Shown here piece after piece: positions 1 to 64,000 of a DNA stretch of 64,000 bases (positions within the stretch are counted from its first letter, which is position 1; the number at the start of each line of letters is the position of its first letter). This DNA comes from Lytechinus pictus (lineage: Eukaryota), in contig NC_087251.1 of the NCBI RefSeq assembly GCF_037042905.1, forward strand, positions 3,412,001 to 3,476,000, written 5' to 3'. The notes beneath the pieces were generated by a model. It worked only from the letters and a program-made list of their open reading frames with translations, was not told where the DNA came from and made no database searches. The position numbers and the translations under genes were made by a program.

Positions 1-908
1 TGATAATTAATTTGAGGTGATGGGGTATTCTTTGTGTTCAAGCCAGTCTAGACCTGATCATAAAAACATTTTCTACTAAGATTACTTTGTTCTTACCAAG
101 AATAAAACACTTAGTACTATTATTATTATTATCATACATAATTTTTGAGCTGGTTTCAGTGACATTTCCCAAAATGCAGTGAGAAATAATTTAGTTTAAA
201 CATATCTTCATTCAAAATAACGCTATTCATAAGTAATGCATTTATATGTATCACTCAAATATCTCAATCATTAGGGATGCAGTCAAGGCCAGTATTTCTG
301 AGTCACAAGGCCATTGAAAAAAAACATCTCCCATACCCTTTTTACACCAAACTTGGCCAGAGGCCAAGGCCAGTCTTGACTACATCCCTTAAAAAACAAA
401 GTAAAAGTGAAAATCAAACTCACAAAAACTTGAAATGTAAATTTATTATTGAATACAAATACATTCAAAAGAGAGGAAATGGGCTTTTCAAGGTGAGTAG
501 CTTATTCAAGCAAGATAGGCTAGAGGAGTGTAATGTACACATTTAAGAGTTGCTGTCTATAAGAGCACCAAAGATAAAACAAGAAAGAAGAGTACTGGAT
601 ACACTCATTATTTCATTCATGTGGCAATGAATTAATGATGGATAGCATTCAAGTAGATATTGTATTTTAAACAATCAATGTACATTATTCAATCAATATT
701 CAAGCTCATGGAGTACTCAATATAACAAAGAAGACATAATTTGCAAGTATATATCTGTTTTCACTTTGGCATGCATAAACTAATTTAAAAAGATAGTACC
801 ATCGTGCACTTTGGTTTAAATTTGTATTTTTGTAAATTGTATATAATTCCTAGTTAATTTCATTTTCAAACAAAATCAATTTGAAATCTCTCATTAGAAA
901 ATAAAAGG

Positions 909-1175
909 CAAAAAGAAGCTGCTGAAAACTGCTTATCTAATAAAAGAGAGCCAATGGAGTAAATTAGAAAGTCAAAAAGGGGCCTAAGCTTTCGATCCTA
1001 GCAGAATCTTCGTCGGAGGCAAAATGACAATCATATAAAGTGGAACAACCATAATATAGACCACAAACAGCTTGTTTGTGGTCTATATTATGGTTGTTCC
1101 ACTTTATATGATTGTCATTTTGCCTCCGACGAAGATTCTGCTAGGATCGAAAGCTTAGGCCCCTTTTTGACTTTC
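909..1175. mobile_element. Solo inverted PLE terminal-repeat insertion containing a perfect 105-bp palindrome
   Basis: Arms 965-1069 and 1073-1177 with a 3-nt loop (GCT). The right arm matches 38520-38620 with one mismatch. Flanked by the 14-bp direct repeat TAGAAAATAAAAGG (895-908 and 1176-1189). Confidence 0.88.
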
Positions 1176-3089
1176 TAGAAAATAAAAGGTATGACCTTCA
1201 CATAAGAGCTTGCACTTTTACCTCAAATCATGTGATGAATCAATGCAAGAGAAATTTTCAATTGAAAAAAACATGCATAATATATATTTTCTTCTTTTTG
1301 CTTTTAAAACAGTGCAAAGTTTATAAAAAGATTTAAACTTTCATTGCTTTGTTTGCAATGTCCAATTTATAAAGAGCAATGTCACATAGAATGAATCAGG
1401 TGTAATTACTTTACAAATATACCTCGTCTATTAATCATACATACAAGGATATAGTAATGAAATCTATCAGATAAATTCCAATGCTCAATACTCTGTACCT
1501 CTACAAATTGATAGATATATCATCTTACGAGCAAATATCAAACTAAATTTGATTTGATCATCACTACGAAAGAGGGGTAGATAAAAAGCAATATTTACAT
1601 CTGTATTTACAATAGAATAAAAGGTCACCCTTCATTATGTCATAATACTGTACTTGGATAGTACCATTACAGGAGACATCAACATGACTATAATTCTTCT
1701 ATCATACTCAAAATGTATCTATATATGACTACTCAACACCCTTACTTAGGCAAAGTGAATGAAACCCTTCATGAGAAATGCATCTAGCAAGCTAACTGCA
1801 ACCTACTAATATCTTGCCAAAGGACAGCGGCTAGGCATTAAACTGTTGATTTTTTTTTCAATTCACTAATAGGTGTGGTATTTAGCACACCAGGTTTCTG
1901 TAACATATAGACATACAATTAATTTACAATCAATTATAATGTATTGTACACAGTTAGCCAGGAAACTAAAATTGTGCTTAATTGTGAAATTAAGATACTC
2001 TATCCCTAATGTTACATGACATTGAACAAGTCTATTAATTTTATAGAAACATAACCATTTATTTCTTTATTTCAAGAAAAGGACAGAATGGCCACATTTG
2101 ATTGTTTTCTAAACTGCAAATAGCCATCACACACAGATTTACAATATTTTAATCAATTTATAAAAAATAAGGAATGCAGTAACTATTTTCAAAACCTCAT
2201 GGTTACAAAGGATTTCACATTCAATTTATATGATATATGAATCTTTTCCTGTGACCATCATCCAATATCAATACAATGAAGCTAATCTGGAATTCTGGAA
2301 ACAAAATACAAATGCAAGCAAACAATTATAAAGCAATTCATGTTTTTGGATCTTACAAAATGAGAGTAAAATTATGAAGGAAAAGGGTACTGGTAACATC
2401 TAGTCAGTACCAACACTTTTTTTTTCATGATAATAAGCAAAAATACCTGGCTGTCTCTAGTCTTTTAAAGTCAGATAATAATGGGAGCAGACATAGCCCT
2501 CGATCTGTGCCAGTAATGATAGAGAGAAATATTCATTTTCCTAGGCAATCATACAGGAAGAAACAAGGCACTGCACCAAAATAATGTGCTAATCTTATTT
2601 GTTGCAATGACCTTCAACCCTGGTATAAATAATTGAAATTAAATCAACAACAACACAGAACAGGAAAAACATTTATTAATGAGGTGAATATAACATTTGC
2701 TAGGTGTAATCCTCTACAGAATTGAAAGAATCAGATTAAACAGTGTTTAAACTTTGACAAAGTTGCAGTATATTATCATGACAATCTTACCTTCTTGTTG
2801 TTTTGAGATGTACAAGTATGATATAGAGCCATATATTTTATTTGTTTGAATGTGAAAAAAGTAATGAAAAAAAAAATGAAAGTACCTAATTGTTTTTTCT
2901 TTCTGAAATTGTGTTTAACTGTTCGAGCAACACCTTAGATCATCATTCATTGGAGGGACTTGACAAAGTTTTGAACGTTAGGTAATTTGATTTGATTTCA
3001 AATGTGTGGAAATTTGCTGCTGCTGATGTTAATAGCACTTATTTCCAGAACTCAAAATTATCATCAACATCTGCCACATCACACATGAT

Positions 3090-6000
3090 TCAAGCGTAGC
3101 TAATACTTGTATCGACTTCAAGATCCACACTGATAGGTTCATTCCCAAGATCTGGACCTTGGTCCTTCCTCCTAGCTGAGTAACTGGCCTGAAGCATTGA
3201 TGGAAGGGTGCGAACTGGATTAACAAAGTTATCACTATTAGCTACCTGGGAGAGTACATCAAGATCTTCAAGCTGACAGGCATCAGTCACCCGGAATTCA
3301 CCATCAAATTCAGAATTATTCTTGAACCATCGAAAAGATCTAAGAAAGTGAAGAAAAGGACAAAAGAATAGATTTAGTAGTCATAATTTTTGATAGACCC
3401 ATATCCTCAAAATGTTACATTATGTAAAAATGGAATTATTTATCTCCTAATTGAAAAACTGGAAGCTTGATACTTAAAATACCTTTTGAACTTGAGGAAT
3501 AATCATACAAAAAGTTACAAAAGAGATTAGCTTTGTTCTTTTTGTCTATATCACAGACTAATTAAACAGCCTACCATCTCCACTATACTTTATAATGACT
3601 TTATAGAAAATTCAATGAATAAGAGTCAATGTAAACACGCATCTTAAATGACAATATACTATAATCTAAATCTACTTTGCATGCTTATCTTTCAAACATA
3701 TCATATTTTCATAGAAAATAATTGATCTGATGACTAACTTCAGCATGAAACAGTATACTAAAATACACCATACAAAGATAATAATGATCCACTTGACTTA
3801 CCCCATGATATTACTGCTTTTTTTTCTTTTCATATATGTGAAGAAAGCTAGGACAAATATGACTGCTATGATGACTGTAACAGTGACTCCAACAATCACA
3901 GCTGGGGCTGGCCACAACAGCAAATTAAAAAGGGAAGAATTTGGATTTACACAGGAAATTCAATTACATGGAAAGACAAGGTGATAGTCAATAGCTACAA
4001 GCAGACTTGGCAGAGCTGTCCAATACATGTCAATAAGTCTTCAATCACAGTTGTTTAAAACACCTAATAATAACTTGACCTTAATTTGTGACACATATTT
4101 CTACAGGTAACTTAAATCAGGAACACTTTGGTAAGAAACACAGAAAACTATCTAGAATTAGCAATTTTCTACGTACAAATATGTCTTTTAAGGCTTGAAA
4201 AATGAACTTTAAGGCAACTTCTTTTACTTTAATTTAAATCTGATTTGAACTTATTTGATTATCAAGAATCTGTCAACATCTTTTTTATTATTCATATCAC
4301 CATGCCATGAACAAATCAAACAATCAGGAATGATTCATATTAATCTATTACTTGCTTATAACTTTGAGCTGCCATAAATGTATGTAAAGATTGATTTTGC
4401 ATATTAACAAAATCAAGAGATAAACACACCTGGGTGGTGGAGAATAGCCATGTTTTTTCCCTTAACTTTGCAGTCCATATAGCAGTCTCTATCTACTTGG
4501 TACCTGACACCATAGATCTCCAAGCTTTCAGTCTTCTTCACAAATCTAGTGTAGGCATCAAAGAGATCTGATGCCTGGTCAGTAGTTAATCCTGCAAGAC
4601 TGGCTTGGTATATAACACTTCCGTTCAAAAGTTTGTCATCTGGATATGAATTTAAATAAACTGTTCCAATTCAAATTATAATATGGAAACATGTAGTTCA
4701 AAATCATATTCATCTCAATCTTTTCAAGGTTACAGTGGTATTTTGTTTGGATACTTGTGAACCTTAATTATGATCAAATTATAAAAGTTGTAGAATACAA
4801 AACAATAGAAGGCCAGGCATCTATTTTTGTTACATTCATTCTAATATAAATTAATTCAGAACATTCAATGCAAGATATTATTTTTCACTAAACCATACAA
4901 AATCTCATCATTTATCTATTACATTATAAATAGCATACTTTTGTTTGTTTGAAAATATTCTAAGATTGGACACTTGCTATACTTGATAAGCACTATTTCC
5001 ACATCATTTCATTCTATATCATTTCAATTGTCAAATATGGAGAATCTATTTCCTAAATAAATGTCATCTTCCTGCTTCAATGGGGGTATTTCCTCTTCTC
5101 TGAATCAAGTACACACATTGTAATTAATATCACTGTAAAATGAAACATGCAGAGTAGATATTACAAATGATATTGTTTCAAATGGCATTTGTCTTCCTAT
5201 CCTGTTATGCAATAGAGATTGAGGCCATACCTTTTAGGTAATTTGAATTGAACCTGCACTTGCATTCTTCCTTGACACCTCTGACTACAGCATCCCTGAC
5301 TGAAGCCTTCCAGAGTAACCTTCCCTGCCACTGATCAAAGTCGGCATCCTCTAATCGTAGCTGTATCGTCTGTCCATACTCTACCTTGGGGCATGTATTA
5401 TCACTACCTGGTGTTGGACTGGAAAGCATGAATGCACTAGTGGTTCTTATATCACAGCAGGAACATCGTGAGATTGTTTCCTCTCCAGGAAGGTAGCTAA
5501 GACAAGACAAAGAGTTTGTAGATCAAAGTCAAATTCAAGAAATCACAAGAACATCAAGGTAAGTCTTTCAAATTAAGGTGATTACTATCATATCATCATT
5601 GCAAGTTCTGACATAATAGACAAGACAAATAATCACACAGAGGCATATGTTATAGTCTTTGAGAAAAGACACATCTAATGGCAGAATATACTTTGCTTAT
5701 TTTGTTAATTTATATGGTTTACTGATGGTTGGTCTAATATCACTTGGTCTAATCATCAGATGGGCTAACAACATTTGGGCTAAACCCAATTAGTCCCATT
5801 CTCTTTTGGTCTAATGACCACTTGGTCTAATAGCCAATTACTCTAATGTCCACTTGGTCTAATAGACAATTGGTCTAATGATCACTTGGTCTAATAGCCA
5901 ATTGGTCTAATGACCACTTGTTTAATAGCCAATTGGTCTAATGCCCCGTTGGTCTAATCGTCACTTGGTCTAATTTACATATGGTCTAATTGCCATTTCA

Positions 6001-9000
6001 TCTAATGTATTTTATTGTCACTAATTGGTCTAATTGATTTGGTCTAATAACAGTTCGTTCCATAGTCGGTTTCTAATACTAGTTGGTCTAATACCAGTTG
6101 ATCTAATCCTCACTTGGTCCATTATTTATGTGGTCTAATGAGCAGTTGGTCTAAAATGCAGTTGGTCTAATGTGCAGTTGGTCTAATTTCCATTTCGGCT
6201 AATCTCCACTTGGTCTAATTTCCACTTTGTCTAATTTCCAGATAGTCTAACATTCATTTCGTCTACATGCCACTTGGTCTAATTTGTAAAGTTTGGTGAC
6301 TCGTTTTCATTTTTCTGGTGAAATTATTTAAGTTACTTTCTGCGCGCCGGCTTCGAATCTTCACACACGCACCCCTCGATATTGGAGTACAGTCTGAGTG
6401 ACTGGACGTATATTTCCATTCCCAAATTTTGAAATTTTTTGAATTTTCAAAAAAGCCTTTGGGGCTGAAAAAAAATATTTGGGGATTAAAAAAAATTTGG
6501 GTATTTTTTGCTTATTTAAGGAGATTTTTTAGGTTTTGGTGAAAAACAATAAAATATGCAAATTTTCTGTAAAATAACACTAATATACGATCATAGAGGT
6601 GGAAAAAATAAGTTTTTATTTATCCACCTCTATGTATACGATCTACTGTAGATAGTTAACGGCTGGCTTAACCCAATCAGGGTTCCCAGCTTTTTAAGAA
6701 AACAAAAATCCCTGATTTTTCTCTGAAGTTTAAAAATTCCCTGAAAATTATTCAAACCCATTTTCAGGTTCCCATGTTTTCTAAGTTGTTGCGGTGAATA
6801 ACATGTATTATTATCTTTAAAGTCAAGTCCACCCCAGAAAATGTTGATATAAACTTAGAGAAAAATCTAACAAGCAAATCACTGAAAATTTCTTCAAAAT
6901 CTGATGTAAAATAAGAAAGTTATGAAATTTTAAAGTTTTTCTCAAAACAGTTATATGCACAACTCAGTAATATGCGAATGAGAGAGTCAATGATGTCAAT
7001 CACTCACTATTTCTTTTGTTTTTGATTGTTTGAATTGTACAATATTTCAATATTTACATAATTGACAGTAAAGTAATACTTAACTGAACCACATAATGTT
7101 AAAGAATGTTACTACCACATGTTCAGGGAGGAATAAAACTTGATTTCAAAGGGGAGAAAGTCAGAATACTACATATTTCATATAATAGAATAGAATACAA
7201 TACAATAGTGAGTAGGTGACATCATCAGTTTCCTCATTTGCATATACCAACCAGGATGAGCCTATAACTGCTGGGTGAAATTAAGCAAAATTTCAAAATG
7301 TAATAACTTTCTTATTTTACATCTGATTTTGATGAAATTTTCAGTGTTATGCTTGATGGATTTTTCTCTTTTTATTCAAATCATCTTTTTGTTGGAGTGG
7401 ACTTGTCCTTTACTTGTACTGTAGTTAAAGAGGCTGCACTAAAAAACCACCATAACCTGTCATTTAATGGATGTTGTTTTGATATGCAACAAAATATAAC
7501 AGAGTCTGACTATCGTGCTTTCGACTTTTAGGCCGATCAAAATTCTCTGATTTTGCCCTTATTTCAGGCATTTCCCCTGATTTGAATAATTTTAAAAATC
7601 AAACTCCCTGATTTTTTCCGACTGGAAATTTTTTTTTCCTGATTTCCCTAAAGGGCTGGGAACACTGTCAATCCATTTCAGGGAGGAGGCAAAGAAGTAG
7701 AATAAAAAAACAGAATGAGAAGATAAGACGAATGACTACTGTGGTTATAACTGATAAAGGTCTGCAAGCATAGACTATACTATGTTATTACATGTGATCA
7801 CTTCTATGAAGAAGGTAAGAATGAGTCATGGCTGCTACCAAGATGGTCGCAGTGATGTTCCTCCCTTTCATACGGTAAAAAAAATTGTAATTTGAATAAT
7901 GATTCCAGTAAAAAATAAGGCTAATGACCAATTTTTAGCTCGTGTGAAACCAAACCTGAACATGAATAAAATCACAAATGCTAATCACTATCACGAAATC
8001 AAATTCTACTCCAGAGGTGAATTTCACTTAAGTTTCTCTAAAATCACAGTTTTCGAGTGTGCGTGTGAAAGGTTCGATGATTCTAAAGATGAATTGCAAT
8101 CATCATTACAATGATTCAAGATTCACGTGTCGCAGCTAACCCAATAAACCTGTATAGTGATCAAACTATCCGCCCTTTCACAAGGTAAAAAAATTTGTAA
8201 TTTGAATTACCGGTATGATTCCAGTGAAAAATAAGTCCAATGACAAATTTTTAGCACGTGTGAAACCAAACTAGAATCACGAACGCTAATCACAATCACA
8301 AATTCAAACTCTACTCCAGAGGTGAATTCCAGTTAAGTTTCATACAAATTACGGTACAAATTTTACGTGTAAAAGGCTTGACCTCCAAAACATCTTTTGG
8401 GGGCGGAGCTTACGTGTCATTTCAGGCACTTCCGTAGATAATACAATTGTCATGCACTCATTGTACTGATGCAGTGCTATGATTGTCAAGTCACCGAGGA
8501 CACACACCACCTTTGCTTGGGAATTCGAATTCGAATCACAGTTTTCGAGTGAACTTGTGAAAGGTCCGATGATTCTGAAGACGAATTGCAATCATCAATA
8601 CAATGATGATTCAAGATTCACGTGTGAGAAGGCCCAGAATCTAACTGGTCTATTATTTGCCTCCAAACTAACTATTGAAATAACTTAACAAAATATTCAA
8701 AACACAATTACATGATCTAATGGCTTTGTAACATTTGGAATCCCCCAAACTGCATACTATTTGCTCATTTTCCGTCAAGTTCAAGTATCGTCTGTAATGG
8801 TACATAACAATGATTATAAAAGAGGCATAAACATTTTTACCAGATACGTAACCACACATTCAATTACATTATATTTTTGTTCCTTTCTTCATAATGAAAT
8901 TCTGATGAAACCTCGCCATTCGACCATTATAAGCTACAAAGTCCCCAACTTATTGTTAACCCAATACTTAGTATCTGTAAATGTGCATGCGATGATGTAA

Positions 9001-12000
9001 TGATTATGAGACTTTTGAGTATGATATAATTTTCATCATCTATACAGTGCGTATCAAAAAGAAGTTTACACTTTGAAAAAGCCCTGGGAATTAAAAAATA
9101 TACAACATGTGGGTAATTTTTTCACATATATTCTTGGGTTTGGCTCTCATCTATCCAATGAAAGTAGAAGTTATGACAGAATGTTACACTTGAGTAAGCA
9201 CTGTCCATTTTTGTAAAGCTCGCAGAAATCTGTTTGCGCAGAAATGCTCGTTTTCAAGCTATGTCAAAAATCAAACTTACCCTGCGAAACATTTCTCATA
9301 CATTTCCCTTGCACTTTTAACGGATTGACATAAAACGATTGACATAAAACGGATCATACATTCAAGCATTTTGTAACAATTTTGCCACCCAAATTGAACT
9401 TTCAACACTTAGTAAGCACAACCCTTACCCTTTTTGTGCCAGCTGGATCTGAGGACATAACTGAATCTGAACAAAAGTTAATTGCAGACATATCCAGCAT
9501 TTTTCGCTATGTTTTTATCATTTAAAGTGGGTTTACATTTCATTTTTAATGTAATACTTGTTTCTCCACACTTGACAATGATTAACAAAATAAAAATCAA
9601 GCCTAAGCCATTTCATGTAAATCGCAGCTCAGTGTAAGGCAAATATCGTCACGATGGCCTCGGTGTGTGGGGTAGTGAATGGGGCTCAATGCACTCTCTG
9701 AAGTGTTTTGGGCAAGGAAACAAGTTTAAAAAGGTAAAAGATTGTGCCCACCAGCCTTACCCCAGCTCTACCCCTCCGGATCATGGCGACATGTATTAAC
9801 TGATTCATGGTGTATTTATCTATTCATTACCATATTTCTTAATTCTAGATCAAATAAAAATTATACAAAGTGACGATTATCCCAACTGAGCATTAGACCA
9901 ATTGGATATTAGACCAATTGGATATTAGACCAATTGGATATTAGACCAAGTGTTCATTAGACCAATTGGATATTGGACTAAGTGGTCATTAGACCAAACA
10001 GTCATTAGATCATTTGAAAATTAGGCAAAATGAAAATTAGACCAAGTGGAAATTAGCCGAAGTGGAAATTAGACCAAGTGGTGTTAGACCAACTGGAAAT
10101 TCAACTAAATGGTTTCAGCCCAACTGCTCATTAGACGAATTGGATATTAGACCAAGTGGGAATTAGACGAATTGGATAATACACCAAGTGAGAATTAGCC
10201 CGACTCGTTATCAGCCCAAATGGAAATTACACAAATTGGATATTAGACCAAGTGGGAATTAGACGAATTGGATATTAGACCAAGTGGTCATTAGACCAAG
10301 TGGTCATTAGACCAATTGGATATTAGACTAAGTGGTCATTAGACCAAACAGTCATTAGACCATATGAAAATTAGGCAAAATGAAAATTAGATCAAGTGGA
10401 AATTAGACCAAGTGGTGTTAGACCAACTGGAAATTCAACTAAATGGTTTTAGCCCAACTGCTCATTAGACGAATTGGATATTAGACCAAGTGGGATGAAT
10501 TGGATAATAGACCAAGTGAGAATTAGCCCAACTGGTTAGTAGCCCAAACGGAAATTAGACAAATTGTATATTAGACCAAGTGGGAATTAGACAAATTGGA
10601 TATTAGACGAACAGGTTGTAGACGAAATGGGTTTAGATTGTGAAGTTGGATGAACTGATAAGTAGACCAAGTGGTATTAGACCATGCGATAATTCACCAT
10701 TTATACATAAAGTTTTATGGTAACTCTTCATTACAAAGTTTCATATCATAAATTGGCATCCGTAAAGTATAAATGTTATTTATAACCTGTGAAGGCTGTT
10801 TAGATCAGTAGTGCAAACTATAAGAGGATATCCTTAACTACAATAGTATCAGATTAAATTAATGAAAAGAGATTAACTGTACCATTACAATCTAAACTGT
10901 GCAGGTCATGATTAATCTGGAGAAAACCGAATGTATCTGAACTAAAAATCATGAATAAACAACTCCTTGGATAACCATGTTAAATGTATACTTGTAAAGA
11001 AAAGTGACAATTCAACGTTTTCCATTCACAAAAATAAAATTTATTAACAGATGAAATATGCATATGGGGTATAAAAGTTAACATCCCCAAAATATGTAAT
11101 ATCTTTAATTAAAATAAAATAACTTGAGGGGTGTTTGAGATGAAGCAATACTTGAGTGAAGAGTTTATGAAGTTTCAGTCTCACCTTGATTCTTCCTCAA
11201 TGACTTTCCCATCTGATGTAAGCTCACTCAATGCCTTGCTCTCAGGTCTATTATGTCCTCTGTAAACCAAAACATCCACTATCCTGGCCATTGGAACCAT
11301 AGATCCCACTCTGAAATCCACAGGTTTACCTCTACAGAGAGCTACAGCGCCCCCTACTGTCTTCAAAACTCCATCAGTTACAGAAGGAAGTGTAACCTTT
11401 GGTAGCGGTACCAGACTATCAGTTCCGATGACCAAGAAACCTTTTTCATCCAGTGACTGTCCAGACAAGTCGACCACGTAAGACACCTTAGCAGAATCAT
11501 CATCTTCCATCACAATCAACACTGAATATCTGTCAAGAGTGATATTTGCTGGTCCTTTCAGCTCAATGAATTCCTTGCCACCGGTCAATGGATCAAATGG
11601 GTTAATCTCATTGATAATTACTACATCAGGACTTGGAGTAACTGGAGGATTTGATGAACAGAAGTTTGGTTGCTTAGGTGATGGTTGTAGTAATTTGTAA
11701 GCAGATGAAAGCAGAGGTTGACAGCATTTGCAGCGGCTTATGCTCTCTGATCCTTGGTAGAAGTTACTACCGACTGTTACCTGAGCTTGACCTAAAAGGG
11801 ATAAACGCAATGGATATCTAGTTAAACATTCAGTTTCTACAACAAGAATATCTTATGAGAATTTTTGATTCAACCCAGGCCTGTGGTGAAAATTAGAAAT
11901 AAACTATTTGCTCAGTATCAATTCCATTATAATAATTTATAAAATAAGCCCTTGACCAATTTCATGTTTATAAAAAAAAAGAAAAAGGGCTATTCAGGCC

Positions 12001-15000
12001 TCACATGATTTGCATTCGATGCTTTAGAACCTATATGTCAAATTTCTCTAATAATATTGATGTCAAGCAAATTGTAGAAAATAACCTATTCAAGTAAAAT
12101 ATACTGATCATATAACCTTGTAAGAGCTGTCTTATCAATGTCATGCTTTGACGATTCATATCTCCATATACCAGAGCATCAAGAAGACCTAATGATGTAG
12201 CAGGCATCCCTGCTTTATAATCATGGTGATCTCCTCTATAGAGAGCAATAGCATTGGCTCCATTCCTTAAGAAGCTCTGACCCAGATCACCAACGAGCAT
12301 GTCACCGTTTAATGAGAGCTGAGATGTGACTATTAGAAGGTATCCATTCCTTTGGATAAAATCAAAAGAAAATAAGAGAATTAGCAATCTTATCAATGGA
12401 AAAAAATGTAATTGTTTAGTAATTAATTTCCTCTAGATTTTTTTTATGTACATAAACAATACATGGATATAACATTCTAAGATCATGTAGGAGTTGATAA
12501 AGTTCTTGAGTTTGAGGATGTACTAGGCCAACATTGTTCCGATATCTTCAGTAGATATGAATGTACTACTAATGATCATATGAACAATACTAAGAATAAC
12601 ACTTAAACAGGTTCAAGTACGTGGTTAATAATGAGTGCATATGCAAGTCACATGTTTAGTCTTCAAATATCAAGGACATCGTTGGATTTGAAGAAACTTT
12701 CAACTGCTATTTCATATTACAGACTCGTTAAAAAAACTTATTCTCAATTTTACAATTTGTAATGGTAGTGGCATTGCAGGTTTTCACAATGTAATTCATA
12801 AGACGCTACTTGTCCCACATTGTAAATGTCCCCGAGTATGCTGCATCAGTACTAACACATTCGCACAGGTGCATTTTTTGTAAATTATCATATTTACCAA
12901 ATAAAGCAAATCTAATGAGAAGTACGTTAGATTGTGCACACTAAGGGGACAGTCAAAGCACCTATATTGGCTTAAATTTAACCCAGCTACCATTAAGTCT
13001 TATAAGCTTTCAACTTTGAAATGCAACTTTCAATAAAGACGTTACCTCCTCATTCATTATTCACAGAGCAAACTAAATGAAGGCCAGTCTCACTAAGTAC
13101 ATACCTGAATATTTCAATATCAAATAATAATTACTGCCAAAGTCTCCTTAACACATTTTTTATCCAATTAAATAGAAGAGTTTAAATGAATATATACTGA
13201 CTCATCAGTCTTCTGTCCTTGTAAGGGAATGGTCTTATATGCCCTTCCTCCATTGATCCCTGTGAAGAGTACCAAGACTAAGGAATCCAATGGTGTTGAC
13301 CCTTGACCTCCATCATAAAGTTCAATGAACTCTTGTGATCCACCATCTTGATCTTCCAAGCAAACTTCATTTATAACCACATCAGGAGTAGTGCAGTTGT
13401 TGATTTGCTCTGAAAAGTTAACATGGGCAAAAATTGGGCTAGTATTCTTTGCAAAGACAGTAAGTCATATTTTCTGTCTTCATTGTTTGTCTAAATAAAA
13501 ATGTTTCATCCTAGAATTTATATATTTTATTACACTTGGGCTTTAACACACAAAGTATTGATGGTTGATTATCTTAGCAGCCCTTAAAGAGCACAAATGT
13601 GGTAAAATATTCACATTTGATATGATTTTAACATAAATATATACATAAGGACCTTATCTCATAAAGATAAACCTAAATTACATATCAGAGATGTATCATT
13701 GCAACAAACCTGGTGTAGGCATTGTTGATATAAATGCAGACATGGAAATCGTCCGGTTTGATAGGCACCTTGAAGCAGCACTCCCTGTCTCCATCATGAC
13801 CTGGAGCTGACCAGGAGCTAGAGACGTCATAAGGGAGCTATCAGCTACCAAGGATGATCCATATATGACAGCATCCTGGATGTTCTCTAGGATAAGGATG
13901 GATCCTCTAGGTATGTCCTCTGGGGATGCTCTGTACAGGACTACAGCATCTGATCCTTCCTGTAGGATGTCATCAGGGATGACTATATCAGGTAGAGGTG
14001 TCACACTGGTTGTACCAATTAACAGGAAACCATCAGAGTTAGTGCTATAAATACAAGCAGATTTCATGTAATTGTTATGATAAACACTTAACGAATTAAA
14101 GAGTTAAACGATAAATAAATTATTGATAAGATAAAACAAGCATTACAAAAATAAACCTTCCCCAATTCAAATATTTACAATTATCAATGACTCAATGAAA
14201 TAACAGATAATGGAAATGTGAATACTATGAATGAGAGAAAATAAGATATTTTGTACCAAGTAATAACCTCCTAGTGAATTCATATGAAACATTGTAACAC
14301 AAAAATATTTGCACAACTGAAGTTAAATAATAATTCAATTTTTTTTTTGCAAACTGCACTTTGATACTTTCTGGATAAACACACATTGTGGTCATTTCAA
14401 CACTGAGCACACTGATAAAGAGCAATTAACTCCAATATACTTCCAATGCATATACCTTACATGTATGTAAACACACAAACATGGTGACAGATTATCACTG
14501 TGTCACTACGAGTTATTAAGTAACATTTGTACTTCATTGAAAATGCAGCATTGAAAGAATTATTTGAGCTTGATCATCTTGCAAATTAACAACCAATACA
14601 CCAAACACTCCTACACATTTAGACACACATATGCCTCTCACTTTTAAACTAAGATGTTTTACTCACAATCTATTAGACAGATCTAATTCATAATATGACC
14701 GATCTTCATTGCTGCCATCATAGAATACAAGTAAGAATCCATTCAGTAATATATGACCCACTCCATGGTCATATAGTTCAATGTACTTTCCATGATGATC
14801 TACTGTATCTCCAGCAGCATATACTTCATTGATAATAAGAGCTGGGGAAGAAAAACATTGCATACAAAAATTTAGATTTCGTATTTAGATAAAGAGTACA
14901 CATACAAAGCAGATATAATATAAATTACAATTTTCTTTTAAAAATGAGTAAAGCTACTGAACAATAAAACAATGTTAGTACTGATGTTGATGATGATGAA

Positions 15001-18000
15001 AATAAGCACCACACAATTATTATAAAATCATATATTATCACTATTATTGTAACAGCATTATCAATAATAAAATCCCAATCAACACAGGCAAATCTTAATA
15101 ATAACTTTTATAAATTTGGATTTGAAATTAATCATCCAGAGTAAATAAACTGAATCCTCTATACTTATGCTTTACTTATATTTCGATTTACATATTTTAC
15201 TCTGACTACAAATTATATTGTAACATCCCCTTTCTGAACTATATTTCTATAGTTTACTAGATACTAGTAGATGGCACATTATAAATTCTGCTTTTCTTAT
15301 CATTCTCAGGATACTTGTGATTTGTGCTGTCATTACATGACATCACTTGTCCATTCCAAAAGTTTATCTTCAAAAGCTTAGTTCTCTGACTAAAACTGAA
15401 CAGACATGATAGCCAACATAAATTTTACAACATTCTCAAAATAGATTTGATATGTATACAGACAGTACATACTGCTATCAAAGTCTACGAATGCAGTGCA
15501 GTTGTTGGCTCCACCCATGGTTGGGACAGTGACGGCATAAACTGTTGGGTCACGTTTCTGAGTTCCATGACAACGACTCAAACTTTCATCATACTGTAAG
15601 TGAGTTCGGTCTTCTTTGATTGTGAAGTATCCTGGAGGCAAAACAAAACAGAGGAACATGACAGAAGAAATAGAAATTACAAAATGCGAAAATAATTTAA
15701 AATTACATAAAATATGATGCTGAGAGTAAAGTTGATCCTGTGCTTTTTTGTTTTAATGGTCAACTATTAAGAAACACATGAAAAATTGTTGAGGTGCTCA
15801 TACAAACTGTCTGCACCACAATATATTTTTTTTGAGAGAATGTAATAGATATTACCTCTATTTGGAAATAGTTTCTAATTTGAACATAATTAATTATGTA
15901 TCATAATGACAAAGAACCTTTAACATGCATATCTGTCAAATATTGAAACACTTAGATATATATTTCTTTTCAAATCATACTCTATTTTTTCTTCAATGCA
16001 GTTTTTAAAGTCACTATAATTCATTTTCATTTTCTTCCACTTCCCATGTACCTTCCATTCATTACTTACATATGAAATGCAGAGAATGGTATGCATCTCT
16101 TTAATATAATATTCTTTGCAACTGTTCAGTTTACACAATCTATCAAGTCATTCAGAATATTTTCAAGACATCATTCTAAATTGTTTCACATACATTTACA
16201 ACTAGTTCTAAACAGTCAGAGAAAGAGAAAATGAGTTATTTTCATACCTGGCACCAAAACATCAACAAGTCTTCTACCTTCCTTATTATTAGTAGAATAT
16301 ACCACAGCATCTATCAGACCAGCTGATGTCACACTTGTACCAAATGGAAATGCACCAACATGAGCTCGGTAAATGGCGATAGCATCAGGCCCATTTTGAA
16401 GGAAGCCTCTAGTAGCAGTATGAACCAGCAAGTCAGCATCTAACAAAGTTTGAGATTAATAAGTATGAAAAATTATAATATTGTAAAAATTAGATTAGAA
16501 AAGAATACATGGTAAAGAAGAAAGCGAAAGAGTTTATATGGTTTAATCTACAGGTGGCAGCATGAAATTATTAAAAGTACAGTGTAAATTTGTGGAAAAA
16601 ATTATACAACATCTTAGCAAATATCAAAAATGAAATTATTAAAAGCCATCAATCTCACGGCTGAAAATACATGCAAATACATAAGAAAACTATTTCACTA
16701 AATACATTTCCAAGAAAATATTGAGCTCTCATTTCAATCTGATGCATGAAAAAGATGAAAACAAAAAATCATCAACCTAATGATAAAATATTGGGATAGG
16801 ACAAAGCAGTTTTTTATTCACCATATAATTCAAGAAAATAAACCTATAACATTAACAATACTTCTCAGCATCTAATAAACGACTTTGATTCTAAATGTAT
16901 TTCCAGGTACACATAAACATATTACTATTTTCTGCAAACGGATGACTAAATAATAATTGTAAACACAAACATATATTCTTACTATTGCCCATGAGATGTG
17001 AGCCAATTACAAAGAAGCCATGAGAATTAGTTTGATATCCATCAAGTCCCAGAGCTAGATACGACCTGCCAATATTACTAGCTCCATTATACAGCACCAG
17101 GGTAGTGTAATTCAGTGAAACGTTGCCCCGCCCTCCATCATAAAGTTCAATGAACTCTAATCCATCCATGCCGGGTAGATCAACGTTGATCTCATTAATG
17201 ATGATATCAGTAATGAAAGATGGACAGAGATTAAGACCATCGGGAGAAGGGTTGCACAAAATGAATGGTGACATCATGAAACGGTCCAGGGAGAAGCATC
17301 GACAAAGAGATGAGGAACCTCCTAACATGTCTGATGGTAGCTACATCATTTAAGATATATAAAACAGATTAATAATTGTTTTGCAATTTTAAAGCATTAG
17401 AATTATAATTTGTAAGTATTGAATAATACCATCTCTAAATCATTAACTTCAATAACTATAGGAGTATGAAGTTTAACAACTTATAAAATGGAAAAGAATA
17501 ATGCCTGTTATCACCATCATTGTCAGAACAATGTTTAGTACTTATTATTAAGCAAGAAAGTTCAATTCCATATAAGGTGTTATAATCTTTAAATCATTCT
17601 TAACCACAAAAATAATGAATCATTCGGCTTTTAAATTGTACAAAATTTGACTTTCTCATGTTTGGTTTATTTAAACACAACATATTCTAAAGCTACATAT
17701 CCAAGATCAATTGTATGTCTTACAGGCAGTGAATTAGGTGTGAGAGTTTGACTTGATCTTGTAGATGATCCATTGGTCCAATTACTGTACACAATAGAAT
17801 CCATTAACCCCTCTGTTACTAGTTCAGATCCAATGACTAAAGTTACATTTCCTTGTGCCCTGTACAAGGAAATTGCTCCATAGTTTGTCTTCATGAATCC
17901 TGTTTTAAAAATGGAATAACAATTTTGAAGTTTACATTCATGAATCATGGCTACAGATATATATCAAGGATGGAATGTTAGTCAGGTTTCATCACTGTTT

Positions 18001-21000
18001 AGAATCAACAGGCTTTCCCACATATCTTTCCTGTATCTTTTGAAAAGAAATACAAGCATACATTCAATCATCTCTCTTTTAGAATCTGAAGTCATCTTGC
18101 AATTATTGAGGATGCAATATATGGTATGACACATTTAAACTGGTTAACTCCTGCAAAATCTCATTCCCAAAAACATAACACAAGTAAATTAATTAAAATA
18201 CTTACCATCATTGAGTATATAATGAGGGTTTGGATCTACCACTGCTTCTCCCATGACAAGATAACCAGCTTGATTGGTTTGATATCCAGTAAGAGGGATG
18301 GTCAGATAGGCAATATCACCTTCACCATAAAGCACTACCACAAAGTCATCTAAAATATTTAAAAAAAAAATCATATTTGAAATATACCAATCACAATCAA
18401 TACTGATAAACCTTCTTAACACAAATATCATATATATATTTTTTGTGATCCATCAATTCTAAGTACTAGTAGTTCTTAAGCAATAACATGAGAATATGTC
18501 ACGTTTAAAATACAGAGAGATACAACAGAAATAACTGTTGTTGCCTAATTACATAAAATTACATATCAGTAGTATGTCAGATTAGATACTTACCCAGAAG
18601 AGTGAAGCCATTTCCTAGATCCCATATTTCAATAAATTGCTTGCCTTCTATCAGACTCATTTCATTGATGACTAACACAATATCCTCTGAAGCAGGGCAT
18701 TTATTGACAGCCTTAGGAGACACATTAGCTTTCTCATAAACAATATTTCCACTGGAGTTTCTACATCTGTTGATAGACATATCCATGTTTCCTGTTGTAT
18801 TCTCAAAGGAATATTCTACTTTCTGGATGAGGTATTGGTTGTTAGGAATGGTTCCCTCCATATACATAAACTTCTTGCCCTGGTAGATGGCTATAGCATC
18901 AGGTCCATCAAGTACCCAGCCTACTGGCTGACGGAACCGTGGGACATCAGGGCGAGGGACTGAAAGGCTTCTATAGCCAATCAGCAAGAGGCCGTTCACA
19001 TCTGTCTGGTATCCGTTGAGAGTGAGGGACCGGTGTACTGTCCCATTTTCCCCATTGATGCTCACCTGAAGTAAAAGGAAAGTGAACCATAAATGTTCCA
19101 GCAAAATTTAATTCATCACAATGCATGTTTAGACAATGCCACATAATCAATAAATGTAGGCCTAAATAATTTAGGTGTTATACATTTAGGACAAAATCAA
19201 ATTTTTCATCTCGCACATTTGTTTATTGACAGTGCAAATGTGCAATTAAAAAGGGAACAAAATTTTCAAACATATGGGGAATATCAAATGATCTCCTGCA
19301 TAGCTATTTTCATAGATAAAAGACAAAATGAGACCATTCTGATCAGAACTTCAAAAATAGTGATAAAATTCCTTATTTCAAACTAAACACATTTCTCTCA
19401 CTTTCTACTCATATTCAAGAAAGATATTTCCAATGGGGACTTCCCTCTATTGAGAATAAGTATCAAATGAGACTAGGAAGTTATTACTGATTATGAAAAA
19501 AGTGAAAGTATCACATTCTTCTTACCAAAGATACATTATTGATGGGGAAATGTGGTATTCCAAGACTGGAAAGCTCTACATACTCCCCTAATTCTATAAT
19601 GGGACTGTCTGTATTGATCTCATTAATCACAATAGGTATCTTCGGGCAGGAGTTTGCCATTGCTGGTGTAGGGGTGGAGGTTGCAAAGGCTAGTTGTTGT
19701 TTTGGTTTGGGTGAGTAACAGCGCTGTATAGAATTTAAACCTGAAGAGCAATATATGGAAAGGAAAACAGATAAATGTAAAAGTTAACATCAAGATCAGA
19801 AATGATTACAGTCATTTTCGGGTCTATTACATGGAGATATACCACAAACTTTTCTATTATCTATTTAACAAAAAAAAGGAAATTCTCATCTTAACCTATT
19901 GGAGACTGATATGCAGGATGAAATCTATGGAAAACATGTGTTATAGCACAATAGCATTAATAGTTTGAGCCGAGTATGCAGAAAATCTATGGAAAACATG
20001 TGTTATAGCACAATAGCATTAATAGTTTGAGCCGAGTATGCAGAAAATCTATGGAAAGCATGTGTTATAGCACAATAGCATTAACAGTTTTAGCTGAGTA
20101 TGCAAAACTTAATAACTGCAACTGCAAGAATGATTTCATATATCTTCTGAATTGAATTGATTTTATAAAATTGTCATAAATTCATGAGTTTGTACATTAT
20201 CATTATTCTTTCCCTGAAAACTTAAGCAATCACAAAACTGTACAAGATCATTTGTCAACTAATTTTGTTTAACAAATGATGAACTTTTTTTTAATACTAA
20301 GGATGTTACTGCTATTTTACCAGCAATAGTGAATGTTGACTTACCAGCCAACACCTGATTGTTCATTATAATAAGAGGTTGAGAAATGTCCAAAGACCCG
20401 AGTAATGAGAAATCATCTGTACCATTCCTTCCAAACGTCACAGCATCTAGAACCTTTTCTAATGTAACTGAAACCAGTTGAACATGGCCTGCATCACTCT
20501 GAGAAGAAAAGATAAACCATGATGAAAGCAATACAAACTTACCAGCCAACACCTGATTGTTCATTGTAAGAGGTTGCAGGACTTGCAGGACTTGTTCAAA
20601 AGAACATTGTATCCATTGATGTTTACAATTTAAAGTTTCAAATTTATTTTGGTTGATTTTAGACCCAAGTTGAAGATCCAATAATCAGGGGTGTGAGTGG
20701 TCACAAATAAAAAGATCTGACAAAAGCTGAAACTTGTAGAAAAAGTCTGAAGTTGAAAGAGCTCCCATACTTTTTGTACAGAGGAAAGCCAAAAATAAGC
20801 TGAAATTAAGCTGAAAATCAAAACGAAAAAAATCTGAACGCTCACACCCCTGAATAATGATGAGCCATATTTCCTGGGCACAATGGTGGGCAAGTCCCAA
20901 GAGAATATCAATAAAATTAAAAACTAGATGAATTCCTCACTGCGTTGTCAAAAATTTAGGCCTCTAGCATTGACTGATGTGAAATATATTGAACACCTCA

Positions 21001-24000
21001 CTTCTAAAATTATAAACTTTCATGATTTCACTAGGTCCTATAAATTCATAAACCAAGTATACTTTTGCTTTATTTATTAGATAGAGGTTATTTATTCATA
21101 CAAACCATGTCCTCTATGACCTAGACCTTATGAACCTTAAATGGCATATCACCAATAAACCTGATGAATTCAATATAATGCTCTCACTAAGTAAATCAAA
21201 ATGCTCTTCATGGCTACTATAAAATATATCTTACTTGTATCATAAGAGGTGATGTGTGGTAAAATGTTAGCTCCTCTGTACTATTAGAACCATTGATGAC
21301 AATGATTGGTAGAACACTGGGAGATGGAGACTCAATGATGAAATATCCCTCAGAATTGGTTTTGAAGTCATCCAGGCTAAACCTAAGGTAATAGCTACTT
21401 TTACAATGAAGGGAATAACAAGGAAAAGGTTCATTTCTGGGGATTTAGTTTAAGCTATTTCTCATATATACAACAGAAGTTCATATAGCAAAAGTAAAAG
21501 TCAATATAATGATGATACACATATTCAACTTCATACTAGAATATATGTCAAAGATGGTCCCATAAGTAGTAGAGGAATCAGCTAAAATCATACTGGTAAT
21601 TTTAAAGGATGGTTAATAATAATACCGGAGTATAATTTTTAAGTGCACAACACCTGGTGTAGTTTTCTCTGCATTTTATAATTATAAATCAACAAAATAT
21701 AAATATAAATTACATAAATATAACATTTGGTTTTCATTGTTTAAAAACCTCATATCTCAATGTTTCCAACTAATAGTCGAAGCTGTTTCATTGTATTATC
21801 ACTTAGTTAGTATTTGGTGTAAAAGCTTCATGGGTACTGGGAGACACAACCCCATTAACGGGTAACTGAAATCTTCATGGTGAAATATTATTCTAAAGGG
21901 TATACAGAATAAAATTGAAGATCAATGTACTACCAAGATTTAACAATGGATTTCTTTAACCAAGTTTTCTATCAAATGAGTATCTCTATTCATAATAGTA
22001 TCTTATATCATACCCCCACAATTCCAAGCCCCATCTCACCTTTCACCTTTGGAGTTTACAGTGTACCAATCAACCAGGATATTGAACAGATCAACTCCTC
22101 CTAGTCCACCATCATAGATTTCTATGAAGCCACCACCCGATGTGTCATTGTCAAACTTGACTTCACTGATCCTAAGCTGTTTATGATACATCCTGATGGT
22201 TTCTGTGAATGTCCTGTTGTCTATGAAGCAGTCAATGTTAATAGCACCAGGGCTCACCGGAGCGAGACCAAAGGAAGAATGGTTGCGCTGAAGACAGCAG
22301 TAGCATCTGCTGATGGACTGGTCTACTGATGACGATGCGGTTGATGGAAGTTCATTGAGATGATGTTGATTTGGCATTAACAAGTGAAGGAGGTTTAGAT
22401 CTGGCCTGTCATCTAATGAAGATGAGAACTTACCAATTAGTATATTGAGGAATTACATATTTCAGAGATAACTGATGAAAGAGAACAAATATACAACTTT
22501 CAATTATAAAACGGATAAAACTAATTTAGATCAATCAAGAATATACCTTACTAATATGTTATAAAGAAGAGATACACTGATCTGCTACATGAATGCATGT
22601 AGGATGTACCATATCTACTTAATATAAAAGGTGAAAAGGGCAATGATGCAACAATGAACTTTAAAAAAAAAGAAATACAATCAGATAATTTGGCAAAATA
22701 GATCCAGCAGTGCCAGAGTACTTTAGGGCACATCAAAGATTGGTGGTCCAAACTAATGTGGATTCATAATAGCTAGCCACAGCATTCATTTGTGTACTCA
22801 GAATGTTCCAGTGCCACAGAGAAGATATACGTATGTAAGTGAAGAAGATTGACATTAAAAATAACTGAAATTTTACTTACCTGTTCCATACACCACAGCA
22901 TCTACCAGATTAAGGTCAGATGCCTGTCTGCCTCTGTAGTACTTGGCAGGACCAACATGGATCGCCACAGCATCAGGTCCCTCCTCTAAAAAAGAGCCAT
23001 CTATCATATCTGCAACATAATCTACATTGGTCCTTTCACTTGGTCCTATCACAAAAAATCCTGCTTCATCTGTGGAGTATCCAGTCAAATCCATGACCCT
23101 GAAGGCACTGTTGCTTGTGTCGTCATAAAGCGCTACCACCAGACCATCCAAAGCCTGTGACCCTAAACCGCCATCATATATCTCTATAAACTGGTTGGTC
23201 CCATTTGCAAGGACATTGATTTCATTGATTACAATAGGAGGTGGTGTACAAAGGTTGATTGCCTTCGGAGTCACATCACCTAAAGAAAAGCTTTTATGCA
23301 TAAAACGATCCCATCCTTTACACCGACTCCATGATTGGTTTGTGGTACTTACTGAAACTGGCTCCTGACCCGGTGTAAGGATATCTATCAGATCTTGATC
23401 CTGAGGGAATGTTACCTCACCAAACAAAACAACATCAAGGAGAGCATTCTTTGAAACAGGAGAACCAGCTACAAGTATGTTGGAAAGCTCAGAAAGGTGT
23501 ATGGCAATGGCATTGCAACCTACCAACTGAGGTAGGTTTGGAATCACATAATCTGGAGCAGGTTCCATATCTGCACTTCCAATCAGGAATAAGCCATTCT
23601 CATTAGTGAAATGTCCATTTAGTGACAGAGGATCTCCAAATACTGCAAGACTTCTTCCACTGTACAGAGCAATGAGTATGTTGTCCAAAGCCACGTTTCC
23701 AAGCCCACCATCAAATAGTTCAACAAAGGGTTGAGACTGGTCAACTTTAAATTCGTTTATTACAATATATGGCAATGCTTCAGGATTGATTGGAGGAAAA
23801 CTAGGAAGAGCCTGTGTTGGAATGCTGGGCTCTAATCTTGTGCAATCATTTACTCTGCCAGGGGTGAGATGTGCTAGACTAAATTGTGATGCATCCAAGC
23901 GATCATATCCAGAACATCGACTGATTGACTCATCTTCTGAGATAAAGCCAGAATCTTCATGGATCGTCATCTGTCCAGGTGTGAGAACATCTAATAATTC

Positions 24001-24999
24001 TTGGTCATACCTTCCTCTCTTATCGTACACAACTGCATCAACAAGCGATGAATTTGTGACATTGCTGCCAGCTGATAAGTGACTATTGTTTCCATTGTAC
24101 AAAGCAACAGCAGCTACACCATTTTGCAATATGTTCACATCAAGAGCATGTCCTATCACTTTTTGAGGTCTTGGTACTACATTTTCTGAACCAATAAGAA
24201 AATATCCTAAAGGTTCGATGGAAAGATTTGCCAGGGCAAGGACACCATACATTCTATCAGTTGTGCCACTGTATAACACTAGGGTGTATTCATCCAGTGA
24301 TACTGAAACATTAGCTTTGTTATACAGCTCTACATACTCTGTGGTATCTTCTCCTCGATTGAGAGCATTCAGTTCATTTATGATAATTGGTGAAGGAACT
24401 ATTCTATTCTTACAGTCATTCTTCTCTTTAGGTGTAATGAGAGCAAACAAGAACTCAGTATCATTGCCATCTAAACATCTATTAATTGATAAGTTCACCT
24501 GCTGAAGATAAAGCTGATCTTGGATGATAACCTTGGCAATGTTTAAGTTCTCTAGCAAAACTGAATCATTAGAAGATGCCGAAGTTGAAAAGACAAGAGC
24601 ATCTTCCAGATACCCTGTTGTTGGTTCCATTCCAATTTGAATGGTTCCAGCCTCTCCATCATACAATGCAATAGCTCCAATATATCCATCTCCATGGGCA
24701 GCATCTGTCCACTCCAAATCAACATCTGAAAAAAGATCACTTGAACCAACAGTATAATATCCTCCTGTTGGTAATACAACTTCTGGAAGTCTTTTCACTG
24801 CGATCCCAGAGGATGAATTGAATATTACCAGGGAAAAGTTTGATATTGAAAAGTTACTGGTGCCATCATTGTAGAGTTCAACATACAAACTGTTGTTTGA
24901 TTTATGGCTCAGCCATACTTCATTGATGACAATATCACAATAACATGCAGATGCACTGGTCAGGAGTAGGATCAAGAAGGTATACATGATGTAGCTCAT
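3090..24999 (-). CDS. Large type I transmembrane protein (~2300 aa): signal peptide, 11 LTD-like repeats, SEA-like domain, TM helix, cytoplasmic tail; 20 coding exons
   Basis: Exons in transcript order, all GT-AG and phase-compatible: 22881-24999, 22040-22412, 21235-21394, 20345-20498, 19526-19740, 18594-19065, 18206-18349, 17724-17899, 16983-17340, 16248-16439, 15473-15631, 14667-14841, 13710-14044, 13202-13409, 12117-12349, 11185-11791, 5231-5496, 4430-4639, 3802-3901 (or 3907), 3090-3339. They sum to 6906 nt (2301 aa + stop). N-terminus MSYIMYTFLILLLTSASAC is signal-like. Repeat consensus: IVINE...EFIELYDGG.G...LD...LVLY.G...Y....L.G..T...GFF.IG...LQNGPDA.ALY...L.DAVVY...LTPGQ...S.SRC...PTPG..N.C. 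TM: AVIVGVTVTVIIAVIFVLAFFTY followed by MKRKK. The donor at 17724 is the least certain junction. Confidence 0.88.
3802..3907 (-). CDS. Transmembrane exon of the LTD-repeat protein (not in the ORF track)
   Basis: Minus-strand translation (AP)AVIVGVTVTVIIAVIFVLAFFTYMKRKKSSNIMG. Donor GG|GTAAGT; phases match both neighbouring exons. Confidence 0.88.
4430..5496 (-). CDS. Two exons encoding the end of repeat 11 and a SEA-like juxtamembrane domain
   Basis: Spliced sequence ...TIQLRLEDADFDQWQGRLLWKASVRDAVVRGVKEECKCRFNSNYLK/DDKLLNGSVIYQASLAGLTTDQASDLFDAYTRFVKKTESLEIYGVRYQVD. Its beta-alpha-beta-GSVI-beta-alpha pattern and position just before the TM fit SEA domains (inference). Confidence 0.6.
6592..6634. 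mobile_element. 43-bp TIR-only transposon remnant with a perfect 8-bp TSD
   Basis: TATACGAT|CATAGAGGTGGA...TCCACCTCTATG|TATACGAT. Confidence 0.8.
6678..7667. mobile_element. hAT-like MITE containing a Kolobok-like MITE
   Basis: TIR CAGGGTTCCCAGC...GCTGGGAACACTG with repeated subterminal TTCCCTGA motifs. No clear TSD. Confidence 0.55.
6821..7409. mobile_element. TTAA-flanked Kolobok-like MITE, copy 1
   Basis: TTAA AG(G)TCAAGTCCACCCC...GGAGTGGACTTGTCCT with long imperfect TIRs. Same family as 33601-34202 and 61193-62616. Confidence 0.75.
7860..8636. repeat. Two head-to-tail copies of a Harbinger-like MITE
   Basis: CCCTTTCA(T/C)A.GGTAAAAAAA..TGTAATTTGAAT starts at ~7863 and ~8173. Both copies end in GATTCAAGATTCACGTGT; the second terminates CGTGTGAGAAGGCCC. 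Confidence 0.55.
9043..9745 (+). mobile_element. Tc1/mariner MITE fragment (left end only)
   Basis: TA|CAGTGCGTATCAAAAAGAAGTTTACACTTTG; no matching right TIR found. Confidence 0.45.
19917..20105. repeat. Three tandem 62-bp units (intronic)
   Basis: AAATCTATGGAAAACATGTGTTATAGCACAATAGCATTAATAGTTTGAGCCGAGTATGCAGA x3. Confidence 0.9.
22881..24999 (-). CDS. First coding exon of the LTD-repeat membrane protein (signal peptide, repeats 1-3, most of repeat 4)
   Basis: ORF 22873..24999 (708 aa) with four INE motifs. Acceptor TTCTTCCTCAG upstream (exon starts 25049); donor CAG|GTAAGT at 22880. Confidence 0.92.
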
Positions 25000-27162
25000 G
25001 GAGATTTCTCAAAATTATCATCAAGGAATATTGTCAGATATCAATCCAGCTGAGGAAGAAAAAAAATGTGACGAGAATTATGAATCTGTGCTCTTGACTT
25101 GAGTTACAGACAAAAAAGTAGTTTAAAAAACAAACAACAAAAGGAGGTATCCATTTCATTTTCAATTATGAAATGGATGGTATCTAATGACAATTACCGT
25201 TATATAGAAAATATGATGTGAAATTTCAACTCAACATCTACACAATGTGCACTCTTTCATGTCATTTTTATATGTTAAGGCATTAAAAATGTGTATTTTC
25301 TTTTACATATGGGGTGTATGTACAGACCAAGTAGTTTTAAAAGTCCAGTAGAATTAAAGGTTTCTTCTTGATGCCTTATCACCCCAAAAAAAATACCAAT
25401 CTTACATTTGTGACAAGTCATGTTTTGGAGAATCAAAATTGATCAGTATTTTTTCTACAATTGCCACCTCTCAAAATATTTAAAATGTTTTCGTTTTTTC
25501 CTGCATTACAACTCAAACATGGAATGGGGTGAAAATTTCAGGATAGATTTCTGCTACAGGCCAAATCTCTATATATTTCAGATAAACTCGTTAAAAAAAC
25601 CCTTAATTTAAACGAGGAGATGGAATGAATCTGATTAATGGAGAAAATAACATTTTTATCAGGAGAAAAGTTATGTAACCTATTATGTATAGAAGCTAAA
25701 GGAAATAAAAACATTATTAAGAAGACTTAAATGACATATTGAAATGTTGTAAATATTTTTTACAATCTTCTTACCAAATTCCATTTTGTGAGATATACAT
25801 GTAAGATATTTTTTCTTCAAACAGCCATATCACTTAATAATATTACTATCTCTCCTTTTGCACAAATTATTTCATTCTCTAGGATACCTGCATCTTTGAT
25901 ATCTAGCTATTTTCATGTGTATATTAATCTGTTGCATATTACTAACACTGCAAATATATGAGCCTTTTAAGTAATGCATACCCAGAATAGTGTTCATCAT
26001 TAAAAAAACACAAGTGGAGCACCTCTGGCAGTCTCGCCTGCGTTACGCGATTTATAGCAGCAGTGGTGACTCTGAAAACTACTATAAAATTCACGTACAA
26101 CAATTAAAAAGCTTAAAACAACATTTACAATGTACATCCTACAAAGTAAACAGTGCAAAATTGAGAGGTTTCCTTCTCGCTGTGTCTTTGAAGGTCATAC
26201 ATTATACAGTCATAGACCAACATTTCCCAAATAACAATCGCTCATCGAGTGGAGAAATAAAAAAAATGTACCATCTATGGTCTACTGTTATGTTGCTAAA
26301 CATTTTTCATAAGAAAAATCAATACAACAATATAGGCCTACTGGTAGGAGTAGAAAAAAATATCAAATCATGGCCAATGCATTTTAATTATCCAAACATT
26401 AACTACCAGTATATATCTGACCTATCAAAACAAAAATCAAAGCAGACTTAAACAAATCTATAAGATATATTTATGATTCTCTCCTTGTTGAAACTGACCT
26501 TCTAGTTTTCCCTCCCCCCATGATTTTAATAAAAGAAGAAAGTGCACCCCTCCCCCACACTTCCCAAGTCCCCACTTCTTTGTCAACCTAGCATCTTGGG
26601 TTCACACCAAGCAACATCTGCAAAATTACAAAAGGATCTTATTTCATTTAGCTGTAATAAAATAGTGTGAGAGCCTAATCAACATTTACGATGCCCATTA
26701 TATATGCCTCAAAGGGAGAATAAGAGTTTTCCAAGTCATTTGATACTGCCCATGGCCACAACAGACATAAAATTGTAAGCCCGTGTTGCTGTTGGAACCA
26801 ACCACTGCATGGTTTTTATAAGTGAAAATCCCTGAAAACCCATTCATCTAAAACTGGACTTTGTATGATCATCAATTCAACAAAATTATCATTCATTGTA
26901 GACTAATAAATACTACTCGTTTAAATGGGAATGCAGATCATGCAACGTTATTAACGTTATTCTGGCTACATCGTGTAAGCTAGTACAGTAGTAGAGAGAA
27001 GAGAAACGCCTCCTTACAGCTGTTATACAACCGAGGCATTCACATGATTAAGAATTAAAAATTCACACTGCCAAGAAAGAAAAGTTAGGACTAGGAGTAG
27101 ACTAGTAGTGGTGTCTTGCGAAGTTGGACGACAATTATAATAAAGATTGAAAAACTACTGAC

Positions 27163-27700
27163 CGTTAAAGTAATATGGCTCCTCAAACAATGATGCTCGA
27201 AACAATGCTTGCATTCCTCAATCAAACAAACGCAGCTACATGTAGATTGCTTTCATCGCCAAGCAAGATCTTGACGATGATGTTAAATTACACACAGAAA
27301 TTCCGCAACATGTCTGGTATGGGGGTCAGGGACGTCCATCCAGGAGAGAAATCGAAACACAACTGCTGCTAGCGATGAACGCAGTCACATGCACGGGACC
27401 GGTGATGATGATGATGTAGTCAGTGCTCGCTATAAAACCGATGCGATTGTACTTGCTGCTGATCTGATTTTACTATTTATTACTCTTCCTTTGACAAGAA
27501 TCATATCAGTTCACGTTTGAATTTAATTGCGTTTAAAACTGCCGCTCGGCTCAACTTAATCAATTACTTTCATATGAAATATCTCGATTATATTCGTACA
27601 GATGTATTTGACGGGGAACTGGCAGAGGGGAGGAGTTAATCTAGGTGGGTGTGGTCGTACCGTCGTATGGTGCACCCTATAGAGCCGCGCCCCCCAACAG
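27163..27700 (-). promoter_or_regulatory. Probable non-coding first exon and CpG-richer promoter region of the LTD-repeat gene
   Basis: Donor ACG|GTCAGT at 27162. CpG/GC content rises locally at 27170-27700. The first coding exon opens with a splice acceptor 50 nt before the ATG, so an upstream exon is required. Confidence 0.5.
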
Positions 27701-28632
27701 CTCCGTAATTTTCCAAGTCCATTTGGTACAGTCACTCGCTTTAATGGTATTACATAAGTCTTAAGCCTATAAACTGTTAAAAACAAATTGTAGCCAAAGT
27801 GGAAATCAGGTGATGGTTGGACTCAACGAATGGAGTGGGTTTAATAGCCACCATGGTTAGACGATCATCAAAGAATTATCTGACTGAATATTATTATTTC
27901 AGATAATGACAATTTTATACCTAAAAAAGTGTACAGAGGTTTTTTAAATATTTATTTTAGACTTATTAAGATATTCACTTTCCACATTGTTTTCATTTCC
28001 ATCCTTTTTTTTTTTATATTGTAATTCTCTTTTGGATTGAAAACAAACCGTCATTGATTGCAATGTAATGGTATTTGATCATAGGCCTGTGCCCATCAAA
28101 ATAGAGACTATAAAACCAAGATTTAAATGACTAATATAAATAGCATAGGTAATCATAATATAGAAACAGTTAGGGACATAAATTATATAAAAATGGAAGT
28201 CAGGCACGAAACAAATAGGTAGACGGAAGAAAAAAAAGAATCAAACTGTACCGAAACACATACATGTCATCATAAAAAAATAAATAAATTGTAAGTGAAT
28301 AAAAAGTAACCACCACAACATAGGCAGATAGTGAAATTGATAAATAAATCCTCAGATTGTATAGGCCAACATGCATATTATAATGTGCAAATAAAGTATA
28401 TAAGACTAACAATTAATGACATTAACAAGCAGAACCTACAAAATAATGAATAGGTATAAAACTAACAGGGATGGGGGTGCAGACTTACGATCCACGATCA
28501 TGAGCAAAATGAAAAGAGAGAAAGGGAAAGAAAAGGAAATACAGTAAAGAAAGGCATAAGATAAATATAATTCTGATGTTACTTTCTGAATATCATGTCA
28601 AAATATATATAGGCCTACAGTATCACCAATTG

Positions 28633-29195
28633 GGCTTTCATTTTGAAAAGATGAATTTTTGCTCTAAGTTTGCTCGCTCGGGACTTTAAAGAAATGTTGT
28701 CACACCGGCCAGGTTGTACCCCTTCATTTTATTTGTACTCTTTCTACCCGGCTTGTTATCCCACGTCGGGGGGGGGGGGGGTAGGGCTGCTTCTCCTCTT
28801 CAATCTGTTCCCCCTGGCCTTTCATTTTGAAAAGATGAATTTTTGCTCTAAGTTTGCTCGCTCGGGACTTTAAAGAAATGTTGTCACACCGGCCAGGTTG
28901 TACCCCTTCATTTTATTTGTACTCTTTCTATATACCCGGCTTGTTATCCCACGTCGGGGGGGGGGGGGTAGGGCTGCTTCTCCTCTTCAATCTGTTCCCC
29001 CTGGCCTTTCATTTTGAAAAGATGAATTTTTGCTCTAAGTTTGCTCGCTCGGGACTTTAAAGAAATGTTGTCACACCGGCCAGGTTGTACCCCTTCATTT
29101 TATTTGTACTCTTTCTACCCGGCTTGTTATCCCACGTCGGGGGGGGGGGGGGGGGGGGGCTAGGGCTGCTTCTCCTCGTCAATCTGTTCCCCCTC
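28633..29195. repeat. Three tandem ~185-bp units with variable poly-G
   Basis: Unit CTTTCATTTTGAAAAGATGAATTTTTGCTCTAAG...CCACGTC(G)nTAGGGCTGC; copies near-identical. Confidence 0.9.
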
Positions 29196-29969
29196 TTCCT
29201 TTTATTTCCCTTTCTATTCCATGCAAGGTATTTTCGTACCCGAAATTCACTTTTCATCTCCTTTTTTACTTTCCATTCCTTTGTGGGAAAATAGGATTTT
29301 AAAATGACCCCTGCTTTTTAAAGGACCTCGCCCTATTATCAAGCTATACGTTCAAAAGCAGAGACTGTACGTCTTTAAAAAAAATTATCTTTACCCTGTT
29401 TTTCTCTATCATCTCTCCCTCCTCAGTTTCCCTTTCTCTGTTTTCCTTTTCCATTCATCAGTCTCTTCTCCTTTTTTTTTATTCCTCCCCCTTCATTCCC
29501 TCTCCCTTTTCCTTCTCTTTTGTCCTTTTCCCCCTTCATTTTACTGCATTTCCCCCTCTCCCTTTAGTTCCTTAGTGTGCCCCTTTCTTTTCTTTCCACT
29601 CTCCGTTTCCTTCTTTCCATTCTCTTCCCCCTTCCCTTTTCTTATTCCTCCCCGTTCACTTAATTTCCTTATCTTTCCGTCTCACTTTCCCTTCCTTTGC
29701 TACTTCTCTCCATTTCCTTTATTCGATACCAGGGGGCCACTTCCATTGACGACAGTGGCGTATAACAGGGGTCGGTGGCGGGGGGGGGGGGGGGGGGGGC
29801 AAGAGCAACAATTTTCCCAGTCATATCGATAAATAAGGAAAGTGGCGTAATGAGGAAAAAAATAAAAATTGACGGGGCCAGATATGGTGCATGGGGTAGA
29901 ATTTATGTATTCATTTTTTAAAGAAAAAAAAATGACATTTTGTTATAGTAGACCGGCCAAAATTATTTT

Positions 29970-31240
29970 TCATACTTTGGACGGCAAAATTTGTTAATAC
30001 TTGCTAATGCTTGGCATCCCAGCTAAAAGTCTTGCAAAAATACCCAGGAATAGCGTACGACCGGATGCCAAGCGCACTTTAGCGTGAAAGTGTCATTTTT
30101 AGCGTAAAATCTGAAATGTCGAAAATCACGCATTTTGATATTTTGACGGATTATTTTAAAGTTTTCGATTACGATTCTTTTTATTTCATAGTTACAAATA
30201 ATAAGTCTCATAATTATACATTTCAAACTTGAATATTACACTCACATATATCATGTATATGGCACAGTGAAACATAAAACCGCGATTTCCTCAAAATAAT
30301 TGTGAAAACTATCAATAGTTTGAAGTTTTTTACGCAATTTAAATTCTTAGATTTAAATTCGTTTATCATGTTTATCCACCGAATGTATAGTAAATATCCT
30401 AATACCACAAATATTAAAATAATTTTTAAGTAAGATGGAAGATATCTCATTTTATTTTATCCGAAAGGAGTCGATGTGTACTTTACCATGTGCGCATTTT
30501 GAAAGAAAATTGAAAATACCGTACAGTATGTACATAATTTCATTGTATAAGTACATACTAAAACGAGTTTTTATACTTTGGATAGCAAAATTTGTCAATT
30601 CTTGGCACCCCAGCTTAAAGTCGTGCGGAAATACTGAGGAATAACGTACGGGCAGATGTCACACTTTTGCGTGAAAGTATCATTTTTGGCGTAAAATCTG
30701 ATAGAATGTCAAAAATCACGCATTTTGATATTTTGACGGAATTTGTAAAGAATTTTGATTACCTTTGATATGCGATCATTTTGATTTGGAGTTTCAAATT
30801 ATAAGTCTATTAAATACACATTTCAAATTGGAATCTTACACACATATTTATATGGCACTATGAAACATAAACCGTGATTTACTCGAAATAAAAGTTTGTG
30901 AACACTATAAATAGTTTTTTTGCAACTTAAATTATTCGATTTAAATGGGTTTATCTATTGAATATTTATTTATTTATTTATTTATTAGGTCTTCTTTATA
31001 CAGGGTAGCCCTTTCAATATCGAGTATTGTTCTGCCAAGGGGCCCTGTCTATATCAATCGTTCTAACGTCACAAATATTAAAAGAATGTTCAAGTAAGAT
31101 GGAACATATATATTATCCGAAAGGGGACATGCATAATTTATCGGGGGGGGGGGGGAGCTAGGGGGCATTTTGAATGTAAAATTGAATACATCGTACATTA
31201 AAAACAAAATTTCATGAATAAGTGCATACTTAAAACGAGT
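29970..31240. repeat. Diverged ~600-bp tandem duplication
   Basis: ATACTTTGGA..GCAAAATTTGT..CTTGGCA.CCCAGCT..AAAATCACGCATTTTGATATTTTGACGGA occurs at ~29972 and ~30574. Confidence 0.8.
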
Positions 31241-31829
31241 TACAACATTTCTGGCCGCAACTGCCCCTACCCCACCCCCCCCCCCCCGCTGCCTAAGGTC
31301 ATTTGTAGTGCCCGAAAGGATTACATGGGACTGAAAATATCGCTTTTTCAAGATAATATACCCATAGGTCCATGATATACCCAAAGTATTCTGCTCGCGA
31401 TTCGAGTGTTTATTTTATTTTGGTTTAGCGAGATAGGCACCCTGCTCAAGATTACAAAAATATGCCAAATACATTCTCGACTCGAGCGTCGCGCTGTCAT
31501 TTTTTTTGTACTAAACGAGATAAACAACTTGCTATCTGTTTAAAAAAAATTGCTTGAAGTGTCAACTTCTTAGAAAATCAAAAATTTTAGCTCGCCCTTC
31601 GCGCTGACATTGTTTAGTTAAATACGTATCCAGTCCATTACTACATAAATTGGATAAATAAATTTATCCAATATTAGCTCGCGCTTTACTTACTACATTA
31701 AAACATGTTTAAAATGCTTTGTTAATTCGAAATTTTCAGCTAACGCTTCGCGCTCGCATCAATCCTATACTGATATTGTTCATGATTTGGTGATTTTTAT
31801 TTTACCTCATTAATATGCTAAGAAAGCAT

Positions 31830-32000
31830 GAATGCTTCAAAGCAAGCAACCAGAGGACCGACGGCTTAAGGTACTCTTCGAAGGACCTATAATGAGGATT
31901 TAAATGCCTTACTAGCATTACTAGTATGGCATTTAAATGCATTACTTGGCACTAGCGCACCAAGTGGGAATCCGAAACCCCCTCACTGCTGATTGAGCCA
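31830..32000 (-). mobile_element. Degenerate SINE fragment with a Nin/Deu-like core
   Basis: Minus strand GTCCTTCGAAGAGTACCTTAAGCCGTCGGTCC, with a degenerate B-box upstream. Family assignment is from recollection. Confidence 0.4.
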
Positions 32001-33600
32001 TAAAGCTGGCGCTTGTACTGACCCTTTTTAACAGATACATAGCATTTATTTAAAAAAAATTAAATGCTCCGTTTTCATGTCAGAATATTGAAAATTTCTG
32101 ATTTTATTTACATTATAATTAGATACAAATCATGTTCATGATTACTTTAGGAATCGTTAAAATTTCTAACTTTCAGCTCTAAATTTCATGGCATATATAT
32201 ACAAAAAAATGCTTCGTTTTTCAAAGCTCATTTCATCACATGCATTGCCGAGATCCATTGTCGGGAAATGCAGTCGTACGAGTACACCGTTAGAAAATTT
32301 ATCCTTAATTAAAATAAAAGAAGTTTCTGCAGCAGAGTCTCTAGAACACCTGTAATCTTTCCAGATTACGTAATCTTACAGGAAATTGGTATTTGGTGTA
32401 TGGAACCTTACAAATTTTCTTGAAGAAAACACCCTTTTCCCCTTTTTATACAGACCTGCTCTATTAAATTGCAGAAAAATTCCTGTTTTATGAATTTACA
32501 GAATGATTCTGTTATTGCTTTCTGCAAAATCTTCTTTCTTTTTTCTATAAAATCCGTTTTTTTTAACACTGTAGAAAATGTTTTGGAAACGACAAGCATA
32601 TGACTCATGCTTTTTATTTTATGAAATATCTAAAGGTATAAATTCGAAGTTAAGAAGAAAATGTAATAAGAAGAGACTTGATTTAAAACAGGTCTCAAAG
32701 GTTTTTTCAATCCTTTAGTTCCTGGATCGTTATTTTATCTATGTATATTTTTGTATGTGACTTTGTATAAAACGATTGTAAATATCATATGAACAAATAA
32801 AGTCCCTCTTATGAGGATTAAAGAGAGAAAAAATGTTAATCATGATTAAAATGACCATTAGTGCTTCGTGTGTTTAGATGTAATTGTAACAAAATCAGCA
32901 AGCGCTTGGCACTCGTATAGATGACTATGGTGAGATATTAAGTATACTCTTACTGGATTCCAAACTTGAATGGCACTGTCTTTAAAATGTCTCTATGAAG
33001 CGCGCTCACTAAGTGACTCGATTGTTTTACTGGTGCCCCCCCCCCCCCATGCCGTGACACACGGTACGCCACTGGTCAAGGGTATCGTTTTGTTTCCATT
33101 ACTTGATAAGGGTAGAGTTTCACACGCCAATACTTGTTAAGGGGTGCATTTTCAGAATATGGAAAATATACTTGTTTAGGGTACTTTTCGAAACCCCATG
33201 GTCGCGCCTGGTATCCACTCGTCAATGGAAGTGGCCCCCGGGGTATTCGATTAATAAAAAGAATTCGAATTGAACACTTTTCTTGAAGAGGCATATAAAG
33301 CTCTTCGAGTTTAAACGCCTGTGATATAAAAAAAAAAACATTTTCCCTGTAAAATTTTTCCAACTATGACCTCAGGCACTGAGGTCATTGTTAGAAAGCT
33401 CGATGGAATTCCTGAAATCAGATTCATGAAAGATTGATGTGTTATTTACATGCCTTCGGGTATATATTTGCTTTTCTGGCAATGATCTTATATTATGCGG
33501 ATACCGTTTTGAAGGTTTATAATCTGAAGTAGGCATATCGTTATTCTGGAACACGAAAATTGCATGTAAGTACCAGATGTTCGTTAATCAGAATTTTTAA

Positions 33601-34202
33601 AGGTCAAATTCACCCCAGATAAATTAATGTTGATTTGAATCCATAGAGAAAAATCTAACAAAATGTAACGCTGAAAACTACATCAAAATCCGATGTAAAA
33701 TAATAAGGTTATGCCATTTTAAAGTTTCGCCGGCTTATTTTTCACATAATAATTATATGAACAAGTCAGTGACATGCAAATGAGAAAGTCGATGATGTCC
33801 CTCAATCACTATTTCTTTTGTTGTTATACAATATACAATATTTCATTTTTCACAAATTTGACAATAAGGACCAACATGGCTGAACCATAAAATGTTTTAA
33901 AAATGGTACTTCCACATGTTCAGAGAGGAATAAACTTTCTTTCACATGAAAATGAGGAAAAATTTAGAATATATCATATTTCACATAATAAAATACAAAA
34001 GAAATAGTGAGTGGCTGACGTCATCAGTCCCCTCATTTGCATACAGACCAGGATGTGAATATAACTGTTTTGTGAAATTAAGCGAAATTTTAAAATGTCA
34101 CAACTTTCTTATTTTACATCCGATTTTGAGTTTTCAGTGTTATGCTTGTTGAATTTTTCTCTTTTTATTCAAATCAACTTTTTGTTGGGGTGGACTTGTC
34201 CT
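33601..34202. mobile_element. TTAA-flanked Kolobok-like MITE, copy 2
   Basis: TTAA AGGTCAAATTCACCCC...GGGGTGGACTTGTCCT; colinear with the other copies. Confidence 0.75.
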
Positions 34203-35004
34203 TTGATTTTTTTAAATCTGAACACATTGTGGCTTTATTTAAATGCGTGGTTCATTTCAAAGAACTTTAAAAGGGTGTGCTTTTCCGAAGACTAGTTCTA
34301 AGGTTTATTCACAACGCCCAAAATTAGTGAAAGATTGAAATGGTATTTTCATTGTATAGGGATACACTGGAAATAATTTTTATCGACAATGAAGTGGATA
34401 TATTGAGACATTTAAAGGATTAAATCATCAAAATTTAAATTGAACTTCTTTCTTTTTCTAGTCATAATCTTTCGACCAAAATTTTAATTAATGAATAATT
34501 TTCAAAAGCTCTGCTAGGGAATCACTCTTTATCTACAAATGCAAAACATGTAGAATATTTGAGCGACATTTTTCGTTGATTTCTACTTCTTGATATTTTT
34601 TAGGTTAATTATTACCAGAGTCGATAATTCTCTCTTTAGTCACAGACCACGTATAGGCTTTTAAAACTGTTCATGAGGATGATTCTGAGCGAGCCTATAT
34701 TGGAAGCATGAAAATGTATGCACTTTGACGGTCTTGGAACAAAATTCAGCTGAAATACCACACGAGTGTTGCACTTATAATATCATTGAATTACGATGGG
34801 TTTTTATGAATGTCATGGGTGCCAGAAACAATGTAGATTTCATTATAATTTTGATAAACCAATATTTATACCAAACAATTTGCCAATGAATATCTAGATG
34901 GAATGGGATTTAAGTTTATCCATGAAATCACATCACAGTGTATTTGGTATATATCTTTATCATTGAAATAAAGTATGATTTTACATGGTTATTTCAATTC
35001 TTAG

Positions 35005-35430
35005 GAGGAAGAGAAGTAGTAGAAGAGGAAAATATAAACAAGTGGAGGAGGAAGAGGAAAAAGTATAAGTATAAGAAAAGGAAGGAGAAGAGGAAAGAGA
35101 AGAAGAAGAAGAAGAAAAAGAAGACAAAGAAGAAGAAGAAGAAGAGGAAGAGGAAGAGAAAGAGGAAAGAGAAGAAGAAAAAGGAGAAGAAAAAGAGGAA
35201 GAGAAAGAGGAAAGAGAAGAAGAAAAAGGAGAAGAAAAAGAGGAAGAGAAAGAGGAAAGAGAAGAAAAAGAGGAAGAGAAAGAGGAAAGAGAAGAAAAAG
35301 AGGAAGAGAAAGAGGAAAGAGAAGAAAAAAAGGGAGAGAAAGAGGTAGGAGAAGAAAAAAGGAAGAGAAAGAGGAAAAAGAAGAAATAGTAGAAGAGGAA
35401 GAAGATTAAGTTAGAGAAATGAGAAAAAAG
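35005..35430. repeat. Polypurine (GAA/GAG/AAA) low-complexity tract abutting the truncated PLE 5' end
   Basis: AAGAGGAAGAGAAAGAGGAAAGAGAAGAAA units. Confidence 0.9.
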
Positions 35431-35684
35431 AGTTCTTTTTAGATGCACCCCCTTCTGATCCCGAGCCCTTCTACAAGAAAAGCACATGGATTCCACCTAA
35501 GAATAGAGTTCCTTCCCTTGAAACTTACATCCAAGCTGTCTCATCCCAAGTTCGCTCCACAGATACCCTCGACACCAGAGCACATGACAACCTTCCTCGA
35601 GAAGAACGCCAGGCTCTCTCATCACTCAAAAACAGGTCCGACATCATCATCAAGCCTGCAGACAAAGGATCAGCCGTCGTTGTT

Positions 35685-37475
35685 ATGGACCGCCAGCAGT
35701 ACATCGATGAAGCCATGAAACATCTCAATAATCGATCTCACTATGCACTCCTCGATTCTGACCCTACTTGTAATTTCTCCCTACAGATCCAATCGACACT
35801 GAATGACATGAAAGAACGCGAGTATCTCTCTGAGAAGGCCCACAAATTTCTCTCCCCTACTAATGCTAAACCTGCCCGCTTCTATCTCCTCCCGAAGATC
35901 CACAAACCTGGCAACCCCGGTCGACCCATCCTCTCAGGAAATGGTTCCTCAACAGAGAACATCTCCCTTTTTGTTGATTACCACATTAAGCCCCTTGTCT
36001 CACGTGCACCCTCTTACATCCACGACACTCCAGACTTTCTCAGGAAACTAAATGACATCAAGGACCAGATACCCGAGACTGCGATCATCGGCACTTTCGA
36101 TGTTTCTTCACTGTACACCAGCATTCCCCACGACGAAGGTATCCAAGCATCATGTGAAGCCTTGGCCGCCAGTGGCCATTCCAGTCCCCCCATATCCGAT
36201 ATCAAATCTCTGATGTCTCATGTACTAACAAAAAACAACTTCACATTCATGGGCAAGCACTACCTACAGATATTCGGTACAGCAATGGGCACCCGGATGG
36301 CTCCTTCATTCGCCTGTCTCTTCATGACGAAGCTGGAACAGCAGATGTTAGATTCAGCCCCCTGTCGCCCATGGATTTGGTGGCATTACATAGACGACAT
36401 TTTCTTCATCTGGACCAGGGATGAAGACAGCCTCCATACATTCATTGACCACATCAATTCCTTCCACAGGACCATCCAATTCACTTCTGATTTCTCCCAA
36501 CAGGAAACCCACTTCCTTGATGTTACAGTCCAGAAAAAGTCTAATGGTATCACCACTACCCTATACTCTAAACCCACAGATACCCACCAGTACCTCCACT
36601 CATCCAGCTGCCACCCCCGTCACTGCAAAACCGGCATCGCTTACAGTAAAGCCCTCAGACTTCGCCGTATCTGCTCCGAGGACCCTGATTTTTCCTTCCA
36701 TGCCAGGAATCTGCAGAAACATCTCTGTGCTAGGGGCCACGGGGCCAGGGCAGTCCAACTGGCAATTAACAAAGTTCGTTCTCTCCCCAGATCTGAAGTT
36801 CTCAAACCAAAAAGTGACAAGGAGACCACCGACAGAATACCGCTTGTGACCACCTTCCATCCCAATCTACCCCCTCTCCGCAAAATCCTGTTTGATAACC
36901 ACCACATTTTACACACTTCTGATCGTCTCCAACAGGCCGTTCCCGATACTCCCCTTCTAGCATACCGACGCCCACCGAATCTCAGGGACCTCATTGTTCG
37001 TGCTGAAGTGCCCTCCCTCACTAACCATTCTTCTCCCATACAGCATGGCACCTTCAAATGCACCAGCAACAGGTGCATCATATGTGAAATACACCTTCAC
37101 GAGGGCGATACTTTCACCAGCAACTCTACCAGCCTGTCTCACCAAATCAAGGGCAACATCACATGCACTACCACTAATGTTGTATATCTCATCACTTGCA
37201 GAGTTTGTAGGGTACAATACATAGGGGAAACCAAGACCACACTCAAGAAACGATTCTACGGGCACAGATCCACCGTCAACACAGCAAAGCTGGACACTCC
37301 AGTTGGCCGCCATTTTAACCTCCCCAACCACTCCATCACTGACATGATGCTACAGGGCATCGAATCTTTAGGTACCCGTCCTGACTCAGTCCGTACTAGC
37401 AGGGAGAAGCTCTGGATGAGACGACTTCGCACCACCCAACCTCATGGCCTGAACATCCAAGAGGGGAACGACTGA
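35685..37475 (+). CDS. Penelope-like reverse transcriptase + GIY-YIG endonuclease (N-terminally truncated)
   Basis: RT motifs FYLLPKIHKP..PGRPI, FDVSSLYTSIP, QIFGTAMGTRMAP, YIDDIF, FLDV. Cys linker CTSNRCIIC. GIY-YIG motif NVVYLITCRVCRVQYIGET..RFYGH..HF..REKLW..GLN. No internal stops. Confidence 0.93.
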   Translation: MDRQQYIDEAMKHLNNRSHYALLDSDPTCNFSLQIQSTLNDMKEREYLSEKAHKFLSPTNAKPARFYLLPKIHKPGNPGRPILSGNGSSTENISLFVDYHIKPLVSRAPSYIHDTPDFLRKLNDIKDQIPETAIIGTFDVSSLYTSIPHDEGIQASCEALAASGHSSPPISDIKSLMSHVLTKNNFTFMGKHYLQIFGTAMGTRMAPSFACLFMTKLEQQMLDSAPCRPWIWWHYIDDIFFIWTRDEDSLHTFIDHINSFHRTIQFTSDFSQQETHFLDVTVQKKSNGITTTLYSKPTDTHQYLHSSSCHPRHCKTGIAYSKALRLRRICSEDPDFSFHARNLQKHLCARGHGARAVQLAINKVRSLPRSEVLKPKSDKETTDRIPLVTTFHPNLPPLRKILFDNHHILHTSDRLQQAVPDTPLLAYRRPPNLRDLIVRAEVPSLTNHSSPIQHGTFKCTSNRCIICEIHLHEGDTFTSNSTSLSHQIKGNITCTTTNVVYLITCRVCRVQYIGETKTTLKKRFYGHRSTVNTAKLDTPVGRHFNLPNHSITDMMLQGIESLGTRPDSVRTSREKLWMRRLRTTQPHGLNIQEGND

Positions 37476-37794
37476 TTTTTCTTTCCTATCCACTTTCAAT
37501 TTATATATACATATAATTTTTCCCCTTAGCTCTTTTGAATAGTTACATTATAGTTTCTTACTCTACTTTCCTCCCATATCTCATACAAGCTCAGCTCCAA
37601 TTTTTCCTTCCTTATTCAGGCGATATAATAATTATTATATATATATATATATATAATCGCTAGAGGGTATTCATTTGTCTCGCAATCTACTATGGTCAAC
37701 AAGGAAATTCGTGATCACTCTCGCAAAAAGTGTTCACTGGCTTTCTAGGAAATTCGTGATCACTCTCGCAAAAAGTGTTCACTAGCTTACAAGT

Positions 37795-37835
37795 TCACGA
37801 GCTTTCGAGTGCCGCTGCAACTCTTTATCAAGTGA
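37795..37835 (-). ncRNA. Second hammerhead-like motif, from a different PLE-end fragment in antisense orientation
   Basis: Minus strand TCAC-TTGATAA-A-GAGTTGC/AGCG/GCACTC-GAA-AGCT-C-GTGA: stem I TCAC/GTGA, U3:A8 covariant core, AGCT palindrome and a CUC triplet. Confidence 0.55.
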
Positions 37836-38567
37836 TAAATATATATTTGTTTTTTCTCCACTCACCTCTTTTAGATTTACCACATTTGCTTATTTACATG
37901 TATACTATGGTTTCTTCATAATACACCCCCTCTCTTCTATATTTGCTTTTACCTTTTTAGGCAATTTGCTTCCTCTTTTTCACATATACAGATTTTTTTT
38001 CTTTCCTACTATATAGTCTTATGTTTTTTCCCGTCACACCTAGCGGATTACCATATCAGTTACACCATATGTGTATATATTTATATATTTTTTCATATAC
38101 ATTTCTTTTTTGGATATATTTATATACATATCACTTATAGATACATATTTACACTTACCTTCTTCTCTTAGTTTGTTTAATGCTTTATCATATGTCTTTT
38201 GCACATTATCAGTTGTTCCCCATTCTTTTTCTTCTTTCCCCCCCCCCCTCTTATGCACCAGTTTATTAAGCCTTTCTTTGTAACCTGTTTGACCCACCTC
38301 TCACTAATTCTCTAGTTATTCATCCCTCTATCACTGTTTTGTTCCAGATCCTGTTTGATGTTGCCTGCCTCATTATCTTAATCCCTCTTGGCCTTACTTA
38401 CACTAACTTCCCTTTGTGTCTGCCTACTCCTTTTCTTTCATCCCCTTCACTAACCTGATTGGTCTTCTCTACTCACTAATGCCCCTTTTGTCTCCTTGTT
38501 TCTAGTGTTGCTGTAGCTTGTTTGTGGTCTATATTATGGTTGTTCCACTTTATATGTTTGTCATTTT

Positions 38568-38606
38568 GCCTCCGACGAAGATTCTGCTAGGATCGAAAGC
38601 TTAGGC
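38568..38606 (+). ncRNA. Minimal type I hammerhead-ribozyme-like motif at the PLE 3' end (non-canonical core)
   Basis: GCCT-CCGACGA-A-GATTC/TGCTA/GGATC-GAA-AGCT-T-AGGC: stem I GCCT/AGGC, core CCGACGA (canonical CUGANGA), stem II, GAAA and a palindromic AGCT mini stem III. Confidence 0.6.
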
Positions 38607-39349
38607 CCCTTTTTGACTTTATAAAATGAAAAAATATATAAGAGAAGAGTGGGTATACAAAAAATGAAAGAAAAAGACAAAGTCTAAAGTAAAAAAAAAA
38701 TAATGAAGATACACAAATGAATATAATTCTCTTTTGATATAGTAGTATTATAATAGCATCAAATCAAATACAAACTGTCTTCCATCTCATTGTGTATGAA
38801 TTTATTTATCTAGACAATAGATGAACCTTCACAATTACTTAAGTTTATACATTTCAAATCATGAAAGACGAAGTTACAAGTATACTTTTACAAAACTTTA
38901 TTTACATTAAAAGTGCAAGAACAGTTTATCTCTCATTATCAAACAGTACAACACAACTTCATACATAAACTTGATCCAAAAATATTCTACATCCATATCA
39001 AATAATACTATAAATTGATATCGTTTTCATAACCAGTTACATACTAAGCTGTTTAACACCAATAAAATAAATCTTTCATTCATTTCAAAATCTTGGAAAC
39101 AATGGCAAGTACACTTCATTTGTAGTACACTTCATTCAACTTTGTTGAACTCATCGTTCTTTTCAAGAGAAAAAAATTTATCAAATTGCGGTGGCTGAAA
39201 ACAGCAAGAGAAATAACTAGCACATCAATGATGTGGAGCTCATCTGGCATCTCGCAATGAAATCTAACACAATTTTTAATTTCAGCCCAGTTGACACTGT
39301 AGTGAATTATATTGGTGACATAAATTGAGGAAACAGAATTGAAATTGAT

Positions 39350-40200
39350 TAAGAAATAACATAGAAGAAGCCTTTTTTATGATTTATGAATAAATTTTGT
39401 ATAAATTAGCATAAATAATTTTCTAGTCAAATTTTTTTAATTCTGTGTAGAACCTTGGTGAACCTCATGCAGCTCTCAGATGGAACCAAAACAAATTAAA
39501 TCAGCCAACAAATGAATAAGTAATTTTTTGTGAGTTTTTGAAAAATATGCATAAATAAGCATATTTAATGATTGTCAAAACTCTGTGTTGAAATTTTGTA
39601 TCCCCACCTCAAGCTATCATATAAAGCAAACAAAATTGGAATTGATCAACAAATGACAGAGAAAAAAAAACATTTTTTGTGATTTATGAATAAATTTTGC
39701 ATAAATTAGCATAAATAATTTTCTAGTCAAAATTAAAAAATTCTGTGTGGAAATTTGGTGACCCTCATGTAGCTCTACCAGATGGATGAAAAAAAGAATC
39801 AAAATTGGTCAACCAATAAAGAAGAAGCAGTTTTTGTGATTATGAATAAATTTTGCATGAATTAGCATGAATAATTTTCTAGTCAAAATTTCAAAATTCT
39901 GTGCACAAGTTTGGTAAACCTCATGCAGCTCTACCAGATGGAAGAAAAAAATCAAAATCAGTCAATAAATAAAAAGAATTTTTGTGAATTTTGAAAAAGT
40001 GCATAAATCCGCATATTTAATAAGTATTACAATTCTGTGTATAAGTTTTGAATCCCCAACCTCGTGCAATCATATAAAGCAAACAGAATTGAAGTCGGAC
40101 TTGAAATGACGAAGAACAAACATTTTGAAATTGTGGACGGACGACGGACACCACGCCACAAGCTCATCTGGCCCTTCGGGCCGGATGAGCTGGCTAAAAG
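39350..40200 (+). mobile_element. HINE/Helitron-like element with ~310-bp internal repeats
   Basis: Repeated AAATTAGCATAAATAATTTTCTAGTCAAA units, a (GGAC)n tract, and a 3' hairpin AGCTCATCTGGCCC-TTC-GGGCCGGATGAGCT followed by a short A-run. Confidence 0.6.
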
Positions 40201-42508
40201 CTTAGAGTGAGACGGGGCAGGCATGTGTAAGGGCAAGGAACAGAGGAAGATACATGGGGAAAAAAAAAACCCATAGAGAGGGGATGCAAGTAACAATTCT
40301 TTCTTCAGAATATATCAATCAATAAGCAAATTATAGTCCATGGAATGTATTTCAAACATAACATCAACCCAGTTCCCCTTCAGAAATATAATGTACCACA
40401 TCTATTGAACAATAGAGGTACATGGATATTTCTTAATATCATTTTATAAGAGGAAATCATCTCAGTAGTCCTTAATAAATTCAACAAACTTGCAATTAAG
40501 AAAAATAGACACAAGAATTTAACAATAATTGGAAATCAATGATAAAATACAAAATAAAATCTTAAAGAGATTCTGAACATTTTACTGTTGCCAAACTAAA
40601 AATATTATTTACTTTATTTCAGACAAATTAATTTGTTAACATCTTGTGAAGCATGAAAGCAGTGTTTTTACTTATCCATTCACACAAATAAAAGGTAACA
40701 AAGTCTGTTCAGAGACCAACAACTGTAACCCTGAACAAACAACAGCCACTACAAAATCAGAATATAATTTGAACGCAATTACAAGAGCCTAAACCGGGTC
40801 ATTTGTCATGTCTCTTAATTAAGAACACAGATCAACAAAAGACAATAAATAACTTATATATCTTGCAGTAGAAATAAGAAGACTATACTTCTTGAACAGC
40901 TTACAATACTTCAAAATGCCATCTGAGTGTTTTGACAAGTTCATTATGTACATTTATGATAGTTTATAATATACAAGTATTTCATATCAGAACTTGATTA
41001 TGCTACATATATTTTCATTATGCCTTTGTCTAATCGAGGATTCTAAAAATACAGAAGCTTGTCTTTCTCATTTACTATTGATATTCAAATTCAAACCTCT
41101 TGGCAATGATTATTTGTATAGACGTCAGTGTTGCTTAATGCTTTAATACAGATAGAACTTAAGTTGGGAACATGAAAATCAATTTTTTTTTCGTTACTCT
41201 TATTATCTAAAAAAGTGTTCTTGTCCGACATCTATCGGAATAACTGATTCTGACCACTAAGACATCAGAATCTGGAAAGAATTTTTTTTTGACATCCCCA
41301 TCGACATAGCAGGCTAGACATTATACTGTTGCTTTAATTTAGTTGCATCATATATGGCATATTGAGTAAAATCTATTTTCAAAATCAAATGATATTCATA
41401 AATTTAATATCTAAATGCAACATTTAAAAGAATAAACAGTGAAGTCTGCACAAGTCCAGATTTTAAATCAAAATCAAATATTACTAGTCAATACAATTTC
41501 TCAGACCAATACATACAAAGCATGTTTGATTCACATGTTCTAATTTCTGTGAAGTCGAATATATTTTTGTGGTCCCAAGAAATGATATACTAGTACATCA
41601 AGCCATAAATGATGGGCTATGGACCACACCATTGCAGCGACACAGCTAACAAAGAGCCATATGACAGCTACATGACAATGAATAGGGTTTATTCATTCTG
41701 AAATTTGTTAATGTAAAATCAAAGTCTCATTGCATTATATTTGTCAATAATCACATGAGCTCTGATTCCAGATAATATAAGCTACAACAACTACACATTC
41801 TACTACATTCAAGATTAATACATGAGAAGATTAGACAGTGGTCCCTAGGATGTTGAAATTGTTGCTTTAAAAAATATTTTCTTTAATGAAACCTTTGTAA
41901 AGAGATTATTCTAGGGAAAAAAAGATGATTGTTCATTATAGGCAGGTGATCTATATTGACCTGTTTATTCAACAAATTGACCAATGTGTGACGGCATTAA
42001 GTTAAAAAACAATAATACAGTTTCTATAGACATTAGATCACTAAAGTAGGTTTGGATGCAATCAAGTTGAATAAAAAAACAAATAAATATAATGATGAAT
42101 AATCAGTTTAACTTTGTGTTATCAAGACGATTTTAATATCTGGTTTCAATATAAGTCTACAATGTATTCCCTTAATTTGTGTTAAGCCTAATTTAATCTG
42201 ACAATTTTATCCAGCAAAATATTCTATGTTGTCTACCTTTACAAACTCACCATTTCATGTCACTGTAGGCCTATTTATCTATGTACATGGTAACTTAACT
42301 GGGGTACTCTTAACAGGAGTCAAATTCAGTGTCTTTTCATTGTAATCCTCCCAATTCAACAGGAGATGGGAGTAGTGTCAATGCATAGAAAAGGAGCTCT
42401 ATCAAATATCTTCTGGATCAGATTGGATTAAAATCCTAAATGCAGAGATGGGCACATCATTTGTTTAGGCACATTATATGTCAGTGTAGTCTTACAAGTG
42501 GATTGGTT

Positions 42509-42901
42509 TCACCTTCTAGCTGCCCTTTTCTCAAGTCCTGGAGTTGTTTGTGTACTTGAAGCTACCATCTTACCTGGCTTTGTCTTTATCTTCCTTACTC
42601 TCCTGCTTGGAGTGGATACGCCATCTAGTAAAAAAGATAAAATCACAGTTTTATTAGAACAGCAGGAAAAGGACAATTACCAAAATACATGGGAGTACTC
42701 AGTCACTAATATAAAAAACAGAATCTGTAAAAAAAATTCAAAGGAGAGGTAGCAGTAGTTATAATAATTCATATATTCACAATATTCATAAGAATAATAC
42801 TTGCAAATGTGAATGTTAAGGTATGAGTATCAGTAATATCAGTAATACACTAGTGGTGGTGGTGGTAGTAGTAGGAGTAGACTTTAAAGAACTAGTAGTA
42901 A

Positions 42902-42943
<42 letters not shown>

Positions 42944-45900
42944 GACACTTTGAAGAATTAGCAGCAGATGTAGTGGAAATAATTGAAATAATGGTTAAGT
43001 TGCACCAATTACAATTAAAATACATTTTAAATCTCTTAAATTCCAAAAGCAGACTAAAAACTAGTGAAGTGGCAGTAGTGAAACTAGGAGTACCAGCAGC
43101 AATGCATTGACTTTTGAACACTGTTGAAATCACCAGAATTTTCAACTTACACAGTTTCTCAGATACCATTAATCTGCATTCTCCATACTTACTTTGGTCT
43201 GCTTTCTTAGCTGCTGTTGTTCTTTTTCGTGCTGCGGGTGAAGTAACACGGTGCGACTTTTTGAGCGGTGACTGAGTCGGAGACTTTTCTGAAAAATACA
43301 TGCACAAGAAGAAACACATGTTAAATGATCAACATCATACAAGTCTGTCTCAATATGGGGACCCTTCGTTCAAAGAGTTGCATCTGATCCAATCCATCTC
43401 CATTATACAATGTCATGATGCTTATCTAGAAAACATGAGCATTTCCCCTGTAAACAATTAGGAGTATACTGATTGGTACAACAATGATGCATGAATGAGG
43501 GAATATCAAATCAAGAGATGTGCATTTTAGATCATGTCACTGGCCTTGAAGAATTGTGATTAATCTCTTAAATCATAGCTCTTTGTAAGACAGGGATCTC
43601 AGCTAACCTTCCATGAGAATCCCCCCTCTCTCATCTATTATTTTCTTAATACTAATCCTACTTTAAGACCAAATTACCTGTTTTCAAAAATAATTAACAA
43701 GGTAAAGTTATAAGCTACTGACTGAAATCTTACACAATTACCAAAGATTTCAAAGAAAGTTTTACTGGTTACTTTAAAGGTATTATGATGCAAATCCTCA
43801 GTATACCTAACTAAATATGGTCTCTATTATTTTTTTATTATTTAAGTCTTAGGAGATTTTGATACTTGAATTTAAGATTTTGTTTCAATTTCTAGAAAAA
43901 TATTTTATTGATTCACAATGAGTTTTGAAATTCACAGTAAACTGCTCCAAAAACGGAATTGTTGCTTTCAAGTGAAGATTCAAGTCCTATAATATTATCT
44001 TGTACTGCATATACAGGTGTTCCAAGAACAATAGTAAACAATGTTATTAAATGTAAATAAATCGCAGACTTGCAACTGTTAATATTGCATTTAATTCTAT
44101 TTATTTTAGTGTCTAAACACTGAAAGGAACAAGTCTATGTAGGAACTCATACAAATAAATATAGGCAAATAAGGTGATAATGTTAGATAGATGAGTAATT
44201 AGGCAATGTGACAATTTTTTTTTTTTTCAATATTTATCAGATGTCACCTTTCAAAACTAACTACCTACATCTAGTTTCCGAAATAAGTTTTAAGATTGCA
44301 ATGAATGAGGATTTTCCAGACCTTGTTCGAACAGGTATTTATTTATTCATTTTTTTTTTTTTTTTTTGGGGGGGGGGGGAGGGGGGTGAAATTGTTCCGA
44401 TCCCCCATGTAATATTTTTCCCCTGAATGGGAAATTTCATATGAAAATTCATAGGGTAGAGTGATGTAGAGTACCTCGTTCCCATCTCCTTGGCATTGTG
44501 GATTATTGTTTAGTCTTCTATTGAAACAAGATAGATATAAAGTCAAACAAGTGGAGCGCCTCTAACTTGCCTGCATTACACAATTTGATATAGTAGCAGT
44601 GCTACCTTTGAAAACAACTATCAAATAAATATTCACAAAAAACACAATTTGTATATTCCATATGTGTCCTTTGTATGTTTTGTACATGGTTTTACCAATT
44701 TGTGTGTTTCTAGTATAACATGTCTTTTTACAATACATATCAGCGTGCTGTTAACAATTTGAATATGAATGCAATATCGCGTATGTTGTCTCCTAGTATC
44801 TTAGATGAAAATTCATATCGGCAAAATCAGTCATATTATACACATGAGGCTTTTAAAAATGCTTTCTATGATAATCAAACTACCAGTGTGAATGAGAAAT
44901 TTTTGATGATTCATTTTAATTGCAGAAGTATATTGAAGAATTTTGATGATATTATTGCATTATTTAACTACCTATCTATTAAGTTTTCTATAATTGGTGT
45001 AAGTGAAACTTGGTTAAAAGACGATAGTGTGCAATGCAATATTGATGGTTATAATTTTCTGTCTAATAATAGAAAAAATAAGAGAGGTGGAGGAGTCGGT
45101 ATATATGTTAGGGATGATCTTTTCTTTAAATCTAGAAAAGATATTGAAATTAATGATGTATATATTGAAAGCATTTTTGTTGAAGTGGAAATCACACAAA
45201 ATAAAAGTATTATATTAGGGTTTTTTTATAGGCCACCAGATCAATCAGTTTCTTTGTTTTTAGATGCACTTGATAATATTTTCCATAGTTTGAGGAGTGA
45301 AAATAAAAGCCTATATTTCCTTGGTGATTTTAATATTGATTTATTAATGGTTTCCTCTTCTCAACATGTTAATAAGTTCTTAGACATTTTGATGACAAAT
45401 TCCTTATTTCCATTGATACATTATCTATTCGGCAACATTAATTGACAACATTTTTACAAATGATTGAACAAAACTGTCGAGTGGAGTAATATTAGATGAC
45501 ATTAGTGACCATCTTCCTATATTCTGTATATGTCATAATCTGATTTTTAAGGGTAAGACAAATGATATTTTGAAAAGGACGATAAATGAAGTTAGTATTA
45601 GCAAGTTTTATCAATGTTTAGAGCAAATATCCTGGAACTTAGATGAGAAAGACCCAAATCTTGCTTACAATTCTTTTATAGATAAATTTCTAGAAATACA
45701 CAATAAATGTTTTCCTTTGCATAAAGTACGTATTAAAAATAAATCTTTTTCTAAACCAAGGATTGACAAAGAGTTGATTAAAAAGATAAAGAAAAAGTGG
45801 AAAGCCTATAGAAAATATTTAAAGAATCCAACCGATTATAGAAAAAAGGTTTATAAGGAATATAGGAACATGGTCACAAATGAAATGAAAAAGAAAAAAT

Positions 45901-48900
45901 ATGCTTACTACAAAAATAAATTCAACAGTAACAAGAATAATATAAAAGTGACATGGAAAATTGTAAATCAAGCTCTCGGATCTCGATCTAGTAAAAAATA
46001 TTCTAATATATCAAACTTAAATGTTAACAACTCAATTATTACTGATAAAGCTGATATGTGTGATATTTTTAATAACTATTTTGTTGATATCGGTTATAAT
46101 CTTACTAATACTGAACATTATTCTGGTAATTATCAACAGCCAGACTTTTCATGGAATATCCGTTCTGCTTATTTTACTCCAATAACTTGTAATGAAATAT
46201 TAAATATTGTATCTTCTTTTAAAAACGGAACGAGTGCAGGGTATGATGAAATTGATGTTAATGTTGTTAAGAAAATAATTCCAATCATTTGTTCACCTCT
46301 TTGTTCAATTTTTAATTTGTCTATATCCAAAGGTCTCTTTCCAGATGAGCTCAAAATAGCAAAGGTCATTCCTGTTTTTAAAAATAGTCGTGAAGATGAC
46401 GTCTCAAATTATCGTTCAATTTCAGTTCTTCCTTTGTTTTCTAAGATTTTTGAACGATGTCTATATAAAAGACTATACCAATTTCTCACTTCTTCTAATA
46501 TTTTACACAATGGTCAGTATGGCTTCCGTAAGGATTACTCCGCATCGATGGCTCTTCTTGATTTTATTCATAAAGTTTCTGGTTCTATTGATTCCAAAAA
46601 ATATATGATTGGTTTATTTCACGATTTAAGCAAGGCTTTTGATACGTTAGATCATAATATTTTAATGAAAAAACAATATGCTTATGGAATTCGCGGTTTA
46701 CTCTGGGAACTATTTAATAATTATTTATCACATCGTTTTCAGTTTGTATCAATTTGTAATAATAATTCATGTTTGAAACCGATTCGATGCGGAGTACCCC
46801 AAGGATCTATTCTAGGCCCCTTACTTTTTTTGTTATATATTAATGATGTTTGCAATTCATCTAAACTATTACATTTCATTTTATATGCTGACGACACCAG
46901 TGTGTTCATGTCTCATCACAATATTGTTTCTTTGCAGGATAATTTTAATAATGAATTAGAAAAACTAAATAACTGGTTGATTAACAATCGATTAGTTTTA
47001 AACATAACTAAGACAAAATTTATGATATTTACAAAGAAAAAAATTGAGAAAGATAGAGTGGAAATAAGATTCAACAATTCAACTATACAATGCGTTTCAT
47101 TTTTTAAATTTTTAGGAGTTTATATAGATGATAAACTCTCGTGGCATGAACACATTGGTGGCGTTTGCAATCGTGTTTCTAAAGGTGTTGGTATTTTATA
47201 TAGATTAAAAAATTTTCCGCAATATATTTTGATTATGTTATATTATGCTTTAATTTTCTCACATATTAATTACTGCAATATTGTTTGGTCTAACTCCGCT
47301 GATTGTTTTATAAACAGATTATATATACTTCAGAAAAAGGCAGTGAGGATAATTTGTAATAGCCCTTATAATGCCCATACCTTGCCACTTTTTCATGATC
47401 TTTATTTACTTACTTTGTCTGATTTAAATAGATTTAACATCACAATATTTATGTATCTTTGTTCTAAATCACTTATTCCTGATTCCATTATGTCTAAATT
47501 TTGCCTTAATTTTTCGATTCATCAACACAATACCCGCAGTCTATTTAATTATCATTTACCACGAGTACGTACCTCGGTTTCTCATAACTCAATTTATTTT
47601 CAAGGACCTATTCTTTGGAATAATTTACCGCATTCTATTAAAACATGCCGAACCCTCAATTCTTTCAAACGTTATTACAAATTACATCTTTTAAGTTTGT
47701 ATTCTTAATTTGCTTGTATAACTACGCTATATATTTTGAATGTATGAGTTAATATATGTTTTCATTTATGTTATCTTTTTTTGTAATATTTATTGATTTT
47801 GTCTTATAGTTGTTGGGTCAACGCTCAATAAGGCTATCTGCTCTTTTTTGTTGGCCCCTCATTCTCATAAATATGTTTTTTGTATGTTGTCACAATGTTT
47901 TACTTATGTACCTTATGTATGTTTTTCATGTTTTTATTGAGAGTGTAAATAAATTGAATTGAATTGAATATAGATATTTGATTAAAGGCAAATTATTGTA
48001 TGTCAACATGACCAGACAATATTCCTCTTCCAGTATGACATGACATTTTTATGTGAACAGTCATGCATGGGTGGTTAAATGCTTTAAACAATGGCAATGT
48101 CAGTAAAAGAAAATTGCAAGAAATGGCTAATGATCATGGCCATCCTGTAGGCATACATTCAACAATTGAGATGCATAATGAGATGGATCATTTGGACACT
48201 AAATTTCAAGATGAAGCTTTTCAACCAATAGCGGGCAAGAGCAATAGGAATGTTGCAGTCTGGGCAGTCATTTTATAGACAAGTGGCTCGATATTTCCAG
48301 GTTTCCCCAACAACAATTTCAAATTTGAACCAGCGGTATTTGGATACTGATGAAGTTAGAGACCGCCCTAGGAGTGGTCAACCTAGGGCCACCACCCCTG
48401 CAGAAGATGGGAGGATAAGGATAATTTTCTTTTGCTTATGCCAAGATACTGAAATTTGACATTTTTTTCATCGACTAACTTTGACTTAAAATTCCAGTGG
48501 AATAGTGATGCATCCAAGGTGGATAACTTTCTTTTTACTTTTAGAGTGGTATTTGACTTTAAGTTTGCTTTTATCGTTTAATGGATATTTATGACACACA
48601 AACTTTCACAACTGAAAGAATGACTGATCGTTTTCTTGCAATTTTCTTTTACTGACATTGCTATTGTTCAATGCCTGTAACCAGCCATGCACTGACTGAT
48701 CCATTTCTTGCAATTTTCTTTTACTGACATTGCTATTGTTTAAAGCATTTAACCACCCATGCATGACTGTTCACATGAAAATGTCATGTCATACTGGAAG
48801 AGGAATGTTGTCTGGTCATGTTGACATACAGTAATTTGCCCTTAATCAAATATCTATATGGAATATTTTAACTTTTATAAGCGTCCAAGAACTTTTTTTG

Positions 48901-51900
48901 CCGAGTGTATATGTTCATTTGACCTTGATCAAGTGACCTAAGACTTGTGCGAGATGATCAGTAATATTTTTGATACCCCTATGTCCACATTTCATGAACT
49001 ACATCCATAAACTTTCAAAGTTAAGTTATATGATGGCAGCTCAATGATTACCCCCAACGGAGACAATGTTTAATGACCTTAAGTGACCTTTGACCTTGGT
49101 CATGTGACTTATAACACGCACAGGATGCTCAGTGATATTTGATTACTCATATGTCCAAGTTTTATGAAATAGATCCATAAAATTTCAAAGTAACAATGGT
49201 AATTCAACAAATACCCCCAACATGGCCAAAGTTCATTGACCCTACTAAAGCGACCTTTGACCTTAGTAATGTGTTCTGAAACTCGCATGGGATATTCAGT
49301 GATACTTGATTACTCTTATGTCCAAGTATTATGAGCTAGCTCCATAAACTTTCAAAGTAACAATGGTAATTCAACAAAATCCCCAACATGGCCAAAGTTC
49401 ATTGACCCAAAATTACCTTTGACCTTGGTCATGTGACCTGAAACTCGGCAGGATATCAGTTATACTTCATTACCCTTATGTCCAAGTTTCATGAACGAGC
49501 TCCATTAACCTACAAAGTTACGATGGTAATTCAACAAATACCCCCAATATGGTCTAAATTCATTGACCCGAAGTGATATTTGACCTAGGTCATGTGACCT
49601 GAAACTCAAAAAGGATGTTTAGTAATACTTGATTACTCTTATGTTTAAGTTTCATGAGCTAGGCCCATATACTTTCTAAGATATGATAACATTTCAAAAA
49701 CTTAACCTTAGGTTAAGATTTGATGTTGAAGCCGCCGTCGGAAAACCGGCGCCTATAATCTCGCTCTGTTATGCAGGCGAGACAATAAAACTCAACTCCA
49801 CAATAAGGTTTCAAGGTGAAAAAGATGAAGAATAAAAGAAGAAAGTTGGATGAATGATTGCTGGAAAAGTTAGGTGAAACTATGTGATGGTAATAGGCGG
49901 GGGCGGAGTGACGTCACATCCACTTAACGACGACAACACTGACCTTAGTACGATGAAAACAAAGTATAAGTAACACAATGAAATAATGTCAGAAACACCA
50001 CTGAAAATTTCAGAAAGATTCGTAAACTTCCAGATAACAAAATTGGTGAACTCGATTACCATTATGTTCAGCACAAAGTACTAATGTGATGTTTGTGTAT
50101 GATGCATTGAAGGCATGTCAAAATGCTGCGCTGCTGTATGGGTCGCTAACTAGTGCATTGTTTTCATCGGCTGGTCAGTTGCTCGGGCTCGAGATTTAAA
50201 ATGCCCGGGTGTTTGCCCCGGCATATAGGACTATTGCAAGCCTTATCTACGCCCTAGGTATCATAAAAACATTAATTAATGTTTGGATTAAAAAAAATGG
50301 TGGAAAGTTGTGTGATTTTGTTGTTCATAGAATTTAAACTTGTTCACTCAATAGCCTGCAATCAAATTTTGAGCTACTTGTAACAATTATCAATGATATG
50401 TTGCTGTTAATCATTGCATGCTTTAGGAAATGAAAAATGATGTTAATGCATATTTGTAAGCGTTAATACATGTATTGTTAAAAATAGGTAATTGGCGAGT
50501 TTGGACTACAGCTTATAAACTTGCTCTTTGCAAAATTGTAACAGAAATTGACAGAAATTTCTAACAGGACAGCAGACAAATGAGACTTGCTTTATGACAA
50601 TATAAGAAGTGATGCCACATAAGTTTGATAAAGGGGGGGGGGGGGAGGAAGAATAGAAATTGATTCTGAACAAGAATTAACAAGTGTTTGAACTTGTAGT
50701 AAAATCAAGCTTTTACTAGTATTCAAATGAGAAAGAAAATCCATAAATTTTGCTGGAAAACTATTGAGCAAGAAGCAAGTATAGCATAAAAAAAAAGAAG
50801 CAAAAGAAAACTACAGACGAATGTAATATTCAGATAACAATGTGAGATAGAACCCCCAGAACTTTACCTACATCCACTAATATTGGCTTATGCTGTTAAT
50901 AGTTTCATATGAATACAAACTTCTGTCTCATACAGACCTTGATTTAATGGATATATCTTGTGTCTTTCTTATTAGATGATCAATGCCTACATTTTCAGAA
51001 ATTTACAGGGTGTGAGATTAACAATAAAAGGTTGAAATTTTTTAGAGAAAACGAGGCTTATTCTTTAACATCACAGCAACAATAGTTGTTAATAATGATA
51101 ATGACTATGACCCTTTATGGAATAAAAATCAACAACGCATCTCTATGTAAGAGCCTCATTAATTGGATTCAATCATTCCAGATTACCCCAATTCTCCAAC
51201 TCCTTAGAAATATTCTAGTCATTTGTAATGCCAGGCACTCACAATGAGAAAAGTAGACTTTTACATTCTACCTGGCCCACAGTAACACAGGCCAGGAATA
51301 AATGTAAATTTACCCAATAAAGCCACTGGGTAAAATTTTATATTGATGTTGTACATTTAAACTTCATCAGTCAGGAAATTTAAATTGAAACTTCAATATA
51401 ATTGATATCAACTACAATTTTTGTGTCAAAAAAATTAATATTCAGTTTGGTTCTACCCCCCTCCCCCCAAAAAAAAAACCCAATGAAGCAACATTAACAT
51501 ATCAGTGCCAAAATTATATAAATTCTGAACTGCACAGTCCAAATTCAAGACTGCAAATTCCAGATCAAATATATATTACACACATAATTATAATAACATT
51601 TTCAAATAAGGACCTCTGTAGGAAACCTCTGACCTTTGACCTTGTGACCCCCAAACTGATCAAATTGTCACTCCAATATGTATACTTTGACTGAGTTTGA
51701 ATTTCATCAAACAGGTTATCATGTGAACAACATCAGGGAAAAATGGACAGCTAGAAAACATGCCTCTGGCAACCAGATGGGCATTTCATAAAGTTGTTCA
51801 TACGTTAAGAGCATCTTGATGAACAACTGGTGATCCTTCTTAGGAACTACCTAACCACAAATGAAAATTGTTCACTATAAGAAAGGATCACCAGTCATTC

Positions 51901-54900
51901 ATAAAGTCGCTCATAACTTTCAAACAGCTATATGAAACACCCACCCGCTTTGGTAGGCAGAGGCATAAAAAGGCCAAAGGGTGTAATTTCAAGCTCCTTT
52001 AATCTTTTGGGAAAGCCTTACCTGATTCTTTAGCTGATGCACTTCTTTTCTTAGGAGGGGCTCTAGAGGCAGCTCCTGATGGGCCTGGTTCATCATCCTT
52101 TGACATCTTACGCCCCTGAGAAGGTTCTCTTTCCTTAGAGGAGGCTTTTCTCTTCTTAGATATGACCGGTGATCCAGCAGGAACAGCAGATGATTGAGAG
52201 CCAAAGTCAAAGACAGATCCTTCTTTAATTCCTTCACGCTTGATGACAGTTCTACATAGTGTTCTTAGTTTATTGTAATCAGGTTTCTCATCATATCCCA
52301 TCTGAAAGGCATAGGTCAGGAAAGTCTTGAGTTCACCTAAGCAGGAAAAAAAAAATTCATTACTCACTAGGCACATCCATTATTTAGGTTACATAAGTCT
52401 AAAAGACTGAATACTGCCAAAGTAGGGATTTTCCTTTATTTTAATTCCAGTGCTACATTTTGAGCACACCAACCCAATTTTGCTAAATTGTATTACCGTT
52501 TATATCAGACCCTATGTGAATTTCAGGGGCTCTTTATTTACTGAGGGTCCTGCGGTCCAGTGGTTAGAGCATTGGACTCATACTCGCAAGGTTGTGAGTT
52601 CATATCCCAACTCTGCCATTGTCGCCACTTTGATAAAAAGGCCAAAGAGTGAGATCTGTCGTCTATAACGTCAGCCACTATGACTGATTAACCTAGACGT
52701 AAAATGTTTCCTAGATAATTGGTTATATACCAGCTTGGCGTTTACCAGCAAAATGCTGTCCTGCCGAGTTCCTGCAGGAGTTACCATAAACATAAACCTT
52801 TCCAGGGCTCTGTACGGCATTTTAGGGGTGAATACGCCCTGAGTCCCTGTATAATATTACCATGCCTATTGTTGATCCACAATATCTCATTCCCCTTGTA
52901 CAAGCTTAGCATGCATTTCCAGGCATTTTAAAACTTTAAATAAATAATACAACTTAAAATGACGAAAATCATTTGAAGCATTCAAATAATAGAATCACAA
53001 TCTCTTTATAAGATCCTTGATATATAAGATGAAGCTTGTGCAAGGGGAATGATGCACTATGGGTTCTCATCTTTGTATTTTGTTTCTCACCTTCATCTAG
53101 AGATGAGTATTCAATATGTTTGTGTAGTGTATCTTTAAAGTGACCAAGAAAAAAACCCAGAAATATATTTCCACAAATGCTTTCATATACATGCAGTTCT
53201 TTAGAACATATCCTCTTATACGTAAGATTTGTTGGCTTAAAAATAATATCAATATCTTCATGCAAATTTAAACTACTACGACTAATTACCAAATTATTAT
53301 AAGGGGGGGTAAATTAGAGTAACATTGTCTATGAATAATACATACTTGGATATGAAGAACTGAAACAAGCCTTGAGTAGTCCTGGAACATCCTTTGAATA
53401 TCTGTAAGAAAATGATATTGAGGGAATGAATGTAAGGTCATATGCAATTAGTCTTAGCCATGCATATGTGATGGTTGAGAGGGGGGGGGGGGGTTGCAGA
53501 TGGGAAATAAACAGGCAAGACATTTATCAAACAGTAAATAAAATCGTAAGAAATAAATTTCATTATTTCCCAGCTGAGAGACCCCCCACAATACTTTGTA
53601 TAATAAAAAAAATCATTATTTTACTGAACTCTTGTTTGTACAGTGTGTCTCTAAAAAAAGTAAACCCAACTTCAACGGCAAATTTTCAGAAAAGTAAAGA
53701 ATATTTACACATTATTTTTTCATGGTTAGATAGTCCAATAAGTCCTCTGTCCAATTACATCACTTAGGTTATCTAACTCTCATGCATGACTGAGCATGAA
53801 TCAACTGAGTGAACTGGTGTCAAATCATCACTGTGGCAAGTTATTTCTTGTTATTTTCATGCATTCAAGGCCTATTTGAAGTTAAACTGGTTCTGTGATC
53901 AACATACTTTCTCACATTGTACCAGATGGCCCTTTTGTTGGAGGCTGCCTCTCGGGGAACTGCACCCGAAAAGCCTCTTGAACTTCCACGAAACTTCTTG
54001 TTTCCTGGTATCGAGTTACCAGGAATACTCTGCTCAATTGTCAACTGTACCATGTTTGGAAAGCATGTGAAGTGTGCCTGTGTTAAGAACAACCTCTGCT
54101 GAAGTTGTTATGTAATCGTAGGCCTAACATGTGACCAAAATTTAACTTCAAATAGGCCTTGAATGCATGACAATAGCAAGAAATAACTTGCCACAGTGAT
54201 GATTTAATCATAGGCCTAACATGTGACAAACATTTAACTTCAAATAGGCCTTGAATGCATGACAATAACAAGAAATAACTTGCCACAGTGATGATTTGAC
54301 ACCAGTTCACTAAGTCGAATCATGCTCAGTCATGCATGAGAGTTAGAAAACCTATGTGATGTAATTGGACAGAGGACTTATTGGACTATCTAGCCATAAA
54401 AAAATAATGTGTAAATATATTTTAGTTTTCTGAAAATTTGCTGTTGAAGTTGGGTTTACTTTTTTTAGAGACACGCTGTATTAGTATTAGGGGAAGGCGG
54501 GGTAAGTTGAGCCACCACCTCCAGGCCAATAATGAATGAGTCAGACATTATGGTGGTGTCATGTATTGATGACCCATTACATAACCCTTAACCCCACCAC
54601 ATTGTTTTCAATTTTGAAACAAAAAGTAATTTTTTAGAGGGAAAAATACAAATTTCAGCCAAAAAAGTAAAAAGGGTGTGAAATAGGTAATTGCTTTTTA
54701 CCCACACACGTCTTTAAATATAGTAAAGAAATAAGAACAATATTGTTAGTCCAGGTATGGATTCCAATTCTTGTCATAGTCTTTGACATGATGGATTCAT
54801 AAGAAATGTGTGGATGTGAAAATATCGCAAAAAGTTCGGACTGGGGTAATTTGAGCCAGCCAACATGGGGCAAGTTGAGCCATAGTAATTCTTATGGTAA

Positions 54901-57900
54901 TGTATAATAAAAAACAAACAAACCTTTAACGCCATTGATATGCAGGCAGAAAGGAGCAAATTCACATGACAGTTCTTTCACTGTTAGAGGATGTTAGTAT
55001 TTATAGAGAATTAGCGAGTGAAAAGTCTTTAAATATAAAATTGACATGCTGGTTCTTCCCGCCTACATTTTGTACATAGTTTTTGTGGCTCAACTTACCC
55101 CAGACGTTGGCACAATTTACCCCACAGATGGGGCAAGTTGAGCCATTTGACATCGTTTTTTTCAAAGGTCACAATGACTATCAGTGTGGGGGTAGAAAGT
55201 TATATATAATTATGTGAAAAATATTTCCCAAGAATCAAATCTAAAGGCTAGGTACTTATTTCGACAATATTATTAGTCATATCAATTCTTAAAAGCAAAA
55301 TGCAAAAAGTGTCACAACTTACCCCGCCTTCCCCTATTTAATTTGAATATGGGAAATAAATGAATTGAAATAAATCAAAATTTGCAATGTTTCCTCATTC
55401 GTTTTCTTGTTTTTTTATGATTAAAAAAGTGTCACCAATGAATTCCATCCAATAAAGGGGGAAAACAAAAGGTTTTAATGGACTATATAATCTTACATAA
55501 ACTTAATAGAGCTATTAGAGCAGTAGATCATTTAATACTTAAAGTTTAAACAATAAACTGCTGACTTTACTAGTTATTCAGACGCCCCATTAATTCAGTA
55601 TTCTTAGGTGCTAGGACAAGATAGTTGCCATTACTTAATGTTGATAACTGAGTTTAAACAAAGATGAGCTTACTTGATTTTTTGTTTCATGACGTAGTCT
55701 AGATCTGTGAGTTTGTTTTCCCATGGTAACGTTGTACATAGCCATTGAAGCATTACATAGCCAAGGATCTGTATGTCACCACGACGTGATGGAGCTATCT
55801 CAGGCAGACAATTCAAAAGAAACAAAATTACATCATGAGAAATCACGGCTTGATCTTTCACCTTGTCCCCTTATTTCTAATAGATATTACTGGTATATTC
55901 CCTGTAGAATTACAAATAATATGTTAAAGACATACATGACTGGTTACATGAATTACAAGAATAACACTAATCACTGAAAATTCCACATTCTGATTCATAC
56001 GCATTATCATTGAGACAATGCAATAATGTTCGTAGATTTCTTACTTGGAGAAAACAAAAAAAACTACTACTTTGGTTGATTCTCTACTCAGAAAGCAAGT
56101 GTTTTAATTAAACATTGACATATTTACTACAGCCTAATGGAACTGAACGATCATAGTCTCTTCTCTATCATGCATTGTACAATATCCACTCCTTATCTAT
56201 TACAGTTGAAGTGGTTGGTAAATCCAAAACAATATAGGTGTATTCTAGGCCAAAGAATGAATACCAAAATTACTCTTAACAATCATGGAAAAAGATATAA
56301 TTTGTTTTTCTTCAAATATTTCAAGTACTTTAATTTTAGGTAAATATGAATTGAAATATCCAAGGTTACTGGTTGGATACATAAATTATAAGACAATGAC
56401 TGACATGCTCCCACAGATTTCTATGAAAAACCTAACTAGCAAGAGAAAATCATATCTCAATGTAACATTTGGTCTCATATATTTTCTGTGATTTTTAGGT
56501 TTTATTTTTTATTAACACCACCCATATTAACAATGTATGTTTATCAAATTTACAATCATATGTGAATAGTGGAAAAAGTGATGAACTATCTCATGTTTAT
56601 GGCAGGCATATTGAAAGGTACTCCAGGCTGAAGTAAATATGATTTAAACAGATAAAGAAAAATCAGACAAACAAAACACTGAAAATTTGATCAAAATCGG
56701 ACAAGGAATAACAAAGTTATGACATTTTAAAGTTTTACATTTTCCGGTGAAACAGTTCTAGGCATGTCTTCATGAATATTCAATGAGCAAATTTATGATG
56801 TCATATCCCCACTTGTTTTTTTTTTGTATTTTATTACATGAAATTGGGTTTATTCAAAAATTTTCGTCCAAGAACTAAAAAGATTTGATTGACAACTGAT
56901 TTAGTGCATTAGATATTAATTGCTGCAACTTATTTCATTCTAAGGGAGACATATTATTCACACATGTATGAAATAATGAAACAATTATGATTTCATGTAA
57001 TTACATAAGAAAAGGGAAACTGGGGATGTGACATAGTCACCCACCTAATGAATATTCATGATGACGTGCATATAACTGTTTTTACAAAATATTGCAATAC
57101 TTTAAAATTCAATAACTTGCTATCCGATTTTGATGAAATTTACGGCATTTTGCTCTGTGAATTTTACTGTATTTATTCAGATATAAATATTTTCAGCCCG
57201 GAGCATCCCTTGAAGAATTCAAATATTTGATTATTCCCAGGCCAAGTGTGTTCTATCAATTTTATTTCATTAATAAAAATAATAGCAAACTGAAGCACTA
57301 TTAAAATTAATGATAACTCACAGACTCCTAAGTGAGCATCAATGCTTGTGAATTCTGGAGTGCCATTGTGTCCTTTCTTGGGAAATTCTTTGTACTCTCT
57401 ATGTTTACCATCAGGCCTGTATCTGTTCACTAAACCATAGTCAGCAAGGAACACCTGCAAAATGATAAATACTGGATTTTATATATCAGTTTAATGTCAC
57501 AGCTTTCTTATGGGTTCAGCAGTGCAGCAGTAAAAACAGAAAGATATGGGCTCGACCAAAATAAACGTTTGTTTGATTCACTAGTTGGCAGTTTACCAAA
57601 CAATTACTATTTTTAGAATCAATTACGTTCAACAATGCTCTGAATGGTAAAGTTCCACATTCATTATACCACTGTATTATTGAAGTTTAATTCCAAGTTT
57701 GTAAACTGTCTAATACTTGTATTGGTGACGTAACATTTATGGTGCAAATATCTCCAATGATTGGAAACTTTTCCACCATTAAAGTGCCTGTATTTGCAAA
57801 CACTTGCACTGCAGTCAAATATACCTGCATAATTTAGAAGTTTCATCAATTTACTCCCGATTTCTATATATGCTCAATTTATTTATTTATCTTTTTTTTT

Positions 57901-60900
57901 TACCTTATTCTTATCTTTTTGTGAGTAACCCAGTAGCAGATTGGCACTCTTGATATCAGCATGAACATAATCCTTTTCATGGAGGTATTCTAATGCATCC
58001 AGCTAGAAGTAATAAAAAAGAGGATTTTATGAAATAAGCAAACGTAATTCACATCTACATATATTAAAATCTTATGAACAAATTAGATCATATGAATCTC
58101 TCAAGAATTTACCGAGGCTATTCTACATTATTTTGCTGTAGAAAAGTTAACAACAAATAATATATTCCGCAATTGTCCTATTCCATTTCATGATATATAT
58201 AAAAGTTACATAAATCACTGAAGTTGATAGATCTATTTTATCTTAATATTTAATCATCATTCCAAAACCTAACTGATGCAAACCAGAGCACATTTCATAA
58301 AGACTTGAGTTTTAACTATGTCACTAGCTACGATGGAATCTTAATTTTGAATGGCTAAGTCCTCTTTTCATGATAGTTAGCATAATCGCCAAGTAATAAC
58401 AATCTCATGTCCTTTATGAAATGGCCACAGATTACCAATGCAACATTACTTAATAAACAACAAGAGTGCGAGCACATAATACGCCCGCCTGTAACATGGA
58501 AAATGGAGTTATTGGTCAAGCAAGAAAAGTGGGAGGTGGCGACTTCACCTTTTACCTTTTGACCTCAAAATCAATAGGCTTCCTGGGATCCATAATAGTA
58601 TCATACACACCAAATTATATGAGCCTGGGTTTAAGTGAAACTAAAGTGATCGTGTTTACAAGGACTTCAAAAGGGCAAGATGAAAACATGTCACTGTGAT
58701 CCTGACCTTTAACCTAAAAATCAATAGACTTCCTGTGATCCATGCTAGTATCATACACACCAAATTATATGAGCCTAGGTTAAGTCAAACTGAAGTTATC
58801 ACGTTTACAAGGAAAAGTTAACGGACGGACGGAAACACCGAGCGTGATACCATAATATGTCCCATAGGACGGGCGTATAAAAAGACAAAAAATAATAGAA
58901 ATTTAGATAAGAATAATATATGGTGGTGTAAAGATGACTTACGACTTGAATTGTTAAAGCAAAGACTACTCCTGGTGTGAATTTCTTGTTGCATGCCAGA
59001 TATTTCTTCCATATATCTTCACCAAACAAAGGCATCACTAGGAATCTGTATTTGATTTCTTGACAGTTATGGCTTCCAAATCCACACAGCTTAGGTACAC
59101 CTAGGTGAGATAGTTTCTGTTGCTTCTGCCACTTTGTGACTGTTTGTGAAAATGAGATGCATTTTTACATGGGTACAAGAAAAAGATTGTCAAATATACC
59201 CTATTTTAAATATTTAGAACTCTACTCAGTTGATCTGTTAGTGTTTAGATCCATCTTGAATATATTGCCAACTGCCAAGCTAGATAGATTTGATATAATG
59301 AGCACAAGATAAAATTCATCATTCAGCTATTGCGCATGATAATTAGTTGGTACACTACATTGTTAAATTTGCTATACAATTATAGTAAATATGTTTTGAC
59401 TGACATAGCAGTGTGAATGCTTACCTTCCTCTGATTGAGCAGCTCTCTGATAGAAATGGAGTTCTGTGTAAAGGGGTCCATTCTCATGGGGTTCCTATAT
59501 GAAATGTAAATTACATCTTATTCAACATTATAAAATAAAAACTGCAAACAGGGAAAGAACCATTTCTTTGGAAGATCTGATTTAAATAAAGTATTCATAC
59601 ATTTAGAATGGTGATTGATAAAAACAAATCTTGATTTAAGATTTTCTTAAAAAACATGAACTTCCACTCCACTTCATATTACCTAATGCCCAATTAATTT
59701 CAACGACAATACAATTGGCAATTATCATACCGTGACTGTGTTAAACTTTAAATTCAAATAATAGTTAACAAGCCTACATGCATCAATAAAATGGAAGAAA
59801 TATGATTGCATTTTGTCAAAAGGTCCTTTTTACTTTTTAATAGTTATTCAATTTGACCTCGCTTACTCTAGGCCTTTATTTGATTCTGATGGACATTAAC
59901 AAGAGAAACTGGCCAGGAAACACAGTCAGTTAAATGAGGAGTTCAGAAAAGCAAGGTTGAAATATAATAATGTTATCTATACTACAGTGCTTTTCAACAT
60001 CCCTTACCCTCTTCATCTCAAGGCAAACTTTGGCTTTTATGAATATCTTGATAACAACTTTCACTCTATTTCAACATTAATCAGAAAGAAATTAAACATC
60101 AGAATTAAACCTGACAAACAATAAAGAATATATGTTATAAATATTGCCTACAAGGTAACTGCCTCTTTCCAACTTCATACAGAAATGTTTGACTTTTAAC
60201 ATGATCACATCATATTGATAACGATCTTTAAATTGTAAATTTTATGTCAATATATGTTGGTTGGGTGAATCTGAGAGGTGAAATCAAAATCAGATTTCAT
60301 TCTTTAATTTTTGAAAGTTTTAGCTGACTCATGGACAACTAGTTAGAGGTGCTTTTATACCGTGGAGTGTGATATACAGTAATACACTTTTCCAAAGAAA
60401 TATTAAACCAAATAAGAAAATATATTCAAGAAAAATAATGATTTTTTTTTAATTTAAAGAAAGTGCTGAAAATAAAAATAAATTGAAAATTGACTTACAA
60501 TCTTAATTACAAAGGTTCCATCATCTTTGGATTTACCAGGAGTATTCTCAGAAGCTATCAGAAAAAATAAACATTTTAGATTTATACACTTTAGATACAC
60601 TTTAAATTTATATATTTATTTTAGATTTCAATTTAAATAACAATATTATACTGATCAAATGTACACACATGACCAACTTTCAAGTCAAAAGAATGCATAG
60701 AGCCTTCATCACTTTTACAATGTAGGGGAGACCGGGGTTAGTTGGAACATTTTTGACAAAAATGGCTGTAAAATCCAAATATATTTTATTCGAGAAACAA
60801 TCAATATATCAGCTTGAAGCATATATCTAAGGGCTTCAAATGTACCCCATAACATTTTTAACTCTATGATGGTTACTAAAAAAACCACCTTGAACAAGAC

Positions 60901-63900
60901 CATCGCAAACGTTTCAACTTACCCCATATCAGGGTAAGTTGGAACACTGCATGGTCAATTAAGAATTATACTAAAACTACTTAAAACTGTAATATTACAT
61001 GGTTTGAGCCTATTTGCTTTATTTTTTTCAAGTTAAAAATATCTAAAGTGTGGATTTGTTGAAACTATATGTTTTCTATTATACAGCCACTCACGCAAGC
61101 AGACTGTGTAGTAGAATTCCGCGTATTTGTGTGTGTTTGATTTTACATGCAATTAAGTGTACTATCAGCAATTTCATGTACTTCTGCATTAAAGGACAAG
61201 TCCACCCCAACAAAAACTGGATTTTAATAAAAAGAGAAAAATTCAACAAGCATGACACTGAAAATTTCATCAAAATCGGATGTAAAATAAGAAAGTTATG
61301 GCATTTTAAAGTTTCGCTTCATTTCACAAAACAGTTATATGCACATCTCCGTCGGTATGCAAATGAGGGAACTGATGACATCACTCACTCACTATTTCTT
61401 TTGTATTTTATTATATGAAATACGAAATATTTTTTATTTTCTCGTCATCGTCATGTGAAATGAAGTTTCATTCCTCCCTGAACACGTGGAATTCCATTAT
61501 TTTAACATTATGTGCTTCAGACCATGGACCTATTACGAATGGACATTCAACGAGAGCATTTTATGACCACCACCTGTTTCCAGCTGTCAAAATTGCTGTC
61601 TAACCCTTAACTTTCTCTTTACGCGGTTTTTACGACGACCGCCCGGGGCGATTGTTTACACAAGCTTCTTTCGGCCGATGATCGTCACCGATCGATCACT
61701 GGCCCTCTTTCGACCAAAGACGGTCATGTTGTAGCCCCGATTGCCAATAGGGAAAGTCCCTACATTACCTAGAATGCAACGCGCAATTCATATCCGCTTT
61801 TTCAGTACATTATTTTAGGCTGTCTATAATGTGCGATTGTCGTCTGTCCATCAAAAAAAATCCCGTTAAATTTCATCAATCCTGTGGAATTTTATGCCCA
61901 AATGAAAATCAACTTCTGACCGAAGGTAAGCGCTACTATCGACATCAATACTGTCAATACTGTTTTTCCGCAGATTTTTTCGTCAAATTTCAACTGCTTT
62001 TTTGCCGTAGATATACGGATCTGCAAGGTGATGTCAATGCATTTCATTTCCGGTTGTTAGCGATGTACGTAAAAAATACGTTTATGCACGCCTGTTTTCT
62101 TGTTTCTGCTATCATTTTCATAGCGCTGCTGTGCGTTGCTTTTGATAAAGTGAACGAACAACATCGCAATGGGTAGGAGCAGCGTACAATTGATTTCCGC
62201 TGTCCATCAGTGAGAGCGTGTTTTACGACCGGCTTGATGGGTGTCAGCTGCCAGCGCTCTGTTTATAAAAGGATTAGCGGCGACGGTCTTTGGGTCAAAG
62301 GAGGGGATTCGTTGATTGTCCATTCGTAATAGGTCCATGTTCAGACAAGGAGGTCCTATTCGTCAAATTCATAAAAATTGAAATATTGTATAATTCAAAC
62401 AATAAAAAACAAAAGAAATAGTGAGTGACATCATCAACTCTCTCATTTGGATGTTACTGGCTCGTTCATATAACTCTTTTGTTAAAAATAAGCGAAATTT
62501 TGAAATGTCATAACTTTCTTATTTTACATCCGATTTTGATGAAATTTTCAGCATTGTGCTCGTCTGATTTTTCTCTATTGATTCAAATCAAAATTTTTCT
62601 GAGATGGACTTGACCTTTAAATTTACAAGACAAAAATTAATTGTTTACATTTTTTCAATTAAAGAATTATGCAAATAAGCATATGAAATTTGCCCTAAAT
62701 TTTTTTGTATGTTTTTGCCTTTTACTCTATTTATTAAGCTATTAGAATGCCAAGTTTTGGTGAGAGTATCAATTTTCACATTTATAAGAAATATCCACCA
62801 AAAATTGCAAAAATATAATTTCTTATGCATTTTTTTATTTTATTTGTATTTCTTTGTTTTTTCTAACTTTTTTTTTTTTAATTGTTTTTTCCAATGAACT
62901 TTGTCGGGGACTCTTTTGCGATCATAAATAGCATAAAATAAATCCATTTGAACCAACAAAAGTAAAAAATAATCATACATTTATGATTTTTGGTTGAAAA
63001 ACACAATTTGCATTGACCTTGTACATGGAATCATGTTTTGAGCAATTTTGGGTCCGACATGCACGTACAAATCGTTGCGTAATTTCGAAACCGAGCACCA
63101 AGGCATCGCAAATTTGGTATCAAATGATGCGCAAGACTTGAAAGTAAAAAGTCAGCGAGCAGTGTAGTAAAAAAATTTGCGCGATGGCGTAGTGACAAAA
63201 TTTCTTGAGGGGGGGGGGGGGGGGGCTCAAATTGACCCCCCTCCCGTTTGATAAGGGTTAATATTGCATTAGGCCTTAAATGCACACTCAGACCTAACTG
63301 GGAAACAAAACAAGCATTGTATACAATACATGTTCAGAAGAGTGTGAAATACTTCATACATATTTTCTCATATCCAATGTTTTTATTCATAATTATGTTT
63401 GGGGTACGTTGGAACATGTTCCAACTAGCCCCTTCAATTTTGTTCCGACTAACCCCGGAGGCCCATTTGACATTTATAAGCTTACAGCACAAAAAAGGGA
63501 CTTCACCATGGCATATTAATAACCTCATTTTGTAGCTTGGTACAAGTGTCTATTATACCCCCAAACTGGCCAACTTGATCTATAAACTTCTCTGAGATAA
63601 TAAAACATTTCTGAAAGAGAAAAAAATTACTCAGAAGGTGAAAAAACAAAAATTCCTTTCTAACTTCACCAGGCTTGTTGCACATGTGGTGTCTGTAATA
63701 TGGTGGATGGCTGTTGATAATGGCAATAAATTAAGGGCAGTATTGCAGAAATTTATTTATAGACGTTAAAGAAAATTACAATGTTTCAACTAACCCCAGT
63801 CTCCCCTACTCTTGGAAACTTCTAATAGCAGAATGATCAATCATTGTTTGATTGATCATTAAATGATGATGATGATAATAATAATGATAAAAATCAAAGT

Positions 63901-64000
63901 AAACAACAAAGTGAGTGTAAACCAAGTCACAATTTAACCTCTGTAAATCATTCCAAATCCTCCTTGTCCAATGGGTTTTCCAAGTTTCCATTCTTTTTTT
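42509..64000 (-). CDS. VRK1: Vaccinia-related kinase (VRK1-like) Ser/Thr kinase; 5' end lies beyond the window
   Basis: Exons 63939-64000 ([19 protein letters not shown]), 60499-60554 (FVIKI), 59425-59494 ([19 protein letters not shown]), 58943-59139 ([16 protein letters not shown]), 57904-58002 ([22 protein letters not shown]), 57322-57454 ([23 protein letters not shown]), 55674-55794 ([22 protein letters not shown]), 53346-53401, 52022-52336 (YDEKPDY), 43193-43288, 42509-42624 (stop TGA). All phases are compatible. DYG in place of DFG and the SRRGD motif are VRK hallmarks. Confidence 0.93.
42850..42943. repeat. (TAG)n/(TGG)n microsatellite in the last VRK1 intron
   Basis: Read directly from the sequence. 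Confidence 0.9.
44664..47969 (+). mobile_element. L2/CR1-group non-LTR retrotransposon (APE endonuclease + RT), inactivated, in a VRK1 intron
   Basis: APE motifs [46 protein letters not shown] motifs [31 protein letters not shown]. 3' tail AATAAA(TTGAA)3 at ~47948-47969. Confidence 0.92.
44720..47708 (+). pseudogene. LINE ORF2 disrupted by a frameshifting deletion (~45420) and an in-frame TGA (~45465)
   Basis: ORFs 44720..45445 and 45570..47708 are bridged by [32 protein letters not shown], which is in the frame of the second ORF. Confidence 0.85.
47969..48909 (+). mobile_element. Tc1/mariner deletion derivative with long TIRs and a transposase HTH remnant
   Basis: 47969-48125 is the inverted copy of ~48700-48859. 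The right end reads ...CTTTTTTTGCCGAGTG+TA. Internal remnant [38 protein letters not shown] (48250-48420) fits a Tc1 paired-like HTH and GRPR motif. Confidence 0.85.
51778..51945. repeat. Small palindromic MITE
   Basis: GGGCATTTCATAAAGTTGTT...CTGGTGATCCTT / AAGGATCACCAG...AACAGCTATATGAAACACCC. Confidence 0.55.
52545..52800 (+). mobile_element. tRNA-derived SINE
   Basis: Head GGGTCCTGCGGTCCAGTGGTTAGAGCATTGGACTCATACTCGCAAGGTTGTGAGTTCATATCCC with A- and B-box-like motifs, followed by a non-tRNA body. Confidence 0.65.
53641..54478. mobile_element. Tc1/mariner-type MITE with ~245-bp TIRs
   Basis: TA|CAGTGTGTCTCTAAAAAAAGTAAACCC...GGGTTTACTTTTTTTAGAGACACGCTG|TA. There is a ~90-bp internal tandem duplication at 54119-54297. 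Confidence 0.85.
54490..55333. mobile_element. TA-flanked MITE with GGGGAAGGCGGGGTAAGTTG termini
   Basis: TA|GGGGAAGGCGGGGTAAGTTG...CAACTTACCCCGCCTTCCCC|TA, with internal GGGGCAAGTTGAGCCA repeats. Termini resemble those of 60725-63806. Confidence 0.8.
56615..57211. mobile_element. Related Kolobok-like MITE (divergent subfamily)
   Basis: AAAGGTACTCCAGGCTGAA...TTCAGCCCGGAGCATCCCTT. Shares the CTGAAAATTTGATCAAAATCGG..AAAGTTATG subterminal block. Confidence 0.65.
58460..58885 (+). mobile_element. Pearl/HINE-like element
   Basis: ACAAGAG start, subterminal inverted repeat ATACGCCCG / CGGGCGTAT, two ~140-bp internal repeats and a (GACG)n microsatellite. Confidence 0.65.
61193..62616. mobile_element. 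TTAA-flanked Kolobok-like MITE, copy 3, interrupted by a P-like MITE
   Basis: TTAA|AGGACAAGTCCACCCC...GATGGACTTGACCT|TTAA. Confidence 0.8.
61523..62339. mobile_element. P-element-like non-autonomous transposon
   Basis: 31-bp TIR CATGGACCTATTACGAATGGACA(T/A)TCAACGA with one mismatch; 7-bp TSD TTCAGAC on both sides. Confidence 0.8.

Follow-up and report, generated by a model that had tools for sequence, protein, structure and literature searches.

A long sea urchin membrane protein of eleven bacterial-type LTD modules and a SEA-like domain, possibly self-cleaved and shed from the cell surface

Introduction

What is an animal gene doing with a tandem array of modules whose nearest non-animal relatives belong to bacterial proteins with an extracellular-nuclease annotation, and what might such an array do at the surface of a cell? 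The question is raised by a 64,000-nucleotide stretch of Lytechinus pictus DNA (contig NC_087251.1, positions 3,412,001 to 3,476,000; 'the window'), in which a single gene on the minus strand, from 24999 to 3090, has 20 exons encoding a protein of 2303 amino acids. The best overall explanation, favored at slightly better than even, takes the product to be a membrane protein of long LTD modules and a SEA-like domain, with a more tentative part as a self-cleaved, sheddable surface receptor or adhesin. The anatomy of the protein and the family to which it belongs, from which the argument starts, are on much firmer ground.

Gene organization and transcripts

The exon model was obtained by placing the Lytechinus variegatus orthologue, P0002 (LOC121419367, 2305 aa, annotated 'uncharacterized'), on the window by script and choosing splice sites. 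Exon 1 is an open frame of 711 codons, the reading frame is open across all 20 exons, introns are GT..AG in 19 of 19 cases, and the coding sequence extends from 24999 to 3093, followed by its stop codon. Modelled protein and P0002 are identical at 2230 of 2303 residues (96.8%) and differ in length by one 2-aa indel only, in exon 3. In a genome search, the matches of exon 1 were all inside its own gene. The exons, with the transcript records (X1, X2 and X7) that bear on individual borders, are:

Exon 1, 22881..24999, minus strand: aa 1-707; start codon, signal peptide (24999-24940), whole modules 1-3, most of module 4
Exon 2, 22040..22412, minus strand: aa 707-831; module 4 end, module 5 start; transcript pieces stop at 22412 (X1 record 7) and 22040 (X7 record 16)
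Exon 3, 21235..21394, minus strand: aa 831-884; module 5; P0002-guided model
Exon 4, 20345..20498, minus strand: aa 885-936; module 5; P0002-guided model
Exon 5, 19526..19740, minus strand: aa 936-1007; module 5 end, module 6 start; P0002-guided model
Exon 6, 18594..19065, minus strand: aa 1008-1165; module 6, module 7 start; X2 record 12 covers 18594-19063, its flanks mapping elsewhere
Exon 7, 18206..18349, minus strand: aa 1165-1213; module 7; acceptor set by eye and script
Exon 8, 17724..17899, minus strand: aa 1213-1271; module 7; P0002-guided model
Exon 9, 16983..17340, minus strand: aa 1272-1391; module 7 end, module 8 start; exact extent of X1 record 5 (16983-17340)
Exon 10, 16248..16439, minus strand: aa 1391-1455; module 8; X1 record 4 stops at 16247
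Exon 11, 15473..15631, minus strand: aa 1455-1508; module 8 end; P0002-guided model
Exon 12, 14667..14841, minus strand: aa 1508-1566; module 9; spliced to exon 13 (X7 record 14)
Exon 13, 13710..14044, minus strand: aa 1566-1678; module 9; X7 record 14, X2 record 11
Exon 14, 13202..13409, minus strand: aa 1678-1747; module 9 end, module 10 start; X2 record 10
Exon 15, 12117..12349, minus strand: aa 1747-1825; module 10; X2 record 10
Exon 16, 11185..11791, minus strand: aa 1825-2027; module 10 end, most of module 11; X2 record 9, X7 record 13
Exon 17, 5231..5496, minus strand: aa 2027-2116; module 11 end, first half of the SEA-like domain (from about 5393)
Exon 18, 4430..4639, minus strand: aa 2116-2186; second half of the SEA-like domain; Gly-Ser-Val codons 4622-4614
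Exon 19, 3802..3907, minus strand: aa 2186-2221; transmembrane helix, with the last codon of exon 18
Exon 20, 3090..3339, minus strand: aa 2221-2303 and stop codon 3092-3090; cytoplasmic tail, F-V-N-P-V-R at 3227-3210; X7 record 13 and X1/X2 pieces on 3000-3340

Intron-skipping contigs from three runs splice at the modelled borders, with exons 18-17-16 joined in X2 record 9 and X7 record 13, exons 18-17 in X1 record 2, exons 15-14 in X2 record 10, and exons 13-12 in X7 record 14. Exon 19 (106 nt) is only implied, by 102 unlisted letters at its expected place in X7 record 13, and single transcript pieces end at most 1-2 bases from the model borders of exons 2, 6, 9, 10 and 13. The locus is a single-copy, transcribed gene, and the 20 exons that the earlier note had spliced together belong to one gene, not several. 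Low exon read depth in all four runs, and the listing of both sides in contigs for only 4 of the 19 junctions, are what a gene-prediction artefact (exons from at least two genes, or a decaying pseudogene) has in its favor, but this extremely improbable reading is already largely refuted by a frame open through 20 exons with canonical splice sites, by equal architecture and length in five echinoderm classes and a hemichordate, and by the transcript contigs connecting exons 20/18/17/16, 15/14 and 13/12.

An ectodomain of eleven LTD modules

With high confidence, the product is a large type I membrane glycoprotein in which a signal peptide and 11 modules of ~180 aa each precede a juxtamembrane domain, a single membrane-spanning helix and a tail of 93 aa. 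The modules start at aa 23, 205, 412, 589, 786, 972, 1138, 1317, 1509, 1688 and 1882, and the 11 repeat motifs listed earlier from the letters of the DNA (IVINEVW through VIINEIN) read exactly so in the spliced protein. In 19-aa windows only two segments exceed a mean Kyte-Doolittle value of 1.8, the signal peptide (aa 7-25) and the membrane helix (aa 2181-2213); window means in exon 19 reach 3.08, and it is predicted as helix in the model. The protein has 36 predicted N-glycosylation sequons. All 11 modules have a net acidic charge (-2 to -16), and the ectodomain total is -118.

Assignment of the repeats to the LTD family, proposed earlier from their motifs, is borne out by both profile and fold. 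Against a gathering cut-off of 34.3 bits, Pfam LTD (PF00932) gives 89.8 bits for exon 1, 135.2 bits for P0002, and 36.3 and 37.2 bits for modules 1 and 2 in isolation. Module 3 alone has no Pfam LTD match at E <= 10 and is joined to the other modules by an internal profile; one made from repeats 2-4 recovers the other eight at E values of 1.6e-18 to 6.3e-50. On a 185-position module profile 11 of 11 urchin modules are full-length (at least 80% covered), and the modules of the bacterial proteins scanned likewise cover at least 80% of it. Each module comprises a lamin-like beta-sandwich core and a C-terminal extension with a conserved Cys pair. The Ig-fold tail domain of lamins is the founding member of Pfam LTD, and when the AlphaFold2 model of module 2 (pLDDT 82.8, pTM 0.80) was used with Foldseek, the Ig-folds of lamin A/C, B1 and B2 headed the list (E 1e-3 to 1e-1, probability about 1.0). 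With VIA-align the module model matches BT_1938 (PDB 4q1z) at Z 14.0 (178 residues aligned, rmsd 3.0), lamin B1 being second at Z 9.1 (106 residues aligned) and remaining matches at or below 5.7.

That the modules are of bacterial type, rather than nearer to a characterized animal family, is supported by this structural ranking of BT_1938 above lamin B1 and by the sequence comparison. Module 2 is 31-34% identical, over 186-203 columns, to the tandem modules of P0038, a metagenomic 'predicted extracellular nuclease', and the alignment spans the whole module, both Cys, and the C-terminal S-x-S-R-C ... T-P-G-x-x-N-x-C part. Of 391 animal modules 371 have the Cys pair, as do 358 of 532 bacterial ones, and in a tree check a single branch (SH-aLRT 99) separates the animal from the bacterial modules. 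Two further, separate lamin-type LTD loci are present in the urchin genome. As the first reading of the sequence had it, catalysis is not part of the picture: LTD was the sole Pfam family found, with no nuclease (EEP, Endonuclease_1 or similar) or other catalytic domain detected by Pfam in the urchin protein and 7 animal relatives. Pfam also found no immune-type signalling domain. Long Pro/Thr/Ser-rich repeats of mucin type are absent from the ectodomain, which consists of 11 folded modules with short linkers.

Family and history

Animal homologues, whose existence the earlier note suggested, do exist and are all unnamed; they extend from sponge through echinoderms, a hemichordate and amphioxus to non-mammalian vertebrates (fish, birds). 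The gene is, with the same high confidence as attaches to the anatomy, an orthologue of the unnamed family that includes LOC121419367, Strongylocentrotus purpuratus LOC587541 and the vertebrate orthologue si:ch211-183d21.1. The protein can be aligned collinearly with 9 further echinoderm and hemichordate proteins. L. variegatus LOC121419367 has the identical set of 11 modules, and echinoderm, hemichordate and amphioxus relatives have module order, SEA-like domain, helix and tail in common, with module 1 missing from those of starfish, whereas vertebrate si:ch211-183d21.1 keeps long modules, the pedestal domain and the helix but has 4 modules only and lacks the Gly-Ser-Val discussed below. In a module tree positional identity is kept among urchin, crinoid, hemichordate and amphioxus (module 6 support 99, module 8 support 96). 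Because single modules are orthologous across these four groups, the amplification is, as judged from the tree, old and not an urchin event. No functional study or localization of any family member was found in the literature, where the sole mention is one table entry for the zebrafish gene.

The juxtamembrane domain and the cytoplasmic tail

The domain next to the membrane had been described as SEA-like, a description that holds with a qualification. Pfam SEA (PF01390) gave no match at E <= 0.1 in 8 orthologues and was absent from all 10 scanned sequence relatives of the domain (of 25 found); no PDB entry matched in sequence, and Foldseek with the model gave no PDB match at E <= 1e-3. Those 25 relatives are the only ones at E <= 0.001 among 1.84 billion representatives, and the recognizable ones all belong to the LOC121419367 / si:ch211-183d21.1 family or are fragments. 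The model (pLDDT 89.3) has the order strand-helix-strand-strand-helix-strand-strand. VIA-align matched it to the membrane-proximal domain of SorCS2 at Z 8.0, MUC16 SEA at 7.9, 7.7 and 7.5, TMPRSS6 at 7.4, Gpr126 at 6.9, IA-2 at 6.7 and a mouse protease SEA at 6.5, values of 7-8 being in the range that VIA-align itself terms 'middling'; SEA domains thus have Z 6.5-7.9 (about 90-102 residues aligned), and unrelated ferredoxin-like Cas6 and RRM also have 6-7.

Cleaving SEA domains are cut in the β2-β3 hairpin, between the G and S of G-S-V-V-V. Here all 10 aligned orthologues, echinoderm and hemichordate, have the same Gly-Ser-Val (P0002 G2124, S2125 and V2126), and it lies in the β2-β3 hairpin of the model, with Gly61-Ser62 between strands 53-59 and 64-71. 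Four Cys are also conserved, as C-x-C and C-x-x-x-C. The predicted fold, the position on the membrane side and the conserved Gly-Ser-Val support 'SEA-like' as the correct term, on that basis only.

Six of the 10 sequences of the alignment A1 have N-P-x-Y in the tail, and so do amphioxus P0017 and P0071. The motif lacks its tyrosine in this urchin and in S. purpuratus, where it reads N-P-V-R, and the short tail of vertebrate members has N-Y-x-x-I in place of N-P-x-Y. Echinoid C-termini end S-x-A, which could fit a putative PDZ ligand.

Proposed mechanism and alternatives

The protein would enter the ER and be N-glycosylated, a disulphide pinning each module, and its SEA-like domain would cut itself between Gly2122 and Ser2123 like cleaving SEA domains, a step for which we regard the case as evenly poised. 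The rod of 11 acidic modules would then be held non-covalently on a short membrane stub at the cell surface, as an adhesion or ligand-capture arm that may be pulled off or shed under load, like SEA-anchored surface glycoproteins, while the tail would offer a motif for sorting or for an adaptor, one that reads F-x-N-P-x-Y in most relatives and is degenerate in this urchin. As a working adhesion or receptor mechanism, shedding is put forward tentatively. Since the vertebrate orthologues are without Gly-Ser-Val, cleavage, to go by their sequences, cannot be essential to the function of the family.

That retention by vertebrates of the pedestal domain without Gly-Ser-Val is pertinent to a rather unlikely alternative, structural cell-cell or cell-matrix adhesion by a calcium-stiffened rod like that of cadherins and protocadherins, with the SEA-like domain as its rigid pedestal rather than a means of cutting the protein. 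A tandem of 11 beta-sandwich modules, all acidic, would suit such a rod, module identities kept through deuterostome history would be expected if modules make different contacts, and the S-x-A terminus of echinoids is a putative PDZ ligand. However, a mere pedestal leaves the invariance of Gly-Ser-Val in 10 of 10 ambulacrarian orthologues unexplained, and the calcium site and homophilic interface are purely hypothetical.

More improbable is a reading that takes up the ligands suggested in the earlier note and makes the protein a receptor of pattern-recognition or scavenger type, directed at extracellular DNA, the surfaces of microbes or the matrix of biofilms, its LTD array binding a microbial polymer and its tail driving uptake. 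The bacterial relatives annotated as extracellular nucleases point that way, as do endocytic-type motifs in animal relatives (N-P-x-Y; Y-x-x-I in vertebrates) and the proposal that the surface-exposed BT_1938 acts as a lid that binds the substrate of a transporter in the outer membrane (bioRxiv 10.1101/2023.03.17.533168). Shewanella ExeM without its LTD is described as degrading DNA more slowly in vitro, but the same paper reports that clearance of DNA in vivo does not need this LTD, and adds that what LTDs do in bacteria is not known (PMC6085458). Slow, position-specific conservation of modules across phyla is unlike a fast-evolving immune receptor, and the lack of an immune-type signalling domain also weighs against such a role. 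An ectodomain of charge -118 is a poor fit to a polyanion such as DNA, unless cation-bridged, and because all 11 modules are net acidic, DNA as ligand seems disfavored.

Comparison with known systems

Beyond its own family, the protein can be compared with two sets of proteins. The first comprises the bacterial tandem long-LTD proteins of Chloroflexota, Acidobacteriota and Flavobacteriia, many annotated as extracellular nucleases, which have the same ~180-aa unit with its I-N-E start, E-F-I-E-L strand and S-x-x-R-C and T-P-G-x-x-N-x-C ends, and which show BLAST local identities of 41-51% to the sponge protein over about one module. Their partners are PKD, Big_5, CopC, endonuclease/exonuclease/phosphatase or type IX secretion domains, whereas the animal protein has none of these and instead has a eukaryotic signal peptide, a SEA-like domain and a membrane helix. 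BT_1938, a DUF4876 lipoprotein of Bacteroides thetaiotaomicron, is the best solved structural match to the whole module, but at 14% identity only and in another Pfam family the likeness is structural, and it forms no repeat array, acting instead as lipoprotein partner to a TonB-dependent transporter. Nuclear lamins share the beta-sandwich core (module residues 1-130) at 11-16% identity, but lack the C-terminal extension and Cys pair and are nuclear in location.

The second set is the SEA-anchored proteins (MUC1/MUC16, matriptase-type proteases, ADGRG6, IA-2 and dystroglycan). The urchin domain differs in having no Pfam SEA match, and the protein in having no mucin-type Pro/Thr/Ser repeats; with transmembrane mucins the comparison concerns a possible mode of anchoring, not membership. 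What is shared, going by the predicted model, is a juxtamembrane alpha/beta sandwich with the same strand order, the position of Gly-Ser-Val in its hairpin and, following it, a single-pass helix.

Gene structure and transcript

The window is AT-rich animal DNA from an assembly of 812 Mb, and the gene under study lies on its minus strand. The exon model was obtained by placing the Lytechinus variegatus orthologue P0002 (LOC121419367, 2305 aa) on the window, with splice sites picked by script, and, taken together with spliced contigs, it confirms the span of 3090..24999 and the count of 20 exons put forward in the earlier note.

24999 to 3090, minus strand: gene of 20 exons, frame open throughout, 19 of 19 introns GT..AG
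22873-25008, minus strand: 711-codon open frame with a hydrophobic leader first and four repeat starts of the form I-x-I-N-E

The encoded protein is 2303 aa long; 2230 of its residues match P0002 exactly, and the alignment has a single 2-aa indel. Its eleven repeats start at aa 23, 205, 412, 589, 786, 972, 1138, 1317, 1509, 1688 and 1882, and all eleven opening heptads are present in the translated model exactly as first noticed. Splicing, for which the earlier note had looked to RNA-seq, is borne out by contigs from three public sequencing runs that skip introns at the modelled borders. The exon links are 18-17-16 (plus 20, with exon 19 implied only), 15-14 and 13-12, and further contig pieces end within 1-2 bases of borders of exons 2, 6, 9, 10 and 13. 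Of the runs that contain exon 1 none is labelled as RNA, and the sole run recorded as raw RNA reads (X21) has almost nothing on the exons. Since a second genomic copy of exon 1 was looked for and none is present, the joined contigs represent transcripts and not a processed copy. The introns generally ignore module borders: modules 1-4 are almost entirely inside one 2119-nt exon and, among the 19 introns, just the one after exon 11 coincides with a module border, while that after exon 18 marks the border between the juxtamembrane domain and the membrane helix.

The LTD modules

The lamin-tail domain (LTD, PF00932) is the only Pfam family in the protein, at 89.8 bits for exon 1 and 135.2 bits for P0002 (cut-off 34.3 bits); in single-module scans modules 1 and 2 pass and module 3 alone fails. 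A nuclease or other catalytic domain was looked for by Pfam and is absent, in keeping with the initial reading of the sequence. Pairwise identity among the eleven units is 17-37% and, as a profile built from units 2-4 picks up the remaining eight at E 1.6e-18 to 6.3e-50, they are by sequence clearly homologous to one another. Each is about 180 aa long versus about 110 aa in the Pfam model; the part past the core consists of a short helix with two strands and closes with S-x-S-R-C and T-P-G-x-x-N-x-C.

Module 2 was modelled with AlphaFold2 (20 relatives; pLDDT 82.8, pTM 0.80) and the model compared with known structures. In Foldseek the Ig-folds of lamins A/C, B1 and B2 lead the list, with weak E values (1e-3 to 1e-1) and probability about 1.0. 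In VIA-align the best match is BT_1938, a DUF4876 lipoprotein of Bacteroides thetaiotaomicron (4q1z), at Z 14.0 over 178 residues, i.e. the whole module; lamin B1 follows at Z 9.1, its 106 aligned residues covering just the core, and the remaining matches are at Z 5.7 or less. PDB sequence searches with exon 1 and with a 10-orthologue profile gave nothing meaningful, and the ESM Atlas returned for module 2 only unnamed clusters of about 180 aa, one of them bacterial and 32% LTD. Every module has an acidic net charge (-2 to -16), the sum for the ectodomain being -118, and the whole protein has 36 N-x-S/T sequons and 40 cysteines.

Juxtamembrane domain and cytoplasmic tail

Only two segments are strongly hydrophobic, the leader and aa 2186-2210, and the topology is therefore type I, with a 93-aa tail; signal peptide, membrane helix and tail are thus as originally proposed. 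Between module 11 and the helix are about 115 residues in which no Pfam family is recognised. Their AlphaFold2 model, built on the P0002 part, from which the window's own version differs at two residues, reaches pLDDT 89.3 with 25 relatives and has the order strand, helix, strand, strand, helix, strand, strand, followed by the membrane helix. VIA-align has the domains listed below among its top twelve matches, the Z values being moderate and Cas6 and RRM folds interspersed.

VIA-align matches of the juxtamembrane model among the top twelve
SorCS2 membrane-proximal domain: Z 8.0
Three MUC16 SEA domains: Z 7.9, 7.7, 7.5
TMPRSS6 SEA region: Z 7.4
Gpr126: Z 6.9
IA-2: Z 6.7
Mouse protease SEA domain: Z 6.5

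Foldseek of the same model against PDB gave zero rows at E <= 1e-3, as it did for module 2, and an ESM Atlas search with the juxtamembrane domain of the starfish relative P0020 gave no usable match. Among 1.84 billion representative proteins the domain has 25 relatives (E <= 0.001); ten of these were scanned by Pfam, giving an LTD signal in 3, no Pfam family in 5 and unrelated families in 2, the last (P0246 and P0247) being the two weakest matches, which look like chance ones.

In cleaving SEA domains the self-cutting site is a Gly-Ser-Val motif of this kind, in the hairpin between strands 2 and 3. The SEA reading gains weight from Gly-Ser-Val being invariant in 10 of 10 aligned echinoderm and hemichordate sequences and from its position in the model, which is the hairpin joining the second and third strands. 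From the model, then, the domain is probably SEA-like, with a predicted SEA fold and a probable cleavage site, and is outside the Pfam SEA family. The earlier label of SEA-like thus stands in respect of predicted fold and of G-S-V in the hairpin, and lacks recognition by Pfam. That the domain actually cleaves itself we would put as evenly balanced. The anatomy of the protein as modelled, from leader to tail, is very probably right.

The tail is conserved blockwise. Its first block is G-E-F-R-V-T ... L-x-D-L-D-V-L, and its second, F-x-N-P-x-Y, is intact in Diadema, three starfish, a sea cucumber, Ptychodera and amphioxus. In this urchin (3210-3227, minus strand) and in S. purpuratus the motif reads F-V-N-P-V-R, an apparent loss of its tyrosine within this urchin group. 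Vertebrate tails have N-Y-x-x-I instead, conserved in the fuller form N-Y-x-x-I-E (P0072-P0122). Both F-x-N-P-x-Y and N-Y-x-x-I belong to known classes of sorting or adaptor signal.

Relatives and history

Long relatives are present in all five echinoderm classes, Ptychodera and Branchiostoma, and shorter ones (about 850-1100 aa) in teleosts, bichirs, coelacanth, frogs, squamates and kiwi, many of the vertebrate ones bearing the zebrafish clone-gene name si:ch211-183d21.1. In the sponge Oscarella pearsei the protein encoded by one transcript carries six modules in addition to a Frizzled-type domain and a helix. In line with the earlier note, these animal homologues are uncharacterised: from sponge to bird the family is unnamed in databases, and literature searches by locus names, by 'LTD domain-containing' and by lamin tail domain with extracellular or bacterial found no study of it. 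(An 'LTD domain-containing' protein in a catshark sperm proteome is not a relative, being SMP-LTD, which is unrelated; an entry from octopus mucus comes with no detail.) Protostome, cnidarian or mammalian members were not among the matches listed (66; 73; the best 120 of 929; word-seeded), which does not establish absence.

Modules per protein
Echinoids: 11
Crinoid Antedon: 11
Holothurian: 11
Starfish: 9-10
Ptychodera: 12
Amphioxus: 8-9
Vertebrates: 4

In a 107-module tree individual positions cluster across phyla: urchin module 6 with crinoid 6, hemichordate 7 and amphioxus 4 (support 99), urchin module 8 with crinoid 8 and hemichordate 9 (support 96), and the last modules of the arrays with one another. 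The array was therefore already assembled in the deuterostome ancestor. Module 1 has no counterpart in starfish P0011, P0012 and P0020, where 0-2% of its residues in P0002 are matched. The vertebrate orthologues (P0072-P0122) keep the juxtamembrane domain and are missing G-S-V.

Matches to the Pfam LTD profile in this genome are confined to the present gene and two lamin-type loci.

Lamin-type LTD exon fragments in the urchin genome (114 and 115 codons)
L002: G000:C5:19896800-19898200
L003: G000:C9:20665500-20666900

An RNase H-like open frame is near L003. Both loci yield partial domains of about 75 aa, judged too short and divergent to serve as a lamin root for the module tree.

Bacterial counterparts

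The 'bacterial-type' description of the repeats is sustained. The metagenomic protein P0038, annotated 'predicted extracellular nuclease', contains a tandem of four modules; three align end to end with urchin module 2 at 31-34% identity, both cysteines included. A 185-position module profile finds full-length modules in all bacterial proteins scanned. There they are accompanied by PKD, Big_5, CopC, endonuclease/exonuclease/phosphatase or type IX secretion domains; named sources include Chloroflexota, Acidobacteriota and Flavobacteriia. The cysteine pair is present in 371 of 391 animal and 358 of 532 bacterial modules, as sorted by listed names with 41 from unnamed sources set aside.

A tree, which the first reading had proposed for the repeats, gives a clear partition. 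In IQ-TREE (106 rows, one long-branched bacterial row being omitted) a single branch (SH-aLRT 99) parts all 67 animal modules, those of the sponge included, from all 39 bacterial ones; in FastTree 39 of 40 bacterial rows are together. Given this split by one branch, nothing points to exchange that was recent or repeated. Animal and bacterial modules share 31-51% identity, which makes the family a candidate for ancient transfer between domains of life, in either direction, the trees being unrooted.

Other elements in the window

Two stretches within the gene's introns are highly repeated elements, probably transposons, and further elements are outside it.

5668-10336 (intron 16) and about 20680-20830 (intron 3): read depth in the thousands in each of the four runs, rearranged joints being numerous
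34926-35496: long simple repeat, with Lys/Arg/Glu or Ser/Phe/Leu runs in several frames, just upstream of the next element
35415-37475, plus strand: 686-codon open frame in a GC-rich patch, matching reverse transcriptase at E 2.2e-8 and, just under cut-off, a GIY-YIG nuclease motif at E 2.6e-4, a pairing typical of Penelope-like retroelements
44714-47708, plus strand: LINE-type retrotransposon, two adjoining open frames with an endonuclease/exonuclease/phosphatase domain and reverse transcriptase (E 2.5e-30)
51999-52379 and 58805-59164, minus strand: a pair of open frames (126 and 119 codons) with the look of exons from a different gene

An impression that the last two encode protein kinase was discarded, Pfam having found nothing in either.

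Possible function

The literature on function is scant. In PMC6423051, the one paper found to list the zebrafish gene, si:ch211-183d21.1 is among the 50 transcripts most depleted in mpeg1-positive microglia versus other cells of regenerating retina (log2FC -10.3), listed amid photoreceptor and progenitor genes. For bacteria, PMC6085458 reports that deletion of the ExeM LTD slows DNA degradation in vitro and not in vivo, and calls the role of bacterial LTDs not established. From structure prediction and gene neighbourhood, BT_1938 is proposed, in bioRxiv 10.1101/2023.03.17.533168, to be a surface lid aiding substrate binding by a TonB-dependent transporter.

Any scheme starts from what was computed, namely gene, transcript, domain order, predicted folds, G-S-V, acidity, sequons, module-wise orthology and single copy. 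On entering the ER the urchin protein would be glycosylated and acquire one disulphide per module, and might be cut between Gly2122 and Ser2123. It would then stand on the surface as an extended eleven-module rod, held non-covalently by a membrane stub, where it could hold or capture an extracellular partner and be either released under load or retrieved via the tail motif. This picture of a sheddable receptor or adhesin is tentatively preferred. Somewhat less probable is that the same rod is stable and serves calcium-dependent adhesion, without shedding. A receptor for microbes or DNA, as suggested in the earlier note, is unlikely, the DNA version having against it that the modules are uniformly acidic and that their conservation is slow and position-specific.

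Beyond the sheddable receptor or adhesin itself, a broader scenario can be offered as frank speculation, with little expectation that all of it is right. An early animal may have taken a bacterial long-LTD cassette and made of it a membrane-receptor ectodomain kept from sponges to birds, each module with its own partner. In marine invertebrates it might cleave itself and, in a calcium-dependent way, sense or adhere to a polymer of microbes or matrix where epithelia are exposed, in fish it might act in retina, and in mammals it may have been lost; such loss, if true, could explain why the family was never studied.

Throughout deuterostomes the family is conserved at the level of single modules. 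This genome has one copy, and both Lytechinus urchins and zebrafish, which are tractable models, possess a member. Because LTD function is known for lamins only, and for no bacterial LTD, an animal receptor made almost wholly of LTD is a clean system for finding the module's ligand. Both domain types were already known; a bacterial-type LTD array on a SEA-like anchor is, by the literature searched, an undescribed animal surface architecture.
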